Shown: in pieces, positions 1-64,000 of the stretch
How the letters are laid out: each line of letters opens with the position of its first letter
Position numbering within the stretch: position 1 is the stretch's first letter
DNA from: Elusimicrobiota bacterium
GTDB lineage: Bacteria; Elusimicrobiota; Elusimicrobia; 2-01-FULL-59-12
NCBI GenBank assembly: GCA_041660185.1
Contig: JBAZWU010000001.1
Span: 182,765-246,764, forward strand
Direction: 5' to 3'
Length of the DNA: 64,000 bases
Position numbers and translations under genes: made by a program
The notes under the pieces: generated by a model
What the model was told of the DNA's origin: nothing
What the model saw: the letters and a program-made list of their open reading frames with translations, nothing else
The model's database searches: none

Positions 1-31
1 TTTAAGAGACGACGCATGTTCGTTCCCCGCC

Positions 32-120
32 GTCATCCCCCGCGGTTGTAGGCGGGGGATCCATCATGCCGTCGACGGACGACATTCTTGGATTCCCCGC
101 CAGTGACTGCGGGGAATGAC
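32..120. repeat. Nested-palindrome REP/MITE-like element, copy A (two hairpin units in inverted orientation)
   Basis: GTCATCCCCCGC-ggttgtag-GCGGGGGATCC ... GGATTCCCCGC-cagtgact-GCGGGGAATGAC. Each unit is a perfect 9-bp stem. The same unit recurs at 7160, 27553, 54514 and 60873. It lies just downstream of the stop of the last glycan-locus gene. Confidence 0.8.
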
Positions 121-152
121 AAAAAATACTTGTGTGTGCATTTATGGGTAGA

Positions 153-1325
153 TTACTTCGCGACATTCCAACGAGATTCGTAATAGTCTTTTAAGGGAAC
201 GTTTTCGTATAGGTCATTGTAAAGCTCTTCCTGTTGGTGGACCATCCGGTCAATGTTGAATTCGTCGCCCACGCGGCGGGCCGCGGCTTGCCCTAATCGC
301 CGTCCTTCTTCGGGGTGGTCTTGCAGCCACACGATTTTTTCTGCGGCCGAGCTTACGTCTCCCGGCAGGATCAAAAAGCCGGTCTGCCCATCCTGCAGAA
401 TATCTTTGACCCCGTTGACGCCATAGGCCACGCAGGGGAGTTGTGCGGCGGAAGCTTCCACCAAAGCTCGCGGAAGCCCTTCCCACAAGGACGTCAGTAA
501 GAAGCCATTCGCGGCCGCCAGGATTTCGGGGATATCCTGACGCCATCCGACGAAATGGATAGAAGCCCCAATCCCCTGTTCTTGGCACCAGGTTTCCACG
601 GATGGACGCAGTTCCCCATCCCCGACGAGAATAAAATGCGTGTTCGCCTTCTTTTTCAGGACTTCCGAAGCCACCCGGACCAAATCCATTGGATTTTTCT
701 GCAATTTAAAATTGCCGATGGAAACCACCACCCAGGCCTTGCTGGAAATGCCGAGTTCTTGACGAACCCTGCTTTTGGCCGCGCGTTGGAAAACGATGCC
801 GCTGCGAATCAAACTGTTCGGCGTCCGACGCCCGATCCCCAGCTCCGCGGCTTCGGTGCGATTGTCCTCTGAAACAAAGATCAAGTGGATGCTCAGGAGT
901 GCGCAAAATTTCTCCAGCGCGATAAAGATCTTTCGGAGTCCCGGCGCCTGTTTGGGGGTAAAGCCAAATCCATGGAACGTGTGGATGATCACGGGCACTC
1001 CCGCGAGATAGGCGGCGATCCGTCCCAGAATTCCGGCTTTGGACGAGTGGGTGTGGACGATGTGTGGTTTCTGTTGCCGCAGCAATCGATAGAGAGAGAG
1101 GAGCGCCAGAAGATCTTGAATCGGACGGATCAGCCGGACCAGGGATGAGACAAAAAAGGTAGGCCAGTTCCCCCTTTTCGCTTCCTCATCCAGAAAGCCG
1201 CCGGCGCCGCAGATCAGTGAGACGTCAAATCGGTTGGAATCCAGATGCGAGAGGGTGTAAAGGGTATTCTGCTGGGCGCCGCCCAGTTCCAGTTGCGTGA
1301 TGATATGACAAACGCGAAGTTTCAT
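153..1325 (-). CDS. Glycosyltransferase family 4 (GT-B fold)
   Basis: N-terminal CHIITQLELGGAQ glycine loop. C-terminal SLWEGLPRALVEA E-x7-E motif typical of GT4/GT1-family retaining transferases. Confidence 0.8.
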   Translation of the reverse strand: MKLRVCHIITQLELGGAQQNTLYTLSHLDSNRFDVSLICGAGGFLDEEAKRGNWPTFFVSSLVRLIRPIQDLLALLSLYRLLRQQKPHIVHTHSSKAGILGRIAAYLAGVPVIIHTFHGFGFTPKQAPGLRKIFIALEKFCALLSIHLIFVSEDNRTEAAELGIGRRTPNSLIRSGIVFQRAAKSRVRQELGISSKAWVVVSIGNFKLQKNPMDLVRVASEVLKKKANTHFILVGDGELRPSVETWCQEQGIGASIHFVGWRQDIPEILAAANGFLLTSLWEGLPRALVEASAAQLPCVAYGVNGVKDILQDGQTGFLILPGDVSSAAEKIVWLQDHPEEGRRLGQAAARRVGDEFNIDRMVHQQEELYNDLYENVPLKDYYESRWNVAK

Positions 1326-1358
1326 TTTGTTTTGTAGGGGGCGCCGGCTGGCGCCCCG

Positions 1359-2657
1359 TTACCTTCCCAGAATCCTCTCGGCGGTTGTTTTCCCATCTAA
1401 AATCGCTTCTTCCATATACGAGTACTTCCAGGCGCCATAGCGGCCGATGGAGTAAACGTTTTCATGGTCCAGGTAACGAAGGATGGTTTCCGCAGACCGG
1501 GTGCAGTTTTTGTCGAAGATGACGTAAGCCACCGGGATATGCAGGACTTTTCGGGCAATAATTCGATCGCGACGCTGCAGAAGGCCGCCGTCCCGCAGGC
1601 CGGCCAACAATTGCCGAAGGATAGTTTTGCCATCGGGCGGATGACCCGGTTGATAGGCCACTTCGATATACATCGAACTTGTTCCAGAGGGGGTTGTATG
1701 GGACGAGAAATTCGCCGGGAAGCCCACCCGGTAGAAACGGTATTTGGTTTCCGGAAAGTATATCCATTGCTTGTCGGTCAGATCCGGCCGGTCGATCCCC
1801 AGATTCAGGTTATAGAGCGATGTCCAACGGAGCAAGCGCCTGGCGTGTTCAATTTCCGGCGGCAGAGGTCTGGCGATTTTTAAAAAATAGGCCAGGGGCA
1901 GCGTCGTAATCAGGTGTTCATAGGCGATCACCTCACCCGTGTGAAGCGTCGCTTCTTTTTTGGCGAGATCAATGCCCGTCACTTCCGTATTCAAACGGAG
2001 TGCCTTTAAATCGTTTGCCAAAGCGGTCGGGAGCGCCTGAATTCCCCCTCGTTTTGGATAGTAGAACGTGGCGTTGTATCCGAACGTTTGGGTCTGTTCC
2101 GCGAGGCCTCCCAGGATAATTTCCTCAACGGAAGGGCGCGGAACAAAAGGAGCGACCCATTCCGCCGTCAACACGTCCGCCGGCACCGTCCAGAGTTTCC
2201 GATTGTATGGGAAAAAGAAGTGCTTGGCAAACCCTTTGCCGAAGGTCCGGAGGACCCAGCTTTTAAACGATTCGGGAGAGCGGACCGGAGCCGGACGGTG
2301 CTGCAATTGAGCTTCGATGAAACCGGCGACGCAGTCTTTCATCACCTGTTTTGGGAGCGCATACGTGTTGGCCTGGAACGGGTACGGAATATTGGTTCGG
2401 TGCGAGTAGATCCAGGACCGGCGCTTGTGAAGGGCGAGGTTATCGCCTAAGAGCTTGGGAATCAGTTGAAGCGTGTAGGGATTTCGCAGGTGGAGAAAAT
2501 GACCGGTGTAATCAAAAACAAAACCGTCCTGGTGAATGGATTGCGCTAAACCTCCCGGCTGACTGGAACGTTCCACCAGGAGATAGTCGCGCTTCAAGTG
2601 ATAGGCGCTGGAGAGCCCGGAGAGCCCTCCGCCTAAAATCAGCGTCCGGATTTTCAT
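1359..2657 (-). CDS. FAD-dependent oxidoreductase, UDP-galactopyranose-mutase-like (eukaryote-type Glf family)
   Basis: FAD dinucleotide fold ILGGGLSGLSSA..ERSSQPGGL. Motifs IPYPFQAN, FFFPYNRKLWTVP, NATFYYPKRGGI, WIYFPE..FYRVG and GRYGAWKY, which I recognise from long-form UDP-Galp mutases. 4-nt overlap with the WecA-like gene. Confidence 0.55.
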   Translation of the reverse strand: MKIRTLILGGGLSGLSSAYHLKRDYLLVERSSQPGGLAQSIHQDGFVFDYTGHFLHLRNPYTLQLIPKLLGDNLALHKRRSWIYSHRTNIPYPFQANTYALPKQVMKDCVAGFIEAQLQHRPAPVRSPESFKSWVLRTFGKGFAKHFFFPYNRKLWTVPADVLTAEWVAPFVPRPSVEEIILGGLAEQTQTFGYNATFYYPKRGGIQALPTALANDLKALRLNTEVTGIDLAKKEATLHTGEVIAYEHLITTLPLAYFLKIARPLPPEIEHARRLLRWTSLYNLNLGIDRPDLTDKQWIYFPETKYRFYRVGFPANFSSHTTPSGTSSMYIEVAYQPGHPPDGKTILRQLLAGLRDGGLLQRRDRIIARKVLHIPVAYVIFDKNCTRSAETILRYLDHENVYSIGRYGAWKYSYMEEAILDGKTTAERILGR

Positions 2658-3706
2658 GGTTCGATGGGTATTCGTGCCAGCCAGGTGCCAAAGGCCAGCG
2701 CCAGCACGCCGATCACGGAGTAGATCAACAGGGCGTATTGAAAAGGAACCACCGTCACCCGATAGGCGCTGAATGCCAAGAGCAGGCTGATGGCATAAGA
2801 CAGAATCAGGATCTCCTCCCGATAAAATCCGTATTTTTCAAGGCGCAGCGCATAATGGTCCCGGCTTCCCATAAAGGGAGACATCCCGCGCTTAAATCGC
2901 AAACAGGTCACCAGAAACGTGTCGTACAGGGGGAGCCCGAGAATCAACAAGGGCGCAAAAACACCCAGATTATTCACGCGCGTATAAGCGGTTCCCAGCG
3001 AAAGCGCCGCCATCATGAACCCGATCAAAAGGCTTCCGGTGTCCCCCAAAAATATCTTGAGACGTTTGGAGAGGTTATAAGGAATGAATCCAAGCAAACC
3101 CCCCGCCAGGGCGACAGAAGCCACATTGACATAAATCTCTTCGGAGGGTAGTGAAATAAACAGAAAACCCAGGCTGGCGATGACCCCGATGCCGCTGGCG
3201 AGGCCGTCCATGATGTCGATAATGTTGATGGCATTGATCAATCCGACAATCCAGATGAGTGTGATGAGATCGGCGAACCAATGCGGCGAGATGAATTTAA
3301 TGCGGATGTCGAAAGCCATCAGACAAAGCGCGGCAACGAACTGGACAATAAATTTTGATTTATACCCGAGACCTTTCGGAACGACGTCGTCGATGAGTCC
3401 CAACAGGCAGATGATGCTGCCGCCCAGGAAAATCCCCCGCAAAGAGTGTAGTGTGCCGGTAGGAAAGTTGGTCATCCATCGAATTGTGAGCAGCGTGGCC
3501 GCGAGTGCGGCCGCCACGGCCAGCCCCCCCAGGTAAGGGACCGGGTGCCGGTGCGTTTTGACGTCCGTCAGAGGGCGATCCAGTATTTTGTAGGCCATCG
3601 CAACCTTCCGCGCGAGAGGCGTCAGAAGCGCGGACAGAACCAGGGCGAGAGAAAAACAAATCAGGTAAAGCATTCTTGTTTCACTGCTCAGGGTGACGAA
3701 GCTCAT
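2654..3706 (-). CDS. Polyprenyl-phosphate HexNAc-1-phosphate transferase (WecA/MraY family, initiating transferase)
   Basis: About 10 hydrophobic segments. Motifs IDDVVP and NAINIIDIMDGLASG (NxxNxxDGxDGL) are diagnostic of the MraY/WecA superfamily. Confidence 0.85.
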   Translation of the reverse strand: MSFVTLSSETRMLYLICFSLALVLSALLTPLARKVAMAYKILDRPLTDVKTHRHPVPYLGGLAVAAALAATLLTIRWMTNFPTGTLHSLRGIFLGGSIICLLGLIDDVVPKGLGYKSKFIVQFVAALCLMAFDIRIKFISPHWFADLITLIWIVGLINAINIIDIMDGLASGIGVIASLGFLFISLPSEEIYVNVASVALAGGLLGFIPYNLSKRLKIFLGDTGSLLIGFMMAALSLGTAYTRVNNLGVFAPLLILGLPLYDTFLVTCLRFKRGMSPFMGSRDHYALRLEKYGFYREEILILSYAISLLLAFSAYRVTVVPFQYALLIYSVIGVLALAFGTWLARIPIEP

Positions 3707-5571
3707 AGCTCGAAAACCTCACAGGCGGGATCCTGATAAAGACGCTTCCCGACCCGGGAAAGAAAATGATCCCAGTTTCTCTGTCCGGCGGCTGAGAACG
3801 GGAAAAGATGGTAAGCTTCCAGGCGTTTCATTTCCTTATGGTTGACCACGAGATGCGAATACCCCTGCGCACGAATCCGGTCCCGAAGCGCTTCAGCATC
3901 GGCCGCGGCATTGGCCCATGAGGCCAACGGGTTTTCATTAAAAACAGGCGTGATCCCCGTTGGCTTTTCATAATAATACCCTCTTTGGTCGCCAACCACC
4001 AGTAGGCGCGTGGCGCCAGGCAGTTGATTCACAAATGAAGCGGCGGCAAAGTAATCCAGTTTTCTCCGGAGATAGGCCGAGCGGTCTTCCAGGCCCAGAG
4101 CCACGCCAAAAGGTGAGAAGACGGTCGTTAGAGTGAAAAAAACGCAGAAACCGGAGACCAGCATCAACGTCAGCAGCGTCCGGCAGGTCCATCGAAAAGG
4201 CGCCGGCAAGCGTTCCACGCCTTCGGCCCAGGCATGCCCGGCCAGAAGAGCCAGCAGGGGAGCTACGGGCATGAGAAAACGAAGCACCGGCCGCGACATT
4301 CCCCACGGGATGAAAAACAGCAGAACGAACAGGCCCGAATCGGATAGGATTTTTCCCCGCTGACGACAGAGCGTCAGCGCCGGGAGCAGGGCCACCAGCG
4401 GCATCCAGCCGAAATCCCCCAGGACATCCATGCCGCCGCCGTAACGAAGGCCATTCACGGTGATCTCCCAGACCAGCCTGGCCAGATGGGTCAGCGAATA
4501 CGGTTGGTATTCGGTCAATCCACGGAAATAACCGGCGGCGGCGCTCTGTACCCAGGGATTAAGTTTAGTCGAGCCCCAGGCATAGAAAAAAGGGAAGACC
4601 GGGTTTCCCACGTAAATGATATTTTTAATCAACCAGGGGCTGACGGTCGCACAAGCGGTTAAGCCATAAAGCGTCAGTCGACTCAGAAGAACTTTGGAAG
4701 GACTTCCCCAGCTTTCTTTGAAGATAAAAATCACAACGATCGCGGCCGGAATAGCGCCGGTATATTTGCATCCCATCGCCAGGCCCGCCATCACTCCAGA
4801 CAGAATCAGCAGCGGGGGCTGTTTTTTCTGAGCCCAAAGTTGCAGCGCGTAGAAACTAAGAAAGCTGAAGAGCATGAGCCCCACATCCACATACCCGCCG
4901 GAACTCAGCAGCAGAAACGCAGGCATCACGCTCAGCAGCGCTCCGGCCCAGAGAGCTGAGCGCGGATTAAGAAACCGGCGTCCAAAAAGGATGAGAGCGG
5001 CCAGGGCGAGTGCGCCCAGAGAAAGCGCCAGAACATTCACCAGCGCATCGCCTCCAAGCAGAAGTCCGGCGGTCCACAGCATTTCCAGTGTTTGAGGAAA
5101 GGCGGAGTAAATTAAATTCGGTAGTCCAACCCAATGACCCGCTTTGACATACTCGGCCGGCAAAGCCAGGTGATAAACGAGCGAGTCGTAGTAGGTCGTG
5201 GGGGCCAGCGCCACCACGAGCGCCAGAACGCTTCCTAACAGGATAAGACCCCGGGCGGCGATCGAGGTTTTCTCAATCGAGGGATGAGAGGGTTTCAGGC
5301 GGCGGCAGGAGATCCAGAACGGATGACTCATCAGAAGGCCGGGGATTAACAAAAGGCAAACGCCGGGGAATGTCCAAGCCTGGCACAAACCGGCCAGGAT
5401 CATCAAATGACTGAAAAGACCCAAGCCGAGCGACAAGGACATCACGACTTGTTCCCCCGGGCCCAGAACCGAAAAAGCCAGAAACCGGCCCAGGAAGGCG
5501 CCATAGCCGCCCGCACTCCAGAGAACCAGCGCGAGCCACCCGAGGGTTATCGCGGATCGAATAACGAACAT
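3703..5571 (-). CDS. Polytopic GT-C-fold glycosyltransferase-like protein (ArnT/PMT_2-like) with C-terminal soluble domain, paralogue 1
   Basis: More than 10 hydrophobic helices. Acidic first-loop motif [10 protein letters not shown]. About 130-aa non-hydrophobic C-terminal domain. Overlaps the upstream GT2. Confidence 0.55.
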
Positions 5572-6287
5572 GGCCAGAGATGAAACCGATGAAGATAATA
5601 ACGCGCGATGCTTCGCAACGATTCCAGACCGTAACGGACGCTGCGGCTGAAGTTGATGGAGGAAGCTTCATCAAAATAGCGCGCGGGAACCGGGATGTCC
5701 CCCATCCGAAAGCCAAACGCGGCGGCTTGAACCAGAAACTCACAGTCGAAAACGAAATCGTTGGAGTTCCGTTCCCAGGGAATGGTTTCGAGCACCTTTC
5801 GGGAGTAGGCCCGCAGGCCGCTGTGCCATTCACCCAGATTCTGGCCCATCAAAAAGTTTTCCATCATGGTCAAGAACCGGTTGGCGATGTATTTGTAAAC
5901 GGGCATTCCCCCATTTAAGGCTTCGTTTCGCGTTCGAATACGGTTCCCGAGCACCACGTCGCAAACCCCATCCTTCAGGAGTCCGGTCAGGTAAGGGACC
6001 AAACGGGAGTCGTATTGATAATCCGGATGAATCATGACGACGATATCCGCTCCGGCCTGGAGCGCGCTCCGGTAACATGTTTTTTGATTGCCCCCGTATC
6101 CTAAATTCTTTTCATGCACGATGACGGTGAGCCCCAGCTGGCGGGCCAGGGGAACGGTCTGATCGCGGGAGCAGTCATCGACAAGGATAATGCTGTCGAC
6201 CGATCCGTCCGGGATATCCCCGACGGTTCGAGCCAGTGTTTTTTCCGCGTTATAGGCAGGCATCACCACAATGACTTTTGGTTTCAT
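5547..6287 (-). CDS. Glycosyltransferase family 2, polyprenyl-phosphate sugar synthase-like (DPM1/ArnC/GtrB-like)
   Basis: [24 protein letters not shown]2 N-terminal signature and HPDYQYD (DxD-like). Start chosen at MKPKVIVV (ATGA overlap with the upstream stop); the ORF-track start at 6344 is probably an extension. Confidence 0.8.
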
Positions 6288-7819
6288 AAAAGTTCCACCC
6301 AGGGTAGATTGACGACTTTCCGAAGCCGGTAGGTGCGCATCCACACGTGAGCCATGGGTTCCTGTAAAAGACTCTCGTGAGCGAAAACAGGCGCCCGTTG
6401 TTTGAGTTTCGTCACTTCCGTTTTTAGAAGGTCAGACGGTATGCGCGTGACGTTCCAAGCCGGTCGTCCGGTAAAGTACAGCAGATAAATCCAGGGAACT
6501 CCTCCTTCCATCAAGTAAAAAGCGTCGGACGGTGTTCCTCGCGCCAGCGCCAGGGTCTGCTGATACGCGGCGTTGTTTTTCGCGGCATGCATCGGCCGTA
6601 TTAAGGTTACAAAGTTTACCGCCAGGGTTGATCCGACGAGGCCTGCGAGACACCACCGCCGGGTCGTTTCCGAAAGGCCGCGCGCAAGACCCACCGCCAG
6701 CAGAAGCCCCAGGGGAATCACATCCGCCATCCGGTAAAGAAGCGTCCGGGGTTCCCACGTCCACAGAAAGAGCGCGTAAACGCCGATCCAAAGCAGGCTG
6801 AATCGCCAGATCCTGTCGGCTCGATGACGGAAAGAAAGAAAAATCCCAAGGCCGAACAATCCCAGGGAAACAACCGTCAGTGTCCATGTCAGAAAAGTGA
6901 CGTGCGTCGTTCCGTAAGGCGAAAAGCTTCCCCAGAGATAAGGAAGGTTCCCCCAGGCCCATTGAAGCGGAGCGTTCCATCCCGCCCAATGCCAGGCCAG
7001 ATGGCGGTCCGGGGTCAGACCGGCGCTTCCTCTCAGCCACGTGAGAATCCAGGGGAAGCCGCGATGGGACGGGATCAAAACAAAGAAAAGAACGCTCAGA
7101 TAAGGGATCGCAACGGTGGATCCTAGAGTGGCTAGATAAGTCAGATAAGTTTTAAAGCCGTCATCCCCGAGTGTCTTTGTCGGGGACGCCACACTGCGGG
7201 CGTCCGCCAGTCGTGTGGCGGATCCATCATGCTGTCTGGATTCCCCGCCAGAGACCGCGGGGAAGGACGTCATCGTAACGCGTTCTTTTCGAATCCAATA
7301 GAGGGCGGGGATGATCCATAAGAGATGAATCACATGGCCAAGAACCGCCAATCCATGAAGGAGGCCGACCCAAAGATATTTCCGGGTCGACTGGCTTGCG
7401 AGCAGAACGTAAACCGCCCACGCCAACGCCGCGAACCCCAGGGGATAGACTTGCGCTTCCAGGCTCCAGACCCAGAAAACAGCAGACACGCTCATTGCCC
7501 AGGTGAGTCCCAGCGCTGTCCAGGGTTGACGCGTTTCATGCAGAAAAATCCGGTAAACGCCTGCCAGTCCGATCGCTGAAAGCAGCGGGTTCAGAAGTTG
7601 AAGAGCGGATAAAGCGCGAATGGAGGAAGAAAAGAAAAAAAGAGCCCGCCAAAACCAATACCCCAGGAAGCCATAGAGGAGATGATTGGAATGAAAAAAG
7701 AAAACCGGATCGCCCAGTTCCAGCGCCGCGGCGCAGGCCACCCCATCAAAGTTCCAAAGACAGGACGGGAAGCGGAAGCAAAGCCCGAGGGGGAGTGCGA
7801 ACGCAAGAAAGCAGATCAA
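6284..7819 (-). CDS. Polytopic membrane protein, GT-C-like (paralogue 2), carrying an in-frame repeat-element insertion
   Basis: Hydrophobic multi-pass protein with a C-terminal soluble region like the other GT-C paralogues. Residues ..[41 protein letters not shown].. are encoded by repeat copy B. Confidence 0.45.
7160..7268. repeat. Nested-palindrome REP/MITE-like element, copy B (expanded, 3-4 hairpins), inside a CDS
   Basis: gtcatccccgag..gtcggggac / tccgccagtcgtgtggcgga / ggatccatcatg / gattccccgccagagaccgcggggaa. Shares the GGATCCATCATG core and terminal units with the other copies. Confidence 0.75.
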
Positions 7820-9132
7820 AGACGTACCAGGTGTTCCGACGAAAGTCCTCGCATGAGGTTTCGGGTGTCAATGACGAGCTTCGAGTTTTTCAGGATATCG
7901 TCGGCATTGAAGACGTCATGAGCGGTGGTGACCACCACCGCGTCCTGGCTTTGAAGCAGCCGAGCCGAATAAGGCTTGCTGGTGAGGTGTTGTTTCCCCA
8001 GAATCAGTGAAGGCACATAAGGGTCGTGATAGGACACCGTGGCTCCATTTTGCTGCAATAGATGAATCAAATCCAACGCCGGGGATTCCCGCATGTCGGA
8101 TACATTGGCTTTGTAGGCGACGCCCATCACCAGGATCTTCGATCCGTTCACGGGTTTGCGCCGGGCATTCAAGGCCCGAGTTGTTTTTTCTAAAACAAAC
8201 TCCGGCATGTGTGAGTTCACTTCGCCGGCCAGTTCAATGAACCGGGCCGAGAAGTTCAGGGATTTCATCTTCCAGGACAAATAGTGGGGGTCGATCGGAA
8301 TGCAGTGCCCCCCAAGGCCCGGGCCGGGGTAGAAGGGCATGAAGCCGTAGGGCTTGGAAGCCGCCGCTTCGATAATTTCCCACACATTTAAGCCCAGCTT
8401 ATCGCAGATCAGGGCGATTTCGTTGACCAATCCGATATTCACCGCCCGGAAGGTGTTTTCGAGCAGCTTCACCAGCTCGGCGGCTTCCGGCGAAGAAACC
8501 GGTACGACGCGCTGAATGATCTGGCCGTAAAGCATCGTGGCCAGTTCGGTGCAGCTCCGGGTCATGCCGCCCACGACTTTGGGGGTGTTCGGAAGCTTGA
8601 ATTTTTTATTCGCCGGGTCGATCCGTTCGGGAGAGAAGGCCAGGAAAAAGTCTTTTCCAACCTTGTAACCGTTTCCGCCCAGCAGGGGAAGCACAAAATC
8701 CCGCGTGGTCCCCGGGTATGTGGTGCTTTCCAGAATGATCAGCTGGTCCTTATGCAGGTACCTGGCGATTTGTTTAGCTGAACTGGCGATAAACGAAATA
8801 TCCGGATCTTTCGTTTTGTTGAGTGGGGTCGGGACACAGACAACGACCGCGTCCATCTGTTTGAGTTTGGAAAAATCAGTCGTGGCGGTGAGGTTCCCGG
8901 ATTCAACGACAGAGGCTAACTCGGCCGTCGAAATATCTCCGATATAGGACCGCCGGGACCGGATCTTTTCGACTTTCCGGTCGTCCACTTCAAAACCGGT
9001 GACCGGGAAACCCGCTTTGGCAAATTCATAGGCGAGAGGCAAGCCGACGTACCCCAACCCTAAAATGCCGATTCTGGCGGAATGAGACTGAATTTTATCT
9101 TTGATCACAAAGGCACCCCTTTTTTGAAACAC
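7816..9132 (-). CDS. Nucleotide-sugar 6-dehydrogenase (UDP-GlcNAc/UDP-ManNAc dehydrogenase, WbpA/WecC-like)
   Basis: Rossmann motif IGILGLGYVGLPLA. Catalytic-Cys motif GLGGHCIPIDP. Length 438 aa. Confidence 0.85.
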   Translation of the reverse strand: MFQKRGAFVIKDKIQSHSARIGILGLGYVGLPLAYEFAKAGFPVTGFEVDDRKVEKIRSRRSYIGDISTAELASVVESGNLTATTDFSKLKQMDAVVVCVPTPLNKTKDPDISFIASSAKQIARYLHKDQLIILESTTYPGTTRDFVLPLLGGNGYKVGKDFFLAFSPERIDPANKKFKLPNTPKVVGGMTRSCTELATMLYGQIIQRVVPVSSPEAAELVKLLENTFRAVNIGLVNEIALICDKLGLNVWEIIEAAASKPYGFMPFYPGPGLGGHCIPIDPHYLSWKMKSLNFSARFIELAGEVNSHMPEFVLEKTTRALNARRKPVNGSKILVMGVAYKANVSDMRESPALDLIHLLQQNGATVSYHDPYVPSLILGKQHLTSKPYSARLLQSQDAVVVTTAHDVFNADDILKNSKLVIDTRNLMRGLSSEHLVRL

Positions 9133-9179
9133 GAAATTATAACGGGTAGAGCCATCCGGTTACAACCATCCGCCAGACC

Positions 9180-10001
9180 TCATTGCTTTTCAATCACAAT
9201 GGTTTGGAAAATGGAAAATACCCTGGGGCACTTCGACAGAAGATCATCCAGCGCATGCACCACAGGGTAAGCCCCCCCCGGCAGCAGGGCTCTCCACGAT
9301 ACGCCGCCCGATATCAGATACTTGAAGACCGTATGACGTTCCAGCGACCGGATCCGGAGCGCCGGCCAGAGCGATTCAAAGCGCTGGCGGTCGCGCCAGA
9401 AAATGATCCAGGGAACGGCGATATTCGCGCGGTGCAGACGGCCCTGCCCCTCGACGGTCCAGGCCGGGGCCTGGTCGTCAAAGGGTTCATGGTGGAGAAA
9501 CCGGTAAAACACCCGTGACCACCACGAACGGTAGGGTTCGATCATCACAAGGCGTCCGCCGCGAACCAGGCAGCGGTTCGCTTCATTAAAAAATGCTTCG
9601 GGATCCGGAAGATGGTGCAGGACGTTCAATAGAAAGATTGCCCGGAGCGATTCATCCGGAAAATCGAGCTTTTCGGAGTGAACCACCCGGTCCAGCCCCG
9701 GATCCGGACAGACGTCGGAGGTCAGCACGTTGGGAAGGATGTCCTTCAGAAATCCTCCGCCGGAACCGATTTCGAGGCATGCGCCGGAGAGATGACTCAC
9801 CGCCTGATGTTCCCGTACGAAGTACTGGTAGTAGTCCTGGTACATTTGGCGGAGGAACGGCTTCTTTCGCAAGATTTGACGGCAGAGACCAATCGACTCG
9901 GGCGCGTCGGGATCGGAATGTCTCGTCTCCGGTAGCCGGAATACGGATTCAAACAGTTCCCGAAAAAACCCGTGGGATGGATGAGGAGTGGCGTCGCTCA
10001 T
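9180..10001 (-). CDS. Class I SAM-dependent methyltransferase
   Basis: Motif I CLEIGSGGGF. Post-I acidic residue and motif LLNVLHHLPDP. Confidence 0.75.
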   Translation of the reverse strand: MSDATPHPSHGFFRELFESVFRLPETRHSDPDAPESIGLCRQILRKKPFLRQMYQDYYQYFVREHQAVSHLSGACLEIGSGGGFLKDILPNVLTSDVCPDPGLDRVVHSEKLDFPDESLRAIFLLNVLHHLPDPEAFFNEANRCLVRGGRLVMIEPYRSWWSRVFYRFLHHEPFDDQAPAWTVEGQGRLHRANIAVPWIIFWRDRQRFESLWPALRIRSLERHTVFKYLISGGVSWRALLPGGAYPVVHALDDLLSKCPRVFSIFQTIVIEKQ

Positions 10002-10696
10002 CGTTTGTCCGGCGCGCGCGGGGGGCGTGTCGCAAACAACAGGATGTCTTCAGCGGCATCCGCATAAAGGATCCAGGCGATCAGGCAGGCCAGTCCCCGC
10101 CGGATCCAGCGCAATATCCCGAAATGTTCTTCGACGATATGGGTGCGATACATGGCCACGTCGTACCCGAGGACCCTGAACAGACAATACAGATCCTGAG
10201 GCGGGAGGGGATGGATGTGCGTCATGTCCCCCTTCCAGACACAGTTCACGTGATTGGCGTTGGGAGTCGAGATCGCGATGGTTCCTCCCGGATTGAGATG
10301 GCTTTCGCAGAAAGCGAGATGCGCGTAAAAATCATCCAGGGGCATATGCGCAATGAGATTGAACATGACGATCACATCGTAGGATTGATTCACCTCCGAC
10401 AAATCGTGATACTCGTGCGGGAACCGGGCGTCTAAATCGAGCGTGTGGTAAACGCCTTTGTGGCCCGCGGATCGCATCGCGCGCTGCACGAAATTATCGC
10501 CGGAGCCGATGTCGAGAACAGACTGGGAGTCTCCGATCACCTGTTTGAGTTTCGATCGGGATCCATCGAGCGTTGTTGGACTCATGAATCCGATGTTGAT
10601 CGGCATTTTCTTTTTAAAATACTCGGGATAACACCCCTTAATGGCCCAATAGAGATCCCAATATTTCTTCGTGATCTGGCGTTGTGTTTCGGGCAT
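9998..10696 (-). CDS. Class I SAM-dependent methyltransferase
   Basis: Motif I VLDIGSGDN. YDVIVMFNLIAHMP motif. Confidence 0.7.
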   Translation of the reverse strand: MPETQRQITKKYWDLYWAIKGCYPEYFKKKMPINIGFMSPTTLDGSRSKLKQVIGDSQSVLDIGSGDNFVQRAMRSAGHKGVYHTLDLDARFPHEYHDLSEVNQSYDVIVMFNLIAHMPLDDFYAHLAFCESHLNPGGTIAISTPNANHVNCVWKGDMTHIHPLPPQDLYCLFRVLGYDVAMYRTHIVEEHFGILRWIRRGLACLIAWILYADAAEDILLFATRPPRAPDKR

Positions 10697-11799
10697 TAGT
10701 TCGGTTCTCCTCTGCGCACGTTTTGCAGCGCCGATTCAATTTGCTGGTAAAAGCGGTCAATCATCCGCGTCATGCGGAAACGTTCCCTGATCCGGCCAGC
10801 CGCCGCGCGCGAAAGATCCTGGTTCTGGCCCAGGTTTTTCAGAAATTGAAGGCCTATCGCGGCGGCGTCCTGGCGGCCGGCGGCCGGATAAACGATGTGG
10901 CCTTCTCCAAATCCCGCCAGCGCGGAGATTTCTCCGACATCCGGAGCCATCCAGGGAACGCCCATGGCGGAAGCCTCGAGCAACGTCTGCGGGAAGCTCT
11001 CCTCGCGGGATAAGGACCAGAAGAAATCAATGGCTGAATAAAAACGACTGATCCGGTTCTCCCATCCCAGCCAATGAAGCCGGTTGCTCCAGGGGTGATG
11101 CGACGTTCGTTGTTTCAGCTCCGGTTCCAGAGGCCCCGTACCCCCCACGAGCAGATGCAGCCTGGGTTCTGCGCTCAGGAGTGCCGAGGCGAAATCGGGG
11201 ATCAGTTCCGCTCCTTTTTCCCGGTGCAGGCGCATGAGTGTTCCGCCCACGATGGCATCCTCCGGAAGGTGATATGCCCGGCGAGCGGCCGAGCTGTCCT
11301 GAAGAACCAGGACTGAATCGTCCAGACCATTTTCCAGTTTTTCAAAACGCGGCCCCGCGCGGCGGCCCAGCCGTTTCTGAAGTACCATCATGGCCTCGGC
11401 CGAATTGCAGAGAACCAGATGAGCCATCGGCAACGTGAACCGGTCCATCCAGCCGTGCCACGGTTTCTGCCAGACATCGATGGAGCGTTGACTTGAGACG
11501 ATTACGGGAATCCCGAGGATCCTGCCGGCGATCCGGCCAACCTGGTTGGCCCAGTATAAACAGGTATGAAGCGCATCCGGCTTAAACTTTCGTAATTCGT
11601 TCAGAAGAGTCGCCGGACAGACCGGGCCTTTCACGGCGACCCCGGCTTGACGGATTCGTTGTCCCATGACCCCATCCTTCCTCAGGAAGAATACCCGGGT
11701 CTCCATCGTAGCCGGAGCATGAGTGGTGATCTGGAAGAGGAAATTCTCCGTTCCCCCGCCTTCCAGACTCGTAATGAGATGGGCTATGCGCGTCGCCAT
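10696..11799 (-). CDS. Glycosyltransferase family 4
   Basis: IAHLITSLEGGGTENF N-terminal loop. SREESFPQTLLEASAMGVP E-x7-E motif. Start moved to MATRIAHL (11799) because the ORF-track N-terminus overlaps the upstream gene. Confidence 0.8.
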   Translation of the reverse strand: MATRIAHLITSLEGGGTENFLFQITTHAPATMETRVFFLRKDGVMGQRIRQAGVAVKGPVCPATLLNELRKFKPDALHTCLYWANQVGRIAGRILGIPVIVSSQRSIDVWQKPWHGWMDRFTLPMAHLVLCNSAEAMMVLQKRLGRRAGPRFEKLENGLDDSVLVLQDSSAARRAYHLPEDAIVGGTLMRLHREKGAELIPDFASALLSAEPRLHLLVGGTGPLEPELKQRTSHHPWSNRLHWLGWENRISRFYSAIDFFWSLSREESFPQTLLEASAMGVPWMAPDVGEISALAGFGEGHIVYPAAGRQDAAAIGLQFLKNLGQNQDLSRAAAGRIRERFRMTRMIDRFYQQIESALQNVRRGEPN

Positions 11800-12989
11800 A
11801 ATCTGTTCTCGAGAAAATAGGCTGAAAAAAGAATGAAAATCGGCATGAGCGGCAGCCGGTAACGCATTTGACTGGCCATGATGAGATGGATGCTCATGAG
11901 AACAAGAATGAAGGCGTACGAAGGATACAGCTCTCTCCATCGCCGCCGCGTGAGCCAGAGTCCTGCGGCCCCAGCCAGGAGGAGAAACGGTTCCGTCAGA
12001 AGACTGATCAGCGTCAGTACCCGTTGGTTGTCCTGGAACGTGACATCCTGGCGAGGGTAAAAACGCCAGAAATTGACAAAATTCGGGATCACACGAGAGA
12101 GGATCAGCCGGGGATTTTCCCGGATAAACTGCAGAGCTTCTTTTTCATAGAGGAGGTCTTGTTCCGCTTCATTTAAACCGCTGGCAGCCTGGTAAGCGGG
12201 CAATTGAGGCAGAACAGAAGCGAATCGGGTTTCGCGGTGTATGTCGTAGTATTTGACGCAATCCAGCATGGAAATGCCTCCGTGGCTGTCCAGAAAGAAA
12301 CGGCCAAAGGTGCGTTGGTTGCGTATTCCCCACCCCAGAATCGGAGTCACAAAAACAAGCATAAAAAGGACAAGGGTTTTGACGGAAACCGCGCCTGGGG
12401 AGCGGCGCCAAAGGGCTGCTCCTTCGATGGCCAGGAAAATGAGAAAAACGAGAATAAAATTGGATTTGGTCAAACAAAGCAGGCAAAAAGAAAGACCGCT
12501 CAGCGCGGCCCATCCGGCGGAACGTGGAGACTTTTTCCAACGAAGGAGAAGTCCGATGGTTATCGTGGTCCAGAAGACGATAAAACTCTCGGCGATCAAC
12601 TGGCTGTCGTAGTAGATAAAGAAAGGATAGAGCGAGGTGAACACGGCCGCGATCCAGCCGGAGGCTTCCGTGCCAAAGAGAACCTTGCCTGTCCAGAACA
12701 TGACCAGAACCAGCAGCGCCCCGGCCGCGGCCTGAGCCAGACGGGCGGCTGGCAGCGAATGCCCGGCGATTTTATAAACCCCTCCCAGAAAAAGCGGGTA
12801 GGCTGGAAGGCGGTAAGCGGATGGGCCTTCTTTCATGACATATCGGTTTTCGGAAGCGAGATGCCATCCGATCCCGTCAAAATTCTGCTCATCCCCGACG
12901 ACGACAGGCGGACGCGAAAGGCCGTATCCGGCCCGTAGGACAAACGCCAGTCCGATCAAAGCACCCAGCTTGCCAATCGTCGATGTCAT
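11784..12989 (-). CDS. Polytopic GT-C-fold glycosyltransferase-like protein (ArnT/GT39/83-like), paralogue 3
   Basis: Multi-pass protein. First-loop acidic motif VVGDEQNFDGIGW followed by YRLPAYPLFLG (ArnT/PMT-like). Start at MTSTIGKL gives an ATGA overlap with the asnB-like stop. Confidence 0.65.
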   Translation of the reverse strand: MTSTIGKLGALIGLAFVLRAGYGLSRPPVVVGDEQNFDGIGWHLASENRYVMKEGPSAYRLPAYPLFLGGVYKIAGHSLPAARLAQAAAGALLVLVMFWTGKVLFGTEASGWIAAVFTSLYPFFIYYDSQLIAESFIVFWTTITIGLLLRWKKSPRSAGWAALSGLSFCLLCLTKSNFILVFLIFLAIEGAALWRRSPGAVSVKTLVLFMLVFVTPILGWGIRNQRTFGRFFLDSHGGISMLDCVKYYDIHRETRFASVLPQLPAYQAASGLNEAEQDLLYEKEALQFIRENPRLILSRVIPNFVNFWRFYPRQDVTFQDNQRVLTLISLLTEPFLLLAGAAGLWLTRRRWRELYPSYAFILVLMSIHLIMASQMRYRLPLMPIFILFSAYFLENRLWRRA

Positions 12990-14890
12990 GGTGGGGAAGC
13001 TCCCGGCGAGTCGATATACACCTGGAACCACATCTCAAGCATCAGCAGCGCCCACAGGCGGTAGCTGTGATCGATCTGGCCTGACGCGTTTTCGTCGAGA
13101 AGCTGCTGAACGGCGGCCTGTTCAAAGAGCCCCCGGTTAGCCGTTCGTTTGGACAGCAGCGTGTCGTGCAGGAAGGGACCCAGATCTTTGCGGAACCAAT
13201 GACTCATGGGGATCACGAATCCCTGCTTTCTGCGGTTAAAAAGTCCCGAGGGAAGATCGCTTTCAAATGTTTTGCGCAGGATATATTTGCCTCCGGTCAG
13301 CCCATGCAGTTTCCAGGCAGGAGGGAAGCTTCCGGCCAGCTCGGTGAGTTCATGGTCCAGAAAGGGAGAGCGGGTTTCGAGTGAATTGGCCATGGTCGCG
13401 ATATCCATTTTAACCATCAAACATTCCGGCAGATACGTCATGAGATCCGTTAAGAGATAAGGGTCGACTCCTTCCAATCCGCTGGCGCGCTTCAGGGTGT
13501 CGAGCAGATAAGCCGGGGCATTGGCGGCTTTCCGGGCGTCCTTCATCAACGGTGTATAGAGCGATTCTTTTTGGTTTTCCTTGAAATAACAAATGGCATT
13601 CAGGTAGATCTGGTCCGGTTCCAGGGTGCTGAGGTAGAACAGACGCTTGATCCGGTGTCCCCAGGCCAGCGGCGGATGGCCGTTGGGCAGGCAGGCCGTG
13701 GCCCGGCTGAGGGCTTGGCGTAAGGGGGCGGGAACGTGTTGCCATCGCCGCGCAAAAGCCATCGCCTGATAGCGGAGATACCCCCCAAAGTTTTCATCTC
13801 CCCCATCCCCATTCAGCGCCACCGTCACGTACCGGCGGGCCATTTTCGATAGAAAATAAGACGGCAAGGCGCTGGAATCCGCGTAAGGCTCTCCGTAATG
13901 CCAGGCCAGCTTCGGCAGGACGTCGATGCTGTAAGGGTTGACGATGAATTCGTGGTGATCCGTATGGCAATGCTCGGCCACTTGCCGGGCAAACGGGAGT
14001 TCGGAATAGCCTTCTTCTTCAAACCCGATCGAAAACGTCTTGATCGGTTGGGCCGAGAGCCGGCTCATAAGGCTGACCACGATGGATGAATCCACGCCTC
14101 CAGATAAAAAGGCTCCCAACGGCACGTCCGCGATCATGCGGAGTTTGGTGGCTTCGGAAAGTTTTTCTTTCAGAGCGATTTGAGCATCGGGAAAACGAAG
14201 CGTGGTCTTGGGGGTAAACCGAGGTTCCCAGTACCGCCGGATCGAGGTTTTTCCATTCTGCCATCGCAGCGTATGCGCGGGAGGAAGCTTTTGTATCTGC
14301 CGGAAAACGGTTTTCGGGCTCGGGATGTATTGATAGGTGAGATACAAATCAATCGCGCTGTAGTCGATATCTTTGGAAACCGCCGGGTGCTGCAGCAAGG
14401 CCTTCAGCTCGGAAGCGAAGAGAAACTGGTTGCCCAGATCCGCATACACCAGCGGTTTCTTGCCGAAGCGGTCCCGGGCCATGAACAACGATTGTTCCCG
14501 TGTGTCCCAGATGGCAAACGCGAACATGCCCCGGAGATGCTCCACGCACTGTTCGCCGTATTCTTCGTAGAGGTGCAGGATCACTTCGGTGTCGCTGCGC
14601 GTCTTAAACGTGTGCTTGCCCGTTTTCTGAAGTTGTTCCCGGAGCGCCTGGAAGTTGTAGATTTCCCCGTTGAAGACGAGCCATAGACGGCCGTCTTCAT
14701 TCGTCATGGGTTGATGACCGCCGGAGAGATCAATGATGGCCAGGCGCGCGAATCCGAATCCGGCCGGTCCCCAGGTCTGCGCCGTTTGTTCGTCGGGTCC
14801 GCGGTGAGAAATCACATTTGTCATGGACCGGAGAAGGCCTTCGTCCGCTGCCGTTCCATCCTTGTTCACGATTCCGCAAATGCCGCACAT
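12986..14890 (-). CDS. Asparagine synthase (glutamine-hydrolysing) family amidotransferase (AsnB/WbpS-like)
   Basis: Ntn nucleophile MCGICGIV at the chosen start. PP-loop FLSGGVDSS. The ORF-track 39-aa N-terminal extension is rejected. Confidence 0.9.
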   Translation of the reverse strand: MCGICGIVNKDGTAADEGLLRSMTNVISHRGPDEQTAQTWGPAGFGFARLAIIDLSGGHQPMTNEDGRLWLVFNGEIYNFQALREQLQKTGKHTFKTRSDTEVILHLYEEYGEQCVEHLRGMFAFAIWDTREQSLFMARDRFGKKPLVYADLGNQFLFASELKALLQHPAVSKDIDYSAIDLYLTYQYIPSPKTVFRQIQKLPPAHTLRWQNGKTSIRRYWEPRFTPKTTLRFPDAQIALKEKLSEATKLRMIADVPLGAFLSGGVDSSIVVSLMSRLSAQPIKTFSIGFEEEGYSELPFARQVAEHCHTDHHEFIVNPYSIDVLPKLAWHYGEPYADSSALPSYFLSKMARRYVTVALNGDGGDENFGGYLRYQAMAFARRWQHVPAPLRQALSRATACLPNGHPPLAWGHRIKRLFYLSTLEPDQIYLNAICYFKENQKESLYTPLMKDARKAANAPAYLLDTLKRASGLEGVDPYLLTDLMTYLPECLMVKMDIATMANSLETRSPFLDHELTELAGSFPPAWKLHGLTGGKYILRKTFESDLPSGLFNRRKQGFVIPMSHWFRKDLGPFLHDTLLSKRTANRGLFEQAAVQQLLDENASGQIDHSYRLWALLMLEMWFQVYIDSPGASPP

Positions 14891-14892
14891 GG

Positions 14893-15954
14893 TTAGAGCG
14901 CCCCCTGGGCGATCGGCACGAACTGATTCAACAACTGAAGGCATGCGGCGGGATCTAATGTCTCGAGACAAAATTGAGGAGCCCGGCATTTCGTGAGGTA
15001 ATAACACTCACAGGAATGAGCCGGCAGCCACGGGGCTCCGCGCCCGTTGAAATCTATTTCCGCAGGGGAGGTCGGTCCAAAGAACGCGATGACTTTCTTC
15101 TGAAGCGCCAGGGCCACATGCATGCAGAGGCTGTCGCTTGTAATCACCGCCTCGCAGAGGTTCACGATGGAAATAAAGCGGGCCAGGGAGTTATCCGTGC
15201 CGGTGTCGATTAAAAAAGTTCCGGTGTTTTGCAGGAGTTGAGCGTTCCGTTCTTTTTCGTCGGGGCCTCCCAGCAGCAGCCCGCGGCGGTATCCCGCTTT
15301 CTGGAGAGCCGTGACCAGGCGCGCGGTGGCTTCCACGGTCATCTGTTTATTGATCCATCGCGGGCCAGCTCCGGTGTTGATTCCCAGAAGAGGATGCGAC
15401 TTGGGCTGCTCCTGCCGCCGAAGAAATTCCGCGGCCCGTGCTTCCTCTTCCGGATGGGGGATGAGGATCGGTTCGGTCATTTCTTTCGGAGCGTCTGTGA
15501 GTCCCAGCATTTCCAGAAGAATCCGGGGGTACGTTTTCCGGTTGGCCTGTTTCAATCGATTGGCTGTTTGGAGAGAGCCATCGGGGTCGCGGTTCAGCAG
15601 GCTCATTCCGAACCACGCCTGAGAGGAAGGGGTATAGGTGACGGTGTTGCTGTCGGTCAAATACGTCCCGAATTTCTCCCCCTTCAACCGCGCGGCCAGC
15701 GCGGCGGCCCGGCGGTCTTCATCAAGGCAGATAATCTTCTCGAAGGATTCCTTTTCCAATGCCGCCGCATCCTGTTCCCGGTCGACGATGCGCGTGATCC
15801 AAGGGTTTCGTGCCAGCAGGGGGCTGGCGGATGGAAGCGTGATCCAGGTGATTTCACAGCCGGGATACCGGTGATGCAGCGGACGGAGGATACTGGTGGT
15901 CCGAACCACATCGCCGAGCGCTCCGAGTTTGATGAGAGCCATGCGTGTGGTCAT
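14893..15954 (-). CDS. Glycosyltransferase family 9 (LPS heptosyltransferase-like)
   Basis: ALIKLGALGDVVRTTSILRPL N-terminus and ITSDSLCMHVALAL motif, both typical of GT9. Confidence 0.8.
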   Translation of the reverse strand: MTTRMALIKLGALGDVVRTTSILRPLHHRYPGCEITWITLPSASPLLARNPWITRIVDREQDAAALEKESFEKIICLDEDRRAAALAARLKGEKFGTYLTDSNTVTYTPSSQAWFGMSLLNRDPDGSLQTANRLKQANRKTYPRILLEMLGLTDAPKEMTEPILIPHPEEEARAAEFLRRQEQPKSHPLLGINTGAGPRWINKQMTVEATARLVTALQKAGYRRGLLLGGPDEKERNAQLLQNTGTFLIDTGTDNSLARFISIVNLCEAVITSDSLCMHVALALQKKVIAFFGPTSPAEIDFNGRGAPWLPAHSCECYYLTKCRAPQFCLETLDPAACLQLLNQFVPIAQGAL

Positions 15955-17699
15955 GATCGTTCGTTGATCTCCCAGATCACGACCCGCATATTTTCGAAGG
16001 TCGGAAGGTAAGGAAAGAATTCCGCGGCCCGGGCCGGATTATCCAGAACAGGGTGATAGAACGTCGGCAGCAGGGTTTTGAGATCCGGAGAGAGGTTCGA
16101 CTCGGCCGTAATAATATACGGCGGCAGGGCCGCCGTATTCTGCCATTTCAAAGACACATTCGGTACAACGATCAGTGGATGGTTGTCGAAGGCAAACGGC
16201 GGGACGGTGGCGGGGGTAATGTTGCCGTTGACAATTCCTATCGGTGTGCCCGGCCGGATGTTCTCGTTTATCCATTTTCCCGTTTCGGTCATCGTGCCGC
16301 ACCGGGCATAACGCGGCCAATCGCGGAGTTCCTTTTGAACCGGCCAGGCCAGAAGCCCGGCCGTGTAGATTCCAATCAGACAAACGGCCATCCGGCTGGA
16401 TTTCCATTTTTCAAAAAGGCCATTCAAACCCAGGGAAAGAAAATAAGCGCTTGCCGCGACGATAATCAGAGCGACTCCTTCATGCCGCAGCCAAAGCGCG
16501 TCCACCAGCCCATAGGACAGTAGCAGCCCCAAAAGAAGGGATGTCCGTGAATCCTTCCGGGCCAGGCCGTTCCAAATCCCCCGGGCGATGAGCGGCAAAG
16601 CCAGGAGACCGGTTCCGTGAATCATAAAATGTTTCAGGAAAAGAAGGGATTCCGCCAGGTTAAGTTTTCCCTGCGCATAAACATCCATATGATGATGGAA
16701 AACCTTCTGTAAAAAGGCGTTCGGGTGGAGAAACATAAATGGGTTGAAGATCATCGAGACGACGGCGGCAATTCCGAGAGCCGCTGCCAGAAGAGACTGA
16801 AAACGGTTTTTCCGCGGGTAGAGCACAAGCCACCCAAGCGGCAGGATCAGAAAAGCCAGATAATTCGTGAGAAGACAGGCCGCGGACAACCCGAGAAGGG
16901 CAGCCGCCAGCCCATACCGGGGCGATTGACGCCGGTTCGTCAGCACGATGACTGAAAGAATGATCAATAGAACACCCAGAGCATGCGGCTTGGCAAGATG
17001 ACTCTGCACAACCACCAGCCGCGAACTCAGGAAGAACAGTCCGCCGGCCAGCGCGGCCGGCAGCATCATGAACCGGCTGCCGAGGTAAATCATCAGCAGG
17101 GCGATCAGAAGATTGCAGACCGCACTGAAACCGCGTGCCCAGCGGTACATCAAGGCGATCGTGTCGGGTGCTTCCATCAGGGCTGGCAGGGAACGGACCG
17201 TCTGCAAACCCACCGGGATGAGGCGCAACCCCTCCAGAGTCCCGATGGAAGCCAGGTAAAAGGCTCCATAGGTGTACAGCTGGGGATCCCACTGACCGGT
17301 CCAGGGTTTGAATCGACTAAGAGCGGAAAGGGTCTGTTGATCATCGCTGATCACGCCGATGAGGTAGGCCCGTGAATCGCCTAAAACAGCGGAAGCCGGT
17401 ATCCGGCTCCAGGCCGGAAGGAGTTCGGACGGCGATTTGTTGACGAAGGCCCGGCGTTCGGCGTCCGAAAACGAGCCGCTTTGAGCCAGAGCCGCCTCAT
17501 AGCGTTCAAACAATTGATCGCGGCTTGAAAGAAGCGCCGGAATCTGACGGCGGAGGTTTTCCATGGATCCGAAGATCTGAAGGGATTTCGCGAGAGCCGG
17601 CGTCCCCCAGTCGAGCCCGTGGAAATGGAGCGGAAGCAGCAGCCCGAGGAACGGAATGATCAGCTGCCAGCGGTAGGTTTTACTTTTCCGCATGGACAT
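15951..17699 (-). CDS. Polytopic GT-C-fold glycosyltransferase-like protein, paralogue 4
   Basis: More than 10 hydrophobic helices plus a C-terminal soluble domain resembling the other paralogues. Start taken at MSMRKSKTYRW (17699 or 17693). Confidence 0.5.
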   Translation of the reverse strand: MSMRKSKTYRWQLIIPFLGLLLPLHFHGLDWGTPALAKSLQIFGSMENLRRQIPALLSSRDQLFERYEAALAQSGSFSDAERRAFVNKSPSELLPAWSRIPASAVLGDSRAYLIGVISDDQQTLSALSRFKPWTGQWDPQLYTYGAFYLASIGTLEGLRLIPVGLQTVRSLPALMEAPDTIALMYRWARGFSAVCNLLIALLMIYLGSRFMMLPAALAGGLFFLSSRLVVVQSHLAKPHALGVLLIILSVIVLTNRRQSPRYGLAAALLGLSAACLLTNYLAFLILPLGWLVLYPRKNRFQSLLAAALGIAAVVSMIFNPFMFLHPNAFLQKVFHHHMDVYAQGKLNLAESLLFLKHFMIHGTGLLALPLIARGIWNGLARKDSRTSLLLGLLLSYGLVDALWLRHEGVALIIVAASAYFLSLGLNGLFEKWKSSRMAVCLIGIYTAGLLAWPVQKELRDWPRYARCGTMTETGKWINENIRPGTPIGIVNGNITPATVPPFAFDNHPLIVVPNVSLKWQNTAALPPYIITAESNLSPDLKTLLPTFYHPVLDNPARAAEFFPYLPTFENMRVVIWEINERS

Positions 17700-18417
17700 A
17701 GACGGATCCCGCGATTTCCCGAAGCAGGACGGTTTTCTCCAGAGTGTGCCCGACGGAGTCCATGCACCCGGTCCACGCATCGGGTAGCCAGGGGTGCAGA
17801 AAATCGAACGGCTGAACAACGACATTCCGGAAGCCGGCGGCGCGGAATTGTCCGGCCAGAGACCAGCGAAAGAAAGCGGTTTCACTGGGGGTGTCTCCAG
17901 CCCAGCGTTTAATAATCGGAACGTTTTTCTGGATCATAATCTGGGGGTTGAGCATGTTGGGCTCGCTGAACCAGATGCGGCCGCCTCGTTTGAGTGTGCG
18001 ATAGGCTTCGGCCAGCGTCTTGGGAACATCCAGATGGTGAAGAACGGATATTCCGCACACGCAGTCAAATGATTCGTCTGGAAATGGAAGTTGTTCCGCG
18101 TCACCGACGAGGAAGCGGACTCTGGGGTTTTGGAGGCGGGCTTGGGCCCGGTCCAGCAATTCTTTGGAAATGTCCAGAGCCGTAATGGACGCCTGGGTTT
18201 GCGCTAAATAGTCTGTCCAAAGCCCCGTGCCGCAGCCGAGTTCCAGAAGGGTTTTGCTTTCCATCGGTCCGAAAAACGACTTGAGATCGTTAATTCGATT
18301 TTCCAACCGGCGAAGCCCGGCCTGCGAGTTGCGTCCCCAAAAGAAAGGAGCCTTGTCGATAATCCGGCGGCCATGGTCCCTCTCGATTTGTTTGCGAGCG
18401 TCATCGGATAGTTTCAT
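17680..18417 (-). CDS. Class I SAM-dependent methyltransferase
   Basis: Motif I LLELGCGTGLW. FDCVCGISVLHHL and GGRIWFSEPN motifs. Confidence 0.8.
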   Translation of the reverse strand: MKLSDDARKQIERDHGRRIIDKAPFFWGRNSQAGLRRLENRINDLKSFFGPMESKTLLELGCGTGLWTDYLAQTQASITALDISKELLDRAQARLQNPRVRFLVGDAEQLPFPDESFDCVCGISVLHHLDVPKTLAEAYRTLKRGGRIWFSEPNMLNPQIMIQKNVPIIKRWAGDTPSETAFFRWSLAGQFRAAGFRNVVVQPFDFLHPWLPDAWTGCMDSVGHTLEKTVLLREIAGSVYVHAEK

Positions 18418-18436
18418 CAGAAAGCGTCCTTATGCA

Positions 18437-19882
18437 TCAGCGGAATTTCTTCATGGCGTACAGACACATTTTGACCAGCAACCACCCGTGATAAAACCGG
18501 CGGATCTTTGTTGTTCCATAGGTCCGCGCCTGATACCGGATAGGGATCTCGACGATCTTGAGGTTCAGGCGGGCCGCGCCAAAGATTAAATCAAAGTCGC
18601 CAAAGGGGTCAAAATCGCCGAAAAAGCTGCGATTGGCTTTGATAGCCTGATAACTCTGACGCAAAAGCGCTTTGGTTCCGCAGAGCGTATCCATCAGCCG
18701 CTGGCTGATAATGCCGGAAAGGAACTTTCCGAAAAAGTAGTTGGCCAGCGCATTCAGGAAGCGCATGGATTTTTCCTGCATCGGATACACCAGCCGGGAG
18801 CCGTTGACGAACTCCGCATGCCCCTCGGCGATGGCCAGAAAAAACTTGGGCAGATCTTCCGGCTGCACCGTGATATCGGCATCCAGGATCATGAGGACGT
18901 CTCCCGAGGCAGCATCAAACCCTTCCCGGACCGCCTGGCCTTTCCCTTTTTGGCCCTTTTGCTGCTGTCCCCGAAGGGTCAACGGTCCTTGGTCGGTGCG
19001 GATCTTCTCCTGGATCAGCTCCCAGGTCCCGTCGGTAGATCCCCCGTCGACAAAAAGGAGCTCGGTGTTTTTCCCCATCACCGGGACCCGGTTAATAATC
19101 GCCTCGATGTTCCCTCGCTCATTCAGGCAGGGAACCACCACGGAACAACTGGACTGCGCGGGGTCTGAGACGGGAGCGGCGGCCGGCCGAGCAATCATGA
19201 AGCGTGAGAACGAAAAAGCCCGAAGGCCCGGCCAATGTGAGCAATACCGGTTGAGAAAATTGGTGATCAGCGGGATATAGAGCGGGAAAAACACGCCACT
19301 CCCCTCCCGGATGATTTCAAAACGATTGATTTCCAGGAGCTGGCGCAGGTCTTCCGAAGCGAACCAGTTTTCATCCTCGCGCGGCATCCGGAGATGAAGG
19401 GCTTTCGCCAGAGGGATAAATACCTGCCAGGCCGGGTTGAAGTAGGTGAAGACGACCCGCGTTTTGTCATGACAAACGCCCCGAAGATTCCTCAGAGCGG
19501 CCCAGAGGTCGGTCAGGTCATTGATGACGTCGGAAACAATGAGGTAGTCGTAGGAACCCCCGAGGACGTCATATTGGATATTCCGGCATTCAAAGGATGC
19601 GTCCGGGAGAGCCTGGCGCGCGCGAGCCAGAAGTTCTTCGGAGAAATCAACGCCGGTCGCTTTCCGCCCGGGGAGCTGCTTCAGCAGGTAACCGGTTCCG
19701 CAGCCGGCTTCAAGGACGGACATGCCTTCGGGGACCATCGCGCGCATAAACCGGGCCAGTTGTTCGTAATAGAAGCGGTTGCGATGAATCCAGTGGTCGC
19801 GTCTCGGCGCCAGCTGGTTCCATCGTTGGCGGACGCGCGCGTCACGCTCTAAATCAGCCGATGAAACGGGCAGGGATGTCAT
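18437..19882 (-). CDS. Bifunctional fusion: N-terminal class I SAM methyltransferase + C-terminal GT2 (DPM1-like)
   Basis: MT motif I VLEAGCGTGYL. GT2 part VVVPCLNERGNIE..LFVDGGSTDGT..MILDADITV. Start at MTSLPV gives a TAATG junction with the upstream GT-C; the alternative start is 19930. Confidence 0.8.
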   Translation of the reverse strand: MTSLPVSSADLERDARVRQRWNQLAPRRDHWIHRNRFYYEQLARFMRAMVPEGMSVLEAGCGTGYLLKQLPGRKATGVDFSEELLARARQALPDASFECRNIQYDVLGGSYDYLIVSDVINDLTDLWAALRNLRGVCHDKTRVVFTYFNPAWQVFIPLAKALHLRMPREDENWFASEDLRQLLEINRFEIIREGSGVFFPLYIPLITNFLNRYCSHWPGLRAFSFSRFMIARPAAAPVSDPAQSSCSVVVPCLNERGNIEAIINRVPVMGKNTELLFVDGGSTDGTWELIQEKIRTDQGPLTLRGQQQKGQKGKGQAVREGFDAASGDVLMILDADITVQPEDLPKFFLAIAEGHAEFVNGSRLVYPMQEKSMRFLNALANYFFGKFLSGIISQRLMDTLCGTKALLRQSYQAIKANRSFFGDFDPFGDFDLIFGAARLNLKIVEIPIRYQARTYGTTKIRRFYHGWLLVKMCLYAMKKFR

Positions 19883-21516
19883 TACGGTACTTTTTCCATC
19901 AGCGTGATCGTTGGAAAGGGATAACGCCAATCATGCGGATAACGAAGATCTTTTCCATACAGGTCTATGGGACCAAGACGAACACGTTTACCGAATGTCG
20001 CGACGGTGCGGTAAGCCGCCGGGTTAAATACCTCCGCTAGAAATTGGCCGGCTGGCAACAGACGATAAGCGGACGGATTCAGCCGGTAAACCCCCGTGAA
20101 ATAATCATTCGCCACCAGGTAATCGGGTTGCGTGAGCTGCAGTTGTTGGAGGGATTCATCCAGCGGATAAATTTTGAAAGCCGGTTGATCCGGGTTCTTG
20201 CCGGAAGTCTGCGGATGAAAATACGGCATCTGAAAAATCGTGGGATCCCATAAGTAGGGTTTTTGGGTGAATCCGACTCGGGCGTTCGGTGGCCAATGCT
20301 CGGCGATCCAATCCGAGGATGTATCCCTGACGTCGGGTGTCGACATGGCATAAACATAGCATGCCGAGTACACCGTTGTTCCGAGCAGAACAACCGCCAG
20401 GATGGTTTTTCGTCCGCGGATCGTGCTCAGCCACTCCGCTGTCCAAAGAAACATGGGGATCAGCAACGGAATGATCCAGCGCATCACGCGCCAGGACGTA
20501 TTCGTGATGAGGACGAAGAAGATCACCAGCCAGGGCCACCAGATCATGTCGCCGGGATCGCGGCGGAACAAGGCTCGTGCGGTTCCGGCGAGAACCGCGA
20601 TCCATAAAGGAATTCCCAGCCCGAAATAAAAAGCCTCAAGGCCATAAAACATGAGATTCGAGGGCGGGAAAGAACCGTCCATCAGCGGGCTGAATTTCAT
20701 GAGACTCATGGTTTTCAGGTGATGCAGGAGCGCCACGAAATCATGAGGGCCCAGCACGGGGGTCGGGCAGCCGATCAAAAATCCGGCAACCGCTGTTCCC
20801 GTGAACAGAATCCAGTTCTTCCCGGGTTTGATCCCCTGATGGCGCAATACATCGGCGGTCAATGGGATCAGAAGGGCGCTGACCGCGTTGAATTTATTGG
20901 CGGTCAACAAACCGAAAACGAAGCCGGCCCATCCGAAGGCGGACAACGATCCCTTTTGGTAGATCCGTAAGCAGGCGATTCCCAACAAAATCAAATACAG
21001 GGTAAAAGCCGAATCCGTTGAAATGTAATGGGCATTCACGACATGCACTGGCGAAACGGCTAATAAGGCCGCCGCGATAAGCCCGGTCCGTGAATTCCCT
21101 GTCTTGAGGGTGCTCAGCCAGAACAGGGCGATGACCGCGGCCAAGGATTGGAGGACGCTGACCCATCGCCCGACACGGTAAATGCGGGAAAGCTCCTGCG
21201 GGTGCTCTTGATAATAGGTGCTGTCCGGGCGAATCGTCAGCCAGGGCCGGCAAACCGTCAAGGCCAGACCGATGGTATACATCTGGAGGGTTCCGCGGCA
21301 GCCGATGATCGGATCGGTCGGATAAAATTGCCGGCGGCTCCAGCTGATTTCTTTTAAGGCGTAGAACATGGATTGTTCATCGGGATGATAGGAACTACCG
21401 TGGTAATAGCGGCTTTGGTCAGGGAGTCCCCACGAAATTCCCCGAAAACGCAGGCCCAGCCCGAGCAGGAGAATCGCCAGGAGGATCCAAAGATGCCGGC
21501 GGCGAATGTCAGGCAT
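19882..21516 (-). CDS. Polytopic GT-C-fold glycosyltransferase-like protein (GT39/ArnT-like), paralogue 5
   Basis: Start at MPDIRRRHLWILLAILLLGLGLRF. First-loop motif SYHPDEQSMFYAL. Multi-pass with a C-terminal soluble domain. Confidence 0.6.
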   Translation of the reverse strand: MPDIRRRHLWILLAILLLGLGLRFRGISWGLPDQSRYYHGSSYHPDEQSMFYALKEISWSRRQFYPTDPIIGCRGTLQMYTIGLALTVCRPWLTIRPDSTYYQEHPQELSRIYRVGRWVSVLQSLAAVIALFWLSTLKTGNSRTGLIAAALLAVSPVHVVNAHYISTDSAFTLYLILLGIACLRIYQKGSLSAFGWAGFVFGLLTANKFNAVSALLIPLTADVLRHQGIKPGKNWILFTGTAVAGFLIGCPTPVLGPHDFVALLHHLKTMSLMKFSPLMDGSFPPSNLMFYGLEAFYFGLGIPLWIAVLAGTARALFRRDPGDMIWWPWLVIFFVLITNTSWRVMRWIIPLLIPMFLWTAEWLSTIRGRKTILAVVLLGTTVYSACYVYAMSTPDVRDTSSDWIAEHWPPNARVGFTQKPYLWDPTIFQMPYFHPQTSGKNPDQPAFKIYPLDESLQQLQLTQPDYLVANDYFTGVYRLNPSAYRLLPAGQFLAEVFNPAAYRTVATFGKRVRLGPIDLYGKDLRYPHDWRYPFPTITLMEKVP

Positions 21517-22555
21517 GCCTGAGGGTGACCGGCATTCCGTTCCGGCGCAGGGATTGTTGGGCGGCTTCCAGGACGCGGACCACGCGCAATCCGAATTCTC
21601 CCCCTGACCGGAGCGGGCCGCCTTGCGTAATGGCTTTGGCCCAGGCGTCGCACTGGGAATGAAGGGGCTCGACGGTATCGATCTTCGGGCTGACGACATC
21701 GCCGGAGCGGTAGGTCAGCTGGAATTCGCCGAAGGTTTCAGGATTCTTCACGACGCCTCGATGATAAACCTTGACGCGCTCGTCGCTGGCCGCGTCGTTG
21801 TACACAACCATTTTTTCCGACCCCACCAGGGAGGTCCGGCGGAGTTTCACGGGAGCCAGCCAGCTGAGATGGCTCTGGTACATGACTCCTCCGGGGAATT
21901 CCATGGTCAAATACCCCGCTTCAGCGATGCGCCGGCGGACATGAGAGGTTCCGATGGCGCGGACGCGAACAGGATCTTTCCCCAGCCATAAGAGGGCGAT
22001 CGAGACTTCATGCGGGCCCAGGTCCCAGAAGACGTCCACATCCGGCTGAAACAACCCGAGGTTGACGCGGGACGAGTCTACATAGAACAATTCTCCCAAT
22101 TCCTTGTTTAAAAGCATCTGATGGATTTTTAAGACCGGAGGACTATAGAGAAACGTATGTCCGACGGCTAGAACTCGTTTTTTCCGGCGGGCCAGCGCGA
22201 TCAGCCGGCGGGCTTCTGGAACCGAGGTGCACAGCGGTTTTTCAACCAGAACATGTTTGTCGTTCTCCAGAGCCTGCCGGACCAGCGCGTAGTGGCTTCC
22301 CACAGGGGTCGCGATGGCCACCGCCTCAATCGAACGGTCCAGCAGGATGTCGTTGAAATTGGCCGGCGTACGCAAAAGCGGGTATCGTTCGCTGATCCGT
22401 TCCAGACATTTGGGCGATTTGTCGCAGATGCTGATGAGCTCAAACGCGCGGTGTTCCGTCAAAACGCGTGCCAGGTTGGGTCCCCAATACCCATAGCCGA
22501 CGACAGCACAGGGGATGCGGCGTTGTTCGGACGATCGCTTAGTCATGAGACCCAT
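21509..22555 (-). CDS. Gfo/Idh/MocA family NAD-dependent sugar(-nucleotide) oxidoreductase (WbpB-like)
   Basis: Rossmann motif CAVVGYGYWGPNLAR. HVLVEKPL motif. Confidence 0.8.
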   Translation of the reverse strand: MGLMTKRSSEQRRIPCAVVGYGYWGPNLARVLTEHRAFELISICDKSPKCLERISERYPLLRTPANFNDILLDRSIEAVAIATPVGSHYALVRQALENDKHVLVEKPLCTSVPEARRLIALARRKKRVLAVGHTFLYSPPVLKIHQMLLNKELGELFYVDSSRVNLGLFQPDVDVFWDLGPHEVSIALLWLGKDPVRVRAIGTSHVRRRIAEAGYLTMEFPGGVMYQSHLSWLAPVKLRRTSLVGSEKMVVYNDAASDERVKVYHRGVVKNPETFGEFQLTYRSGDVVSPKIDTVEPLHSQCDAWAKAITQGGPLRSGGEFGLRVVRVLEAAQQSLRRNGMPVTLRHA

Positions 22556-24122
22556 TCTCCTTGATGTGCAGAATATCGATAGACGGCGCTAAATACCGGT
22601 AATCCCACGGCAGGGGTCTCCTCCATTGACGCCATCTCCCGAAAGGAACCGGTTTGGAGAAGGAGGCCTTCACCTCATACGTGTCAAAAAGAGCCCGAAT
22701 CCCCGCCGCCTGTTCAGGATACCATGTCGGGCTGCGCAAATACTCCCGGGTTTCGAGTTCGGAGACAACCCACCACCGGGGCAACGGTTTCAGGCTTTTG
22801 AATCGCGTTTGGCCGGTCCCCAGGGCATCTTGATCCTCGGAAGCTCTCATTACCTGAAAGGGTGAATTTCGTTGTCTCAAAATGGCCGGCGTCCAGAAAT
22901 AGCTTTTGAAGATTCCGACGGACGTTCCTTTGGGTACATGTGTCTGGAGCCATTGGCTAGCTTGTGTCCGCGGGTCAGGCGGCCGGGCCAGGGACACAAA
23001 GCCGGCCGCGAAGGCCGCCTGAGTCGCCAGGACAACGCAGACCAGCCAAGAACCCCCTCGCACTTCCGTCCAGAACCAATTCAGAGCGTAGGCGCCGGCG
23101 AGGACAATCCATGGAAGCATGGGAATGGTGTAGCCGACAAAACGCGTGGGCGGAATGGCGGCGGCCAGAAAAGACATCAGCGCCATCATCGCCACAAATC
23201 GCGCAAAATTGTCCTCTCTTTTCCGAATCAGCAAAAAGACGCCGACGAGGGAGATCAGCCAGGGGCCCCAGCCAACGGCAAAAGGGACATAATAGGAAGC
23301 CATCCGCCAGAAACCATTGCCCTGACCGATTTCCCATAAGGGGGCATTAACCGCCATGCCGCTCTGTTGCACCAGCGCGGCACGAAAAGACGGGAAATCC
23401 AGTAACGCATAGGGATTCCCAATCAGAAAAAATACCGCGCTGGCCAGAATCCCTCCCAAAAGGGATTTAAAGGAACCGTTTCCAAGCCATAGCAAGACCG
23501 GCAGAGCGAGGATAAAAATCCCTCCGGTGTATTTGGTCGCGGCGGCCAGGCCGATGAGGGCTCCCGTCACCACCAACCCGCGCGGTTCGCGTTTAGCCAG
23601 GTAGCGTTGGGCGGACGCCGCGATCAGCGCGATCCAGAAGAGAAGCAGACATTCCACTTTGATGTAGGAGTTGTAGATGATGGCCCCGGGCGCAAAAGCC
23701 AGCACGAAAGCCGCAAAGAAGGCGGTTCGTCTGCCCGCCCATCGCCGGGCCAGAACAAAAAGCACGCACAGGCTCAAGAGCCCTGCCAAAACAGAAAAGA
23801 GGCGAGCCGTCAGATACATCCGGTCCAGCATCTCCGGATGGTCCAGCAGATAATCCCGCGAGCCGGGATGAACAAAGCCTGTCACCATGGCCGCTCCCAG
23901 CAGCGCTCCGGTCATGTACGTGTGCAAGCTTCCGTAGAGCAGGCCGAGGCCCGGGTGAAGGCTATGCGTCGATTTCATGTGTTCCAGGGCCAGGAAGGTA
24001 TAGGTTTCGTCCGGGTGGTTGGAGGAAAGCGTGCCGGTCTGGCTCGGAAGTCCCCAGGGGACGCAGGCCAGCCGCAAAAGAAGCGCGATCGCGAGGAGGC
24101 CGATGAGCTCAGGGTGTTTCAT
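22539..24122 (-). CDS. Polytopic GT-C-fold glycosyltransferase-like protein (GT39/ArnT-like), paralogue 6
   Basis: First-loop SNHPDETYTFLAL motif. Multi-pass with a C-terminal soluble domain. ATGA overlap with the upstream GT2. Confidence 0.6.
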   Translation of the reverse strand: MKHPELIGLLAIALLLRLACVPWGLPSQTGTLSSNHPDETYTFLALEHMKSTHSLHPGLGLLYGSLHTYMTGALLGAAMVTGFVHPGSRDYLLDHPEMLDRMYLTARLFSVLAGLLSLCVLFVLARRWAGRRTAFFAAFVLAFAPGAIIYNSYIKVECLLLFWIALIAASAQRYLAKREPRGLVVTGALIGLAAATKYTGGIFILALPVLLWLGNGSFKSLLGGILASAVFFLIGNPYALLDFPSFRAALVQQSGMAVNAPLWEIGQGNGFWRMASYYVPFAVGWGPWLISLVGVFLLIRKREDNFARFVAMMALMSFLAAAIPPTRFVGYTIPMLPWIVLAGAYALNWFWTEVRGGSWLVCVVLATQAAFAAGFVSLARPPDPRTQASQWLQTHVPKGTSVGIFKSYFWTPAILRQRNSPFQVMRASEDQDALGTGQTRFKSLKPLPRWWVVSELETREYLRSPTWYPEQAAGIRALFDTYEVKASFSKPVPFGRWRQWRRPLPWDYRYLAPSIDILHIKENGSHD

Positions 24123-24814
24123 TGAAAAAAGAGGCGACGGACGATGTATCGAAAAATATCCCGGAATACAGGCAAGATGACCTTGAGCTTGAAAATCGTC
24201 GAGGATCCGCTTTGCCTCTCGCGGTGAGAAATCACCTGTTCGATCCAGCGGAATCCTTTCCGGTGGGTTTCGAGGAGCAACTCCGCATGGACAAACGCGC
24301 TGTCAGCGGAAAAGTGAATGGCGTTGATCAGCGACCGTTTGAATACCACAACGGTGTCTACATCATGGACTCGCGCCCGCAAGAATAAGCTGATCAGAAG
24401 ATTGTAGGTTCCCGAGAGGAGTTTCCGGAAACCGGCGTCCTGACGGTCGCGGCGCCAGCCGAGGATCAAATCAGCGGAATCGAGGGCCGGCAGGAGTTTG
24501 TCCATCTCTCCGGGAGCGATCTGCGCGTCGCCGGGAATAAAGAAAACGATCTCTTTTGTTGGTTTTTGAAAGACATCCTTGAGCGTGGCCCCAAAGCCCA
24601 TGTTGCGCTCATGATGAAAGACTTTGACGCGGGGGTTTTCGCGGGACAGCGCGTCGACGATGGTTCTCGTGCGGTCGGTGCTGCCGTCGTTAATGACAAC
24701 GACCTCGTAATCGTCCGTGCGTTTGGCCAGAACCAAGAGCGATTCCCGGATGAGGGGCTCGATGGTCTCTTGTTCATTGTAGGCCGGAATGCTGATGGAG
24801 ATGGACGCGGACAA
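24119..24814 (-). CDS. Glycosyltransferase family 2, polyprenyl-phosphate sugar synthase-like
   Basis: ISIPAYNEQETIE..VVINDGSTDRT..FIPGDAQ GT2 signature. 231 aa. Confidence 0.8.
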   Translation of the reverse strand: MSASISISIPAYNEQETIEPLIRESLLVLAKRTDDYEVVVINDGSTDRTRTIVDALSRENPRVKVFHHERNMGFGATLKDVFQKPTKEIVFFIPGDAQIAPGEMDKLLPALDSADLILGWRRDRQDAGFRKLLSGTYNLLISLFLRARVHDVDTVVVFKRSLINAIHFSADSAFVHAELLLETHRKGFRWIEQVISHRERQSGSSTIFKLKVILPVFRDIFRYIVRRLFFQ

Positions 24815-24827
24815 TGGATCCTCGCCG

Positions 24828-25454
24828 TTAACGGGTCTTCCGATTAAGAACCCGCAGGGTTTCAGCGATCTTTAAATCTTTAACCCGTTTGTGAATCCGG
24901 GCGGGATTTCCCCAGGCCACGACGCCGGCGGGCAAATCGCGGGTGACCACGCTTCCCGAGCCGATCAAGGTGCCTGCCCCGACCGTGATATAAGGGAGCA
25001 GCGTGGAATTCACGCCGACTTGGACGCCCTTCCGAAGAGTCGGCCCGCGCAGTTGTTTTCCTGACGCGGCATTCCCGGGGTATTGATCATTGGCAAAAAT
25101 GACTCCGGGGGCCAGGAAAACGTTGTCTTCCAGAATACTGTTCTGGGCGATGTAGCAGTTGCAATGGATCTTGACCCCGTGGCCGATCCGGCAGCCGTAA
25201 TCAATCGTCGAGTTGTTCCAGATTTTTACGGAATCTCCTAAGCGATTATCCTCCCGGACGATCACATGGTGGCCTGTTTCGAACTCCGATCCGATCGACG
25301 TGCCGGCATAAATAACGGATCCGGATCGAATCCGGGCTTTCCGCCCGATGGAGAGGCTGGGCCTTTTCCCTTTACGCGGAGATGGGTATCCCAGAATAAC
25401 GTCGGGATCAATGGTGTGGCCGGGATCAATTTTGACGCGTGTTTTCCGGATCAT
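24828..25454 (-). CDS. Left-handed beta-helix (hexapeptide-repeat) N-acetyltransferase (WbpD/WlbB-like)
   Basis: Tandem hexapeptide repeats ([LIV]-G-x4). FANDQYPGN motif resembling sugar-nucleotide N-acetyltransferases. Confidence 0.7.
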   Translation of the reverse strand: MIRKTRVKIDPGHTIDPDVILGYPSPRKGKRPSLSIGRKARIRSGSVIYAGTSIGSEFETGHHVIVREDNRLGDSVKIWNNSTIDYGCRIGHGVKIHCNCYIAQNSILEDNVFLAPGVIFANDQYPGNAASGKQLRGPTLRKGVQVGVNSTLLPYITVGAGTLIGSGSVVTRDLPAGVVAWGNPARIHKRVKDLKIAETLRVLNRKTR

Positions 25455-25461
25455 TTTGGGA

Positions 25462-26670
25462 TTATCGTATCATCTTTCGAGCCTCGATCGCTTCCCGATA
25501 ATAGCGGACAAACGTTTCGGTATGAGCGGACCAGGAATGGTTTTGGAGCACGAATTCGCGGCCCTTCTTGCCCAGGGTTTCCCGAAGAGAAGGGTCTTTC
25601 AACAGCCGGAGGGTTTGCCGGGCGAATTGCTCGGGTGTATCGGCGGTCAATAGATGCTCCCCATCCCGGGAATCAATCCCCGCCAGGCTCATGGGTGTGG
25701 CGACAACGGCCTTTTCCATCGCCAGCGATTCGAGGATTTTGTTCTTGATCCCTGAGCCGATGCGCATCGAGCTGACGATCACCGCGGCTTCGGCCATGGG
25801 TTCGCGTAGATCCGGGACAAAACCGGTCAGCCGGATACGCGGCTCGCTGCCGGTCAGGGCCCGCAATTCCTTCGGGGCCGCGTCGCCGACAATCCGGAAC
25901 TCCGTATCCGGGCGCTGCGCCCAGATCAGCGGAAGCACCTCTTTTGCGAAGAACATGGCGGCATCGTAATTCGGGAGAAAACTCATGATCCCCCGGAATA
26001 AGACCACGTTGGATTTCACCGGGACAGGCTGCGGTTGAAAATAATCCGTGTCAACCCCGTTGGGATTCCACTCGATGGCGGCGCCGGGGCTGCGGCCCTG
26101 AAGAACGTCCCGGTCCACCGGTGAGACGACAACCGTTTTTTCAAACCAGGGAAGTATCTTGGACTCGTAGGCTTTCATCTTGCGGGTTTGGCTGACCATA
26201 TACATGCGGAACAATCCGTTGCGTTCGGCTGAAATGTTGCGCTCGAAGAGCATGGACATGGCGTCATGAGGGAAAAAGATCTTCGGCCATTCCTTCAGTC
26301 GAGGCGCGTATTGAGCCATGCTGACAAAATCGATATGAACGATGTCCGGCTGAAATTGCCTGGCGGCTCTCTCGATGGTTTGGTGCATCCGTGCGGATTG
26401 AAATTGGTATACGGCATAAGGGTCGGGCTGGAACAGCATATTGAAGAGTCTCTTCCAGGCCTGCTTCGGCACCTTGTGTTCGACCACGTCGACCGACCGG
26501 CAGAACGGCGTGATGCGCGGAAGATACTCTTTTTCTTGAGCGGATTCCGTAAAGCAGATGAAATGGATTTCATGATGGGCCGAGAGGTGCTTGAGCAGAT
26601 GGTAAACATGCAGGCGCACGCCTTCATGCAGCGGATAGGGAAAACTGTGGGCGATAAATAAGATCTTCAT
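25462..26670 (-). CDS. Glycosyltransferase family 4
   Basis: MKILFIAHSFPYP N-terminus. C-terminal GSGIKNKILESLAMEKAVV GT4 motif. Confidence 0.8.
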   Translation of the reverse strand: MKILFIAHSFPYPLHEGVRLHVYHLLKHLSAHHEIHFICFTESAQEKEYLPRITPFCRSVDVVEHKVPKQAWKRLFNMLFQPDPYAVYQFQSARMHQTIERAARQFQPDIVHIDFVSMAQYAPRLKEWPKIFFPHDAMSMLFERNISAERNGLFRMYMVSQTRKMKAYESKILPWFEKTVVVSPVDRDVLQGRSPGAAIEWNPNGVDTDYFQPQPVPVKSNVVLFRGIMSFLPNYDAAMFFAKEVLPLIWAQRPDTEFRIVGDAAPKELRALTGSEPRIRLTGFVPDLREPMAEAAVIVSSMRIGSGIKNKILESLAMEKAVVATPMSLAGIDSRDGEHLLTADTPEQFARQTLRLLKDPSLRETLGKKGREFVLQNHSWSAHTETFVRYYREAIEARKMIR

Positions 26671-27539
26671 CGTCGAAACCGCTCCCGGATGAATACGACC
26701 GAAGTGTGGAACGCGAAAAACGGCATTAAAAAGCAGTAGACGCCCGGACCGTAGTATTTCCGGTAATAATTCAACAGACTCCGGTGCCGCAGGCGAAAAA
26801 TAGCCCAGGGTTCAACGGCTCGCGTGGTCCCGGCCACATGGTGGCGAACCCGCGCGTCGGGATAATACACCACCTGCCACCCGGCTTGCCAGGCCCGGCG
26901 GCAGTAATCGGCCTCTTCCCCGTAAAAGAGGAAATGAGCCGCATCCAGGCCGCCGATCTGTTCGTAGAGGCTCCGGCGGATCAGAAAACAGGCTCCTCCG
27001 ACGAAATCCACGGGGCGAAGGCTTTTACGGTCCCATCCCGCGTACGAGTAGTTCCGGAGGACCGGATTATTTGGAAATAAGTAATTCAGAAAGAGGTACT
27101 CAAAGAGCGCGAAGGCGATGGTTTGAAAGCGGCAGCCGCTTTCCTGGATCGATCCGTCCATGCGGAGGACCTGCGGCCCTAGGATGCCAATCTCCGGATG
27201 CTGGTCCATAAACCGGACCATGCGGTCGAGGCAGTCCGATTCATACATCACGTCATTGTTTGAAATCAGCACATACCGGCCCGTGGCCATGGCCAGGTTA
27301 CTATTCGTGCCTTGAGCGTAGTACGTGTTTTCAGAATTGATCGTGAGTTTGACCTGCGGGTAGCGGCGCTGAATCAAGGATACGCTGTTGTCGCTCGAGG
27401 CGTTATCCACCACGAAAACCTCAAACAGGCAGGACGGCGGCCGGGTGTAGATCGAGTCCAGCAATGGGCTTAAATAGATTTCGCCGTTGTAATTCACGAT
27501 GGAAATCGAGAGGTCCATGGCGTCAGGAGATCGTGTCAT
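26667..27539 (-). CDS. Glycosyltransferase family 2 (WbbL/rhamnosyltransferase-like)
   Basis: LSISIVNYNG..FVVDNASSDNS..LISNNDV signature. Start is uncertain (27557, 27539 or 27518); the 27557 ATG lies inside repeat copy C. Confidence 0.75.
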   Translation of the reverse strand: MTRSPDAMDLSISIVNYNGEIYLSPLLDSIYTRPPSCLFEVFVVDNASSDNSVSLIQRRYPQVKLTINSENTYYAQGTNSNLAMATGRYVLISNNDVMYESDCLDRMVRFMDQHPEIGILGPQVLRMDGSIQESGCRFQTIAFALFEYLFLNYLFPNNPVLRNYSYAGWDRKSLRPVDFVGGACFLIRRSLYEQIGGLDAAHFLFYGEEADYCRRAWQAGWQVVYYPDARVRHHVAGTTRAVEPWAIFRLRHRSLLNYYRKYYGPGVYCFLMPFFAFHTSVVFIRERFRR

Positions 27540-27552
27540 AACGATACATTTC

Positions 27553-27636
27553 GTCATTCCCCGCAGTCTCTGGCGGGGAATCCATCATTGTCGTTCGCAA
27601 TTCTTGGATCCCCGGCCAGCGACCGCCGGGGATGAC
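27553..27636. repeat. Nested-palindrome REP/MITE-like element, copy C
   Basis: GTCATTCCCCGC-agtctctg-GCGGGGAATCCATCATTG ... GGATCCCCGGC-cagcgacc-GCCGGGGATGAC. The second stem carries compensatory changes. Confidence 0.8.
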
Positions 27637-28819
27637 GAATTGCGACACAGTCTCCAGGTCCAGGGGACTGTTTTGTGAGGGTTCGTTCGACGATCTGGTG
27701 AATCTTCTCCTGGAATTTCTCGAGGGTGAATTCGCGCGATCGTTCCAGCAGCGTGGTTTGAACGGCGATCTGCAGGGCCTTGTCCTGCAGCAGGCGGATG
27801 ATCTTTTGCAGAGCATCATCGGGATCTTTCCAGAGGATCCGTGAATCATTCCCGAGAACTTCAGCCTGTCCCCCTCCCTCATGCGCAAAAGGGATCATTC
27901 CCCCGCTGATCATTTCGGCGATGGCGATGCCAAAGCCTTCAAAATCCCGCATATGAATCCCGTATTGGAACCGGTTCATTAAGGAGGTAATGCCCGCTCG
28001 ATTGAGCCGGCCCTCCCAGAAAATGCCTTGAGCTGGATTGGCCATCCGTTTCACGCGTTCGGCGTAAGGGCTTTTCCCGTCCCCGATCAGATGCAGATCG
28101 ACGGAGAACCCTTTCTCCCGGAGTTGGCGAATCAGCAGGACCGCCTGATCCACCTTCTTTTCCGGCAAGAGATCCCCCACGCAGAGAAAACCCGTATGCC
28201 GCTGCTCCCAGGGAGCCGGATTGTTTCCGGGCAAAACCACCGGCGGGTAAACCACCTCAGCGTCCGTTCCGGGGTAGGTTCGCTGGAATACGTCTTTGCC
28301 CCATATCGAATTGACCAGCGTCGTATTCTGGAGGATGTGATCCGGCTGGAAGTGCGAAATCTGATCGCACAAACGATAGTACAGTTTCCGCCAACCCGAT
28401 TCCTTGTATTGGGACAGGTAAAGCTGCGCGCCGAGCGTGCTGCGGGAAGGACCGTGAATGTATTGAATCCCGGGGACGCCGAAATCAAATTCGTTGTACG
28501 TGGAGATCAGAAGATCGAACCGCGGAGCCAACTGCTTGACGAATCGCTCATAGAGCGCGAGGATCAGCCTGAAAGGCCTTTGGTGGGCCTTCAGGAGCGT
28601 TAAAGAGGGGCAGTAATAGGTTGTGACCCTGGAGGGGTCGATCCGTGTGCCGTAATAGCTGTTGAGGGCGTTCCAGTCGATCGTCTGTCCCCAGGTCAGA
28701 TAAGAGAGATCAAACGATTGGTGGAGCGCATCGAGGAGCCAGGCCGCGACAAAATCCCCTCCGCCTTTGTTTTGCAGCAGATTGTGGTGAACCAGCGCGA
28801 TTTTCGGGCGCGGGCTCAA
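27554..28819 (-). CDS. Glycosyltransferase family 4 (last ~28 codons and stop encoded by repeat copy C)
   Basis: HMRDFEGFGIAIAEMISGGMIPF E-x7-E motif. The C-terminal tail IRHPRRSLAGDPRIANDNDGFPARDCGE maps onto the repeat. Confidence 0.75.
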   Translation of the reverse strand: MSPRPKIALVHHNLLQNKGGGDFVAAWLLDALHQSFDLSYLTWGQTIDWNALNSYYGTRIDPSRVTTYYCPSLTLLKAHQRPFRLILALYERFVKQLAPRFDLLISTYNEFDFGVPGIQYIHGPSRSTLGAQLYLSQYKESGWRKLYYRLCDQISHFQPDHILQNTTLVNSIWGKDVFQRTYPGTDAEVVYPPVVLPGNNPAPWEQRHTGFLCVGDLLPEKKVDQAVLLIRQLREKGFSVDLHLIGDGKSPYAERVKRMANPAQGIFWEGRLNRAGITSLMNRFQYGIHMRDFEGFGIAIAEMISGGMIPFAHEGGGQAEVLGNDSRILWKDPDDALQKIIRLLQDKALQIAVQTTLLERSREFTLEKFQEKIHQIVERTLTKQSPGPGDCVAIRHPRRSLAGDPRIANDNDGFPARDCGE

Positions 28820-29535
28820 GGGATTCCAGCCTGGATGAGGATCTGATACCCGAAAAGATTTGGAAACACGTTATAGGCTTTCCACAAGAGCGGCCAGCCG
28901 ATGACCGGGATCCGCCGGATGATAGGTTGCAGGAATGGGATTCCCATATCGGGATCTATCGAGAAGGCCTGAACGATATACCCCGCTTTCATGACCAATT
29001 CCCGGGCGGTTCGAGAGTTAAAAAATCGTAAATGGGTTTCATCCAGGATTCCGGTGGGCTGATAATGAAAGCGTCCCAGTAACAAATTCCACCGGATGGA
29101 CCAATGGGCGATGTTGGGGAGAGCGATGATGAGTTTCCCCTGCGGTTCTAATTTGGTTTTGAGCCGTCGTAAGACGTCCAGCGGGTCATTCAAGTGTTCC
29201 AGAATCGACAGGCAGACAATGACGTCAAAGCTCCCCGGGAGGCTTTCGAGGACCGCCGGGTCGTCCAGGTCCCCCACGATGACCTTTTCGTAGGCTTGTG
29301 CCCGTGCCGCGGAGGCGGCGTCTTGCTCAACGCCAACGACGGAGCATTTTTTCGTTTGAACCAGATACCGCCCCATGTAGCCGGTTGAACAACCCAATTC
29401 CAGAACGCGCGAGGATTCAGGGATCCAGGCCAGCGCCTGTTTATCCGCGGCCCATGGGTATCCTTCATTCAGGGCTAATCCTGCCGGGCGATCATATTTC
29501 AAAGGCTGAGAAGCCCGTTCCACGGTTTGTCTCAT
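28816..29535 (-). CDS. Class I SAM-dependent methyltransferase
   Basis: Motif I VLELGCSTGYM. FDVIVCLSILEHL motif. Start at MRQTVERAS gives an ATGA overlap with the flippase stop; the 109-aa ORF-track extension is rejected. Confidence 0.8.
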   Translation of the reverse strand: MRQTVERASQPLKYDRPAGLALNEGYPWAADKQALAWIPESSRVLELGCSTGYMGRYLVQTKKCSVVGVEQDAASAARAQAYEKVIVGDLDDPAVLESLPGSFDVIVCLSILEHLNDPLDVLRRLKTKLEPQGKLIIALPNIAHWSIRWNLLLGRFHYQPTGILDETHLRFFNSRTARELVMKAGYIVQAFSIDPDMGIPFLQPIIRRIPVIGWPLLWKAYNVFPNLFGYQILIQAGIP

Positions 29536-31028
29536 GGGAGCACGACCGCCGTTGGAATTTGAAGAAGATGCCGCGTCCAGCGTTTGGCCAGGGTGCGGTC
29601 TTCTTCGTCGAAAAGCTTCCAATACAGGGTGATTATAAAAATCGGGATGATGATCAAGAAGGCGACTAAACGGTGCGGGACCCAGAGAAGCGGGGCAAAA
29701 CAGAGCAGGGTGGTGCCCAGCACAGCGGTCAATCGAAGAGGTTCCCAGATGCGGTGAATTCGTTTTCGAATGACGAGGAAGTACAGCCCGGATTGTACGA
29801 CTTGGGAGAGAATGAAAACCCAGGCCGCGGCGTCCGCTCCAAAACGGGGCATCAAGAGGCAATTGAGCGAGAGCGTCATGACAAACGTTCCGGCGTTGAT
29901 CTGGAAGTAAGCTTTTTCCTCATGGGAGGTGATGAGGAGATTGCCGAAGATCCTGTTCCAGGCCACGAAGGGAAGGCAGCAGGCGAGAAGAGCCAGCAGC
30001 CGGCCGGTCGGTTCATAAGCCATTCCCCAGATCCGCTGCACGATGGTTGATGAGAAGAACAGCAGTGTCGCGGTGGCCGGAAAGGCCAGGACGGCCGTCC
30101 ACAAAATCGCTTTCCGGCAGATCCAGGGAAGGTCGACGTCGTGATGGACGCCGGCCCGGGACATAATGGGATAAAGTACCGTCATAAAGGGGTGCCAGAC
30201 GGTTTCAACCACCGTCAACATTAAGATCGACGCCAGACTGTAATAGCCGACAATCAGCGGCGCGCAGAAAAGCGATAAAAGGACCCGGTCCAGTTTTTCG
30301 CCGGCGGTGTTAAACAAGGACACGCCGCCCATGGGCGCGCCCTCTTTCAATTCACGGACCATGGTGGTTCGATCCAGCGTAAAGTCCGGCCATTCAAAGC
30401 GATGCTTCACGACCCACGCGTGGGCGGCGGCGATGAGAACGCTATTCAAGACCATCGCCCCGAACAGCCAGTTCAGGCCTTTCCCGTTGCTTAAAACGCA
30501 GAACCCCAGCAACGCCCACCCGATGGCCGAAGCGAGTTGGGTGGCCCAGAGATAGCTTGTTCTCTGATGCGCGATATAGATCGCTTCGCCGACCTGGGTG
30601 ATGGTTGTCACGGCCAGGTGAGCGCCGGCCAGCAAAAATACTTTCCACATGAACTGGGGATATCCCAGAACCGGCAGGACAATCATCAGCCCGGTCCAGA
30701 GGACAAGGCTCGAGAGCAAACGGATCCAGAAAAACGAGCCAAATAATTTCGGCGCCTCAGCAGCGCGCCGGGTCGCCTCCCGGATGACCGCCAGGCTGAT
30801 GCCGAAATTCGAGACGGGTAAAACCAGCGCCACAAAACTCATCGTCGTGTTGTATAAACCAAAATCCGACGGCCCCAGATGCTTGGCAAAATAGATCATC
30901 CAGCCGAAATTGATGAGCCGCGTTAAAAACTGGCCGCCGCCCAGCAGAATCGCGCTGGCGCCGATATTGTTAGCCGGGGACGTGAATGACGGCGGATTAA
31001 TCGACTTTGAGGATGTCATAGGCTCCAA
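29532..31028 (-). CDS. Oligosaccharide/polysaccharide flippase (Wzx, MOP superfamily)
   Basis: About 12-14 hydrophobic helices. N-terminal region ILLGGGQFLTRLINFGWMIYFAKHLGPSDFGLY is typical of Wzx/RfbX. Confidence 0.75.
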   Translation of the reverse strand: MEPMTSSKSINPPSFTSPANNIGASAILLGGGQFLTRLINFGWMIYFAKHLGPSDFGLYNTTMSFVALVLPVSNFGISLAVIREATRRAAEAPKLFGSFFWIRLLSSLVLWTGLMIVLPVLGYPQFMWKVFLLAGAHLAVTTITQVGEAIYIAHQRTSYLWATQLASAIGWALLGFCVLSNGKGLNWLFGAMVLNSVLIAAAHAWVVKHRFEWPDFTLDRTTMVRELKEGAPMGGVSLFNTAGEKLDRVLLSLFCAPLIVGYYSLASILMLTVVETVWHPFMTVLYPIMSRAGVHHDVDLPWICRKAILWTAVLAFPATATLLFFSSTIVQRIWGMAYEPTGRLLALLACCLPFVAWNRIFGNLLITSHEEKAYFQINAGTFVMTLSLNCLLMPRFGADAAAWVFILSQVVQSGLYFLVIRKRIHRIWEPLRLTAVLGTTLLCFAPLLWVPHRLVAFLIIIPIFIITLYWKLFDEEDRTLAKRWTRHLLQIPTAVVLP

Positions 31029-32721
31029 ACCGTTGATAAGGCCGCATCGGGCCGTGAATGAATTTCTTCAGAGTGCCCCACGCCTTCACGTCCTGGGTCT
31101 GCAACACGACATAGCGGATGGGGTTCCGGGAAGACAAACCGTCGGGGACCAGCGTGACAGGTACCCCCCCGTTTTCCCTGAGCGCCACGCTGATCTCCCG
31201 GTCAAGGGGCAAGGTGCGCGCATGGCTCCGCGTGTTGTATCCGATATCTTTGTAGCTGGCGATCCCCTCCGTCCCTGTCAGATGATGGTTCAGGAAATCA
31301 ATCGTTTCCGTATAGCCAGGATCGTCCTTGGGGTTGAGCAGCGTGTACGGATAACGCTTTAAAACAGATAATTCAACGAGATTCGCCGCGAGAGCGGCCA
31401 CCACCAGGCCGAGGGTTATTCGTGAGCGGATGGATCCCGTCAAAACCCGCAGACCCAATACCAGGATGATTACAAAATCGGCTATCGCTTTCAAATAACG
31501 GACGAACCGGATATCCGTTAGACAGCCCCGGAAAGAATGAGTCGTCAGCTGTTGTTGCAGGGAAGGGATGACCACGATGTCCGGCGCCAGCCAGAAAGTC
31601 AGCGCCAGGGCCGCCAGGAAAAGCAGGGCCATGCGCTTGATTCCGGAAGCGGGCACGGAAAAGTCCAGGGATTGCACAATGGTCAAGAGGAGAAACGGCA
31701 TGAAGGGAACCAGATATTTATCCACCGTCGGGATGCAGAGAGTATAGAGGATAAACCCGGTCGCGCCGATAAAAAGCGGCAAATCATCCGCGAGTGAACG
31801 GTCGCGGAGGGGTGCCGTGAACGTCCGGCGGATCAGGCTATAGAGATACAAGACAAAAACGGGGATGGACATCCAGGCCGCGTACCAGCGGACCGCACTG
31901 ATCCGTTCATACAGCGAGGCGGCTTCCTGAAACTTGGTGCTCTGGGCGTGAAGCCCCAGCATAAAATCCCAGGGGACCCCCATCGCCTTTGTATAAAGCC
32001 ACCAGGTCATCATGAACAGGATCACTCCGGCGATAACCAAAAAACACCACTGACGGAAAATTCGCCATTCGCGATGGAACAGAAAGGCCAGGCCGATACC
32101 GGCAAACCAGACGAGAGTTGTTTCTTTGATCCAGAGGCAGATCGATAGGTAGACGATCAGGACGAGGCTGCGCTGAAAGCGCCAGTTATCCAGGAGCCAG
32201 GTCATCAAGCCGAGAAGACCCACGCCGGCCAGCGTCATAATGCTCGTATCGATATCAATCAGCAGGCTGCCGCGAAGCCAGTAAGGGTTAAGGGCCGCCA
32301 AAGCGGATAACGTGAGGACTTGGGGCGCCCAGGGCGTCGAAGGCGCTTTCTTCTTTGCCCGTTGTCTCAGCCAGAAAACACACAAGAGAAGGCTGATCAT
32401 AAAACAGGCCTGACCCAGAACACGAGCCCCCCAGGCGCTTCGGGTCCCGGTCAGAAGGGAGATGAGATAGAGATAAAACGGCGGATGCCAGAGGCCGATA
32501 TCAGCGCCCCATTGATTGTTCCAGGAGCCTTGTCCGGTTAAAAACAGTTCATTCGAGGAACCCGTGGGTATTATCGGGAAACCGGTGTCGATGATCGCGG
32601 TCCGGAAGTACAGAAAGTCAATTTCATCCGCGCGCGGAAGGTTGTGCAGGTAGGGAAAAGACAGGAGGACGTAAAGGAATAGAAAGAATCCGACAGCCGC
32701 GATAATTCGTGAGCGCGTCAT
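30997..32721 (-). CDS. Polytopic GT-C-fold glycosyltransferase-like protein, paralogue 7
   Basis: Multi-pass. First-loop LPRADEIDFLYF acidic motif. C-terminal soluble domain. ATGA overlap with the upstream GT2-MT. Confidence 0.55.
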   Translation of the reverse strand: MTRSRIIAAVGFFLFLYVLLSFPYLHNLPRADEIDFLYFRTAIIDTGFPIIPTGSSNELFLTGQGSWNNQWGADIGLWHPPFYLYLISLLTGTRSAWGARVLGQACFMISLLLCVFWLRQRAKKKAPSTPWAPQVLTLSALAALNPYWLRGSLLIDIDTSIMTLAGVGLLGLMTWLLDNWRFQRSLVLIVYLSICLWIKETTLVWFAGIGLAFLFHREWRIFRQWCFLVIAGVILFMMTWWLYTKAMGVPWDFMLGLHAQSTKFQEAASLYERISAVRWYAAWMSIPVFVLYLYSLIRRTFTAPLRDRSLADDLPLFIGATGFILYTLCIPTVDKYLVPFMPFLLLTIVQSLDFSVPASGIKRMALLFLAALALTFWLAPDIVVIPSLQQQLTTHSFRGCLTDIRFVRYLKAIADFVIILVLGLRVLTGSIRSRITLGLVVAALAANLVELSVLKRYPYTLLNPKDDPGYTETIDFLNHHLTGTEGIASYKDIGYNTRSHARTLPLDREISVALRENGGVPVTLVPDGLSSRNPIRYVVLQTQDVKAWGTLKKFIHGPMRPYQRFGAYDILKVD

Positions 32722-34331
32722 TCACTTTTTCTGGCTAGAATCGTTATGAAATCAAACGCGTTCAGCCGGATTCGATGATGTCCCAGATGCAGGGCCTTGA
32801 TCAGCCGGTCAAACGCGTCGGCCATCCATTTCTGGTAATTCCTTAAAAAACGTGACCAGTGTACGAGTGTGAAGACGTGAGGAAACGTCTGAATCCGGAG
32901 GGTCTGCAGACCATAACGGCCGAGCAAGGATTGGATGGTCCGGCGGCCGATGTAATGGAAGTGGACTTTGTTGATTCCCCACCAGCGCTGTTTCAGGCCT
33001 CGCGCCATCCAGCTGTCCACATCCGGATCGATCATCAGCAGGTATCCGCCCGGGCGCAATTTTCCCGAGATGTATCGCATGAGCTGATCCGGATCCAGGA
33101 CGTGCTCAAAAACATCCGCCATGACGACAATGTCAAAACCGGATTCCGGGACAGCGGCCCGATCGTAAGTTCCCTGGCGCACGTCCAGCCCCAATTGCTC
33201 GACGGCATACCGGCAGCGTTCCCGGCTGGGCTCGATGCCGACGGCGCGGTAGCCCCGGTCGTGCGCGGCCTTCAGAAAGAACCCGGCGCCGCTCCCGATT
33301 TCAAGTAGCTTGGCCGGCGGTGGGCTCTCTCGCGCCAGTTGCTCGACGATCGGCTGAAAGGCCTGGACCCGGCTGTCTTTTTCGCTCAGGTAGACAGGAT
33401 CCGAAAATGTTTCGTAGCCCGCTTCAATGTCGCCGGGCATTTCCCGGGGATCCACGCGGATAAACCCACACGCCGCGCACCGGAAGAGGCTCAGCGCCAG
33501 GCCGAACTCATCGCTGTGAATGTTGGTAATTCGAGCGGGGGCTGTGTTCGGACTGATCCATAAGCGCCACGCGTCGGAACCGCAGACCATGCAGCTGCTT
33601 CTTTGTCGGGTGGTCTTCCAGAACGTTGCCGGCCAGAAGGCCATCCGAAGCAGAGCCAAGCCCACTTTCAGTTTGCTGTAATTCGATAACCCGCCTGTTT
33701 CGACGTTGGATATAGGGACTTCCTGTATCCGAAATCCGAGTTTGCCTGTCTGGACAATCAACTGCTGGTCAAAGAAATGACGGTTATCCAGATGGTCGAC
33801 ACAGAGCTTTTGGGCCGCCGACAACCGGATGGCTCGAAACCCGCCAAAGTATGTCGAAAATCGCAGGCCGAGGAGTTGATTCAGGAAGGAGGTAATGCCG
33901 GCATCCATCCAGCGCTTCCATTGGGGGCGATGGGTCGAATCGTCCCGGGATTCCTGCCGGGCCCGAAGAGGCCGTGAGCCGAAGCAGATATCCAGCGACG
34001 GATCGTTCCGGAGAGGCTCCAGCAAGTCGGGGATTTCCTCCGGCTTCATTTCCCCGTCGCCGTGAAGAAAAACGAGCACATCGTTGCCGGCATCCTGATA
34101 GTGTTCCTGGAAATACCGCAGAAGGGTCTTCTGCGTGGCGCCATATCCTTGATTCGACGGGTGTCGAATCACTGTGAGGCCTGGGATTGTTTTCAGGACG
34201 GCCGGAGTGGCATCGGTGCTGCCATCGTCAACGACCAGTATTTCGGAGACGGCGTTTCGGTCAATACGGCGCAGAACGTCTTCGATGTGCGGGGCGACAT
34301 TAAAAGCCGGTATCCCAACTAACAGCTTCAT
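32718..34331 (-). CDS. Bifunctional fusion: N-terminal GT2 (DPM1-like) + CxxC..CxxC zinc ribbon + C-terminal class I SAM methyltransferase
   Basis: GT2 part GIPAFNVAPHIE..VVDDGSTDAT..LHGDGEM. Linker CMVCGS...CAACGF. MT motif I LLEIGSGAGFF. Confidence 0.8.
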   Translation of the reverse strand: MKLLVGIPAFNVAPHIEDVLRRIDRNAVSEILVVDDGSTDATPAVLKTIPGLTVIRHPSNQGYGATQKTLLRYFQEHYQDAGNDVLVFLHGDGEMKPEEIPDLLEPLRNDPSLDICFGSRPLRARQESRDDSTHRPQWKRWMDAGITSFLNQLLGLRFSTYFGGFRAIRLSAAQKLCVDHLDNRHFFDQQLIVQTGKLGFRIQEVPISNVETGGLSNYSKLKVGLALLRMAFWPATFWKTTRQRSSCMVCGSDAWRLWISPNTAPARITNIHSDEFGLALSLFRCAACGFIRVDPREMPGDIEAGYETFSDPVYLSEKDSRVQAFQPIVEQLARESPPPAKLLEIGSGAGFFLKAAHDRGYRAVGIEPSRERCRYAVEQLGLDVRQGTYDRAAVPESGFDIVVMADVFEHVLDPDQLMRYISGKLRPGGYLLMIDPDVDSWMARGLKQRWWGINKVHFHYIGRRTIQSLLGRYGLQTLRIQTFPHVFTLVHWSRFLRNYQKWMADAFDRLIKALHLGHHRIRLNAFDFITILARKSE

Positions 34332-35311
34332 CGAGCGGCAGCGAGGGGTTGTTGAGTGAGTTCAGGATGATCCCGGTAAAACGTCAGCGTATCTTCAACC
34401 ACGATGCGCAGACTGCGGGTGGGTTGCCATTTCACAGCCGTTGTCAATTTGGTGCTGTCCGGGATTTTGTCAAAGGCTTCTTCGTAGAGCGATCCGTAGA
34501 TCTGTTTGGGGTCCACCTTCTGGATGGCTGCCGGGGTCCCTGTGATTTGTTTGACCAGGTTGGCCAGATCATGAATCGTGGTAAGGTTGGCGGGGTTCCC
34601 AACGTTAAATACTTCATTCACGCGATCGGAGTTCATAATCGCGAAAATGCCGCTGACGATATCCAGGACATGCGTGAAACACCGGATCTGATTTCCGGAT
34701 CCGAAAACCGTTAAGGGCTCGTTGTGCAACGCCTGCAAGAGGAATCGCGGCAGGACAAATCCGCCTTTCGGGCTCTGGCGCGGCCCGGCGATGTTAAAGG
34801 GGCGTACGATGTTGAATTGAATATCCCCGTGAGACCGTTGGCGATTGATCAGCATGATCTCGCAGAGGAGTTTGCCGATGGCGTACTCGAGACGGGCGCT
34901 CGTGATAATGGGAACGATTTTCGGCACATCTTCGGAAAAAAACCCGTCCCGGCCATAGATCTCCGACGTGGAAACAAATAGCAGCCTCGCCTTGTGAGTG
35001 GCGGCGAGTTCCATCATGTGCTTTCCGTCGTTCACCATCAGCGGCCCGATCCGGCCCGCAAAGGGCAATACACCGGCCGGCCCGACCACGCTGGCGCAAT
35101 GATAAATTTCGTCGATTTTCTTGTCCGACGTAAAATCCGAGCACGGGATCGTTAAAACGTTCAGGTTTTTATATTTGCTGAAGAAATCCTTCGCGATAAC
35201 GTTATTTTGAAAATTGTCGACCAGGATAACGTCGTCGCCCCGGTCCAGAAGTGCTTCGGCCAGATGGGAGCCCAGAAATCCGAACGCCCCCGTAACTAAT
35301 ACGCGTTTCAT
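34328..35311 (-). CDS. NAD-dependent nucleotide-sugar epimerase/dehydratase (extended SDR)
   Basis: VLVTGAFGFLGSHL Rossmann motif. YAIGK (YxxxK) catalytic motif. Confidence 0.85.
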   Translation of the reverse strand: MKRVLVTGAFGFLGSHLAEALLDRGDDVILVDNFQNNVIAKDFFSKYKNLNVLTIPCSDFTSDKKIDEIYHCASVVGPAGVLPFAGRIGPLMVNDGKHMMELAATHKARLLFVSTSEIYGRDGFFSEDVPKIVPIITSARLEYAIGKLLCEIMLINRQRSHGDIQFNIVRPFNIAGPRQSPKGGFVLPRFLLQALHNEPLTVFGSGNQIRCFTHVLDIVSGIFAIMNSDRVNEVFNVGNPANLTTIHDLANLVKQITGTPAAIQKVDPKQIYGSLYEEAFDKIPDSTKLTTAVKWQPTRSLRIVVEDTLTFYRDHPELTQQPLAAAR

Positions 35312-35368
35312 AAATTGGTTCTATCCTTTCAATAATCGAGTTTCATCGTCGACGTTAATGAATGTTTT

Positions 35369-35397
35369 ATCGTACAACTATTTCTGAAAATTGTCAC
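35369..35397 (-). promoter_or_regulatory. Candidate sigma70-type promoter for the glycan super-locus
   Basis: On the minus strand GTGACA-17 nt-TACGAT, about 55 nt upstream of the epimerase ATG. Lies in the only AT-rich gap (35312-35427) at the head of the locus. Confidence 0.3.
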
Positions 35398-35427
35398 GCT
35401 AACGGGATATTGGAGTGGACCGGCGGA

Positions 35428-36420
35428 TTATTCTGGGTCGGTGGCGGGGTCACGTTTAGCCATCAAGGACTGGACCGACAGGCCTTCATGCCACATGGCC
35501 CAGGCCCCGAACAGGCAGATATAGATAAACTGCGTTCCATGAATGGCCAGAATCAGCGGCAGTCCTTGTTGCTTGGGGATGCCCAGCAGCGCGAGCGCGG
35601 TCACGCCAAAGAGCTCCATGGTCCCCACATAGCCCGGGGCCTGCGGCAGCGTGACGGAAAGACCCAGAAAGAAAAGCAGGAAGAAGCTTTGCGGATAATG
35701 CAAAGGGACCTGGAAGGCCCGCGCCATCAGATAGAGCATCGTTCCTTCGATTGTCCAGATCACGAGGGATAACGCCAGCGCCCGGAACACATGCCGTAAT
35801 TGCCGCATGCCGGATACCCCGTGGGCGAAATGGCTCACCGCCTCGTGTATTTTGAGACGCCAGGCCGGTTTCATCGGCAGCCGGTCCACGATCACATGAA
35901 ACCGTTCCTGATGCCGCATGATGATGATCAAGACAGCAATCACCAGCGCGCAGGAGGTCCCCAGAGCCGCCGCGCCTTTTTCAACCGATGCCGGAAACGG
36001 GAAAAAAATGGCCACGACCGCAAATGTGGTCAGAAAACTGAGCGTGTCGCAGATCCGTTCGAGGAGAACCGTTCCCAAGCTGGTGGTGCGTGAAATCCGG
36101 AATTTTCTCCCGGTCACATGGGCTCTGACAAATTCCCCCATGCGGAAGGGCAGGATATTATTCGCAAAAAAGCCGATCGCCAGAGGGGCGAAGAGCTGAG
36201 AAGCCGGAATCATCTTGATGGGTTCGAGCAAAATCGTCCATCGCAGAGCTCGAAGAAAGAATCCAATCGTGTAAATTCCAACAGCCAACAGAATCCATCG
36301 CGGATTCGCCAGAGAGAAAGACGTGGCCATCTCCCGGATGGAAAGACCCCGGCAGGCGTAATAAAGACATACCCCGGCAAGAGCAAAACCAAATAAGAGC
36401 CGTTTTTTCATGAATGACAC
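35428..36420 (-). CDS. Flippase-like domain protein (UPF0104 / MprF lysyl-PG-synthase TM-domain family)
   Basis: 8-pass membrane protein. N-terminus LLFGFALAGVCLYYACRGLS..WILLAVGIYTIGFFLRALRW is typical of the TIGR00374-type family. Confidence 0.65.
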   Translation of the reverse strand: MSFMKKRLLFGFALAGVCLYYACRGLSIREMATSFSLANPRWILLAVGIYTIGFFLRALRWTILLEPIKMIPASQLFAPLAIGFFANNILPFRMGEFVRAHVTGRKFRISRTTSLGTVLLERICDTLSFLTTFAVVAIFFPFPASVEKGAAALGTSCALVIAVLIIIMRHQERFHVIVDRLPMKPAWRLKIHEAVSHFAHGVSGMRQLRHVFRALALSLVIWTIEGTMLYLMARAFQVPLHYPQSFFLLFFLGLSVTLPQAPGYVGTMELFGVTALALLGIPKQQGLPLILAIHGTQFIYICLFGAWAMWHEGLSVQSLMAKRDPATDPE

Positions 36421-36466
36421 ATTCTACTTGTTGGAGCTTCGGACCGCCACCGCGTCAACTGTACTC

Positions 36467-37381
36467 TTAAATCAGTGCGATCCGTTGCAGTATGTCGCGA
36501 AAAAACGCCGGCGACCAAGCGCCCAGGGTCTCCGGGTTTTTCACAAAGGGTTCGACTTCTTTTCTGGCCATCGCGACGTCCAACTGATCAACGGCCGCGT
36601 TGGCCAGGGAGAGGAAACGGTCGCGCGTCACGGAAAGGCCCGGTTTCAGATCGTCGCTCTGGATCATGCGCTGCGCCAGATGCGCCGCATGCAGTTTCGG
36701 GTGATTGGCCGCATACCACACCAGATCGTACCAGTCGCGGCCCTTGACCCGGTTCTTCCACTTTCGACAAAGGACCGCATGCATCTTTCCCGCGAAAAGA
36801 TCCGGGAGGACATAGGTGCGGACACCAAACGGGATAGGATGCAGCAGGAACTTATTTTCCGTTTCGAATCCTGGCGGCGGATCGGTGTCGACTTCGAGGC
36901 GGATCTTGATGGTCTGCCCGTAAGGAATCTTTCGCAGGAGCGGTTCGGCGGTTTTAATCATCAGGAGGTGTCTGACGGTGTCGGCCTTGAGGAAGGCGGA
37001 CTGGACTTTGCTCTCGGCTGTTTTCTCCTTCTTTTCCAGCCGCACATCGAACCCGAACGAGGCGATTTCCCGCTCCAGGGCGCCCGTATACTGCCGCAGA
37101 TCGAAACCCGGCCCTCCACACGCCCGGCGGGCCGGGTCGCCGGCAGTGTGAAGACCCGGCATCGGCCGAAGGAGCGAAAAGTCCAGATCTTCGGAAAACC
37201 GGTCGAGCCCATAGAGAAGCCTGAGCGATGTCCCGCCATAGAAAGCCGCTTTCTCGAAAAACTTGCTTCGCCAGAGGCCCAGAAGGGCGATCTCTTGGAG
37301 GATTTCCCGCAGCGCCTGGACGCGATTATCCACCGTCCGGGTTTCGTAGCGGGCGAGCATTCGGGCCACCGCTTCATTCAT
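36467..37381 (-). CDS. abiEii: Nucleotidyltransferase toxin, AbiEii/AbiGii family (DUF1814), type IV TA
   Basis: Hallmark FYGGTSLRLLYGLDRFSEDLDFS motif. 8-nt overlap with the upstream antitoxin gene. Confidence 0.85.
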   Translation of the reverse strand: MNEAVARMLARYETRTVDNRVQALREILQEIALLGLWRSKFFEKAAFYGGTSLRLLYGLDRFSEDLDFSLLRPMPGLHTAGDPARRACGGPGFDLRQYTGALEREIASFGFDVRLEKKEKTAESKVQSAFLKADTVRHLLMIKTAEPLLRKIPYGQTIKIRLEVDTDPPPGFETENKFLLHPIPFGVRTYVLPDLFAGKMHAVLCRKWKNRVKGRDWYDLVWYAANHPKLHAAHLAQRMIQSDDLKPGLSVTRDRFLSLANAAVDQLDVAMARKEVEPFVKNPETLGAWSPAFFRDILQRIALI

Positions 37382-38033
37382 CGTGCTTTTCCCCTTCGGC
37401 CGGTGGTTGGATCAAGAGGCTCAGCCAGCGGATTTTCCGGGAACGATAGGCGGTGGCAATTCGCGCCACGAGATCCGTCTTCATGCCAGCCAGTCCCGCA
37501 GGATCCATCCGCAGATGATGTACCAGATACTCCCGTAAGTCGGCCGGGCTCATGATGGCGGTCCCCCGATCGGCAATCAGCTTGTCGGCAAGCGCTTTTT
37601 CCGGGACCGCGATCAGAAAGGAGCGATCCTCGTCGATTTCCACCTGATCGATTCCCAGCGCATACGTGGCGGCGGGAACCTGGCGATAGCTGAAGCGGCC
37701 GATCGGTGTCGAAAATTCACGCCCGCGACCCGGGGTGCAGGAGGTGATGCTTTCAACCCGCTCGGGAATCAGGCCATAGTAGTGGAGAGCGTAATCCAAA
37801 GAGATATAAGAGGGTCCGTAAATGAGGTTGGCCAGAACTTCCCGGGAAAACGGACGCCGGGCCAGCGTTTCACCGAAGACATAGAGGCCCTTCTTGACCC
37901 GAATGATCGACTTCTTTTTAAGCAGCGCGCGGATCTTGTCCCGGGGACGGTCGTATTCCCGCAGAACGTCCATCAGCATCTGATAGTCGAATTCTTCCCC
38001 GGCCACGCGCCTTCGCAGATCGTCAAGCTCCAT
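37374..38033 (-). CDS. abiEi: AbiEi family antitoxin / transcriptional autoregulator (winged-helix N-terminal domain)
   Basis: Position immediately upstream of and overlapping abiEii. N-terminal ..KIRALLKKKSIIRVKKGLYVFGE.. matches the AbiEi pattern L..G.L.R...G.Y. Confidence 0.7.
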   Translation of the reverse strand: MELDDLRRRVAGEEFDYQMLMDVLREYDRPRDKIRALLKKKSIIRVKKGLYVFGETLARRPFSREVLANLIYGPSYISLDYALHYYGLIPERVESITSCTPGRGREFSTPIGRFSYRQVPAATYALGIDQVEIDEDRSFLIAVPEKALADKLIADRGTAIMSPADLREYLVHHLRMDPAGLAGMKTDLVARIATAYRSRKIRWLSLLIQPPAEGEKHDE

Positions 38034-38039
38034 GGGGTG

Positions 38040-38090
38040 TATATATCACAATTAACATAGTATGTCGAGTATTATTCGACTTACTATGTT
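38040..38090 (-). promoter_or_regulatory. abiE promoter with overlapping inverted-repeat operator
   Basis: Minus strand: TCGACA (38063-38068) -17 nt- TATATA (38040-38045), only 6 nt before the ATG and with no SD. Inverted repeat AACATAGTATGTCGA (38054-38068) / TCGACTTACTATGTT (38076-38090), 14/15 complementary, overlaps the -35. Confidence 0.5.
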
Positions 38091-38197
38091 CATATATTAA
38101 TGAACCTAAAAGAAAGGCAGGCAGCATCTTTGCCATTAAGCTGAGCGTGCCATTCAGGATGAAGTCGGACATTCAGAATATGAACAACATTTCGAAC

Positions 38198-40000
38198 TTA
38201 GAATCGCCACTGCGCCAGTTGTTTGGCGACGACGGAAGGGTCATAGGAAAGAATCGCCCGGTCGTAATCGGAGAAATCCGCCGACGGGGAGAATCCCTCC
38301 CGGTTGTATCGAGCTTGTAGATTTTCCAGGAGCTTAATGGCGTGCCGTTTCTGCCCCAGGGCGCGATAGCAACGGGCCATCCAAAGGTCCGTCTCCCAAT
38401 AGCGCGGCTCGAACTGGCGGGCTCTTTCAAACCACGACAGCGCGGCCGATGGATCACCCATTCGGAAATGAATGCGGCCCAGAGCCAGCGCGTTGGTCGC
38501 TCGACCGGGGGCCAATTGAAGCGCTGTGTGATATTGGGAAAGGGCTTGAGGTAAATCGTCCAATCGCTGAGTGGCTTCCAGCGCGCGGCCAAACGACTCC
38601 CGGTAATACAATTGCCAAGGCGACAGACGCACTGATTTTTTGTGAAACGCAACAGCGGATCCGGCATCCTGTTGTTGCAGGCTCAACTGATGCCACGCTT
38701 CGGCGTCCCAGGGTTCCCACCGGGCCAGCCGGTCCCACCGTTGATTTTGGGCCCAGTGGTCTCGTAAAGCCAGACTCCCGAGGAGTCCCCAGAGACAGAC
38801 GGACACCAGACAGAGTCCGGCAACGGGGGTGGGGGTCGTGCTGATCCTTTTTTGAGAATCATGATAAAGGGTAGCCGCCCAAACCAGCGATAAAAAAACA
38901 AGAAACGGCATATGCCAGACGATATTGGTTAAGCTGCCCATCGCCATCACCAGCAGAGCGACATACGCTTCCGGGTGATGGGTGCCTCTCTTCCCCCCGT
39001 ATTTCCAGAACAGCCCGGCGAGTGCGGTCAAAAACAAGACCGCGGTGCCCAGCCCATATTCGCTGGCCAGCTGGAGATATTCATTGTGCGCAAATTGGGT
39101 GGTGCGGCCAAAGCGGATCGGGTCCGTTTCGATCGGGAAGGCATAGCGTTGATAAGCCATCTCGAAATTGCCCGCTCCATAACCCATGAGAGGGTTGTCT
39201 GCAATGGCTTTAATGGCGATCCCCCAGATCGGTATCCGGCCCTGGACCTCATTGGTTCGCAAATGGCGAGCGATCACGGTTTGTATCGGAGGAATCCCCA
39301 AAGCGATCACGACCCCTGCGACGCATCCGATCAAAACGCGACGCGCTGTTAACCAGGGACGTCCCAGATACATCACGCCTGCGATGGAAGCCAAAAAGGC
39401 GCTTCGAGAAGGGCCTTGGACAACAATGAAAAGGAGTCCGATCGCCAAAAGAAGTTCAAGGCGGTTTGACCATCGCTTTTTGTCGGTCCCTGGGCGCTGC
39501 CATCGAGCTAAAAGACCGAACGAAAGAGCGGTCATCCATAGGGCATTAAAAATCCGGTTGATGGGTAAAAAACCAGAGCTGAAACTCCATAGTCCTTGAT
39601 GCCACTCCCACAGCGTCTTCAGCGCGCTCAGGGCTACCAATAGAGAGCAGACATGCCAAAAAAGGTCGTCTTGCTTCAGAAGCTTTGGATGCATTTTCAG
39701 GGTGATCCACAGAACCCAATAAACCAATGCTTGGGTTGTCCAGAAGAGGCTGGCGCTTATATCACGGGATCCGAAGAAGGATAAAAGAATCAAAAAAAGC
39801 AGAAGAAATTCTATGCGCAGATCCGCAGGGGATGACTTGTTGACTACGTTATTGGTTGTCATCAAAGGAACGATCAAGAGGAGGAGCGGTGTTGCCCAGA
39901 CACAAAAGGACAGCGGTGTTTTGGCTCCTTGAAGGCAAAACCCAAGGACCAGAAGGAAGGAGAGGCCGTATCGTTCCGTCAGTTTAGAAGCGTTTATCAT
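38198..40000 (-). CDS. O-antigen ligase/PglL-like (Wzy_C domain) membrane protein with C-terminal TPR repeats
   Basis: Multi-pass. Wzy_C-type motifs GPSRSAFLA, RIPIWGIAIKAIADNPLMGYGAGNF and FAHNEYLQLASEYGL. C-terminal ~200 aa with TPR-like repeats (..ALGRIHFRMGDPSAALSWFERA..). Confidence 0.75.
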   Translation of the reverse strand: MINASKLTERYGLSFLLVLGFCLQGAKTPLSFCVWATPLLLLIVPLMTTNNVVNKSSPADLRIEFLLLFLILLSFFGSRDISASLFWTTQALVYWVLWITLKMHPKLLKQDDLFWHVCSLLVALSALKTLWEWHQGLWSFSSGFLPINRIFNALWMTALSFGLLARWQRPGTDKKRWSNRLELLLAIGLLFIVVQGPSRSAFLASIAGVMYLGRPWLTARRVLIGCVAGVVIALGIPPIQTVIARHLRTNEVQGRIPIWGIAIKAIADNPLMGYGAGNFEMAYQRYAFPIETDPIRFGRTTQFAHNEYLQLASEYGLGTAVLFLTALAGLFWKYGGKRGTHHPEAYVALLVMAMGSLTNIVWHMPFLVFLSLVWAATLYHDSQKRISTTPTPVAGLCLVSVCLWGLLGSLALRDHWAQNQRWDRLARWEPWDAEAWHQLSLQQQDAGSAVAFHKKSVRLSPWQLYYRESFGRALEATQRLDDLPQALSQYHTALQLAPGRATNALALGRIHFRMGDPSAALSWFERARQFEPRYWETDLWMARCYRALGQKRHAIKLLENLQARYNREGFSPSADFSDYDRAILSYDPSVVAKQLAQWRF

Positions 40001-41528
40001 TCTTTAAATAGGGAGCGGCCGATAGAAGTTCCTGCCGAAGGAGCCCGGCTGCCTGAGGCATCCCAGCGATGGTGTAGAGTTGAAGGGTGTTTCGCCAATA
40101 GGAGGTTCGAACAGGTTCCCGCTCCAGAGCGGATAACTGGCCGGCCAGGGCTTCTAGGAGAGGACCGGAATGGCTTGTCGTGCGTGCTTCTTCCAGCGCC
40201 AGGCGCGATCGCAATTCATAAGGAGCAGCTGCTCCTGGAGAGAGGCGGGTGGCCTCTTCCGACCAGCGGCCGGCCTGCGCATAATCCCCTGTTCGAAAAG
40301 CGGCTTCCGCTTTGGCTTGCCAACGATCCGCCTGAAAATACGAAAGGGCCAGCCAGGCACCGGCGCAACCGATCGTCAGTCCGGTCGCCCGGATAATATA
40401 AGGAAGATGGCGATGAGATGTGACCGCGGCCCAGGGGCCGCTGCATAAGGACAGCAAGCTCCAGAAGAGGAAAGCATGAGCCGGGATCAGCAGGCTGTAG
40501 TCGATCGTGTTGTGCACTATCACGGCGATGACCCCGGCCGCCAGGAAGGGGCGGTGGGACCCGCGAAGGGCATAAATCCAGAGAGCCGCCAGGCTGGATA
40601 AGAACAGGAGGCCATTTTCAGCCAGCCATTGGAGCAGCGTGCTGTGAGCATACAACGAATAGAGGGAAAGGTCTTTTAAATGCGGGATGGCCATCTCAAA
40701 GGATCCTGGACCCAGACCCCGGAAGGGATGGACCGCGGCCATTTGGAGCGTGGCTTGCCACCAGAGCCAGCGATGCGGGTCGCCTCCCGCGGAAAACTTC
40801 CAGAGAACTCCCCCCAGTAAAATCAACACGGCCATTAGAAACCAAGAACGGTTCTGTCTCCGGCCTTTCTGTTCGCGGCCGGACAAATACAGCAATCCTG
40901 CGGCAAAACCCAGAAAAGCGCCTATTGAACCGGTCCGAATCAGAGTCCCACCTGTCAGAATCAGAAACAAGACCGGCCAGAGACGGGAACGGGAGTCATT
41001 CAATCGTTCAAGACCAGCAAAAAATGGGATCAGCAGATACCCGGCCAGCAGATTGGGATTAAGGAGACTCGCCTGAAGGGCGGCATGACGGAAGAAGAAC
41101 TGGCCGAGCGCCCAGAGACAGAGCAGACTCCAGGTCCAGAAAAGAGCGGTGATAAACTTCTTTTGTTCATCAGAGGAAAGCCGGCCCGTTAAGAAAAAAA
41201 TAAGCGCATAATCCACCCATAACCAAAATTCCTGCTGGCTACGGACAGGACAACCGGAGAAGAAGGTGGAAATACCTAATGTGACGAGGAGACAGGCCCA
41301 GAGTCTGGAGTAGATCATCGCTTCTTTCGAAAGAGCAACGTTGTTGAGGACCCATCGGCAGGCCAGGCCAATCAGCGTGACGTGAATAAGCGTTTGAGCC
41401 CATAGATCCACGGCCGCGGCGCAGAAAGGTGCGAGGGCAACAACTCCCAACAGGACCCAAAAATCAAAACGCAGACGGATCAAGGATAAAGCATCCGTCT
41501 GCGTCTTCAAAGATGGAGTTAACGTCAT
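39984..41528 (-). CDS. O-antigen ligase/PglL-like (Wzy_C domain) membrane protein with C-terminal TPR repeats (second copy)
   Basis: Motifs RTGSIGAFLGF, HPFRGLGPGSF and YAHSTLLQWLAENGL. TPR-like tail. Its ATG overlaps the pilQ stop (ATGA). Confidence 0.75.
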   Translation of the reverse strand: MTLTPSLKTQTDALSLIRLRFDFWVLLGVVALAPFCAAAVDLWAQTLIHVTLIGLACRWVLNNVALSKEAMIYSRLWACLLVTLGISTFFSGCPVRSQQEFWLWVDYALIFFLTGRLSSDEQKKFITALFWTWSLLCLWALGQFFFRHAALQASLLNPNLLAGYLLIPFFAGLERLNDSRSRLWPVLFLILTGGTLIRTGSIGAFLGFAAGLLYLSGREQKGRRQNRSWFLMAVLILLGGVLWKFSAGGDPHRWLWWQATLQMAAVHPFRGLGPGSFEMAIPHLKDLSLYSLYAHSTLLQWLAENGLLFLSSLAALWIYALRGSHRPFLAAGVIAVIVHNTIDYSLLIPAHAFLFWSLLSLCSGPWAAVTSHRHLPYIIRATGLTIGCAGAWLALSYFQADRWQAKAEAAFRTGDYAQAGRWSEEATRLSPGAAAPYELRSRLALEEARTTSHSGPLLEALAGQLSALEREPVRTSYWRNTLQLYTIAGMPQAAGLLRQELLSAAPYLKNDKRF

Positions 41529-42976
41529 TCAGCAGTAATTTTTGGGGTCAGGAAAACAATCAGCTCCGTGCGTTGTTTCCGGTCGTCGGTGGTTTTGAAA
41601 AGGTAGCCGAGGATCGGGATATTCATCAGGAACGGGATACCGGATACGGTTTTGGTGGTGTTTTCTTTAATGAGTCCGCCGATGGCGATGGTTTCTCCAT
41701 CTTTCAGAATCACCGTGGTGTCCGCGTTTCGCGTATTCACCTGGGGCGGGGCTCCGGTGGCGGTCACGCTGGCGTCACTGACCTCCGGTCGCACCTTCAG
41801 GGTGATGCGGCGATCCGCGTTCACCGTGGGTTTAACGTTCAACTTCACGCCAGCGGTAATAAACTGGACGCTCTGCTGAGACGCTCCGCTGCCGGAGAGG
41901 GTGGAGACATAATAAGGATACTGAGAAGCGACTTCAATTTTAGCCTCTTCGTTGTTGATCGTCACAATATGCGGGGTGGACAGAATCTTCACGCGCCCTT
42001 TGTTGGCCAGAGCGGTGAGTTGAGCGCCGAGTAAATAGGCGCCCTTCTGGGTCAAGAGCGATAACGCTACTGAACTCATGGACGAACCTGGCAGATTAAC
42101 GCCTGTCCCTGCCGTTGCTTGATTGTCCGTATATGTAGTGAACGGAGCTACGGGTAAATAACCGCCACTCCCGGGAACTATTGTCGTTTCACTCGTGTTC
42201 GATGAACCGATTGAGGAGTCACCGCCCTTATTTTGAACAGCATATTGCCAGCTGATGCCGGTCTGGGTTTCGTCGTCGAGCGTCACTTCAACGATCTTGG
42301 ATTCAATATCCACCTGCTGCGGCTTCTTATCCAGTATGGGAATCAGGTCTTCGACTTCCTTCAGGCCTTCCTGGGTATCGGTAATAATGATGGAATTCGT
42401 CGCTTTATCAACGGTGGAAACCCCCTTGCGGCCGGCGGAACTGCGGATGGCATCAATGGGTTTTTTCACTTCTTCGGCGGTGGCATAATTCAGGCGGAAA
42501 ACGCGGGTAAAGGTCGTTGCCTGCGATTGTTCCGTCGTCAGGGCTGTTGAGGTCACCACGCGGATCACCTTGGGCCCCATGGGCAAGGCCACCAGCGCTT
42601 TGAGGGTCAGAATCGTGTGGAAGGCCTGATCAAACGGAACCCGATCCAGATGAACCGAGACAGGACCCAAGACGTCCGATCCATAAATGATATTCAGCCC
42701 GGATTTAACGGCCAGCAGATGGAGCACATCCCGGACATCGGCATCCTGAAAATCCATCGTCATGGGGGTTTTAGGTAGAACCAGATCGCCGACCCGGGTG
42801 GTTTGGGCGCGGGGGGCTTCCTCGCTTTCTGAAGAGGGCGTCGTTTGAACCTCGGAGGTGCCGGCGGACAGATCCGCGTCGCGCATCTCGGAGTCCACCG
42901 CAGCCAGAAGCGGTTGGCCGGAGAGGCAGATCGACAGTAGCGTCGCTAAAATAGGTTGTCCTTTAAGCTCAATCAT
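41525..42976 (-). CDS. pilQ: Type IV pilus secretin PilQ
   Basis: Secretin C-domain GIPFLMNIPILGYLFKTTDDRKQRTELIVFLTPKI. NolW-like repeats. Start at MIELKG is preceded by GGAGGA; the ORF-track extension is rejected. Confidence 0.85.
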   Translation of the reverse strand: MIELKGQPILATLLSICLSGQPLLAAVDSEMRDADLSAGTSEVQTTPSSESEEAPRAQTTRVGDLVLPKTPMTMDFQDADVRDVLHLLAVKSGLNIIYGSDVLGPVSVHLDRVPFDQAFHTILTLKALVALPMGPKVIRVVTSTALTTEQSQATTFTRVFRLNYATAEEVKKPIDAIRSSAGRKGVSTVDKATNSIIITDTQEGLKEVEDLIPILDKKPQQVDIESKIVEVTLDDETQTGISWQYAVQNKGGDSSIGSSNTSETTIVPGSGGYLPVAPFTTYTDNQATAGTGVNLPGSSMSSVALSLLTQKGAYLLGAQLTALANKGRVKILSTPHIVTINNEEAKIEVASQYPYYVSTLSGSGASQQSVQFITAGVKLNVKPTVNADRRITLKVRPEVSDASVTATGAPPQVNTRNADTTVILKDGETIAIGGLIKENTTKTVSGIPFLMNIPILGYLFKTTDDRKQRTELIVFLTPKITAE

Positions 42977-43001
42977 ACGATCCTCCAAACACCCGTCATT
43001 T

Positions 43002-43442
43002 TCAATTAATAGTCGCTTTCGCCCGAATTTCACGAACCGCACGGTCCGCGCCGGTGATGACGACACTGTCCGTCTTGATGACGCCTGAAATATTTTTGAT
43101 CGGGCGGTTGCGCGAATTATATAAGCGTCCACCCCGCAAAATGTAACTGCTGGCGCCGCTGCTCAGGAGCGCCATTCGGCCCCGGGAATCCTGCACGATC
43201 CCCCGAAGAACCAGCGAGGCGATTTGCGGCGGCCGGTCTATGATCTGGTCATTCCGGGAATCCCCGGTTAAGGGAATAAAGGGGTCTCGATAGCGGTCCC
43301 CATAGAATTGGTAATTCAGATAGAACGGTTTGGGAGCCGATGGACGCGGGGTTACGGTCTTCGGGGCAGAGACGCCGACCGTCCAACCGCTGCCGGATAC
43401 GGATAAAATCAGAAAGGCCAAGAGTAAAGGTCGATTATTCAT
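43002..43442 (-). CDS. pilP: PilP-like pilus assembly protein
   Basis: Position between pilO and pilQ. Signal peptide. DPFIPL motif followed by LVLRGIV...ALL....Y.LR.G pattern. No lipobox Cys. Confidence 0.5.
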   Translation of the reverse strand: MNNRPLLLAFLILSVSGSGWTVGVSAPKTVTPRPSAPKPFYLNYQFYGDRYRDPFIPLTGDSRNDQIIDRPPQIASLVLRGIVQDSRGRMALLSSGASSYILRGGRLYNSRNRPIKNISGVIKTDSVVITGADRAVREIRAKATIN

Positions 43443-43986
43443 GGTATTTAAACGCAATGAGCGTAAAGGTGGCCGTCACGGTCTTCGACGCGTCCGTCTT
43501 GGAATTGGTGCCCTGCAGGGCCAGATTTCTCGCGGCAAACAAGCGTTCGCCCTTGCCCATGGCGGTAAAGAAATTTCCGATGGTATGGAAGGAGGCGGAC
43601 AAGGACACCTGATAAGGCACTTCATCATAGAGGCCTTTGGGAGCGGATTTTTGCGGGGCAAATGACGCCAACGTTAAGCCGTAGGACTCGACGCGGTGGG
43701 TGAACACGCGGATCAAGCTTGGTAATTCCACGCTCTTCGGCAGCTGGCGTTCCAGTTCAGCCACATCCACCTGAAGGCTCTGCATTTCGGTCTGGATTTT
43801 ATTCAGCTGTCCGGCCCGGGCGCGAGCGAGGCTCAGTTTTGAGTTCAACTCCGCCACGTTTCTTTTCTCGAAGGAAATCGAGTTTTGTAGAGGCTGGAAA
43901 ACAAATTTCCAGTATCCCCATACGCTGGCGCCAATCAGCGCCAGGGAACACAGAAGAAGCGTGATGTTACGATTTTTTAGTGGCAT
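43435..43986 (-). CDS. pilO: Type IV pilus assembly protein PilO
   Basis: Single N-terminal TM, then a coiled-coil, then a ferredoxin-like C-terminal part. Synteny pilM-N-O. Confidence 0.7.
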   Translation of the reverse strand: MPLKNRNITLLLCSLALIGASVWGYWKFVFQPLQNSISFEKRNVAELNSKLSLARARAGQLNKIQTEMQSLQVDVAELERQLPKSVELPSLIRVFTHRVESYGLTLASFAPQKSAPKGLYDEVPYQVSLSASFHTIGNFFTAMGKGERLFAARNLALQGTNSKTDASKTVTATFTLIAFKYHE

Positions 43987-44560
43987 CGGGCACCGGGTTC
44001 ATTCGTTTATACATCGTATTAATATGGAAGGAGATCGTTTGTCCCCCTTCCGCCTGCTGGGTCGCGTTAAGCGTCCCCATATCAATGTCAGAGAAAATTT
44101 GTGATGTTTCAAGGTTTGAAATCAGATCGGCGATGGCATAGTTGTCGAGCGCGATGAGATCCATGCCGACCTGAAGATTGTTGCTGCCGGGCTGGCTCAC
44201 GGTCGTTAAGTTGGTCAGCCAGAGATTCCCCGGGAGCAGTTTGACGAAATCATCCATAAACTGCGGGTAGCGAAGCCTCTCACTTTCCAGCTGTTGAATA
44301 ATATTTTTCCGGTTTCCGAGCTGTAGTTTCTGAGCTTCCAGAGCCTCGACTTGGTTGATAATCGGCTGGTAACGCTCCAGCTCGCTCTTTAAGGCCGCCG
44401 AGTCTATTTGGAGGTGTTTGTGCGTCCCTTTCTGTTTGATCCAGAGGGGAATGAGAAAAATGACTAAAATCAAAACAGCCGGAGCGACAATGGGAATGGC
44501 GGGATTAACGGGTGTGGCATTGGTTTCCAATTCCGATGGAAGTAAATTGATGTGGATCAT
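43967..44560 (-). CDS. pilN: Type IV pilus assembly protein PilN
   Basis: MIHINLLP N-terminal PilM-binding motif. Single TM. Coiled-coil. Confidence 0.8.
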   Translation of the reverse strand: MIHINLLPSELETNATPVNPAIPIVAPAVLILVIFLIPLWIKQKGTHKHLQIDSAALKSELERYQPIINQVEALEAQKLQLGNRKNIIQQLESERLRYPQFMDDFVKLLPGNLWLTNLTTVSQPGSNNLQVGMDLIALDNYAIADLISNLETSQIFSDIDMGTLNATQQAEGGQTISFHINTMYKRMNPVPDATKKS

Positions 44561-45642
44561 GCGACGCCGTCCTTTACGCGACGGGTGGCCAGACCCAGTG
44601 CCACCGCCAGTTGCGGCAGTTGAGCCTGTTGTTCTTCCGTCAGGTCGGTCGGCGGATTTTGTAACAGCGGAAGAGGATTAAAGATTTCAACCTGAATTTT
44701 CAGTTCATTCGCCAGAAGGGTGTCCAACATTTTTAAATTGGCGCTTCCCCCGCAAAGAAAAATCTTATTCACCAAGCGATCCGTCCCTTGGGACAGATAA
44801 AAATCGATGGATCGTTGCACCTCGGTGATCAGATCTCGGGCAACGGGCAAAAGCGCTTCCGTGGTTTGTTGCGCTTCCGGATCAGAAGCGTTTTCGACCA
44901 GGCCGTAGGTCAGTTTCTTTTGTTCGGCTGTTTTGACGTCACATTGGAACTGCCGTTGGATAGCTTTGGTGAACGTATTTCCGGCGATAAAAACATCCCG
45001 GACGACCCGGCTGACCCCTTTTTCAACGATGGACATATTGGTAAAGCTGGCGCCGATATTCAAAAAGAGGACCGTCTCCGATTGCGAACCCGGGAAAACC
45101 TGTTCGTAGGCATTCTCAAGCGCAAAGGCATCTACATCCACAATCACCGGCTGAAGGCCGGCTTCCTTCAGGACATCCACCCGCAACTCCACCGAGTCTT
45201 TTTTGGCGGCCACCAGAAGGGTTTCCATCTGGGATTGCCCCTCTTCCACCAAGTCCCCCAAGATATCAAAACTGATGTTCACGTCTTCAATATTAAACGG
45301 GATGTAAGGTTCCGCCTCAAATTTGATGGATTTAGCTAATTCAGCCGCCGGCATCTTATTCATCTTGACGTATCGGACGATGACCGAATTTCCGGACACG
45401 GAGGTGACGGATTTCTGGGAGGGAAGGGCTGTTGTCCGCAGGTAATTCTGAAGAGCCATAATGGCTTGACCTTTGCGGTCAATCAGCGGGGTATCCAACG
45501 GCAAATCGTCTCCATAAGGAATAACCCCCCAGTGCATCAAGCTCCATTGCCCCCCTTGTTTTTTCAGGCAAACCAGCTTAATCGCAAAGGTGCCAATGTC
45601 AACACCTAGAAGGTCTTGTTTCCGTTTGAAGAAGTTCAACAT
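44557..45642 (-). CDS. pilM: Type IV pilus assembly ATPase-like protein PilM (actin fold)
   Basis: LLGVDIGTFAIKLV phosphate-1 motif. LNIGASFTN and LCGGSANL motifs. Confidence 0.85.
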   Translation of the reverse strand: MLNFFKRKQDLLGVDIGTFAIKLVCLKKQGGQWSLMHWGVIPYGDDLPLDTPLIDRKGQAIMALQNYLRTTALPSQKSVTSVSGNSVIVRYVKMNKMPAAELAKSIKFEAEPYIPFNIEDVNISFDILGDLVEEGQSQMETLLVAAKKDSVELRVDVLKEAGLQPVIVDVDAFALENAYEQVFPGSQSETVLFLNIGASFTNMSIVEKGVSRVVRDVFIAGNTFTKAIQRQFQCDVKTAEQKKLTYGLVENASDPEAQQTTEALLPVARDLITEVQRSIDFYLSQGTDRLVNKIFLCGGSANLKMLDTLLANELKIQVEIFNPLPLLQNPPTDLTEEQQAQLPQLAVALGLATRRVKDGVA

Positions 45643-45719
45643 TCGAAATTGTGTAAAGACATATCAAATCTCACGTTGTTTACAAATCAGAGCTAATCTA
45701 ACAGGAGTGTTAGAAGTTG

Positions 45720-46487
45720 TCAAGGGGAAATCACCCGGATCCACTCATTCGGGAAGAGACAAGCCAGGTACGCGCCGAAGCTTAAAAAGGGGCCGAAGGG
45801 TAAAACGTCCCCTCTTTTCTTTCTGCCGAAGAGCATGAGACCGCCTCCGAGAAGCCCGCCGAGGAGTGATCCAAAAAAGAGAGAACCGAATAACCCGGAC
45901 CAACCTAACAGAGCGCCAAAGGCGGCCATCAGCTTAATGTCTCCTCCGCCTAGAGCCTCTTTTTTAAATAGTTTTTCTCCTAACCAGGCCAGCAGGAGCA
46001 TTCCCAGAAAACCCGTCGTTCCAGCCAGAAGACTTTCGATCACCCCCGGCCAACCTCCCGGGAGGAAGGGGTTCTTATAGGAAAAGACCAACCCCCAAAT
46101 CACTAAGGAGAGAGAGAGTTCATCCGGAATGATGCGATGACGATAGTCAATTATGGAGAGAGTGAGTAAATAAAACGAGAGCAGGTCGGAAATCAAAACG
46201 CGTCCTGGAGATCCAAACCACAGGGCATTGAACATAAATAGGAAAGCCATGGTTGTTTCGACCAACGGATACTGCCACAAAATCGGTTGATGACAGAAGT
46301 GGCATCGTCCCCGGAGAAATAAAAAGCTAAGCAAGGGAATGTTGTCGATCCAGCGGAGGGGGTGACTGCATTGAGGACAGCGGGATCGCGGAAAGCCTAA
46401 CGATTCGCATTTTGGGAGTCGGAGGATACAGACATTGGCAAAGCTTCCAAAGGCGAGTCCAAACAAAAAGGAGATGAGATAACGCAT
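45720..46487 (-). CDS. pilD: Prepilin peptidase / N-methyltransferase PilD (A24 family)
   Basis: Cys-rich CPQCSHPL...RGRCHFCHQPI. Catalytic Asp motifs IIDYRHRIIPD and GGGDIKLMAAFGALLGW. Confidence 0.9.
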   Translation of the reverse strand: MRYLISFLFGLAFGSFANVCILRLPKCESLGFPRSRCPQCSHPLRWIDNIPLLSFLFLRGRCHFCHQPILWQYPLVETTMAFLFMFNALWFGSPGRVLISDLLSFYLLTLSIIDYRHRIIPDELSLSLVIWGLVFSYKNPFLPGGWPGVIESLLAGTTGFLGMLLLAWLGEKLFKKEALGGGDIKLMAAFGALLGWSGLFGSLFFGSLLGGLLGGGLMLFGRKKRGDVLPFGPFLSFGAYLACLFPNEWIRVISP

Positions 46488-46500
46488 TTAAGGATAAAGC

Positions 46501-46534
46501 AAAAAGCGATCCCCGATTTCGGGGATCGCTTTTT
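46501..46534 (-). terminator. Rho-independent terminator/attenuator downstream of pilA
   Basis: AAAAAGCGATCCCCGA-tt-TCGGGGATCGCTTTTT is a perfect 16-nt inverted repeat with A/T tracts on both sides. It sits 25 nt after the pilA stop and upstream of pilD. Confidence 0.8.
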
Positions 46535-46558
46535 GTAAGACCTGTTCTTGAATGTTTG

Positions 46559-47014
46559 TTAGTACGACGTCCACGGGCTGCTTTTCAGGTCATTGTGTGA
46601 ACAATTGACCACAAGACTCCCGTAGGTCGTTGACGTGGCGGAGTTGTCGTTGTTGTAGTACCACCCGCCGGCATCGCCGAGAGTGTTTACAACCGCCGCA
46701 CTGGTCCCATGTCCAGCACCATTGTTCGTGGTCCTCGGCAGGGTTGCCGATGGTATGGATTGCATGTATTTCTGCGCCGTTGTCAGCACAGCCAGGCTTG
46801 CTGCGGCTACTGGATAGACCCCTTCGTTATCTCCGTAATAAATAGATAACGCGGAGCGGATGGATCCCAGGTTCCCTTTCGTGGCTCCTTCTTGTGATTT
46901 GGACACCATGTTCGCGAATTGCGGAATCGCGATGGCGGCCAGGATACCAATGATAGCGACGACAATCATGAGTTCGATCAGGGTGAACCCTCGTTTGGAT
47001 TTCAAGTGACTCAT
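46559..47014 (-). CDS. pilA: Type IVa major pilin
   Basis: Leader MSHLKSKRG|FTLIELMIVVAIIGILAAIAIPQF (class III signal, Glu5). Start at the ATG 8 nt after AAGGAGG; the ORF-track GTG at 47023 is less likely. Confidence 0.9.
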   Translation of the reverse strand: MSHLKSKRGFTLIELMIVVAIIGILAAIAIPQFANMVSKSQEGATKGNLGSIRSALSIYYGDNEGVYPVAAASLAVLTTAQKYMQSIPSATLPRTTNNGAGHGTSAAVVNTLGDAGGWYYNNDNSATSTTYGSLVVNCSHNDLKSSPWTSY

Positions 47015-47056
47015 TCTTCTCACCTCCTTATGTTACTTTTTGTTTACTTCGTCGGA

Positions 47057-47085
47057 AGTTTATCACTCGCATGCGAGGCTGTCAA
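47057..47085 (-). promoter_or_regulatory. Near-consensus sigma70 promoter of pilA
   Basis: Minus strand TTGACA (47080-47085) -17 nt- TAAACT (47057-47062), about 40 nt upstream of the pilA ATG. Confidence 0.6.
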
Positions 47086-47169
47086 GCTGAACGATGATTG
47101 TTCGATGGGAATTTACACCGTCCCGCGGATGTAACCAAAGGCGCCAAAGACGCAAAATCCGTATCGTTA

Positions 47170-48402
47170 TTACTTATCGACGAGAGAACTCATCTGGAAA
47201 ATCGGCAAAAACATGCAAATCACAATGGCCCCGATGACCACTCCCATGACGCAGATAATGACCGGCTCGATCAGCGACGTCATCGCTTTAACGGCGGTAT
47301 CCACTTCCTGATCGTAAAAATCAGCGATTTTGGCCAGCATGGTTTCCAGGTTCCCGGTTTCTTCTCCAACGGAAATCATTTGAATCACCATCGCCGGGAA
47401 AATACCGGATTCCTTCAGAGGATCGGCGATTTTTTCTCCTTCCCGGATCGATTCCCGGCACTTCATAATGGCGTTTTCAACAACTCGATTGCCCGATGTT
47501 TTCGCTACGGTATCCAATGCCTGCAGAATCGGAACACCGGATTTGATCAGCGTCCCCAGCGTTCGCGACAGCTTGGAAACAGCGACTTTCTTAAGTAAAT
47601 CGCCTATCACCGGCAGGCGGATCAATAGACTGTCAATCACCAGGCGGCCTTTTTCAGTCTTATACCATCTGGATATCCCGACAAAGACCCCGATCGGGAG
47701 GGTTAGTAAAAACAAGAAATAGCTTCTGATGAAATCCGAGACCGTCAGCAATATTTGTGTAGGCAAGGGGAGTCCAGCGCCAAAACTGGCAAAGACGGTC
47801 TTGAACGTCGGGATGACCGCCACCAGCAGGAACAGAGTGACCGCGCTCGCCACGCCGCTCACGACCAGGGGGTACACCATGGCGCCTTTCACTTTCCCGC
47901 GGAGTTCCTCCGCGGCTTCGAGATAGGACGAAAGACGTTCCAGGATGCTGTCCAGTACGCCTCCTGTTTCTCCAGCCCGTATCATGGAAACGTAGAGTTC
48001 CGAAAAAGCTTTGGGATGCTTTCTCATCGCATCCGCGATGGCAATTCCGCTTTCGATATCAGTCCGTACGGTGGTTGCAATCCGTTTGAAAACAGGGCTT
48101 TGGATCTGCTCCGTCAAAATGTTTAATCCTTGCACAATCGGCACGCCCGCTGAAACCAGCGTCGCCAGCTGCCGGCTGAAAATCACCAGGTCCTTGCTTT
48201 TGACCCCCCCCTCGAACAGAGACAATTTACTCAACAGGCTCCCGGCGGGTTTGACTTCGGCCACCGACATCACCGTCATCCGTTGGGTGCGGAGTTTCTC
48301 CATGGCGGCGCGTTGGACTTGCGCGTCGATTACCCCTTCAACGACTTTGCCGGCGGTTGTGCGTGCGGTATAGCGGAACTGGGGCATAAACGGTCCTCTC
48401 AA
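47170..48402 (-). CDS. pilC: Type IV pilus platform protein PilC (T2SS-F family)
   Basis: Two T2SSF repeats, three TM segments, about 400 aa. Synteny between pilT and pilA. Confidence 0.85.
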   Translation of the reverse strand: MRGPFMPQFRYTARTTAGKVVEGVIDAQVQRAAMEKLRTQRMTVMSVAEVKPAGSLLSKLSLFEGGVKSKDLVIFSRQLATLVSAGVPIVQGLNILTEQIQSPVFKRIATTVRTDIESGIAIADAMRKHPKAFSELYVSMIRAGETGGVLDSILERLSSYLEAAEELRGKVKGAMVYPLVVSGVASAVTLFLLVAVIPTFKTVFASFGAGLPLPTQILLTVSDFIRSYFLFLLTLPIGVFVGISRWYKTEKGRLVIDSLLIRLPVIGDLLKKVAVSKLSRTLGTLIKSGVPILQALDTVAKTSGNRVVENAIMKCRESIREGEKIADPLKESGIFPAMVIQMISVGEETGNLETMLAKIADFYDQEVDTAVKAMTSLIEPVIICVMGVVIGAIVICMFLPIFQMSSLVDK

Positions 48403-48414
48403 TCTAATCTAAAT

Positions 48415-49548
48415 CTAATGAGCTCCATTGCCTGTTCGCGAATCATTTCCTCGCTGCATCAGCCGTTTGATATCGTCCGGGTCGCAGGAAGCTCCGAGAG
48501 CTTCCTGAAAACTGATGACATGGCGAAGATAAAGATCGTTTAAGGACATATTCATCGTCTGCATCCCATGCTTGGCGCCGGTTTGCATGGAAATAATGAT
48601 CTGTTCTGTTTTGGCTTCGCGGATCAGATTCCGGATGGCCGGGGTGACGATCAAGACCTCCACCGCCAGCGCGCGTCCGACGCCGTTGATGTGGGGCAAA
48701 AGTTGCTGGCTGAAAACCGCCTGAAGAACAAAAGAAACCTGGGTGCGGACCTGCGCCTGCTGATGGGGCGGGAAAACGTCGATCATGCGGTTAATTGACT
48801 GCGCCGCATCGGTCGTGTGCAACGTGGCGAACACCAAATGACCTGTTTCAGCGATGTTGATGGCCGCCTGAACAGTTTCCGTGTCGCGCATTTCGCCGAT
48901 CAAAATGATATCCGGATCTTGCCGCAGGACATATTTCAAGGCCTGTCCAAAAGAGGTCGTATCCCCCCCCACTTCGCGCTGGTTGACGATTGATTTCTTG
49001 TGATAATGAACGAATTCGATCGGGTCTTCGATGGTCACAATATGTCCCTGGATGGTTTGGTTCAGGTTGTCGATCATGGAGGCCAGCGTCGTGGATTTTC
49101 CCGAACCGGTCGGTCCCGTGACCAGGATCAGTCCTTTCGGAATTTTCAGGACGTCGTAACTGATGGGCGGCAACCCCAATTCGTCGAGGGATTGGATTTT
49201 TTGCGGGATGGAACGAAGCGCGGCGCCAATGGCGCCGCGCTGGCGGAAAACGTTCATCCGGATGCGGCCGACATTCTTGATGCCAAAGGAAATGTCCAGT
49301 TCATTGACGGACTCGAATCGTTGCTTCTGGGTATCGGTCAACAGGGAATAAATTAGATGCTGGCAGATTTCGGCCGTCAATTTTGGAAAATTGGTCGGCA
49401 CAACGATCCCATCAATCCGCAGCATGGGCGGGCAGCCGACCGTAATATGCAGGTCCGAGGCATTTCTCTCGATCATCGTGCGCAAGAGTTCCGACATGTC
49501 GATAATCGTCGGGGCGGGGCTGGAATCGTTCGTTGGGCCGGTAGCCAT
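48415..49548 (-). CDS. pilT: Twitching-motility retraction ATPase PilT
   Basis: Walker A GPTGSGKST. Asp/His boxes. PilT signature AIRNLIRE. About 350-aa core. Confidence 0.9.
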   Translation of the reverse strand: MATGPTNDSSPAPTIIDMSELLRTMIERNASDLHITVGCPPMLRIDGIVVPTNFPKLTAEICQHLIYSLLTDTQKQRFESVNELDISFGIKNVGRIRMNVFRQRGAIGAALRSIPQKIQSLDELGLPPISYDVLKIPKGLILVTGPTGSGKSTTLASMIDNLNQTIQGHIVTIEDPIEFVHYHKKSIVNQREVGGDTTSFGQALKYVLRQDPDIILIGEMRDTETVQAAINIAETGHLVFATLHTTDAAQSINRMIDVFPPHQQAQVRTQVSFVLQAVFSQQLLPHINGVGRALAVEVLIVTPAIRNLIREAKTEQIIISMQTGAKHGMQTMNMSLNDLYLRHVISFQEALGASCDPDDIKRLMQRGNDSRTGNGAH

Positions 49549-49549
49549 G

Positions 49550-50572
49550 TTAATCTCCTGGAGTCTTCGCGGCTTGAGCTTGAAGACTGGTCAGCGCAAT
49601 CATATCGAGCACGTCTTCCACGGAACAGCCACGGGAAAGATCGTTCGCCGGTTGTGCGGTCCCCCAAAGGACGGGACCCACCGCCCGGCATCCTCCCAGT
49701 CGTTGCACCAGTTTGTAGGCAATATTGCCGCAATTCAAGTCCGGAACAATTAAAACGTTGGCTTGGCCGGCCATCGGAGAATCCCCTGCTCCCTTGATCC
49801 CGGCGCTAAAGACGTCTAAAGCGGTATCTCCCTGCCATTCCCCGTCAATCGAAAGATGGGGTGCTTTCTCGCGGGCCAATTCCGTCGCTCGACGAACTTT
49901 ATCAATCAGGACATGCTGAGCGCTTCCCCTCGTGGAAAACGAAAGAAAAGCGACACGGGCTTGCTGCCCGGTAAAAAACGTGTAAGCTTCGGCGGAACGA
50001 ATGCCGATGTCCGCCAATTGTTTAGAAGAGGGGTCCGGGATTACCGCGCCATCGGCCAAGAGGACCAGCGATTTCGGCGAACGATGGGTTTGACGCTCGA
50101 TCAAGAAAAGTCCAAATAGAATGCCGGCACGCGCCGCCAGGCCCGTGACCGAGAAAACAGCGCGCAGCGTATCGGCGGTTGTCCGAGTGGCCCCGCCGAT
50201 AAAACCGTCGGCTTGCCCTCTCTTCAAATAGAGACATCCAAGAAGGAGTGGATCCTGCAGGCGTCGGCGCGCTTCGCGGCGGGACAGGTCTTTGAAATGG
50301 GGGCAGCTTAAAAGGTCATCCAGTAACTCGTTTTCGTTCCGGTCGATATACGTGCTCGGGTCAATCGCCTGGAGCGGGAACCCATCGGCATGGGCGGACC
50401 AGACGCTGTCCATCTGAATCGGGTCTCCGATCAGAACCGGTTCCGCAATCCGTTCATTTTTGGCAATGGCCGCGGCTTGAATCACCCGCGGATCTTCGCC
50501 ATCCGCCAGAACAATACGTTGCGGAGAGCGCGAGGCCTTTTGACGGAATTCATGCCATGAATCAATCATCAC
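49550..50572 (-). CDS. pta: Phosphate acetyl/butyryl-transferase (PTA_PTB family)
   Basis: RIVLADGEDPRVIQAA..PVLIGD N-terminus and NVLIVPDLNCGNIAYKL C-terminal motif. Confidence 0.7.
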   Translation of the reverse strand: MMIDSWHEFRQKASRSPQRIVLADGEDPRVIQAAAIAKNERIAEPVLIGDPIQMDSVWSAHADGFPLQAIDPSTYIDRNENELLDDLLSCPHFKDLSRREARRRLQDPLLLGCLYLKRGQADGFIGGATRTTADTLRAVFSVTGLAARAGILFGLFLIERQTHRSPKSLVLLADGAVIPDPSSKQLADIGIRSAEAYTFFTGQQARVAFLSFSTRGSAQHVLIDKVRRATELAREKAPHLSIDGEWQGDTALDVFSAGIKGAGDSPMAGQANVLIVPDLNCGNIAYKLVQRLGGCRAVGPVLWGTAQPANDLSRGCSVEDVLDMIALTSLQAQAAKTPGD

Positions 50573-50646
50573 GGTCTGATTGTTAACAGGACTTTAGAAG
50601 CTTGTCAATAGGAGGTTGTTCGCGGAGGAAAGGATTTGGTTCGGGG

Positions 50647-51126
50647 CTAGCGCAGTCGCAGCTTCAGAGCCTTCTCGACGACAGAAGGAACCAGCCCTTT
50701 GACGTTCCCCCCCAGCAGAGAAATTTCGCGAACCAGGCTGGAAGAGAGATAGGTGTATTTCTCGTCCGGCATCAGGAAAACCGTTTCGAAGCGCGTACTT
50801 TGACGGCGATTCATGAGCGCCATTTGAAATTCATATTCAAAATCGGAGATCACCCTCAGGCCGCGGATAATCGCTGAGGCCCCTCTCTGCTTCGCGTAGT
50901 GAATGAGGAGCCCTGAAAAGGTTTCGATCTTCACGCGGCGGTTGCCCCGTAAAGCGGTTTGAAGGAAAGTGATTCGTTCTTCCAGGCTGAAGAAAGGTGA
51001 TTTGTGCGGGTTACGGGTCACGGCCACAATGAGGTGGTCGAAAAGATGCTGACCGCGTTCGATGATATCCAGGTGCCCGTTGGTGACTGGATCAAATGAG
51101 CCCGGATAGATGGCCAATCGTTTCAT
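50647..51126 (-). CDS. coaD: Phosphopantetheine adenylyltransferase
   Basis: YPGSFDPVTNGHLDII (HxGH). ISSSLVRE-type motif LSSSLVREI. Confidence 0.95.
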   Translation of the reverse strand: MKRLAIYPGSFDPVTNGHLDIIERGQHLFDHLIVAVTRNPHKSPFFSLEERITFLQTALRGNRRVKIETFSGLLIHYAKQRGASAIIRGLRVISDFEYEFQMALMNRRQSTRFETVFLMPDEKYTYLSSSLVREISLLGGNVKGLVPSVVEKALKLRLR

Positions 51127-51138
51127 AAAGCAATCATA

Positions 51139-53289
51139 TCATCCGGTGGATCCGAGGCGCCACCGGCTGGCGTAGTCTCGCTGAACGGCTTGCCGGATGG
51201 GTTGATGGTCGGCCCGTCGAAGCGATGGGTCCTGTTTGAGCATTTCCTGCGCGGCTACGCGCGCTTCCTGAATGAGCCGGGCATCGTCGATCAGATGCCC
51301 CACTTTGAACACGGGAAGCCCATGTTGCTGCACCCCCATCACCTCTCCGGGCCCCCGAAGCGCGAGATCTTCTTCACTCAGCCGGAAACCATCGGTCGTC
51401 ACCGTCATGATTTCAATCCGCCGCCGGGCCTCATCCGTGCGCGGATCCGCGATGAGCAGGCACTGGGAACGGCTGGTCCCCCGCCCGACGCGGCCTCTGA
51501 GCTGATGGAGCGTTGATAACCCAAATCGCTCGGCATGCTGAATCGCCATTACGGTCGCGTTGGGGATATCGATCCCCACTTCGATAATGGAAGTGGCGAT
51601 CAGGATATCCAACTCCTGCCTTCGAAAGCGCTGCATCATCGCGTCCTTATCTTTGCTGGGCATTTGCCCATGCAGCAATCCAACCCGTAAATCTCGAAAG
51701 ACCGATTGGCGTAGCGACGTGGCTTCTTGAACAGCGGCTTTCAACTCCAGTTTGTCTGATTCCGTTACCAACGGGAAAACAATATAGGCCTGGCGATTTC
51801 GGGAAACCGCCTCGCGAATGCGTGCATAGGCCTCCGGTTCCGACACATGGAGCGTATCGATGGGTGTCCGGCCCGGCGGCAACTCATCCAGGATGGAAAC
51901 GTCCAAATCTCCATAAAGCGTCAAAGCTAAAGTTCGCGGAATGGGAGTCGCTGTCATCACCAGCACATCCGGCGATGTGCCTTTTTGTCGCAAAAGGCTG
52001 CGATGTTCGACACCGAACCGATGTTGCTCGTCAATGACAGCCAGCATGAGTCGTGAAAATTGAACAGGTTTTTCAATCAAGGCGTGCGTGCCGATGACCA
52101 GATCCATCCGTCCGGCTGCGATGTCCTGCAGGCAGGCCCGGCGTTGGGCTGGTGTTTGGCGGCCGGTGATCAGGCAGGAGCGAACCGGCAATCCTTGAAG
52201 GAAGCGAGAAAGGGTCAAGGCGTGTTGCTCCGCCAGAATTTCTGTCGGGGCCATGAGAACGGCCTGCCCTCCGTTTTCAACCGCCAGAAGCATGGCGGAA
52301 AGCGCGACCAGCGTTTTGCCGCTTCCGACATCTCCCTGCAGGAGGCGATTCATCGGGAAAGGCGACATCATGTCATCGAAGACGTCCCGAATCACGCGTT
52401 TTTGAGCCTGGGTGAAGTCAAAGCCAAGATTTTCGCGAAAAGGGGTCAGGATTTTTCGTTGCAGTTCGTACCGATGGGGTTTAGGGTCTTTTTTGATCGC
52501 CGTTCGTAAAAGGCCGAGAGCGGTTTCAAGAACAAAGAACTCTTCAAAGGCCAGCGCCTGCCGGGCCTTTTCTTTTTCAACGAGAGAAGCGGGAAAATGG
52601 ATCTTCTGGAGAGCCCAAGTTTTTTTGATCCCAGCATTTTTTCGCCGGAGCCATTCAGGGACCAGATCGATGACCGGATAGGCGAGGTTGGATAGAACGC
52701 GGCCGATGAGGGTTCGCAGCAGGCGTTCGCTGATTCCTTCCGGAGCGGTATAAAGAGGAACGATCCGGTCAAAGTGGAAGGCCTCCTCTCCCTCGAGAGT
52801 TCCTTTCAAACCGGTGCATACAGACATCTCTTCAACCCGGATTTGCCGTCCGGCAAGCCCCCATTCCAGAAGGCCGAAGACCGCCACCCAACGTCCGGGT
52901 TGCAAGGCTTTCTGCAGGGACGAAAAAACGTCATACCGTGGATTTAATTTTTTAAACCAGACCGCCTGGAGGGTCCCCGTTGCATCGTCCAGGGTGGCGA
53001 TGGCCACCCCGAGATTTTTGCGGGTGGTGGAGAAATCCGCCCGTTGCACTTGAGCGCGAAGGGCGATTTTCTCCCCCATCGGGGCATGCCGGATGGTATG
53101 GAGAAATCGCCGGTCCTCCCAGGCGCGTGGAAAGGTGGTGATCAAGTCCTCCTTTTCCACAATGCCTCGTTCCGCCAGGACCTGCGCGCGGACCGGGCCG
53201 ACGCCCTTCAGGTATTGAAGCGGGCGGCTCTTGCTTTGTCCGACGGAATCTGCCAAAATAACGGGGCTCAAATTTCGTGAAGGAGTCAT
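51139..53289 (-). CDS. recG: ATP-dependent DNA helicase RecG
   Basis: LKGVGP wedge-domain N-terminus. Walker A GDVGSGKT. DEQHRFG. LHGQM..K motif. TSIIEVGIDIPNATVM. Confidence 0.95.
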   Translation of the reverse strand: MTPSRNLSPVILADSVGQSKSRPLQYLKGVGPVRAQVLAERGIVEKEDLITTFPRAWEDRRFLHTIRHAPMGEKIALRAQVQRADFSTTRKNLGVAIATLDDATGTLQAVWFKKLNPRYDVFSSLQKALQPGRWVAVFGLLEWGLAGRQIRVEEMSVCTGLKGTLEGEEAFHFDRIVPLYTAPEGISERLLRTLIGRVLSNLAYPVIDLVPEWLRRKNAGIKKTWALQKIHFPASLVEKEKARQALAFEEFFVLETALGLLRTAIKKDPKPHRYELQRKILTPFRENLGFDFTQAQKRVIRDVFDDMMSPFPMNRLLQGDVGSGKTLVALSAMLLAVENGGQAVLMAPTEILAEQHALTLSRFLQGLPVRSCLITGRQTPAQRRACLQDIAAGRMDLVIGTHALIEKPVQFSRLMLAVIDEQHRFGVEHRSLLRQKGTSPDVLVMTATPIPRTLALTLYGDLDVSILDELPPGRTPIDTLHVSEPEAYARIREAVSRNRQAYIVFPLVTESDKLELKAAVQEATSLRQSVFRDLRVGLLHGQMPSKDKDAMMQRFRRQELDILIATSIIEVGIDIPNATVMAIQHAERFGLSTLHQLRGRVGRGTSRSQCLLIADPRTDEARRRIEIMTVTTDGFRLSEEDLALRGPGEVMGVQQHGLPVFKVGHLIDDARLIQEARVAAQEMLKQDPSLRRADHQPIRQAVQRDYASRWRLGSTG

Positions 53290-53291
53290 TT

Positions 53292-53504
53292 ATGGCGTTA
53301 CGCTGTGTCGTTTGTGGCAAAGGACCTGTGGCTGGAAAATCGATCAGTCATTCTCATAAAACGTCCAACCGGCGTTTCCTGCCGAATGTTCATAAGGTCA
53401 AAGTTCTGCTGAACGGGCGTCCTCAGCGGGTGAAAGTCTGCTCGCGTTGCCTGCGTTCCCGCAAAGTCAGCAAAGTCGGTCCTCGACAACTTTCCGCCGC
53501 TTAA
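53292..53504 (+). CDS. rpmB: 50S ribosomal protein L28
   Basis: MALRCVVCGKGPVAGKSISHSHKTSNRRFLPN is the canonical L28 N-terminus. AGGAG lies 6 nt upstream of the chosen ATG. Confidence 0.9.
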   Translation: MALRCVVCGKGPVAGKSISHSHKTSNRRFLPNVHKVKVLLNGRPQRVKVCSRCLRSRKVSKVGPRQLSAA

Positions 53505-53513
53505 ATCATTTGC

Positions 53514-54299
53514 TTATCGTGAAACGGGCGTCACCGTCCCGGCCACCGGGCTAGACGGCGATGCGAGTTGCTTCTTAGGCATTCGGCCGGAGAGATACGC
53601 CAGACGGCCGGCTTCAACCCCCAGTTTCATGGCGCGGGCCATTTGAACCGGATCTTGCGCCTCCGCCACAGCGGTATTCATCAGAACTGCCGCCGCTCCC
53701 AGTTCCATCGCCACCGCCGCGTCTGAAGCCGTTCCCACGCCGGCATCCACAATCACAGGTACTTTGGATTGTTCGAGAATCAGCCGTACCGGCAGAGGGT
53801 TCAATATCCCCTGCCCGCTTCCAATCGGGGCGGCCAAAGGCATGATCGTGGCCGCTCCGGCTTCTTCAAGACGCCGGGCGATGATGGGATCATCACTCGT
53901 GTAGGGGAGAACCGTGAAGCCTTCTTTAACCAGAATTTTTGTGGCCTGCAGCGTGGCTTCAACGTCCGGAAAAAGGCTTTTAGGGTCGCCGATCACTTCA
54001 AGCTTTATCAAATCAGTTTCAAGCATTTCCCTCGCCAGATGCGCGGTCCGGATGGCGTCGTCCGCTGTATAGCATCCGGCGGTGTTCGGCAGGATCGGCA
54101 GGCCTTTGGGGAGGTAGCTCCAGAACGATTGGGACGATCGATCGTTCAGATCCACCCGGCGGATCGCCACGGTCACCATGGCGGGTTCAGCCGCTTCCAG
54201 CGCTTGGCGCATCAACTCAAATGTTTTGTACTTTCCTGTTCCTAAAATAAGGCGGGATGTATATGTTTTCCCGGCAATGACAAGCGGTAAATCTTGCAT
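53514..54299 (-). CDS. thiG: Thiazole synthase ThiG
   Basis: [16 protein letters not shown] (Schiff-base Lys) and PIGSGQG motifs. Confidence 0.95.
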
Positions 54300-54304
54300 A
54301 ACTC

Positions 54305-54505
54305 TTAGCCTCCCCCGATGGCCTGAATAACTTCGACGGTATCCCCTTCTTTCAGCGGGGTCCCCGCATAAAAAGCGCGTTTAACGATTTTTAAATTGAC
54401 CTCACAGGCTACGCGTCCGGTCTGGATCTGCAAGGAGTCCAAAAGCTGTTGGACGGTCATTGGCCCGCTCAGCTCTTTGGTTTCCCCGTTGAGAGTGATT
54501 TTCAT
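54305..54505 (-). CDS. thiS: Sulfur-carrier protein ThiS
   Basis: 66 aa. MKITLNGE start. C-terminal ..IGGG. Adjacent to thiG. Confidence 0.9.
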
Positions 54506-54513
54506 TTTTCTCC

Positions 54514-54584
54514 GTCATCCCCCGCAGGTTCTGGCGGGGGATCAATGCGTCAATGATGGATCCGCCAGACGTCTGGCGGATGAC
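54514..54584. repeat. Nested-palindrome REP/MITE-like element, copy D
   Basis: GTCATCCCCCGC-aggttctg-GCGGGGGATC ... CAATGATGGATCCGCCAG-acgt-CTGGCGGATGAC. Fills the DUF167-thiS gap. Confidence 0.8.
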
Positions 54585-54597
54585 GACTGTTGGAAAA

Positions 54598-54840
54598 TTA
54601 TAGCACAGCCACGATTTTGGCTGGCGAATGAGCTCCCTTCACAATCCACAATTTTCCCGTTGGGAGGGTCAGGGTCTGGCTCAGGAGGTTTAACGCAGCG
54701 GTGTTCGCCCGGCCGTCGCTGGCCGGGGCTTTGACTTCAATCAGAAAGGAATCCGGTCCGGTCGCCTGAATCTGGTTTCGTTTACTTCCCGCGCGGACCT
54801 TGATTTTGAGAAAGCGTGACGGCGTGCGGGAGGACGTCAT
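54598..54840 (-). CDS. DUF167 (YggU/UPF0235) family protein
   Basis: 80 aa. Pattern L.I.V.AGSKRN.I.......L.I.V.APA.DG.AN.A...LLS..L is typical of DUF167. Confidence 0.7.
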   Translation of the reverse strand: MTSSRTPSRFLKIKVRAGSKRNQIQATGPDSFLIEVKAPASDGRANTAALNLLSQTLTLPTGKLWIVKGAHSPAKIVAVL

Positions 54841-55634
54841 CGGAGAGACAGGACAAACTCGCTTACGTGGCGGTTAAAGTCTGCCGGGTTTTCGAGGTTG
54901 CTCATGTGTCCGGCACCCGGGATCATATGCATTTTTGATCCTCGAATCTGTTGTTGCATGGCGCCGGCCGCGGAAGGGGGTGTCATTCCGTCTTTCTCAC
55001 CCACTAAAATCAAAGTGGGGACCTGGATGGCGGCCAGTGACGGGGTGGTATCCGTCCGCGAAGCGAGTGCCAGAAGGGTGCCGCAAATTCCAAGAGGTGA
55101 ATTTTTCCGGATCATTTGGCGGACGTTATCGATAACCTCCGGCCGCGCGCGAAAGCTTTCTGGCGCAAAAAGTCCTTTAAGAAACTCTTCCGCAAAAACA
55201 GAGACTCCGTCTTTCTGAATCGTCTTGATCTGGGAAGCACGCTTGATTTTGGCTTCGTTGGAATCGGCTTCGCTGCGCGTATCGCAGAGGACAAGGGCTT
55301 GAAAACGGCTGGGGTCTCGCTCGATGGCTCTGAGGGCAACATAGCCGCCCATGGAAAGGCCGCAGACAATCGCTTTGGGGATCGTCAAAACGTCCAATAA
55401 CGCGAAGAAATCATCCACCAGAAATTCGAGCGTGAACGGCCCGTTGCCGGTTTCGCTTTGGCCGTGCCCGCGTTGGTCGTAGGCGATGACGCGGCAATCC
55501 TTTTTGAGAAAATCAAATTGCGGTTGCCACATCGTGTGGTTAAAAGGAAATCCGTGAAGGAAAATCAGCGGGACAGCCGAGGGATGACCTTGAGTAGCGT
55601 AGAAAAACGTTAAACCATTGAGACGAACGCCCAT
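54837..55634 (-). CDS. Alpha/beta-fold hydrolase
   Basis: HGFPFNHTMW oxyanion region. Nucleophile elbow GLSMGG. C-terminal GAGHMSNLE His motif. Confidence 0.8.
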   Translation of the reverse strand: MGVRLNGLTFFYATQGHPSAVPLIFLHGFPFNHTMWQPQFDFLKKDCRVIAYDQRGHGQSETGNGPFTLEFLVDDFFALLDVLTIPKAIVCGLSMGGYVALRAIERDPSRFQALVLCDTRSEADSNEAKIKRASQIKTIQKDGVSVFAEEFLKGLFAPESFRARPEVIDNVRQMIRKNSPLGICGTLLALASRTDTTPSLAAIQVPTLILVGEKDGMTPPSAAGAMQQQIRGSKMHMIPGAGHMSNLENPADFNRHVSEFVLSLR

Positions 55635-55637
55635 GCA

Positions 55638-55898
55638 TCAAATCTTAGCATTTCGAAAACTTTCGGCTACGAAGTGGAACACAGCCAAACGAGGCCGGGA
55701 AAGCCGATGCGCGTGATCTCTCTGATAGTCAGTCCAGGCCATCAGGCCATACTCGCCCACAAAACACAAAAATGAAAGCGCCAAGCCGAAAAGGCAAAAC
55801 ATCCGGACCGTAGGACCGTCAAAAAAAGGAATCTGTTGGGTGCGAAGAATAACGGTGAGGCTGGATGGAAACAGTAGAGTTAAGCCAAATCGCAACAT
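55638..55898 (-). CDS. Small hypothetical membrane protein (2 TM)
   Basis: ORF only, with two hydrophobic segments. Tightly spaced (3 nt) with the downstream hydrolase gene. Confidence 0.3.
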   Translation of the reverse strand: MLRFGLTLLFPSSLTVILRTQQIPFFDGPTVRMFCLFGLALSFLCFVGEYGLMAWTDYQRDHAHRLSRPRLAVFHFVAESFRNAKI

Positions 55899-56141
55899 GC
55901 TGGAGATCCTTTCGTTGTGAATAGGTCAGAACTGAAATGAGCTTTGAGTAAATGATCAATTATTTCAAGATATTATTTGTTCCGTAAAGAAATTCAAAGG
56001 TTTGTTAAAAGAAACTAAATGAAAAACGAGGTATTTCGAAATCCCGTTGTCATTTCATGTGGATTTCAATTGGTGTTAAGGTGAGTGCATGAACGAATCG
56101 ATACCTTGAGCGTCTGTTTGGAAAAGGAGAGGAGGAGTGTC

Positions 56142-57209
56142 TTAGAGTCCGGCCAGCGGAATACGGACGATCTGGCCGGGATCTCTTCCGGTTCCGAGAT
56201 AAACGGCCTGTCGTTGCCCATCAAAAACCGCACAACGCACGTCGCCGATTTCTTCAGGGAGAGGACGAGAGGAGAGAATACTAAACGGTTTCAATTTGAT
56301 CTGGATCAACTGCGCCGGGGGTCCTGCCGCAATCAGGTAGGCGATTCCTTTCCCTCGGGGGCAGAAGCCTGCCACCAGGTCGTTCTGCCCGGTGGCGAGC
56401 AGAAACGCTTCCTCGGGCCGGAAATCCGTTAACAAGAAACGGATCACTTTAGCGGGTTTTCCCTGCGTTCCGAAATAGACATAAGGAGAAGCCGGATCGA
56501 AAAACGCGCATCGAAACCCGGGTTCCTGACGCAGCGCGGTAATATTCTCGAGAGGCGACATGTCGGCCAGGCGGATTTTCATAACATTGCCGGCGGTCGT
56601 GCCGAAATACGCGAACATCCCGGACGGATCCCGCACCGCGCATTGAAAGGCGTTGGTTTCATCCGCCAGTTTCGAGTCACCGATCAGCGTCATGCCCGTC
56701 AAATCGATGCTGACGACGGTGCCAAAGAGTGTCCCAAAATAGGCGGTGTCTCCCTGCGGGCTGAGAACGCCTGAACTGATGCCGAACTCGCCTTTCGGCA
56801 AAAGGTATGTCTTTTTCTTTTCGAAAGGATCCACACCGATCTGGATGATTTGTCCGGAGACCTCACGGTTCGGGTCGCCGTAAGTGCCGAAGTAAATCCT
56901 CCGGCGGTGTGGGTCCAGAACGGCGGCTTGCAAGGGGGTTTCCCCGGCCTCGAGAACGATGCGCTTGCGGATGGAAAAGTCTGAGACGCGAATCTGCAAA
57001 ACCGTTGCCGAAGAGGTTTCCAGAGAATAACGGAAATCGCTTTCCGCCGTCGCAAAAAAAGCGGTGTCGGACCGCTCATCCAGAACGCCAGTTGTGACGA
57101 AATTTTCTCCCGGTTTCAATCGAATAATTTGAAGCGGTGCGGCCTGTAGCGTGGTGTTGATTCCGACGAGAAACAGAAGTCCCAATCCGGATGAAAGCGG
57201 TGCGTTCAT
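56142..57209 (-). CDS. Secreted beta-propeller-like repeat protein (7 repeats with [AV]YFGT motif)
   Basis: Signal peptide MNAPLSSGLGLLFLVGINTTLQA|A. Seven ~45-aa repeats marked by AFFATAES, IYFGTYGD, AYFGTLFG, AYFGTTAG, VYFGTQGK, AYLIAAGP and VYLGTGRD. Confidence 0.55.
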   Translation of the reverse strand: MNAPLSSGLGLLFLVGINTTLQAAPLQIIRLKPGENFVTTGVLDERSDTAFFATAESDFRYSLETSSATVLQIRVSDFSIRKRIVLEAGETPLQAAVLDPHRRRIYFGTYGDPNREVSGQIIQIGVDPFEKKKTYLLPKGEFGISSGVLSPQGDTAYFGTLFGTVVSIDLTGMTLIGDSKLADETNAFQCAVRDPSGMFAYFGTTAGNVMKIRLADMSPLENITALRQEPGFRCAFFDPASPYVYFGTQGKPAKVIRFLLTDFRPEEAFLLATGQNDLVAGFCPRGKGIAYLIAAGPPAQLIQIKLKPFSILSSRPLPEEIGDVRCAVFDGQRQAVYLGTGRDPGQIVRIPLAGL

Positions 57210-57245
57210 GGCAGGGGTAATTTTGAGTCATGATAACATATACGC

Positions 57246-58514
57246 ATGGAACTGATGGCCGACCTCCATATTCATTCGTATCTCTCCCGCGCCTGCAGCC
57301 GGGACCTTCATCCGGAGTCCCTTTACCGGTGGTGCCAGCTCAAGGGAATCACAATTCTGGGAACCGGTGATTTTACCCATCCGGCCTGGCTGCGGAAGCT
57401 TCGGGAAAAACTGACGCCGGCGGAACCTGGGCTTTTCCGGCTCAAAAGCGAAATCGAGAAGGCGGTTGATCCGAAACTCCCCCCCTCGTGCCGGGCCCCG
57501 GTCCGTTTCCTGCTCGAGGTAGAAATCAGCTGCATCTACAAGAAGGGTAACCGGGTCCGGAAGGTTCATCTGCTGGTGTTTGTCCCCTCCTTTGAGGCCG
57601 CGGCGGTGCTGAATGCCCGGCTTGAAAAAATCGGCAACATCCGCTCCGACGGGCGCCCGATTCTCGGATTGGACGCCAGGCATTTGCTGGAGATCGTTCT
57701 GGAGGTGTCCGATCAGGCGGTCCTGATCCCGGCGCATGCCTGGACGCCGCACTTCGGCATCTTTGGTTCAGCGTCGGGTTTTGATTCGCTCGAAGAGTGC
57801 TTCGACGATCTGACGCCGCATATTTTTGCGATTGAAACCGGTCTCTCGTCCGATCCTGCGATGAACTGGCAGTTATCCCAGCTGGATCGTCTGGCCCTGA
57901 TTTCGAACTCGGATGCGCACTCGCCCGAGAAACTCGGGCGGGAAGCCAATCGGCTCCAGACCGAGCTCTCCTATCAAGGGATTTTCAGCGCGATCCGGGA
58001 ACGAGATCCGGCGCGGTTCCTGGGGACTTTGGAATTCTTCCCGGAAGAGGGCAAGTATCATGTCGACGGCCACCGTTCGTGCGAAACGCGGCTGTCTCCG
58101 GAGGAAACCCGTCGCCATCAGGGGCTTTGTCCCCGTTGCCACAAGCCTGTAACCGTGGGTGTTCTTCACCGGGTGGAAAAACTGGCGGATCGGAAGCCCG
58201 GACAACGGCCGCCTGGAAAGCCCGGTTACGAGAGTCTCATCCCGCTCAAAGAAATTTTATCGCAAACGCTTCAGGTGGGTTCCAGCAGCAAGAAAGTCGA
58301 TCAAGCCTATCACCGGTTACTGAACCGGTTCGGCAATGAGTTCCATATTCTGCGTCACCTGCCTTTCGAGAGCCTTGAGACCGAGGGATTCCCTCTCCTG
58401 GCCCTGGCGATCCGCCGGATGCGCCAGAGAGACGTCCGCGTCCAACCGGGTTACGACGGCGAATTCGGCCGGGTCAGTCTTCTTAACCCAGAGGATTTCG
58501 GCGGGAGGGATTGA
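57246..58514 (+). CDS. Endonuclease Q family protein (PHP-domain nuclease with zinc finger)
   Basis: DLHIHS, GTGDFTHP, IPAHAWTPHF, SNSDAHSPEKLGREAN, GKYH, C-x..-CPRC zinc finger, GVLHRVEKLAD and PGYDGEFG motifs. They are collinear with what I recall of Pyrococcus EndoQ (about 420 aa). Confidence 0.75.
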   Translation: MELMADLHIHSYLSRACSRDLHPESLYRWCQLKGITILGTGDFTHPAWLRKLREKLTPAEPGLFRLKSEIEKAVDPKLPPSCRAPVRFLLEVEISCIYKKGNRVRKVHLLVFVPSFEAAAVLNARLEKIGNIRSDGRPILGLDARHLLEIVLEVSDQAVLIPAHAWTPHFGIFGSASGFDSLEECFDDLTPHIFAIETGLSSDPAMNWQLSQLDRLALISNSDAHSPEKLGREANRLQTELSYQGIFSAIRERDPARFLGTLEFFPEEGKYHVDGHRSCETRLSPEETRRHQGLCPRCHKPVTVGVLHRVEKLADRKPGQRPPGKPGYESLIPLKEILSQTLQVGSSSKKVDQAYHRLLNRFGNEFHILRHLPFESLETEGFPLLALAIRRMRQRDVRVQPGYDGEFGRVSLLNPEDFGGRD

Positions 58515-58522
58515 AACGGCGA

Positions 58523-60343
58523 TTAATGGCCGAAGAGACCCTTGAAGGAGTCGAGGGGTTTGGCGCCGAGGCCGGGGACGGAATGTGCGGCTTGAGTTTT
58601 CACCTGGTTCAGCAGATTATCGATGACCTTGTTGTTGGCGGAGAACTGAGAAAGATATTTCTGGCTTAAATCGTTGGCCATGCCCTGCAGTTCCTTGATT
58701 TTCCCATCCGTCTGACGATCCAGTTCCGCGCGCAGAGCCTTTTCCTGAGAGGCCAGTTCCGAACCCAGAGCGTTCTTCATCGCGTCAGCCACAACGCCTC
58801 CGATGTTCGAGGTGACGGTAAACTGCGGAGCCTCCAGCGTGCCGGAAAGGCCGACGCCGACCGTCAGTGATTTTACGGCGGACAGAGACGACGTCACAGC
58901 CTGGGCCGCCCGCTGAGCCATCGCTGAGCTGGATTGAAAATCAATGTGCGGGTCCAAAACGAGGTTGCTGGCCTGCACATCCGCGCTGCCGATCAATTTG
59001 TCCCCTTGGATGATCGCCACGGCGCGTGTCCGGCCGGTCCCCTGGCGAAGTCCAAAAGCCATCGAGTGGGCTTGCCCGAAGGACAAATCCTTGAGAGAGA
59101 AGCCGTCGTAAGTGATCTGAAGGGAATCCATCGGGGTATCGTGAATGTGGTTGAGAACCCCTTTCGCGGCTAGCAGACAGCCGTCTCGGGATCCCTGAAG
59201 ATCAAACGTGGCCGGTTTGCCGTAGAGCGCTGGATTGGTGGTCACGCCGGTGAGTGTTCCTAAAAATCCAAACGGCCGTTCCTGTCCGATTTCGCCCGAC
59301 AGTTCCGCTTTCACCAGCAGGAAGCGCGGCAGCACGTTGTGCCGGGGAAATTCGATAGTGCGGCCGCGTCCGCGGGGCGGCGGCGGAGGACTTTGGGGTT
59401 TGGACGGCATGTACTGCCGGGCGGTTTGAATCCAACCCAGCAGCCGCTCCATCCATTGCGCAACCGACGGACCGAATAGCGCGTTCGCCATGGTTTCTTT
59501 ATCCAGCGTCGGAAGCGAAAGCGTCGAACGTAAATTCTTCCAGTCTTCTTCCCGTGCTTTTTTGACGTCTTCAATCAGGCCCTGAGCCGACTGAATGCGC
59601 TCCGTCACGCTGGACTGGGCCGTCGCCACGTCGATCTTAAGGGTTCGCAGGTCCGTTTGAAGCGTTTTCACTTCCCCGGCCTTTTGAAGGAGAGCCGACG
59701 GATCATTTCCGCCCTGACCGAGCGCCTGGATGCGTTTCTGCAGCGCGTCGGTCCGCTGGGAGACATTGAGCTGATTGATCTGTTTCTGGAGATCCTCCGG
59801 GAGCTTCTGAATTTGTTCTTTGGTTTTCTCCGCCGCTTTCATCGAGGCGAGCTTGTCCGGATTGACGAGGGTTTTTGGATCCACCCTCTGCTTCGCGCCT
59901 TCAAACTTCTGAAGGGAAACCGTCTCAACTTGTCCCCAGAGCTTGCCGGCGGCCTTGGCCACAAAGCCGGGGCGGGTCTCTTCCCGCCAGAGCGCTCCCG
60001 ATGTTTTTCGCGGAGTCCCGAACCGCAGTCCCTTCAACGAGGCATCATCAATAATGACTTTCTTTTCCAGAAGCGGAAGCGTTCGAAAGGCGAAAACCGC
60101 TTCATCAAACTGGAATAAATTCTTCATCGGTTCGGATTTGTCCGCCACCGCCAGGGTTCGAATGCGCAGGGAGCTGTGACGGAGGCTGAGCGTCACGGAA
60201 TCGATCGACACGCGGGCGCCGAAAACGCTCTGACCGCCTTTGATCATCGCCCATTTGGCGAAGGGATCGAGACAGAATACCGCCAGGAGGAAGCCGACCA
60301 GCAGCAGAATCAGCGTTGGGAGAACGGTTTTCCGGCGGATCAT
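58523..60343 (-). CDS. AsmA-like / TIGR03545-like envelope protein with central coiled coil
   Basis: N-terminal TM anchor, then beta-rich repeats (VSIDSVTLSL..IRTLAVAD..), then a central Q/K/L-rich coiled coil. Start at MIRRK gives an ATGA overlap with the upstream gene; the alternative start is 60358. Confidence 0.5.
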   Translation of the reverse strand: MIRRKTVLPTLILLLVGFLLAVFCLDPFAKWAMIKGGQSVFGARVSIDSVTLSLRHSSLRIRTLAVADKSEPMKNLFQFDEAVFAFRTLPLLEKKVIIDDASLKGLRFGTPRKTSGALWREETRPGFVAKAAGKLWGQVETVSLQKFEGAKQRVDPKTLVNPDKLASMKAAEKTKEQIQKLPEDLQKQINQLNVSQRTDALQKRIQALGQGGNDPSALLQKAGEVKTLQTDLRTLKIDVATAQSSVTERIQSAQGLIEDVKKAREEDWKNLRSTLSLPTLDKETMANALFGPSVAQWMERLLGWIQTARQYMPSKPQSPPPPPRGRGRTIEFPRHNVLPRFLLVKAELSGEIGQERPFGFLGTLTGVTTNPALYGKPATFDLQGSRDGCLLAAKGVLNHIHDTPMDSLQITYDGFSLKDLSFGQAHSMAFGLRQGTGRTRAVAIIQGDKLIGSADVQASNLVLDPHIDFQSSSAMAQRAAQAVTSSLSAVKSLTVGVGLSGTLEAPQFTVTSNIGGVVADAMKNALGSELASQEKALRAELDRQTDGKIKELQGMANDLSQKYLSQFSANNKVIDNLLNQVKTQAAHSVPGLGAKPLDSFKGLFGH

Positions 60344-60864
60344 GGGCGCTGAACCCATCGATGGTAGAGGTCAAAAAACTCGTGAATCTTCAGAAATTTC
60401 ATGATTTTCCACTGCATCACCCGCTCCCGGTAGCGGGTTCGATAGGTGACTACGAATGCGCGCATGCCGAAAAAGACCGGCAGGGCCAGAAGAAGGCCAA
60501 CGGCGAAATTCCCCATCACGAGGGTATTGTTGAAAGATGTAAAAGGAATAATCGGGGTATTGTAGAGAAAAGTCCAGAAGCCTTTGAATAGCGGAACGCC
60601 CGAGAGAAGCCAGAATCCAAACTTTTCACAGAAAGGATCCGTGAGGTGTCCCAGAATCGAAAACACGACAATGGCCGCCCCGGCCATGCCGGCGTTGACG
60701 CGGAAGATCATAATGAGGATCGACAAGGAGAGCGCCAACAGGTTGCCCTTGGGAATCAGTCCGATCATGACGCCAAACACAACGCCCGCGGCGATTTCAT
60801 TGGGAGAGACGTCGTCGTTCAGGGTTTGAAGCAGTCCTTTGAGATATTTGATCCAGAATAACAT
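60340..60864 (-). CDS. Small polytopic membrane protein, TIGR03546/DUF2062-like
   Basis: 174 aa with 4 hydrophobic segments. SPNEIAAGVVFGVMIGLIP motif. Translationally coupled to the AsmA-like gene. Confidence 0.45.
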   Translation of the reverse strand: MLFWIKYLKGLLQTLNDDVSPNEIAAGVVFGVMIGLIPKGNLLALSLSILIMIFRVNAGMAGAAIVVFSILGHLTDPFCEKFGFWLLSGVPLFKGFWTFLYNTPIIPFTSFNNTLVMGNFAVGLLLALPVFFGMRAFVVTYRTRYRERVMQWKIMKFLKIHEFFDLYHRWVQRP

Positions 60865-60872
60865 TTTTCACC

Positions 60873-60946
60873 GTCATCCCCCGCGGTTACTGGCGGGGGA
60901 TCTAGACCTCAATGATGGATCCCCGCCTACGGCCTGCGGGGATGAC
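60873..60946. repeat. Nested-palindrome REP/MITE-like element, copy E
   Basis: GTCATCCCCCGC-ggttactg-GCGGGGGATC ... CAATGATGGATCCCCGC-ctacggcct-GCGGGGATGAC. Same subfamily and flanks as copy D. Confidence 0.8.
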
Positions 60947-60971
60947 GACTATTTGTATTCTAGTAATTTCG

Positions 60972-61685
60972 TCAGGCGAAAAAACCAATGACCACAATTC
61001 CAAGCACAAAAAAGAACAGACAGTACCGGTCGTGGGCATCATGAAGCCGCGGTAAGAGGTCGGCGGCGCCGATGTAGATGAAGGAGCCGGCGGCCACGCC
61101 CAGAACAATGCCGATCACCGTCGAGGATTGCGGTCCGGCCCAGAGAAAGCTGGCGAAAGCGCCGAGCGGCGTGGAAAATGCCAGGGCAACGGCCAGAATA
61201 CATTCCATGAATCTGGAGTAACCTGCGGCGCGCAGAAGGCTCGTCAAGGTAAGGCCATCCGAGAATTTATGCAGAATCACGCCGAGCGAAATCACACTCC
61301 CCAGCAGGACGTTCTGACGAAGCCCGACGCCGATAGCCATGCCGTCGATGCCCGCGTGCAGGGACAGCGCCGCTAGAGCGCTGATCGGCATCAGGGGCGA
61401 TTTCGGAGGTTCCAGAAACTCTTCGCAGGTGTGAACCATCGTCACATTTTCCGCCGCGAAAAGAAGGACGAACGTCGTCAGAATGGACAATCCAGCGGTG
61501 TTCCCTGCCAGTGAAAAGGCTTCCGGCAGCAGTTTAAGGAAAGCAATCCCGAGAAGGACTCCGGACCCGAAAGCGAGCAGGCGCCAAAGATGCTTTTTAG
61601 TCCACTCCTCTTTGAGCATGGGCAGTAAACTACCGGAGAGGGTTGTTAGAAAAGCGATGACGCTGTAAAAGAAAAGTATTTTCAT
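60972..61685 (-). CDS. ZIP family divalent metal transporter (ZupT-like)
   Basis: 8 hydrophobic helices. LHAGIDGMAIG and ILHKFSDGLTL metal-site motifs. Confidence 0.75.
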   Translation of the reverse strand: MKILFFYSVIAFLTTLSGSLLPMLKEEWTKKHLWRLLAFGSGVLLGIAFLKLLPEAFSLAGNTAGLSILTTFVLLFAAENVTMVHTCEEFLEPPKSPLMPISALAALSLHAGIDGMAIGVGLRQNVLLGSVISLGVILHKFSDGLTLTSLLRAAGYSRFMECILAVALAFSTPLGAFASFLWAGPQSSTVIGIVLGVAAGSFIYIGAADLLPRLHDAHDRYCLFFFVLGIVVIGFFA

Positions 61686-63445
61686 TAATGGAGTAATTGA
61701 AGGTTATGTAGTTTAAAATAAGTCCCTTGCTTGGACAAAAGAGCCGCGTGGTTTCCTTCTTCAATAATGCGGCCCTGCTCCAAAACCACAATCCGGTCTG
61801 CTCGCTGGACCGTTGACAGGCGATGGGCAATCACCAGCGCGGTCCTGTGTTCCATGAGCCTTTCCAGAGCTTCCTGCACCAGTCGTTCGGACGCCGCGTC
61901 AAGAGACGAGGTGGCCTCATCCAGGATTAAAATCGGAGGATTCTTTAACAGGGCGCGAGCGATGGAGAGCCGCTGGCGTTCACCGCCGGAAAGCCGCACA
62001 CCGCGTTCCCCTATGACGGTGTCGTAGCCTTGCGGCAGTCTTTTGATGAATTCATGCGCGTTGGCGGCCTGGGCGGCCGCTTCCACCTCCGCTTGGGAGG
62101 CGCCGGGTTTACCGAAAGCGATGTTGTAACGGACCGACTCGTTGAACAACAACACTTCCTGTGTGACGAGGCCAATCTGCCGGCGAAGCGAATCCAGCGT
62201 GACACGCCGGATGTCAATCCCGTCAACGCTGACACGGCCGGAGGTCACGTCATAGAAACGCGGCAGGAGTAGTGCCAGGGTCGACTTCCCGGCCCCGGAA
62301 GAACCTACCAGCGCCACCACTTCCCCTCGCTGGATGGTGAGATCAACCCCTTGAAGCGCCCAGCGGTGTTCGGTGTGCGGTCCGGTTTCCGTCGTACCGG
62401 GATGCGATTGCGGATAGCGGAAGGATACCTCTTTATAGGAAATCGCCTTTGAAAAAGCGTCCAGGGACTGGGCGCCGGCCTGTTCCCGTACGGTCGGGAG
62501 TTGATCCATCAGTTCAAAAATGCGCTCCGAAGAAGCGAGACCCAGCTGCAGTTGGGCATTCAACTCGGCAAAGTTTTTGAGCGGGCGATAGGTCATCACG
62601 GCATACGTGATAAAAGCGACAAAAGAACCCGCTGTCCAGACTCCATGAATCACATCGTTGCCGCCTTTCCATAAAAGAAAAGAAAGAATCAGCGCACCGA
62701 CCATCTCCATCAGGGGACTGGACAACGTGTCGGCCCGCGCAAAGCGCAGGTTGAGGTCCTGAAAACGCAGGTTGGAACGGTGAAAGCGTTCGGACTCCAG
62801 CGTTTCGGCGGTGTAGGCGCGCACCACCGCCGCAGACTGAATATTTTCATTCAGCACCGAATACAATTCCCCCATCTGTTCCTGCCCTTTATGCCCGACG
62901 CGGCGCAGAATCTTTCCCAATTTGACGATAATGGCTCCTGAAAAGGGCAGAATCGACATGGTGATCAGGGCGAATTTCCAGTTCAAATAGAAGATCAATC
63001 CGATGTTGCAGAGAGCGGTCAGTCCGTCGCGGATACAGTAAATCGGTGCGCGGGCGATGACTTGCTGGAGAGCGGTGAGATCATTGGTGAATCGGGCCAC
63101 GACCTTCCCGGAGGAGGTGGCGCTGAAAAAATCCATCGACAAGCTCTGCAGATGGTCAAAGAGTTGTTTGCGGATGTCTGTAATCGCGCGTTGGCCGATA
63201 TAGGCCATCAGATAATTTTGCGCATACGAAAGAAATCCAAGGACCACCGAAATCAGCGGGACCCACCAGAGCAGATTCTTCAGCATGCTCAGATCATGGC
63301 CGATAAAGACTTTGTCCTGCAGCGGCTTGACCAGATAAATGCGCAACGCATTCAATCCGGCGACACCGCCCATACAGAGGACGGCAACGATCAGCCGGTT
63401 GAGATAGGGACGGAGGTACTTCAAAAGCCGTTTGTAGATAGTCAT
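61685..63445 (-). CDS. msbA: ABC transporter permease/ATPase, lipid A exporter MsbA-like
   Basis: 6-TM exporter domain. Walker A GSSGAGKST, signature LSGGERQR, Walker B ILILDEATS. 4-nt overlap with lpxB upstream. Confidence 0.8.
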   Translation of the reverse strand: MTIYKRLLKYLRPYLNRLIVAVLCMGGVAGLNALRIYLVKPLQDKVFIGHDLSMLKNLLWWVPLISVVLGFLSYAQNYLMAYIGQRAITDIRKQLFDHLQSLSMDFFSATSSGKVVARFTNDLTALQQVIARAPIYCIRDGLTALCNIGLIFYLNWKFALITMSILPFSGAIIVKLGKILRRVGHKGQEQMGELYSVLNENIQSAAVVRAYTAETLESERFHRSNLRFQDLNLRFARADTLSSPLMEMVGALILSFLLWKGGNDVIHGVWTAGSFVAFITYAVMTYRPLKNFAELNAQLQLGLASSERIFELMDQLPTVREQAGAQSLDAFSKAISYKEVSFRYPQSHPGTTETGPHTEHRWALQGVDLTIQRGEVVALVGSSGAGKSTLALLLPRFYDVTSGRVSVDGIDIRRVTLDSLRRQIGLVTQEVLLFNESVRYNIAFGKPGASQAEVEAAAQAANAHEFIKRLPQGYDTVIGERGVRLSGGERQRLSIARALLKNPPILILDEATSSLDAASERLVQEALERLMEHRTALVIAHRLSTVQRADRIVVLEQGRIIEEGNHAALLSKQGTYFKLHNLQLLH

Positions 63446-64000
63446 GGATGAACCTCCTGCAGAATCGCTGTGGCCGCACGCTCGCTTCCGCCCTGACCGA
63501 GGGATTGGCGAAGATCCATCAGTCCGTTTCGCGTTTGCTCCCAGAGGGTCTGCTCTTGCAAAAAGCGTTCAGCCGCTTCGGCTAGGCGGTCCGGGGTGGC
63601 GGCCTCCTGGATCAATTCGGGGACGATCGAACGCCCGGCGAGGATATTGGGCATGCCGATAAACGGAACCGTAATAATCCTTCGGGCCACCTGGTAACTG
63701 AGTGCGGACAGGCGGTAGAGGATGACCATGGGAATTCCCAGAAGCATGTTTTCGAGGGCGGCGGTGCCTGAGACAGAGAGGGCGACGCGGAGCGTTTGAC
63801 GCTCCCGGTAATCGGCGTCGGTCACAAGCCGGATCCAGGGCGCGCCGGTCAAGTCAGGACGATACCGCGCTTCGTCGATTTCGGCGGGTTTAAACATCAG
63901 AAACTCCGCCTCCGGATGCCGTTCTCTCAGGCGTCTGGCTGTTTCAACAAGGATCGGCAAATGCCGTTGGATCGTTCCCCAGCGGGATCCCGGCAACAGG
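63442..64000 (-). CDS. lpxB: Lipid-A-disaccharide synthase LpxB (C-terminal part; 5' end outside the window)
   Basis: ..LPGSR......PI......L... and ALSVSGTAALENMLLGIPMVILYR, NILAGRSIVPELIQ motifs typical of LpxB. Confidence 0.85.
   Translation of the reverse strand, partial: LLPGSRWGTIQRHLPILVETARRLRERHPEAEFLMFKPAEIDEARYRPDLTGAPWIRLVTDADYRERQTLRVALSVSGTAALENMLLGIPMVILYRLSALSYQVARRIITVPFIGMPNILAGRSIVPELIQEAATPDRLAEAAERFLQEQTLWEQTRNGLMDLRQSLGQGGSERAATAILQEVHP

Follow-up and report, generated by a model that had tools for sequence, protein, structure and literature searches.

A 35-kb glycan locus located just downstream from a type IV pilus operon in an uncultured Elusimicrobiota bacterium is a composite of a conserved seven-gene core (g07 to g01) and, upstream of it, a lineage-variable block of about 26 kb (g29 to g08). 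We consider it rather likely that a Wzx-type Und-PP pathway operates here together with periplasmic three-component modules, and that the glycan is moved by Wzy_C proteins to pilin, lipid A-core or both.

Gene array, core and variable block

In the 64-kb window (the whole stretch of DNA analysed, 64,000 nucleotides), positions 153 to 35311 are tiled by 29 tightly packed genes, all on the minus strand (Table 1). No plus-strand open reading frame with a Pfam match was found in this interval. At half of the 28 junctions (14) the genes overlap by 4 nt, at two by 1 nt and at two by 8 nt; a further four have longer overlaps whose starts are uncertain, and six are gaps of 2, 7, 13, 19, 33 and 47 nt. 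The 13 junctions listed in an earlier note on this DNA are all 4-nt start/stop overlaps, and the gaps of 47 and 33 nt that it gave as the largest are both present. The repeat-filled junction that it described was not found in the array, the nearest feature being an 8-bp hairpin inside the 33-nt gap. GC-rich hairpins follow g01, in positions 1 to 152. The uniform orientation stands, but the locus shares its minus-strand bias with nearly all of the window, and the functional unit runs on upstream past 35311.

Pfam reproduced exactly the domain counts reported before: one WecA/MraY-type initiator, one Wzx, four GT4, five GT2 domains, one GT9 and six class-I methyltransferase (MT) domains, together with AsnB and nucleotide-sugar enzymes. 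The product of g02 had been read as a flavin "amine oxidase"; this was replaced by a UGM homologue, as phmmer matched it to the UGMs of A. fumigatus (3ute, 1.9e-50) and T. cruzi (4dsg, 8.9e-49).

Table 1 Features of the glycan locus and of the genes upstream of it. Positions are those of the window.
Feature	Position	Strand	Assignment	Evidence
g01	153..1325	-	GT4; last core gene	Glycos_transf_1 5.4e-33
g02	1359..2657	-	UDP-galactopyranose mutase (UGM) homologue, eukaryote type	Amino_oxidase 6.8e-24
g03	2654..3706	-	WecA/MraY-type polyprenyl-phosphate HexNAc-1-P transferase, initiator	PF00953 3.2e-31; TIGR02380 wecA 6.6e-29, below cut-off; about 11-13 hydrophobic segments
G04	3703..5571	-	GT-C, PMT_2/ArnT-like	PMT_2 2.6e-11, above cut-off; YYDSLVYH, residue 127
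g05	5547..6287	-	Small soluble GT2, polyprenyl-phosphate-sugar synthase type	PF00535
G06	6284..7819	-	GT-C fold	WNFDG loop-1 motif
g07	7816..9132	-	Nucleotide-sugar 6-dehydrogenase; first core gene	UDPG_MGDP_dh N, central, C; TIGR03026 1.9e-133; best equivalog matches UDP-ManNAc dehydrogenases
g08	9180..10001	-	Class-I SAM methyltransferase	Methyltransf_11/Methyltransf_23
g09	9998..10696	-	Class-I SAM methyltransferase	Methyltransf_11/Methyltransf_23
g10	10696..11799	-	GT4	Glyco_trans_1_4 8.9e-15
G11	11784..12989	-	GT-C	PMT_2 1.8e-8, PMT 1.1e-7, both above cut-off; GDEQNF, residue 32
g12	12986..14890	-	AsnB-type glutamine amidotransferase	Asn_synthase 1.5e-100; closest NCBIfam model XrtA/PEP-CTERM amidotransferase 3.6e-188, below cut-off
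g13	14893..15954	-	GT9, heptosyltransferase-family	PF01075 7.2e-15; heptosyltransferase II 1.1e-18, below cut-off
G14	15951..17693	-	Divergent GT-C	SDDQQ loop motif, SHLAKPH motif
g15	17680..18417	-	Class-I SAM methyltransferase	Methyltransf_11 1.3e-28
g16	18437..19882	-	MT + polyprenyl-P-sugar synthase-type GT2 fusion	Methyltransf_23, Glycos_transf_2
G17	19882..21516	-	GT-C	PMT_2 3.9e-8, PMT 8e-8; HPDE, residue 44
g18	21509..22546	-	Gfo/Idh/MocA oxidoreductase, resembles UDP-GlcNAc 3-dehydrogenase	GFO_IDH_MocA 3.1e-25; NF040723 3e-36, below cut-off
G19	22539..24122	-	GT-C	PMT_2 1.4e-11, PMT 2.2e-9; HPDE, residue 36
g20	24119..24814	-	Small soluble GT2, polyprenyl-P-sugar synthase type	PF00535 3.2e-25
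g21	24828..25454	-	Hexapeptide-repeat sugar acetyltransferase	Hexapep 1.2e-21; NeuD/PglB/VioB family 1.1e-23, below cut-off
g22	25462..26670	-	GT4	Pfam
g23	26667..27557	-	Ordinary Leloir-type GT2	Pfam
g24	27554..28819	-	GT4	Pfam
g25	28816..29535	-	Class-I SAM methyltransferase	Methyltransf_23 2.3e-21; start placed at 29535, giving a 4-nt overlap
g26	29532..31019	-	Wzx/MOP-family flippase	Polysacc_synt 1.4e-31, Polysacc_synt_3 4e-23
G27	30997..32721	-	Divergent GT-C	ADEIDF, residue 31; HPP at 79
g28	32718..34331	-	Polyprenyl-P-sugar synthase-type GT2 + MT fusion	Glycos_transf_2, Methyltransf_23
g29	34328..35311	-	SDR nucleotide-sugar epimerase/dehydratase, resembles UDP-GlcA decarboxylases	Epimerase 6.3e-38; NCBIfam UDP-4-keto-pentose/UDP-xylose synthase and ArnA C-terminal domain, below cut-offs
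g30	35428..36411	-	Flippase-like membrane protein, LPG_synthase_TM	PF03706 3.6e-50; TIGR00374 4.3e-23, above cut-off
g33	38198..40000	-	WaaL-family Wzy_C membrane protein + C-terminal TPR	Wzy_C 5.9e-17; TPR matches at residues 420-567
g34	39984..41528	-	Second Wzy_C protein	Wzy_C 7.3e-9
Type IV pilus operon	41525..49590	-	pilQ, pilO, pilN, pilM, pilD, pilin, pilC, PilT/PilB-type ATPase	Secretin, PilO, PilN, PilM_2, Peptidase_A24, N_methyl, T2SSF, T2SSE
Pilin gene	46559..47032	-		

The locus had been described as a single 35-kb super-locus, but core and variable block are not one unit. The core order UGDH-G06-GT2-G04-WecA-UGM-GT4 recurs in many Elusimicrobiota MAGs. In loci L009/L085 the core lies almost directly after pilQ-WzyC-WzyC_TPR-flippase, without g08–g29, and in L086 different sugar-activation genes occupy the slot that holds the variable block here. 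A sigma70-like site (9165..9136) is located in the 47-nt gap upstream of g07, exactly at the border between the two parts. The most conserved core gene is g05 (74-84% identity); homologues of G04 in the core blocks of other MAGs share 45-68% identity, and g01 has homologues (58-59%) in the equivalent place in L002, L008 and L009. From the variable block, g10 has a homologue in L002 (47% identity). Searching the available collections revealed neither a close nor a characterised relative of the locus, and no essentially identical locus already characterised as an ordinary O-antigen cluster. The GT-C density, previously described as far above that of O-antigen or capsule loci, is so in relative terms, with seven genes in 35 kb here against two to four per ~20 kb in related MAG loci.

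GT-C proteins and candidate donor synthases

The proposal that the seven large polytopic proteins are GT-C enzymes found support for each of them: Pfam for four (G04, G11, G17 and G19 score above the cut-off of PMT_2), an AlphaFold model for G06 and family profiles for G14 and G27. Pfam, profile and structure matches were to GT-C enzymes and not, for example, to transporters. The AF2 model of G06, a family almost restricted to Elusimicrobiota, has a pLDDT of 93.1 and a pTM of 0.90, and its top ~30 Foldseek matches in the PDB are all GT-C enzymes, led by STT3, ArnT (TM 0.55), DPY19, PglB, ALG12, Pmt4 and AftB. For G14 the AF2 model is poor and of low confidence (pLDDT 52), its top eight Foldseek matches all being GT-C; its family profile matches PIG-M (2.3e-4), BLASTP aligns it with G19 (3.6e-6) and hhalign relates its family to that of G27 (94.6% probability). 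Searched directly, G27 had no Pfam match; an exhaustive search gave 113 representatives, PMT_2 was matched by 31 of 46 family members, and the family profile matches ArnT (5ezm, 3.7e-4) over about 370 residues.

The acidic loop-1 motifs listed earlier are present in all seven proteins, early in the sequence and after the first hydrophobic segment(s). The label "paralogues" was too strong, as full-length alignment was obtained only for G17 and G19 (26% identity over 524 aa, BLASTP), and similarity of the C-terminal domains holds for that pair and is demonstrated for it alone. On sequence grounds, the seven are deeply divergent, anciently split superfamily members and not recent or local duplicates. 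Sugar addition by these proteins probably takes place outside the cytoplasm.

Four of the five GT2 domains (g05, g16, g20 and g28) look like polyprenyl-phosphate-sugar synthases, their best NCBIfam matches being models such as PpgS, AglJ, Dol-P-hexose transferase and ArnC. For g05 these are Dol-P-hexose transferase, PpgS, AglJ and ArnC; for the GT2 part of g16, AglJ (8.3e-29), Dol-P-hexose transferase, PgfS and ArnC; for g20, ArnC (6.1e-21) followed by PgfS, AglJ and Dol-P-hexose transferase; and for the GT2 part of g28, PpgS (2.7e-16). The best matches of the fifth, g23, are not polyprenyl-P synthases but GT2s of the EPS and rhamnosyl types. All NCBIfam matches of the GT2, SDR and initiator proteins lie under the curated equivalog cut-offs, so no sugar identities can be assigned to them. 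While GtrB has a TM anchor, the candidate synthases here do not, and no TM helix was predicted in g05 or g20. Each of the four abuts a GT-C gene (g28/G27, g20/G19, G17/g16 and G06/g05/G04), an adjacency that is only modest as a statistic (permutation p about 0.02-0.03). The stop codons (3' ends) of g28 and g20 overlap the starts of G27 and G19, respectively, by 4 nt.

Wzy_C genes and the type IV pilus operon

Upstream of the interval covered by the earlier note lies g30, separated by a toxin-antitoxin pair and a 164-nt gap from the Wzy_C genes g33 and g34. These two are paralogues whose C-terminal regions are TPR or TPR-like, and the profile of the g33 Wzy_C TM domain matches WaaL (7tpg, 8.5e-15). 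The start of g34 and the stop of pilQ overlap by 4 nt, an arrangement of translational coupling at the end of the pilT-to-pilQ operon. The order pilQ-WzyC-WzyC_TPR is kept in two related lineages (L009/L085 and L086), as is a g30-type gene adjoining Wzy_C-TPR. L088, a distant locus, carries a Wzy_C-TPR gene flanked by pilD and pilM.

The acceptor had been regarded as not evident. Clues do exist, since the array runs on into two Wzy_C genes coupled to pilQ and this linkage is conserved. Because the locus lies directly downstream of the pilus operon, a pilus protein such as pilin is a plausible target of the glycan; alternatively, common descent and not a functional link could account for the synteny. 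LpxB and an MsbA-like transporter are encoded in the window as well, so LPS would be equally available as acceptor.

Proposed pathway and alternatives

In the pathway that we favour, undecaprenyl phosphate would be primed by the WecA-type g03 and the chain extended by cytoplasmic Leloir enzymes (four GT4, one ordinary GT2 and one GT9), with donors supplied by the sugar dehydrogenase, SDR enzyme, 3-dehydrogenase, acetyltransferase, amidotransferase and UDP-galactopyranose mutase of the locus. The lipid-linked product would be flipped by Wzx (g26). Polyprenyl-phosphate monosaccharides would be made by the soluble GT2 domains of g05, g16, g20 and g28 and then flipped; no GtrA, SMR or ArnE/F-type flippase is present, and g30 is the candidate, in a role unproven for PF03706 proteins. 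From these donors the seven GT-Cs would add residues on the periplasmic face. Methylation may partly take place at the lipid-linked donor stage, because two of the donor synthases (g16 and g28) are fused to methyltransferases. The two WaaL-family Wzy_C proteins would finally move the finished glycan to pilin, lipid A-core, or both. Donors, acceptors, topology and step order are here our reading of gene content, fold and family assignments and synteny. The earlier scheme of Und-PP assembly, Wzx flipping and periplasmic GT-C steps is strengthened by the synthase matches adjoining the GT-Cs and by g30, and is partly supported overall.

The strongest competitor, to which we assign roughly a one-in-four standing, is an LPS O-antigen/core locus in which the two Wzy_C proteins would be a Wzy polymerase and a WaaL ligase, the GT9 would build the core, the GT-Cs would modify O-antigen, core or lipid A in the manner of Gtr or ArnT/Rgt enzymes, and the pilus neighbour would be incidental. 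The classic components (WecA-type initiator, Wzx, GT9 and Wzy_C), the WaaL match, LpxB and the MsbA-like ABC transporter all fit it, and the presence of UGDH together with an ArnA-C-like SDR is reminiscent of the Arn and Rgt pathways. However, the Wzy_C genes are coupled to pilQ; three lineages have them alongside the pilus operon, and a fourth has them within it. The scanned ORFs yielded no Wzz chain-length regulator, and TPR extensions as found here are not known from WaaL or Wzy. P. aeruginosa TfpO places an O-antigen unit on pilin, so the LPS and pilin readings are not mutually exclusive.

Four GT-Cs match PMT/PMT_2 protein-mannosyltransferase models, G06 has a weak TMEM260-like match and a pilus operon adjoins the locus, all of which would suit GT-Cs (some or all) that act as direct protein O-glycosyltransferases, transferring single sugars or short chains from polyprenyl-P-sugars onto pilins or envelope proteins without decorating a lipid-linked glycan. 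Actinobacterial PMT and P. aeruginosa TfpW, a GT-C that glycosylates pilin (bioRxiv 10.1101/2020.04.19.049825), would be the precedents. We hold this to be unlikely: the PMT_2 model also spans ArnT-like enzymes acting on lipid and glycan, ArnT is among the best solved-structure matches, Pfam found no TPR or MIR-type protein-binding domain in any of the seven, and the full Und-PP pathway (initiator, Leloir glycosyltransferases and Wzx) yields a product that needs an acceptor step. Least probable, and in our view very improbable, is that independent glycan modules, such as a conserved cell-envelope glycolipid pathway and an O-antigen-like island, stand side by side and share a strand through regional co-orientation. 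The strand bias of the window, the core without g08–g29 in L009/L085 and the sigma70-like site at the border agree with this, but 4-nt overlaps connect genes through most of the array, and each part is incomplete alone because the core holds the sole initiator (g03) and the variable block the sole Wzx (g26).

In the favoured pathway the finished glycan would probably be transferred to pilin, LPS or both. Precedents for three-component periplasmic glycosylation and for the glycosylation of pilin by GT-Cs have been published (PMC11127046; bioRxiv 10.1101/2020.04.19.049825). As read from the genes present, two known mechanisms are combined in this one locus.

The one-directional gene array

The ORF scan showed the window to be coded almost wholly on the minus strand, and 29 genes (g01–g29) tile the stretch that the earlier note had described as a one-directional array. 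When start candidates were recomputed for each gene, all 13 junctions quoted there proved to be 4-nt overlaps of ATGA type or equivalent. Half of the 28 junctions (14) are of this length, two are 1-nt and two 8-nt overlaps, four are longer overlaps with an uncertain start, and six are gaps of 2, 7, 13, 19, 33 and 47 nt. The gene inventory was reproduced exactly by Pfam: a WecA/MraY-type initiator (g03, PF00953 at 3.2e-31), a Wzx (g26, Polysacc_synt at 1.4e-31), four GT4, five GT2 domains, one GT9, an AsnB and six class-I methyltransferase domains, with GT2 fusions in two cases. Nucleotide-sugar and tailoring enzymes identified by Pfam comprise a sugar 6-dehydrogenase, an SDR epimerase/dehydratase, a MocA oxidoreductase and a hexapeptide acetyltransferase. 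The repeat said to fill one junction was not recovered, as Tandem Repeats Finder and a repeat finder detected no tandem or dispersed repeat at any junction.

Between g02 and g01, a perfect 8-bp hairpin (GGGGCGCC-AGCC-GGCGCCCC) takes up the greater part of the 33-nt gap, and two GC-rich hairpins lie 3' of g01, the last gene. These hairpins may be terminator or REP-like elements at the locus end. The terminator scan returned weak intragenic matches alone and none within the intergenic gaps. The 47-nt gap, at the exact border of the variable block (g29–g08) and the conserved core (g07–g01), contains a sigma70-like site (TTGTAA-18-TATAAT) that is a consensus match only, at 10 of 12 positions.

Gene g02 of the core, the 'amine oxidase' flavoprotein, encodes a homologue of the eukaryote-type UDP-galactopyranose mutase (UGM), matching the A. 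fumigatus structure 3ute at 1.9e-50 and the A. fumigatus and T. cruzi enzymes at ~1e-50. The conserved portion of the glycan is therefore predicted to contain a furanose.

Coordinates of features in the window
Feature	Position	Strand	Remark
Hairpins 3' of g01	1..152		two, GC-rich
Array g01–g29	153..35311	-	29 genes
Hairpin gap	1326..1358		between g02 and g01
g02	1359..2657	-	UGM homologue
Sigma70-like site	9136..9165	-	block/core border
g16	18437..19882	-	MT-GT2 fusion
g28	32718..34331	-	GT2-MT fusion
g30	35428..36411	-	flippase-like
Spurious ORF	36410..37555	+	overlaps AbiEii
AbiEii	36467..38033	-	toxin gene, 219-aa ORF upstream
g33	38198..40000	-	Wzy_C, C-terminal TPR
g34	39984..41528	-	Wzy_C
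Pilus operon	41525..49590	-	
Low G+C region	44000..48000		pilin, pilD–pilN
Pilin	46559..47032		
361-aa ORF	56142..57227	-	no Pfam match
Adjoining ORF	57237..58514	+	weak PHP_C match only
MsbA-like exporter, lpxB 3' part	61685..63999	-	right edge of window

Seven GT-C proteins and their candidate donor synthases

A hydropathy scan counted 6–14 hydrophobic segments in each of the seven polytopic proteins (G04, G06, G11, G14, G17, G19 and G27), in keeping with roughly 8–13 transmembrane helices. Their GT-C membership held when it was checked, as the earlier note had proposed, by Pfam HMMs and AlphaFold/Foldseek: four were assigned by PMT_2, G06 by its structure model, and G27 and G14 by family profiles. 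The Pfam cut-off of PMT_2 is passed by G04, G11, G17 and G19, three of which also pass that of PMT.

For G06, the Pfam matches are TMEM260-like and sub-threshold. Its AlphaFold2 model, built from a 47-sequence alignment (pLDDT 93, pTM 0.90), comprises ~13 membrane helices and a small C-terminal alpha/beta domain, and its top ~30 Foldseek matches in the PDB are all GT-C proteins, namely STT3/PglB, ArnT (TM 0.55), DPY19, ALG9/12, Pmt4, AftB and Emb. As modelled, G06 has the GT-C fold. A transporter identity was rejected, with MFS and POT proteins appearing only at a Foldseek probability of <=0.14 and TM ~0.12. Searching the PDB by phmmer with the single sequences of G06 and G27 gave nothing useful.

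G27 has no Pfam match and was the only sequence returned by a word-indexed homology search; an exhaustive search yielded 113 cluster representatives. Thirty-one of 46 aligned relatives match PMT_2, and the family profile matches ArnT (5ezm) at 3.7e-4 across ~370 residues. Because G27 adjoins Wzx and has no Pfam match, a Wzy polymerase was considered, and was rejected on these two matches and on the presence of the DE and HPP motifs. G14 matches G19 in BLASTP at 3.6e-6, its small-family profile matches PIG-M at 2.3e-4, and hhalign joins its family to that of G27 with a probability of 94.6%. The top eight Foldseek matches of its low-confidence AlphaFold2 model are GT-C proteins at TM ~0.3; since the model is poor (pLDDT 52, 6-sequence alignment), we count this result as weak support.

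The acidic motifs reported earlier are present near the start of all seven proteins, past the first hydrophobic segment(s): HPDE in G17 and G19, GDEQNF in G11, ADEIDF in G27, YYDS in G04, WNFDG in G06 and SDDQQ in G14. The motif Asp is invariant or nearly so in the family alignments, and its location is predicted to be the first extracytoplasmic loop. The description of the seven as paralogues needs to be loosened, as none are close and only G17 and G19 could be aligned end to end (26% identity). By hhalign, the G06 family gave no match to the G14 family and a probability of 24% at most to the G27 family, and it is thus barely tied by sequence to the other GT-C families. The proteins resemble ArnT and PMT_2 enzymes (GT83/GT39-like GT-C_A) in their PMT_2, PMT and ArnT profile matches, in fold and in the acidic, predicted first periplasmic loop. 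They differ in that identity to any characterised member is 10–15% in structural alignments and three of the seven miss Pfam models altogether. The seven GT-Cs would be expected to use polyprenyl-phosphate-linked donors on the extracytoplasmic face, a prediction with indirect evidence from neighbouring GT2 genes of synthase type.

Candidate genes for the synthesis of such donors are found in the same array. The best NCBIfam matches of four GT2 domains (g05, g16, g20 and g28) are the polyprenyl-phosphate-sugar synthases PpgS, AglJ, Dol-P-hexose transferase and ArnC, while those of the fifth, g23, are ordinary Leloir GT2s; all matches of the five domains lie below the curated cut-offs. As none of the four candidate synthases has a transmembrane helix, they resemble soluble PpgS/DPM1-type enzymes and not GtrB. 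Each adjoins a GT-C gene (g28/G27, g20/G19, G17/g16 and G06/g05/G04), an arrangement with p ~0.02–0.03 when gene order is permuted. Two of these candidate synthases carry a fused methyltransferase, one in each order, a hint that lipid-linked monosaccharide donors may be methylated. To our knowledge, a donor-tailoring route for O-methyl sugars on lipid-linked monosaccharides has not been described. Just beyond the stretch covered by the earlier note, g30 encodes a flippase-like protein that scores above the cut-off of PF03706/TIGR00374. No GtrA or SMR match was found among the scanned ORFs of >=100 aa, and g30 and the MOP-family Wzx g26 are candidate flippases in their place.

Conserved flanks, variable block and the pilus operon

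Past the array, genes in the same direction encode g30, an AbiEii toxin with its likely antitoxin and two Wzy_C proteins, followed by a complete pilus operon (pilT/B, pilC, pilin, pilD, pilM, pilN, pilO and pilQ). The first Wzy_C gene, g34, overlaps the pilQ stop codon by 4 nt. The two Wzy_C proteins, which the earlier note did not cover, match the Wzy_C model at 5.9e-17 (g33) and 7.3e-9 (g34), are paralogous to each other and both have TPR or TPR-like regions at the C-terminus. The profile of their membrane domain matches WaaL (structure 7tpg) at 8.5e-15; sequence does not separate polymerase from ligase. Pfam at E<=0.01 gave only Wzy_C and TPR families in g33 and g34 and no PglL_A-type accessory domain, and none of the ORFs scanned across the window gave a Wzz-type match. 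The linkage of Wzy_C to pilus genes is conserved in related loci of other MAGs (L009/L085 and L086), and in a distant lineage with a 30% identical PilQ (L088, 8151..15969) pilD and pilM flank a 682-aa Wzy_C-TPR gene within the pilus operon. The pilin has a Ser/Thr-rich C-terminal part ending in ...KSSPWTSY, which is not evidence of glycosylation. G+C is ~0.50 around the pilin and pilD–pilN genes and 0.54–0.58 elsewhere in the window.

A seven-gene block in the order sugar dehydrogenase, G06, GT2, G04, WecA-type, UGM, GT4 (g07 through g01) recurs in many Elusimicrobiota MAGs with 40–85% identity, and G06-family genes were found almost exclusively in MAGs of this phylum. In L009/L085, pilQ, Wzy_C, Wzy_C-TPR and the flippase-like gene are followed almost directly by this core, without g08–g29. 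L086 has the same pilus/Wzy_C/flippase flank, followed by other genes for sugar activation (HAD hydrolase, aldolase, double nucleotidyltransferase and kinase). Genes g29–g08 (~26 kb) are therefore lineage-variable between conserved flanks. A scan of GTDB representative genomes found no close relatives of G19, and an exact-sequence look-up of G19 matched no contig. Related MAG loci contain 2–4 GT-C genes per ~20 kb; multi-GT-C loci thus appear to be a trait of the phylum, and this window ranks high among them.

The conserved core, as AsnB-G06-GT2-G04-WecA-UGM-GT4, was also observed on contigs of 'Clostridia bacterium' or 'bacterium' MAGs (L017 and L049, also L011, L012 and L031), which could reflect horizontal transfer or mis-binning. 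The AbiEii nucleotidyltransferase toxin gene (2e-32) lies between the Wzy_C-TPR and flippase-like genes, and an overlapping 219-aa ORF upstream of it, without a Pfam match, holds the position of the AbiEi antitoxin. The same slot is occupied in L009 by a 1257-aa ORF without a Pfam match (3855..7628) and is empty in L086, which gives it the look of an insertion hot spot. One plus-strand ORF here was treated as spurious, since it has no Pfam match and overlaps AbiEii. The 361-aa ORF and its neighbour, one of the few plus-strand ORFs, are listed in the table. The MsbA-like ABC exporter and the partial lpxB show that the organism is a lipid-A-making diderm with LPS.

Proposed pathway and its relation to known systems

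In the best-supported reading two known schemes are joined, a Wzx-type Und-PP pathway and several three-component periplasmic modules, the latter a concept that Gtr systems established and Kelly et al. 2024 (PMC11127046) extended. The initiator g03, Leloir glycosyltransferases, tailoring enzymes and Wzx would yield an Und-PP-oligosaccharide. Und-P-sugars would be made by soluble GT2s and exported by a flippase (g30 being the candidate), for the seven GT-Cs to add as residues outside the cytoplasm; the Wzy_C-TPR proteins would then handle the finished glycan. Donors, acceptors and step order are all predictions in this scheme. As the Wzy_C-TPR genes are conservedly embedded in the pilus operon, pilin is a plausible acceptor; ligation to lipid A-core, alongside pilin or instead of it, is equally possible. 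A more elaborate version combines dedicated Wzy_C-TPR oligosaccharyltransferases that end Elusimicrobiota type IV pilus operons, a hypervariable glycan island serving as a 'pilin serotype locus', an unusually branched, methylated pilin glycan made in up to seven GT-C steps, and donor methylation before flipping by the GT2-methyltransferase fusions; taken as a whole it is speculative and rather unlikely.

The Gtr systems of Salmonella and Shigella and the GT136 system of Citrobacter youngae (PMC11127046) likewise encode synthase, flippase and GT-C together in a glycan locus, with the GT-C step taking place after export. However, they have one synthase and one GT-C, compared to four candidate synthases and seven GT-Cs here, where the synthases lack the GtrB membrane anchor, two are methyltransferase-fused, and a PF03706 protein and Wzx are the candidates in place of GtrA, SMR or a dedicated MATE flippase. 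Mycobacterial arabinogalactan/LAM synthesis (WecA primer, Emb/Aft GT-Cs, PpgS with Rv3779) also starts from a WecA-type primer and continues with several periplasmic GT-C steps from polyprenyl-P-monosaccharides; clustered GT-C genes and a furanose mutase are shared, and both g05 and g28 have PpgS among their best matches. In contrast, neither DprE1/DprE2 nor a UbiA-type phosphoribosyl synthase was found here, the GT-Cs are PMT_2/ArnT-like and not Emb-like, and the host is a diderm with Wzx and Wzy_C proteins.

The enzymes analogous to the Wzy_C-TPR proteins are TfpO/PilO of P. aeruginosa 1244 and PglL of Neisseria, oligosaccharyltransferases that O-glycosylate pilin. Shared features are a Wzy_C-family protein encoded in or beside pilus genes and a nearby Und-PP-glycan pathway, and a TPR domain occurs here as it does in TfpW. 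Unlike TfpO/PilO and PglL, the genes here follow pilQ and not pilA, are present as two paralogous copies and lack a reported PglL_A, and the pilin glycan is a prediction. TfpW is a precedent for a pilin glycosyltransferase with TPR (bioRxiv 10.1101/2020.04.19.049825), the periplasmic TPR being on a GT-C_A protein encoded beside pilA there and on WaaL-fold proteins here.

A plain LPS O-antigen or core locus is a rival explanation. Like Wzx/Wzy-dependent O-antigen clusters, the locus combines an initiator, Wzx and Leloir glycosyltransferases with genes for nucleotide sugars and for methyl or acetyl tailoring, all co-directional, and its centre varies between conserved flanks. Yet none of the scanned ORFs gave a Wzz match, the Wzy_C genes sit in the pilus operon and not in this cluster, and the GT-C content is far beyond the usual 0–1; we consider the O-antigen explanation somewhat unlikely. 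That the GT-Cs act directly on proteins, as a TfpW-type enzyme does on pilin, appears improbable to us: none of the seven GT-C_A proteins carries TPR, which is confined to the WaaL-fold Wzy_C proteins, so that no TfpW-type fusion was found. The core and the variable block, separable as they are between lineages, might finally be independent modules merely juxtaposed. This idea is weakened by the way they complement each other, with the sole initiator in the core and the sole Wzx in the variable block, and we give it very little credence.

The components and logic of this pathway are already known; what is unusual is the multiplicity of GT-Cs (seven), candidate donor synthases (four) and synthase-methyltransferase fusions (two). 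A glycan locus linked to a pilus operon via Wzy_C-TPR proteins is also new. No published work on Elusimicrobiota surface glycans was found in the literature searched (Elusimicrobia with glycosyltransferase, pili or mannosyltransferase). The very divergent new GT-C families (G06, G14 and G27) and the GT2-methyltransferase fusions could be of use in glycoengineering, provided that it becomes clear which donors and acceptors they use. Periplasmic GT-C glycosylation is usually one side-branch step on an otherwise cytoplasmic pathway. Seven GT-Cs with four candidate lipid-sugar synthases suggest that bacteria can assemble much of a surface glycan beyond the cytoplasm, and this in diderms that are not related to mycobacteria. 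For a phylum almost without cultured members, the conserved linkage to pilus genes provides a concrete, testable acceptor hypothesis.

What the first reader, a model, noticed from the sequence alone, without database searches (positions are those of the whole stretch)
7160..7268. Repeat element inserted in frame inside a GT-C-like membrane protein gene
Seen: the 511-codon ORF 6284-7819 reads straight through repeat copy B. The element is translated as ..[42 protein letters not shown].., a hydrophilic segment of about 40 aa. It follows a positively charged stretch (WIRKER) and lies between two blocks of hydrophobic helices. Both flanks look like genuine membrane-protein sequence in the same frame. 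Established: Rickettsia palindromic elements are known to insert in frame into protein genes and be tolerated in surface loops. Inference: the same phenomenon occurs here in a different repeat family, producing a lineage-specific loop in a putative glycosyltransferase. Alternatively the gene is a still-open pseudogene.
Basis: partly seen in the sequence, partly recalled or inferred. Interest (0 to 1): 0.65.

Follow-up and report, generated by a model that had tools for sequence, protein, structure and literature searches.

The report
Translated hairpin repeat in glycosyltransferase gene
A 111-base hairpin repeat sits in frame inside a membrane sugar-transferase gene of an uncultured Elusimicrobiota bacterium and adds a floppy 37-residue loop that all 105 relatives lack; this is a known kind of event (as in Rickettsia), seen here in a new bacterial group.

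Summary
ORF 6284-7819 (minus strand, 511 codons) reads straight through a 111-nt palindromic element at 7159-7269, giving [38 protein letters not shown].

The element is a cluster of three CGTC-tagged REP hairpins. The genome holds about 254 such units in 149 clusters; a reversed-genome control gives 0.

All 105 homologues have 5-19 residues in this loop, against 51 here. That includes a 64%-identical syntenic one. All 63 positions that are at least 90% conserved in the family are kept.

AlphaFold2 (pLDDT 87) gives a GT-C fold. The insert is a disordered coil between two transmembrane helices, most likely on the cytoplasmic side.

The gene is therefore very probably intact, with a lineage-specific insert that is tolerated.

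The case is not isolated. At least 22 other genes in this genome with Pfam matches carry in-frame REP clusters, among them MetH, UvrA, IleS, Mfd, KdpA and DnaX, mostly in the same two reading frames.

The repeat belongs to the CGTC/NTS-like superfamily, to which Rickettsia RPE-4 and RPE-6 were assigned. One small GIY-YIG (Ssn-like) gene is flanked by units.

Intragenic REPs are already described. This is a new member of a known kind, in a new phylum and a new host gene.

The parts
6284..7819 (-). Host gene: 511-codon GT-C-fold membrane protein (TMEM260/PMT_2-like), TTG start. It shares 4-nt overlaps with the upstream dehydrogenase gene (7816-7819) and with the downstream GT2 gene (ATGA at 6284-6287).
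   Evidence: ORF. Pfam TMEM260-like, 17.3 bits, below the cut-off. A profile of the family hits human TMEM260 (9RQL) at E=0.0014. AF2 pLDDT 87, pTM 0.87. Foldseek to STT3, PglB, ArnT and DPY19, probability 1.0, TM 0.45-0.54. All 63 of 63 conserved columns kept.
7159..7269 (.). Repeat copy B: a 111-nt (37-codon) palindromic cluster of three CGTC-tagged REP hairpins. It is translated as [38 protein letters not shown] (residues 184-220).
   Evidence: It equals the canonical 87-nt doublet of this genome with a rearranged spacer that is 24 nt longer. It is absent from all 105 homologues.
7237..7269 (-). Main-type REP unit, in the same orientation as the gene: CGTCCTTCCCCGCGGTCTCTGGCGGGGAATCCA. It is read as (T)[10 protein letters not shown], the frame that dominates among intragenic units.
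   Evidence: nhmmer E=1e-7. Frame class 'same,1' is used by 19 of 26 same-orientation intragenic units.
7187..7220 (.). Extra 34-nt internal palindrome CGCCACAC..GTGTGGCG. It contains a degenerate CGTC unit (CGTCCGCCAGTCGTGTGGCGGATCCATCAT, 7201-7230) and is not present in the canonical 87-nt doublets.
   Evidence: (inverted pair I5).
7159..7186 (+). Second-subtype REP unit CGTCATCCCCGAGTGTCTTTGTCGGGGA, opposite in orientation to the gene. It is read as [10 protein letters not shown].
   Evidence: The subtype has 25 copies in the genome against 0 in the control, and this copy is listed at C1:189923. Frame class 'opp,0' is used by 20 of 21 opposite-orientation intragenic units.
30..124 (.). Copy A of the same family: an inverted doublet lying 3' of ORF 153-1325, not inside any long ORF.
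27551..27639 (.). Copy C: an inverted doublet that forms the last 28 codons and the stop of ORF 27554-28819 (-). Its terminal ATGACG supplies an ATGA stop/start overlap with ORF 26667-27557.
54512..54580 (.). Copy D, lying outside any long ORF.
60871..60948 (.). Copy E: a doublet in the spacer between two co-directional ORFs (60340-60864 and 60972-61685).

Best explanation
A cluster of three CGTC-tagged REP hairpins inserted into the codons for a short loop between two transmembrane helices of a GT-C-fold glycosyltransferase-like gene. The loop is most likely cytoplasmic. The cluster is a variant of this genome's 87-nt inverted doublet.

The insertion happened after this lineage split from its closest sampled relative. 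It survived for three reasons: its net length is 37 codons, the frame it is read in has no stop codon, and that frame encodes a small-residue, hydrophilic and disordered peptide in a loop that tolerates extra length.

The gene most likely still makes a working enzyme with a lineage-specific 37-residue loop that has no function of its own.

Shown: the repeat family, the in-frame read-through, its absence from all orthologues, the retained conserved residues, the disordered-loop prediction, and the same outcome in at least 22 other genes.

Inferred: the side of the membrane, near-neutrality, and the way the element moves. The best candidate for mobilisation is the Ssn-like GIY-YIG nuclease gene that is flanked by units, possibly with host recombination.
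For: Repeat family. 144 exact units and 254 nhmmer units against 0 in controls. 83 of 149 clusters are inverted '+-' doublets. Copy B aligns end to end with canonical 87-nt doublets.

Insertion. In related genomes the two halves of the protein match as separate stretches that lie 3-13 codons apart, against 42-47 residues in the query. Alignments show a clean gap of 34-40 residues in all 11 orthologues and in 20 database homologues. The loop is 5-19 residues in 105 homologues against 51 here. The closest homologue is syntenic and 64% identical and lacks the insert.

Gene intact. There are no stops or frameshifts. All 63 of 63 columns that are at least 90% conserved are kept. Divergence from the closest relative (64%) is like that of the neighbouring GT-C gene (69%). 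Start and stop overlap the neighbouring genes.

Structure. The insert is coil with pLDDT 45-67, while the flanking helices score 94-98. The fold is GT-C. Loop charges alternate from the insert loop to the C-terminal domain in a way that fits a cytoplasmic position.

Generality. 22 further genes with Pfam matches (21 above the curated cut-off) carry in-frame clusters. The orthologues of Mfd, IleS, BioA, MetH, UvrA and KdpA in several related genomes lack the inserts. The frame bias is 19:4:3 for same-orientation units and 20:0:1 for opposite-orientation units.

Mobilisation candidate. A 100-aa GIY-YIG ORF at C2:126623-126922 has units 57 nt upstream and 63 nt downstream in inverted orientation. 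This is the NTS-ssnA-NTS layout of PMC11893778.
Against: No conspecific contigs were found, so it is unknown whether the insert is fixed in the population or whether the protein is made.

The membrane side rests on charge and parity arguments. The N-terminal half gives an ambiguous parity.

The CGTC-to-GACG span is a multiple of three in only 5 of the 13 other intragenic doublets. The true inserted segment and the mechanism are therefore not understood.

The published SRM search motif for Ssn targets does not match these units, and the GIY-YIG gene could not be assigned to the Ssn subfamily (cd10448) with the tools at hand.

A hairpin of -60 kcal/mol inside an mRNA could have effects of its own.
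Confidence: 0.8

Rival explanations
1. The insert has a function. The translated REP cluster, or its DNA or RNA hairpin, is kept by selection. It could be a recognition site for the Ssn-like nuclease, a transcript-stability or ribosome-pausing element inside the 35-kb glycan operon, or a regulatory cytoplasmic loop of the enzyme.
For: In other genes of this family of genomes, REP doublets sit at the same codon position across up to four genera (MetH, KdpA, UvrA). Their first unit is about 28 of 30 nt identical, while flanking codons differ at many synonymous sites. Each copy's loop follows the type of its own genome. The mRNA-strand fold is far more stable than shuffles. The frame bias among same-orientation units (19:4:3) exceeds what stop avoidance explains.
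Against: The GT-C insert itself is unique to this genome among 105 homologues, so it shows no conservation at all. Its spacer is rearranged, and one unit has CGTCCT in place of CGTCAT. The inserts land in unrelated proteins and always in linkers or loops, as expected for tolerated selfish DNA. No RNA family matches the region.
Confidence: 0.12
2. The gene is a young pseudogene that happens still to be open. The insertion disabled the protein, for example by disturbing membrane insertion of the flanking helices, and decay has not yet produced stops.
For: Membrane proteins can be sensitive to loop changes. There is no expression evidence. The gene is more diverged from its closest relative (64%) than its soluble neighbours are (85-86%).
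Against: All 63 of 63 conserved columns are kept, including D25, E121, H162 and E356. The full-length alignment has no frameshift. The neighbouring GT-C gene is about as diverged (69%). Translational-coupling overlaps are kept on both sides. The element has itself accumulated changes while the frame stayed open. The same kind of insert sits in essential single-copy genes such as IleS, DnaX and UvrA, so it is evidently compatible with function.
Confidence: 0.05
3. The feature is an assembly artefact. The repeat was placed in the gene by a mis-join of metagenome reads at a repeated sequence.
For: The genome is a metagenome-assembled genome with about 150 copies of the repeat, and no reads could be inspected.
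Against: Both flanks belong to the same orthologous gene, in the right order and frame. Local gene order matches the closest relative's contig. The element is short (111 nt) and differs from every other copy. The contig is 476 kb long. Relatives assembled independently show the same kind of insert in other genes.
Confidence: 0.03

Closest known systems
Rickettsia palindromic elements (RPEs; Ogata et al. 2000 and 2002, as cited in PMC3733652 and PMC2229807)
   Same: Both are short palindromic repeats found between genes and also in frame inside protein genes. Both are absent from orthologues, lie in loops or linkers, and are tolerated in housekeeping proteins. RPE-4 and RPE-6 were assigned to the same CGTC-tagged superfamily (PMC3733652).
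   Different: The host here is a free-living-type Elusimicrobiota MAG, not an obligate intracellular alphaproteobacterium. The unit has an 8-nt loop region and a G+C-rich 9-bp stem. The element is a three-hairpin cluster, not an RPE-1-type unit of about 100-150 nt. Sequence similarity to any RPE was not tested here.
CGTC-tagged REPs, including intragenic ones (Di Nocera, De Gregorio and Rocco 2013, PMC3733652)
   Same: Shared features are the unpaired CGTC tag, a 9-bp stem that starts with AT, a CCA tail, head-to-head dimers and no flanked transposase gene. Intragenic copies encode 20-30 residues and are often in repair and RNA genes (uvrA, recB-type nucleases, tRNA synthetases, pseudouridine synthases). 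The same gene classes are hit here.
   Different: The loop is 8 nt, against 4-5 nt in the four described families. Elusimicrobiota is not among the five phyla listed. About 16% of clusters are intragenic here. The host gene, a GT-C membrane protein, is not among those listed.
NTS/dRS3 and Ssn-related motifs with the SsnA GIY-YIG ssDNA nuclease (Chenal et al. 2025, PMC11893778)
   Same: The head CGTCATTCCC and the tail GGGAATCC are the same as in the Neisseria NTS. One small single-domain GIY-YIG gene is flanked on both sides by units, as in NTS-ssnA-NTS.
   Different: The published degenerate SRM motif does not match these units, because the loop is too long. Subfamily membership of the nuclease and any cleavage activity are untested. 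NTS repeats are described around genes, not as translated inserts.
REPINs mobilised by RAYT transposases (Bertels and Rainey 2011, from my own knowledge; Nunvar 2010 and Ton-Hoang 2012, as cited in PMC11893778)
   Same: Both are inverted doublets of REP hairpins that behave as a unit and are spread through the genome.
   Different: The tag is CGTC, not GTAG. None of the five Y1-transposase-like ORFs of this genome lies within 1.5 kb of a unit.

Membership tests
CGTC-tagged REP superfamily (PMC3733652) | Unpaired terminal CGTC tag | tested here: met
   The nhmmer doublets end CGTC...GACG in 63 of 83 cases. Copy B starts with CGTC at both outer ends. The exact pattern contains the tag by design, so it does not count as a test.
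CGTC-tagged REP superfamily (PMC3733652) | Stem of 8-9 bp that begins with A-T pairs | tested here: met
   ATYCCCSSC pairs with GSSGGGRAT, giving 9 bp (position table).
CGTC-tagged REP superfamily (PMC3733652) | Loop of 4-5 nt | tested here: not met
   All 144 exact units have 8 nt between the stems. This makes it a new variant of the superfamily, not one of the families CGTC-1 to CGTC-4.
CGTC-tagged REP superfamily (PMC3733652) | 3-nt CCA tail and mostly head-to-head dimers | tested here: met
   After the stem come C (142 of 144), C or T, then A (138 of 144). 83 of 149 clusters are '+-' doublets.
Ssn / SRM system (PMC11893778) | Units match the published degenerate SRM motif HGTCWYN(0-2)YYVSBRHN(0-5)WNVSBRGN(0-2)RNCYNB | tested here: not met
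   29 matches against 10 in the control, and the consensus units fail.
Ssn / SRM system (PMC11893778) | A small single-domain GIY-YIG gene of subfamily cd10448 is present | tested here: inconclusive
   Pfam GIY-YIG scores 60 bits on a 100-aa ORF. The best solved relative is the UPF0213 protein BH0048, E=6e-4. NCBIfam gives no specific model. CDD was not available.
Ssn / SRM system (PMC11893778) | The nuclease gene is flanked by the motif on both sides | tested here: met
   Units lie at -57 (+ strand) and +63 (- strand) of C2:126647-126868. The background density is 0.36 units per 3.2 kb.
Ssn / SRM system (PMC11893778) | Site-specific cleavage of single-stranded DNA next to the hairpin | not testable with these tools
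   This needs purified protein and oligonucleotides.
Rickettsia palindromic elements | Palindromic repeat inserted in frame in protein genes and absent from orthologues | tested here: met
Rickettsia palindromic elements | Sequence membership in RPE-1 to RPE-8 of Rickettsia | not tested
   No RPE sequences were compared. The link rests only on the literature assignment of RPE-4 and RPE-6 to CGTC families (PMC3733652). The host is not Rickettsia.
REPIN/RAYT system | A RAYT (Y1 transposase) gene flanked by the REPs, and a GTAG tag | tested here: not met
   Five PF01797 ORFs were found, and none has a unit within 1.5 kb. The tag is CGTC.
GT-C glycosyltransferases (host protein) | Multi-helix membrane module with the GT-C fold | tested here: met
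   Foldseek probability is 1.0 to STT3, PglB, ArnT, DPY19, ALG12 and Pmt4, with TM 0.45-0.54, on a model with pLDDT 87.
GT-C glycosyltransferases (host protein) | Conserved acidic residue in the first loop after helix 1 | tested here: met
   D25 in NFDGVACA is invariant in 21 sequences.
GT-C glycosyltransferases (host protein) | Sequence membership in a curated family (PMT_2 or TMEM260-like) | tested here: inconclusive
   PF11028 scores 17.3 bits against a cut-off of 24.2. The family profile hits human TMEM260 at E=0.0014. Some homologues carry precomputed PF13231 or PF11028 hits.

The most novel reading that the evidence does not exclude
Translated REP clusters in this Elusimicrobiota family may not be mere tolerated junk. 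They may be maintained at the nucleotide level.

Copies at the same codon position in MetH, KdpA and UvrA persist across genera. They stay more alike than the flanking synonymous sites, and they track the loop type of their own genome. That would mean ongoing gene conversion or re-targeting, or co-evolution with a hairpin-reading protein such as the Ssn-like nuclease.

On this reading, coding sequences, including this GT-C gene, host working DNA or RNA hairpin sites. The published Ssn motif search misses a whole class of such sites with longer loops.
Probability: 0.15. Interest if true: 0.7.

Novelty: new member of a known kind. Interest (0 to 1): 0.4.

Why it matters
For annotation, the gene should be called as one intact GT-C gene with a repeat-derived loop, not as a pseudogene or as two genes. 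The same applies to about two dozen other genes in this genome.

For biology, it extends protein-coding palindromes from Rickettsia and a few other lineages to free-living-type Elusimicrobiota and to a polytopic membrane enzyme. It shows which reading frames of a CGTC hairpin survive in proteins.

It also ties this repeat type to the recently described Ssn hairpin nuclease, and shows that the published search motif would not find these units. If the copies shared across genera prove to be actively maintained, this lineage would be a good system for asking how REP-type repeats spread and why they persist.

Tried and rejected
- **Conspecific alleles:** the 90% cluster of the protein holds only the same contig's product under two start letters. 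Exact 24-mer and 27-mer searches of the two flanks in metagenome contigs found nothing.
- **RAYT hypothesis:** five Y1_Tnp ORFs exist, but none lies near a unit. Rejected as the mobilising enzyme for this family.
- **Published SRM, NTS and dRS3 motifs:** these gave no or background-level matches.
- **Rule of three:** I tested whether intragenic doublets have CGTC-to-GACG spans divisible by three. They do not (5, 4 and 4 of 13), so the true insert ends are unknown.
- **Other features at the element:** Rfam found no RNA family in 6000-8500, and there is no promoter or terminator at the element.
- **My first fuzzy regex** for units was too loose (101 control hits). I replaced it with the nhmmer model.
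- **Spurious ORFs:** six long-ORF candidates were dropped from the count because the REP lies in an antisense-looking or very short ORF or upstream of the likely start. These are C19:14386, C9:10092, C8:49727, C9:101865, GreA at C16:17013 and the SurA-like gene at C3:82162.
- **Topology of the N-terminal half:** it could not be settled from charges alone.
Full report
**1. What is in the sequence**

The minus-strand ORF 6284..7819 has 511 codons and a TTG start. It reads without interruption through a palindromic element at 7159-7269.

In gene orientation the element has three parts:
- A main-type hairpin unit, CGTCCTTCCCCGCGGTCTCTGGCGGGGAATCCA (7269-7237).
- A 34-nt inner palindrome that holds a degenerate CGTC unit (7187-7220).
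- An inverted unit of a second subtype, CGTCATCCCCGAGTGTCTTTGTCGGGGA (7159-7186 on the plus strand).

The span from CGTC to GACG is 111 nt, or 37 codons. Aligned with other copies, it is this genome's canonical 87-nt inverted doublet with a rearranged spacer that is 24 nt longer. It folds far better than shuffled sequence on both strands, with z = -4.6 and -3.8.

**2. The repeat family is real**

The pattern CGTCATYCCCSSC-N8-GSSGGGRAT occurs 144 times in the 2.27-Mb, 28-contig genome and never in the reversed control. A profile built from these units finds 254 units at E<=1, against 0 in the reversed genome. They form 149 clusters, of which 83 are inverted '+-' doublets. The CCCCGAG subtype has 25 copies against 0 in the control.

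The window holds four more copies: 30-124, 27551-27639, 54512-54580 and 60871-60948.

Record titles of relatives name the organism group as uncultured Elusimicrobiota. With the strict pattern, the family is confined to the same taxonomic family of genomes. Counts are 144 here, 38 and 41 in two others, and 0-11 in the remaining members of that family. All 30 genomes from other families of the class have 0.

**3. The insert is specific to this lineage**

In 11 related genomes the protein matches as two stretches, roughly query residues 1-180 and 225-510. These lie 3-13 codons apart in the subject, against 42-47 residues in the query. Alignments show a clean gap exactly at the element.

Among 105 database homologues, 425-571 residues long, the loop holds 5-19 residues against 51 here. 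The closest homologue is 64% identical. It sits in the same gene order (dehydrogenase, this gene, GT2, next GT-C) and has the short loop.

Joining the flanks gives ..[15 protein letters not shown].. in frame, a loop of orthologue-like length.

**4. The gene looks alive**

- All 63 columns that are at least 90% conserved among the 105 homologues are kept.
- The start overlaps the stop of the upstream UDP-glucose/GDP-mannose dehydrogenase gene. The stop forms an ATGA overlap with the GT2 gene.
- Identity to the closest relative (64%) is lower than for the soluble neighbours (85-86%), but close to that of the neighbouring GT-C gene (69%).
- Two annotation sources hold the same 511-residue product, differing only in the start letter.

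**5. Structure**

AlphaFold2, run with a 21-sequence alignment, gives mean pLDDT 87 and pTM 0.87. Residues 185-217 are coil with pLDDT 45-67, between helix 163-184 and helix 218-251, which score 94-98.

Foldseek matches only GT-C enzymes at probability 1.0: STT3 and PglB, DPY19, ArnT, ALG12 and Pmt4, with TM 0.45-0.54. A family profile hits human TMEM260 at E=0.0014.

Five helices separate the insert loop from the C-terminal soluble domain. Loop charges alternate between them: +1.1, then a long Trp-rich loop, +1.6, -1.1 and +1.8. In solved GT-C enzymes the C-terminal domain faces away from the cytoplasm; this is established knowledge of PglB, STT3 and ArnT. The insert loop is therefore most likely cytoplasmic. 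That is an inference, and the N-terminal half gives an ambiguous parity.

**6. The same thing happens across the genome**

I looked for clusters inside stop-free frames with at least 80 codons open on each side and found 31 candidates. After dropping six doubtful ones, Pfam scans give 22 further genes with Pfam matches (21 above the curated cut-off), with domains on both sides of the insert, spanning it, or on one side only:
- MetH
- UvrA
- IleS
- an AsnB-GT1 fusion
- Mfd
- KdpA
- AddA-like and AddB-like nucleases
- two RlmD-type methyltransferases
- a class-III aminotransferase
- an Upf1-like helicase
- a Methyltransf_28 protein
- DsbD
- a CofH/MqnC-type radical SAM enzyme
- a GT4-like protein (below the Pfam threshold)
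- DnaX
- a GT2
- a RluA-family pseudouridine synthase
- MnmG
- a squalene/phytoene synthase
- HemC

That is about 16% of clusters. The inserts fall in interdomain linkers or split a domain match in two.

A chimeric query made of the flanks of six of these genes was searched against six related genomes. The Mfd insert is missing in all six. The IleS insert is missing in four, the BioA insert in two (G001 and G005), and the MetH insert in two.

Units in the same orientation as the gene use the frame ..SSPAGSGGGS.. in 19 of 26 cases, although all three frames of the consensus are stop-free. Units in the opposite orientation use ..DSPPVAGGNDG.. in 20 of 21 cases; the other two frames carry a TGA. 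Both outer units of copy B use these favoured frames.

**7. What kind of repeat it is**

The units have an unpaired CGTC tag, a 9-bp stem that starts with AT, and a CCA tail, and they form head-to-head dimers. These are the marks of the CGTC-tagged REP superfamily (PMC3733652). That superfamily includes the Neisseria dRS3 and, by that paper's assignment, Rickettsia RPE-4 and RPE-6. The paper already reports intragenic copies in uvrA, recB-type genes, tRNA synthetase genes and pseudouridine synthase genes.

The 8-nt loop differs from the 4-5 nt of the four described families. Elusimicrobiota is not among the phyla listed there.

The head CGTCATTCCC and the tail GGGAATCC are those of the Neisseria NTS, the target of the SsnA GIY-YIG single-strand nuclease (PMC11893778). 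Here one 100-aa GIY-YIG ORF has units 57 nt upstream and 63 nt downstream.

Five Y1-transposase-like ORFs are not near any unit, so a RAYT-type system is not supported.

**8. Most likely explanation**

A REP cluster inserted after the split from the nearest sampled relative. It survived because it keeps the frame, has no stop, encodes a flexible hydrophilic peptide, and sits in a tolerant loop that is probably cytoplasmic. I put this at about 0.8.

The rivals are a functional insert (0.12), a still-open pseudogene (0.05) and an assembly artefact (0.03).

The way the element moves is not known. The CGTC-to-GACG span is a multiple of three in only 5 of 13 other intragenic doublets.

**9. Limits**

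Nothing can therefore be said about expression, translation or polymorphism.

**10. Verdict**

It is a new member of a known kind. Interest is moderate. The more unusual lead is the apparent nucleotide-level maintenance of translated copies shared between genera. That lead lies outside this finding.

Noticed in passing
Own genome outside the window, e.g. C4:42897-46424 (MetH), C8:40140-43046 (UvrA), C17:9488-12196 (IleS), C3:84396-87662 (Mfd), C6:133027-134802 (KdpA), C1:34795-36561 (DnaX): At least 22 further genes with Pfam matches (21 above the curated cut-off) carry in-frame REP clusters, which is about 16% of all 149 clusters. Most are read as ..SSPAGSGGGS..DSPPVAGGNDG...
   Followed up: yes
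MetH: G000 C4:44553-44621, L119 (G007), L120 (G002), L121 (G003). KdpA: L125 (G003). UvrA: L118 (G007).: REP doublets sit at the same codon position in orthologues from up to four genera. The first unit is about 28 of 30 nt identical, while the flanks differ at many synonymous sites. Each copy's loop follows the type of its own genome (..CTGG here..GTCAG or ..GTAAG elsewhere). G003 has only two exact units in its genome, and both are these intragenic ones. This looks like concerted evolution and is unexplained.
   Followed up: partly
window 27551-27639: Repeat copy C forms the last 28 codons (..RHPRRSLAGDPRIANDNDGFPARDCGE*) and the stop of ORF 27554-28819. Its terminal ATGACG gives an ATGA stop/start overlap with ORF 26667-27557, so a REP end can supply both a stop and a start codon. 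The true start of the downstream gene was not checked.
   Followed up: partly
Own genome C2:126623-126922: A 100-aa single-domain GIY-YIG ORF is flanked by REP units at -57 and +63 in inverted orientation, the layout described for ssnA. Homologues at 55-67% identity occur in most genomes of the family and in some other families of the class. A second small GIY-YIG ORF at C6:86478-86693 has an in-frame TGA.
   Followed up: partly
Own genome C11:71803-74874: A 1024-residue ORF joins an asparagine-synthase module (residues up to 610) to a GT1 glycosyltransferase module (from about 812). A REP doublet sits between them at residues 623-652. This may be a gene fusion made by read-through of an intergenic repeat.
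   Followed up: no
Own genome C1:310259-310417, C1:313855-314013, C10:65690-65849: A longer composite element of about 157-159 nt is translated in an AddA-like gene, an AddB-like gene and a RluA-family pseudouridine synthase gene. It gives near-identical peptides (..MDPPHRPPVESISRCGPVYENIDRRAGPPESAEDD..).
   Followed up: partly
Protein P0061 (homologue of the host gene; alignment A2, columns about 357-378): This homologue has its own extra segment of about 22 residues (..IATKQSVISRHDRIDGLLRYARNDS..) in a different loop. It looks like a translated repeat of another family.
   Followed up: no
Own genome C11:91138, C2:122584, C4:145095, C3:2645, C2:190195: Five ORFs of 330-372 residues carry a Y1 transposase (PF01797) domain. 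They are much longer than usual RAYT or IS200 transposases, and none lies within 1.5 kb of a REP unit.
   Followed up: partly
Own genome C7:101201-135700: A stop-free frame of about 11,500 codons with an EAL domain carries an in-frame REP doublet at C7:127079-127160.
   Followed up: no

Follow-up and report, generated by a model that had tools for sequence, protein, structure and literature searches.

Two Wzy_C-fold membrane proteins with TPR tails close a conserved pilMNOPQ operon in Elusimicrobiota: candidate transferases for type IV pilus protein glycosylation

Introduction

What are two genes for glycan-transferring membrane proteins doing directly behind the secretin gene of a type IV pilus operon? 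The question is raised by a 64,000-nucleotide stretch of DNA (the window) from an Elusimicrobiota bacterium (GCA_041660185.1, JBAZWU010000001.1:182765-246764), in which the last two genes of the pilMNOPQ operon, here called wzyC1 and wzyC2, encode glycan transferases of the inner membrane that have the WaaL/PglL (Wzy_C) fold. A first-pass annotation of the window had proposed that one or both may glycosylate the pilin or other pilus components, using glycan from the adjacent locus.

Results

The operon from pilM to wzyC2

The features of the locus are collected in Table 1. The pilin gene encodes a class III signal peptide (prepilin leader MSHLKSKRG, followed by FTLIELM), and is set apart from the genes downstream by a strong terminator-like hairpin. 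The promoter candidate 5' of pilM is a consensus match only, and a promoter/terminator scan found no strong terminator between this site and the end of wzyC2. The PilP-like gene had no match in Pfam or NCBIfam, and related loci have an orthologue, 27-71% identical, in the corresponding place. PilQ scored 297.6 bits against TIGR02515 (cut-off 284.35); the open reading frame itself reaches a GTG at 43132, but translation probably starts at 42976 with Met53, which precedes a stretch resembling a signal peptide. The N-terminus of PilQ contains a low-complexity stretch rich in Ser, Thr, Glu and Pro.

As first annotated, the pilQ stop codon (TGA, 41527-41525) overlaps the start codon of wzyC1 (ATG, 41528-41526) in an ATGA at 41525-41528 on the minus strand, and the wzyC2 ATG at 40000 lies 17 nt ahead of the wzyC1 end. 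These overlapping genes uphold the proposed operonic coupling to pilQ and the order pilMNOPQ-wzyC1-wzyC2, with PilP placed by position and size.

Table 1. Features of the pilus and wzyC region, in window coordinates.
Feature	Position	Strand	Basis or description
Major type IV pilin (prepilin)	46559..47014	-	Pfam N_methyl, E 4.4e-10; NCBIfam pilin models
Terminator-like hairpin 3' of pilin gene	46500..46535	-	16-bp stem, 9 GC pairs, then T-rich tail
Prepilin peptidase PilD	45720..46487	-	Pfam A24_N_bact, E 2.6e-33; Peptidase_A24, E 2.8e-20
Sigma-70-like promoter candidate 5' of pilM	45695..45723	-	TTGACA-17-TAGATT, 10/12 matches, extended TG
pilM	44557..45642	-	Pfam PilM_2, E 4.4e-62
pilN	43967..44560	-	Pfam PilN, E 7e-10; 4-nt overlap with pilM
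pilO	43435..43986	-	Pfam PilO, E 2.9e-23
PilP-like gene	43002..43457	-	Assigned from position and size
pilQ secretin	41525..42976	-	Secretin, E 2e-51; Secretin_N; STN
wzyC1, 514 aa	39984..41528	-	WaaL/PglL fold, 13 TM helices and TPR-like tail
wzyC1 TPR-like tail, residues about 399-514	39987..40334	-	Family profile; AF2 helical hairpins
wzyC2, 600 aa	38198..40000	-	Paralogue, 13 TM helices, longer TPR domain
wzyC2 TPR domain, residues about 416-600	38201..38755	-	Pfam and PDB matches
Flippase-like membrane protein (LPG_synthase_TM/TIGR00374)	35428..36420	-	PF03706, E 3.6e-50; TIGR00374, E 4.3e-23

Fold, catalytic residues and predicted topology

Both proteins matched Pfam Wzy_C (PF04932; wzyC1 36.0 bits and wzyC2 62.3 bits, cut-off 31.7), as did 50 of the 50 family members scanned. 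They are distant paralogues, with 27% identity over 355 aa, collinear into the tail. PglL_A (PF15864) gave no match at E <= 0.01 in wzyC1, wzyC2 or any of the 50 family members. Three of the 50 matched Wzy_C_2 (PF11846; best E 2.3e-7), a family that we take to be typical of PglL-like proteins, and the proteins of the window did not match it. AlphaFold2 models were obtained at pLDDT 91 and pTM 0.91 for wzyC1, and at pLDDT 84 and pTM 0.87 for wzyC2. The best PDB match of both models in Foldseek was the WaaL structure 7tpg_B (E 1.6e-5 and target-normalised TM-score 0.54 for wzyC1; E 6.8e-7 and 0.52 for wzyC2).

The motifs quoted for both proteins in the first-pass annotation were located as YAHSTLLQWLAENGL and GLGPGSF in wzyC1, and as FAHNEYLQLASEYGL and GYGAGNF in wzyC2. 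His295 of wzyC1 and His305 of wzyC2 both align with His338 of E. coli WaaL, and lie in a conserved motif, H[NS]x9Gxx, that is typical of ligases and O-oligosaccharyltransferases (O-OTases). The reference catalytic residues are H338 of E. coli WaaL and H349 of Neisseria PglL (NmPglL) for the histidine, and R288/R298 and R215/R224 for the arginines. Residues R253, G271, G273, H295 and P349 of wzyC1 were invariant in 50 family members, and S198, R199, R255, G273/275/277 and H305 of wzyC2 in its family. We took R253/R255 as the invariant arginine, and assigned the second (R198/R199) from position alone. A glycine pair at Arg+18/+20 and a proline at Arg+15 equal, by residue spacing, the arrangement of R298, P313, G316 and G318 in NmPglL, of which G316 and G318 are given as PglL-specific residues (PMC3643930).

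The last of the 13 transmembrane helices precedes the TPR tail in each protein. Lysine and arginine residues in the short loops were distributed 11 versus 3 between the two sides in wzyC1, and 12 versus 2 in wzyC2, an asymmetry that, by the positive-inside rule, predicts a cytoplasmic N-terminus and a periplasmic position for the catalytic loop as well as for the TPR tail. Near the N-terminus the family has a motif of its own, A(W/V)DLWAQ, in what is predicted to be the first periplasmic turn.

The tail of wzyC1 had no TPR match in Pfam. Nevertheless, its family profile matched consensus TPR proteins at E 2.5e-13, and the AlphaFold model showed five to six antiparallel helices at residues 416-510, with Foldseek matches to designed TPRs. 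The wzyC2 tail matched TPR_19, TPR_2 and TPR_14 of Pfam at residues 477-567, and CTPR proteins and the TPR domain of OGT in the PDB. This similarity is generic, the best matches being designed TPRs and OGT rather than PilF or PilW. The NCBIfam model type_IV_pilW was matched weakly (E 0.003, 17 bits versus a cut-off of 154), as were the TPR regions of PgaA and PrsT. The reading of both genes as Wzy_C-fold proteins with TPR tails is thus borne out by Pfam Wzy_C, AF2/Foldseek and the TPR matches.

Conservation of the pilQ-Wzy_C linkage

A synteny survey had been suggested as a check, and the linkage was recovered from both sides. When we searched with the Wzy_C protein alone, pilMNOPQ lay directly upstream in 26 of 26 genome loci, nearly all of them Elusimicrobiota metagenome-assembled genomes, with a median pilQ-to-Wzy_C gap of 7.5 nt. 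From the PilQ side, a Wzy_C gene followed in 29 of the 32 loci whose PilQ is at least 37% identical, and in none of the 23 loci with a more distant PilQ. The ordered tandem pair, type 1 and then type 2, was present in 11 loci of this second survey. Across Elusimicrobiota and related deep lineages that are uncultured, pilQ is linked to Wzy_C-TPR. This conservation strengthens the case made by the first-pass annotation; recurring as it does in dozens of divergent loci, the juxtaposition is not due to chance. Adjacency to pilQ persists though the downstream genes change, these being wzyC2, X1/X2, or nothing (L077). Taken together, the conserved linkage suggests a pilus-dedicated protein-glycosylation step.

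In most loci the Wzy_C gene also has an overlap of 4-11 nt with the gene that follows it, indicating that it is tied to glycan and membrane-protein genes (X1/X2, flippase-like) as tightly as to pilQ. A small TPR gene sits between pilQ and Wzy_C in two loci (L008 and L066), and in two others with a more distant PilQ (L091 and L109) the gene right after pilQ encodes a TPR protein without a Wzy_C domain. Fusions of Wzy_C with TPR are also found with no pil genes nearby: a distant homologue (P0009 in L004) lies in a glycan cluster that lacks them, which counts against a pilus-dedicated reading.

The first-pass annotation had taken the arrangement to be new, and our literature search likewise found no paper that describes Wzy_C-TPR genes in a pilMNOPQ operon. 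The pilMNOPQ-wzyC arrangement is apparently undescribed so far.

The glycan locus and the pilin

Glycan genes in the same orientation follow the wzyC genes without a break over about 38 kb, and encode a WecA-like initiating transferase, many glycosyltransferases, five GT-C/PMT_2 proteins and a Wzx flippase. A GT9 heptosyltransferase gene lies about 22 kb from the wzyC genes, and a 574-aa polytopic protein without a Pfam match, a candidate polymerase, adjoins wzx. The flippase-like gene (Table 1) is a conserved downstream partner of Wzy_C in most related loci that are long enough. No other Wzy_C gene was found in the 64-kb window, and beside the wzyC genes we saw no exporter of the OPX, PCP or beta-barrel type. 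Judged by its gene content, the locus can supply an Und-PP-linked glycan, in line with the donor source named at first annotation.

An alignment of the pilin with two orthologues revealed a variable loop rich in Ser, Thr and Asn at about residues 121-133, in which Thr127 is invariant. Each of the three proteins has one Cys, and their C-terminus is conserved as WTSY/WSTY, with Tyr as the final residue.

Discussion

A proposed role in pilus protein glycosylation

We propose, with a probability of roughly 0.45, that wzyC1 and wzyC2 are Und-PP-oligosaccharide transferases that glycosylate type IV pilus proteins. The adjacent glycan locus would produce an Und-PP-linked oligosaccharide; once this had been flipped into the periplasm, the wzyC enzymes would move it en bloc onto Ser/Thr (or Tyr) residues of pilus proteins. 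The acceptors would be the major pilin and/or minor pilins, PilQ or PilN. Protein recognition or docking may fall to the TPR tail, a role that has been proposed for the TPR of WsfB and for the C-terminal periplasmic domains of PglL/PglS, and the two enzymes might differ in acceptor or in glycan. Modification of the pilin itself is one option; PilQ, PilN or the minor pilins could equally be the targets, as in Neisseria, where O-glycans are attached to PilE, PilQ, PilN and minor pilins (PMC11130364). The first-pass interpretation as a whole is partly supported: the feature is real and the function unproven.

It is also possible, if doubtful, that in Elusimicrobiota and allied lineages the Wzy_C-TPR proteins belong to the pilus machine as genuine accessory subunits. 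Such an enzyme would dock by its periplasmic TPR domain onto PilQ, PilP or PilN and glycosylate pilins, or the secretin, where the pilus is assembled, with a dedicated flippase-like protein as the supplier of lipid-linked glycan. If true, the glycosylation module would be built into the machine and coupled to it, and the proteins would form a new class of pilus-associated O-OTase that differs from PglL, PglS, TfpO and TfpM.

Because PglL_A is absent, the features of TfpO/TfpM enzymes are not shared and the operon passes into a large LPS/glycan locus, a role as WaaL or in surface glycans is a serious rival, albeit a somewhat unlikely one. The proteins would then ligate Und-PP-linked O-antigen or polysaccharide to lipid A-core or another lipid, and the link to pilQ would be the relic of an old envelope-biogenesis super-operon. 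The WaaL structure 7TPG is the best PDB match in sequence as well as in structure, Wzy_C in related loci shares nucleotides with the glycan or membrane gene that follows it, and P0009 and the long run of co-directional glycan genes behind wzyC2 fit this role too. With LPS-type genes (GT9, Wzx) but no third Wzy_C gene in the window, one of the pair could be the O-antigen ligase. Against such a role, the extra transmembrane helix and the TPR domain are features of protein O-OTases (PMC9829042, PMC2943079), adjacency to pilQ outlasts the turnover of downstream genes and is lost exactly where PilQ grows more distant, and LPS needs no tandem ligase pair.

Two further explanations assign the TPR tails a larger part. 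They might serve mainly as PilQ-binding or assembly modules like PilF/PilW/Tgl, which would tether the enzyme to the secretin or to the alignment complex; its target would then be PilQ itself, or a glycan or lipid anchor associated with the pilus, and not the pilin. We consider this improbable, although the pilus cluster of the window encodes no separate TPR lipoprotein, TPR genes without Wzy_C adjoin pilQ in the four loci described above, type_IV_pilW is matched far under its cut-off, Neisseria PilQ is a glycoprotein (PMC11130364) and the PilQ of the window carries the Ser/Thr/Glu/Pro-rich stretch. The tails are borne by 13-TM inner-membrane proteins, unlike the outer-membrane lipoproteins that act as pilotins, their similarity is to designed TPRs and OGT, and the strict conservation of the catalytic residues indicates that the enzymatic role is primary. 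Less probable still is that the pair serve an exopolysaccharide or capsule pathway as Wzy-type polymerases, or as a polymerase and a ligase, with the TPR coupling polymerisation to export in the manner of the BcsC/PgaA/PelB/AlgK scaffolds. Some polymerases do fall within Pfam Wzy_C, a Wzx flippase is encoded downstream and the TPR region resembles PgaA and PrsT weakly; however, the 574-aa protein adjoining wzx is a better candidate, the ligase/O-OTase histidine motif is conserved and an OPX, PCP or beta-barrel exporter was not seen beside the genes.

Comparison with known systems

Like PilF/PilW/Tgl, the wzyC proteins combine a periplasmic TPR module with a genetic association to the PilQ secretin. 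Pilotins are small outer-membrane lipoproteins without an enzymatic domain, and we excluded this class since the TPR is here fused to a polytopic inner-membrane enzyme and the type_IV_pilW score is low.

WaaL, from Cupriavidus metallidurans (7TPG) and E. coli, is the closest structural relative, with the histidine motif in common and an LPS-type locus nearby. It differs in having about 400-420 aa (413 in 7TPG, 419 in E. coli) and 12 transmembrane helices without a TPR domain, and its sequence similarity to the wzyC proteins is limited to the catalytic loop. WaaL genes belong to core-oligosaccharide clusters, not behind pilQ. Sequence by itself is insufficient to separate WaaL from O-OTases (PMC3643930).

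TfpO (PilO) and TfpM are likewise Wzy_C enzymes for type IV pilins that are linked to pilus genes. They have 420-470 aa without a C-terminal domain, are encoded directly 3' of the pilin gene and modify a C-terminal Ser/Thr (PMC9829042). This type is ruled against by the pilin ending in Tyr, by the TPR tails and lengths of the wzyC proteins, and by the position of their genes after pilQ, about 5 kb from pilA with the terminator-like hairpin between.

In WsfB and PglL the TPR is C-terminal, and the TPR-less WsaB has a separate TPR protein encoded upstream (PMC2943079). Among the S-layer protein O-OTases of Paenibacillus alvei and Geobacillus stearothermophilus, Wzy_C and TPR thus occur fused (WsfB) or separate (WsaA/WsaB, with a small TPR protein); both forms recur among the pilQ-linked loci, of which L008 and L066 mirror the separate one. 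WsfB/WsaB differ from wzyC in their monoderm hosts, their S-layer protein acceptor and their lack of a pilus link.

In size and in the C-terminal periplasmic domain, wzyC1 and wzyC2 resemble PglL, PglS and WsfB (PMC9829042, PMC2943079). PglL and PglS, of 520-620 aa, act on internal sequons, and their C-terminal periplasmic domain is larger (PMC9829042). PglL/PglO of Neisseria and PglS of Acinetobacter share with wzyC the Wzy_C core with conserved Arg and His, to which the glycine pair and proline of NmPglL, judged by their spacing from the Arg, may be added. They use Und-PP-glycans from an O-antigen-like pathway, and type IV pilus proteins are among their substrates (PMC3643930, PMC9829042, PMC11130364). 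Unlike PglL-type genes, which stand alone or beside a pilin gene, the wzyC genes form an ordered tandem pair that closes the pilMNOPQ operon.

Gene organization of the pil-wzyC locus

The genes from the pilin to wzyC2 follow one another on the minus strand, and both Wzy_C proteins score above the Pfam Wzy_C cut-off of 31.7 bits. The first-pass annotation had placed the start codon of one Wzy_C gene across the pilQ stop codon and that of a second paralogue 17 nt before the first one ends. Both placements were confirmed: in the minus-strand sequence GCTGAATGACG, the pilQ TGA (41527-41525) is overlapped by the ATG of wzyC1 (41528-41526), and the wzyC2 ATG at 40000 lies 17 nt upstream of the wzyC1 end. 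The His-region and G.G.G.F motifs quoted in that annotation were found in both proteins. In a consensus scan, pilA was followed by a strong terminator, and a good promoter-like site closely preceded pilM; no strong promoter- or terminator-like site lay from pilM to the end of wzyC2.

Immediately 3' of the pilin gene is a GC-rich hairpin of 16 bp, followed by a T-rich tail, which probably permits high pilin expression uncoupled from the prepilin peptidase and pilM-Q genes downstream. The mechanically called pilQ ORF begins with GTG and shares 131 nt with the PilP-like gene; the true start is likely Met53 (42976), which precedes a signal-peptide-like stretch. The N-terminus of mature PilQ holds a low-complexity segment rich in Ser, Thr, Glu and Pro, and such segments are the kind of region targeted by general O-oligosaccharyltransferases (O-OTases). 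Tyr is the last residue of the pilin and of its orthologues; each has a single Cys and a loop of variable sequence, rich in Ser, Thr and Asn, in which one Thr is invariant.

Downstream, an AbiEi/AbiEii pair separates wzyC2 from the flippase-like gene. It looks like an insertion, because the wzyC2 counterpart is directly followed by the flippase-like gene in L002, L003 and L040, three related loci. A near-perfect 21-nt palindrome is present just upstream of the pair, and the 381-aa, Arg/Pro/Gly-rich ORF that runs opposite AbiEii is probably spurious, a shadow ORF.

The glycan super-locus that follows (~35 kb) is co-directional with wzyC2 and encodes an epimerase, several GT2-methyltransferase fusions, GT1, GT2 and GT4 enzymes, a GT9 heptosyltransferase, an Asn-synthase homologue, a UDP-sugar dehydrogenase and a WecA-like Glycos_transf_4 protein, as well as a Wzx flippase adjoining a 574-aa polytopic protein that belongs to no family. 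This gene content makes an Und-PP-oligosaccharide-type donor plausible; an LPS O-antigen pathway is plausible too. The gene order at the left end of the window, 153-7819 (PMT_2, GT2, GT-C-like, WecA-like Glycos_transf_4, amine oxidase, GT4), is also that of the loci L004 and L005, where a third kind of Wzy_C-TPR protein (P0009) is encoded between the amine oxidase and GT4; at this position the window has only a 33-nt gap (1326-1358).

Features of the pil-wzyC region, the downstream glycan locus and a related locus (window coordinates unless L006 is named)
Feature	Position	Strand	Basis or remark
Pilin	46559-47014	minus	Pfam N_methyl
Hairpin	46500-46535		3' of pilin gene
Prepilin peptidase	45720-46487	minus	Pfam Peptidase_A24
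pilM, pilN, pilO	between prepilin peptidase and PilP-sized ORF	minus	Pfam PilM_2, PilN, PilO
PilP-sized ORF	between pilO and pilQ	minus	size and position in order
pilQ	end at 41525; mechanical ORF 41525-43132	minus	Pfam Secretin; NCBIfam PilQ
wzyC1	39984-41528	minus	514 aa; Pfam Wzy_C 36.0 bits
wzyC2	38198-40000	minus	600 aa; Pfam Wzy_C 62.3 bits; TPR families
Palindrome	38051-38093
AbiEi-like antitoxin	37374-38033	minus	NCBIfam TAA_AbiEi E 1.6e-9, below cut-off
AbiEii toxin	36467-37381	minus	Pfam E 2e-32
AbiEi/AbiEii pair	36467-38033	minus
Antisense ORF	36410-37555	plus	probable shadow ORF
Flippase-like protein	35428-36420	minus	LPG_synthase_TM/TIGR00374
Glycan super-locus	153-35311	minus
PMT_2/GT-C-type genes (five)	3703-5571, 11784-13031, 19882-21699, 22539-24122, 6284-7819	minus	last one a weak TMEM260-like match
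Large polytopic proteins (two)	30997-32721, 15951-17885	minus	no family
X1, X2 (L006)	11784-13730, 13720-15573		same position in most Elusimicrobiota loci

Fold, conserved residues and topology

The two proteins share 27% identity over 355 aa, are collinear into the tail and, as judged from this alignment, are distant paralogues. Confident AlphaFold models were obtained, with pLDDT 91.1 and pTM 0.91 for wzyC1, and pLDDT 84.1 and pTM 0.87 for wzyC2. The best PDB match of both in Foldseek was the cryo-EM structure of WaaL (7tpg_B; E 1.6e-5 and 6.8e-7, respectively), and the remaining good matches were all TPR proteins (designed CTPRs and the OGT TPR domain). Single-sequence searches of PDB sequences returned TPR matches only; 7TPG was reached by sequence with the family profiles alone (E 5.5e-6 and 4e-12). 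TPR tails had been proposed for both proteins, and this holds for wzyC2 by Pfam TPR families at residues 477-567. Pfam detected no TPR in the wzyC1 tail, which is nevertheless TPR-like because the wzyC1-family tail profile matches consensus TPR proteins (E 2.5e-13).

Profile alignment places the catalytic His338 of E. coli K-12 WaaL at His295 of wzyC1 and His305 of wzyC2. Among 50 family members, no variation occurs at R253, G271, G273, H295 and P349, and almost none at P268, G275 and D343. The spacing of the Arg, Pro (+15), Gly (+18) and Gly (+20), found by position counting and not by direct alignment, equals that of R298, P313, G316 and G318 of N. meningitidis PglL, of which G316 and G318 are conserved in PglL but not in WaaL (Schulz et al., PMC3643930). 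Each model has 13 membrane helices ahead of the tail, and the short loops on the two sides carry 11 versus 3 Lys and Arg residues in wzyC1 and 12 versus 2 in wzyC2. Going by DSSP helices and the positive-inside rule rather than model geometry, the N-terminus would be cytoplasmic, and the catalytic loop and TPR tail periplasmic, in both proteins.

Linkage of Wzy_C-TPR genes to pilQ

The first-pass annotation had proposed a synteny survey for pilQ-adjacent Wzy_C genes, and surveys from both sides revealed conserved linkage. For locus scanning, the wzyC1-family alignment (A3) replaced a combined alignment of 18 sequences (A1), which proved too diverse. From the Wzy_C side, we scanned one genome per species with a peptide pattern drawn solely from the Wzy_C N-terminus. 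This retrieved 26 loci, nearly all from Elusimicrobiota MAGs and including one Endomicrobium. pilQ lay immediately upstream of Wzy_C in 26/26, with pilMNOP ahead wherever the contig reached, and most loci long enough to show it had the flippase-like gene 2-4 kb downstream. The median gap between pilQ and Wzy_C was 7.5 nt, and in most loci the Wzy_C gene shared 4 or 11 nt with the gene after it, indicating that the operon continues past Wzy_C.

From the PilQ side, metagenome contigs were scanned with a PilQ alignment and downstream ORFs were scored with purpose-built Wzy_C HMMs. Of the 32 loci that had PilQ of 37% identity or more and 1 kb or more of sequence beyond it, 29 carried Wzy_C downstream, 26 of these directly; the exceptions were L057, L068 and L099. 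No Wzy_C followed pilQ in the 23 loci whose PilQ was at most 36% identical. A tandem pair occurred in 11 loci, the first gene scoring best with the type-1 (wzyC1-like) profile and the second with the type-2 (wzyC2-like) profile. Taken together, both surveys identify pilMNOPQ followed by Wzy_C-TPR as the constant element, with the flippase-like gene usually nearby.

Close homologues are few (35-40% identity) and show the same layout on their contigs: in L002 and L003, pilQ precedes Wzy_C, then Wzy_C-TPR, then the flippase-like gene, and in L001 pilQ is followed by a type-2 enzyme, an inverted type-1 enzyme and the flippase-like gene. Homologues of ~30% identity come from Elusimicrobia, where pilMNOPQ is followed by a single Wzy_C, two polytopic proteins of ~620-650 aa (X1 and X2) and the flippase-like gene. 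In L077, pilQ, Wzy_C-TPR and the flippase-like gene are immediate neighbours in this order, and in L008 and L066 the gene of a small TPR protein separates pilQ from Wzy_C-TPR. An exhaustive profile search found only 179 clusters (50% identity, E <= 1e-30) among 1.84 billion representatives, so that the pilQ-linked family is small; many phyla commonly have Wzy_C-TPR fusions of some kind, not necessarily near pil genes.

X1 and X2 are paralogues occupying the place of wzyC2 in Elusimicrobiota, each with a large C-terminal extramembrane region and a last TM helix. Neither has a Pfam or NCBIfam family, and a YfhO/GT-C-like identity, guessed from their sequence, is unsupported. In L057, X1 directly follows pilQ, without Wzy_C. 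The flippase-like gene, whose product is a stand-alone membrane protein (PF03706/TIGR00374), lies downstream of pilQ-linked Wzy_C in L001-L003, L006, L009, L011-L035 and L040-L077, often beside a GT2 gene, and its product may flip a lipid-linked sugar for neighbouring transferases. In two of the 23 loci with more distant PilQ, the gene directly after pilQ encodes a coiled-coil and TPR protein without Wzy_C (L091, 7161-8108; L109, 7196-10303), which suggests that a TPR partner beside pilQ is a wider theme than the Wzy_C fusion.

Function and relation to known systems

The linkage to pilQ is well founded, and the reading with most support takes wzyC1 and wzyC2 for glycan transferases that face the periplasm and have a functional tie to the type IV pilus machine. 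Gene structure, fold, conserved catalytic residues and deep synteny are demonstrated, and topology, donor, acceptor and the part played by the TPR are deduced. We would give a probability of roughly 45% to their being protein O-OTases with TPR tails that choose pilus proteins or dock on them. A routine role as WaaL-type ligases, within a conserved pilus and envelope-glycan super-operon, is the main rival, possible though rather unlikely: WaaL is their closest structural match and is inseparable from PglL by simple sequence comparison (Schulz et al., PMC3643930), whereas classical WaaL (419 aa in E. coli, 413 aa in 7TPG) has an architecture unlike that of the window proteins. It is improbable that the TPR domains serve instead in PilQ-directed assembly or modification, and a pilotin-like role for them is a minor rival. 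A polymerase role is very improbable.

The first-pass annotation considered the arrangement undescribed. Our literature search, limited in scope, likewise found no description of Wzy_C genes in pilMNOPQ operons, although absence there is not proof. The Wzy_C enzyme family and pilin O-glycosylation are already known; what appears new is the combination of a distinct subfamily, an ordered tandem pair, TPR tails and phylum-wide fixation behind pilQ. Throughout a phylum that is mostly uncultured, and in its relatives, one or more genes of a separate Wzy_C-TPR family are fixed at the end of the pilMNOPQ operon. If these enzymes act on pilus proteins, they would constitute a fifth class of bacterial O-OTase, an instance of machine-coupled glycosylation, and new enzymes for glyco-engineering that recognise acceptors through a modular TPR. 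If they are LPS ligases, the conserved super-operon would represent an unexplained coupling of pilus assembly and outer-membrane glycan biogenesis. Under either reading, the current annotation, 'O-antigen ligase family protein', leaves the pilus context unmentioned.

Pilin O-glycosylation by Wzy_C enzymes is known in a few Proteobacteria, with the enzyme gene standing alone or adjoining the pilin gene. TfpO and TfpM, of 420-470 aa, are encoded beside the pilin gene and act on a Ser/Thr at the C-terminus (Knoot et al., PMC9829042); a TfpO-like reading is ruled out here by gene position, protein size and the pilin C-terminus. Several points speak against grouping the pair with known O-OTases, the Tyr at the pilin C-terminus among them: the PglL_A HMM matched neither wzyC1 nor wzyC2 and 0/50 family members, and Wzy_C_2 matched only 3/50. 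Precedents in favour of a protein O-OTase come from other systems. O-glycoproteins of Neisseria include PilE, PilQ, PilN and minor pilins (PMC11130364). PglL and PglS, of 520-620 aa, act on internal sequons and possess a larger periplasmic domain at the C-terminus (Knoot et al., PMC9829042). A C-terminal TPR is present in WsfB and PglL, and for WsaB, which lacks one, a separate TPR protein is encoded upstream (S-layer review, PMC2943079). It is the architecture of PglL, PglS and WsfB that wzyC1 and wzyC2 fit.
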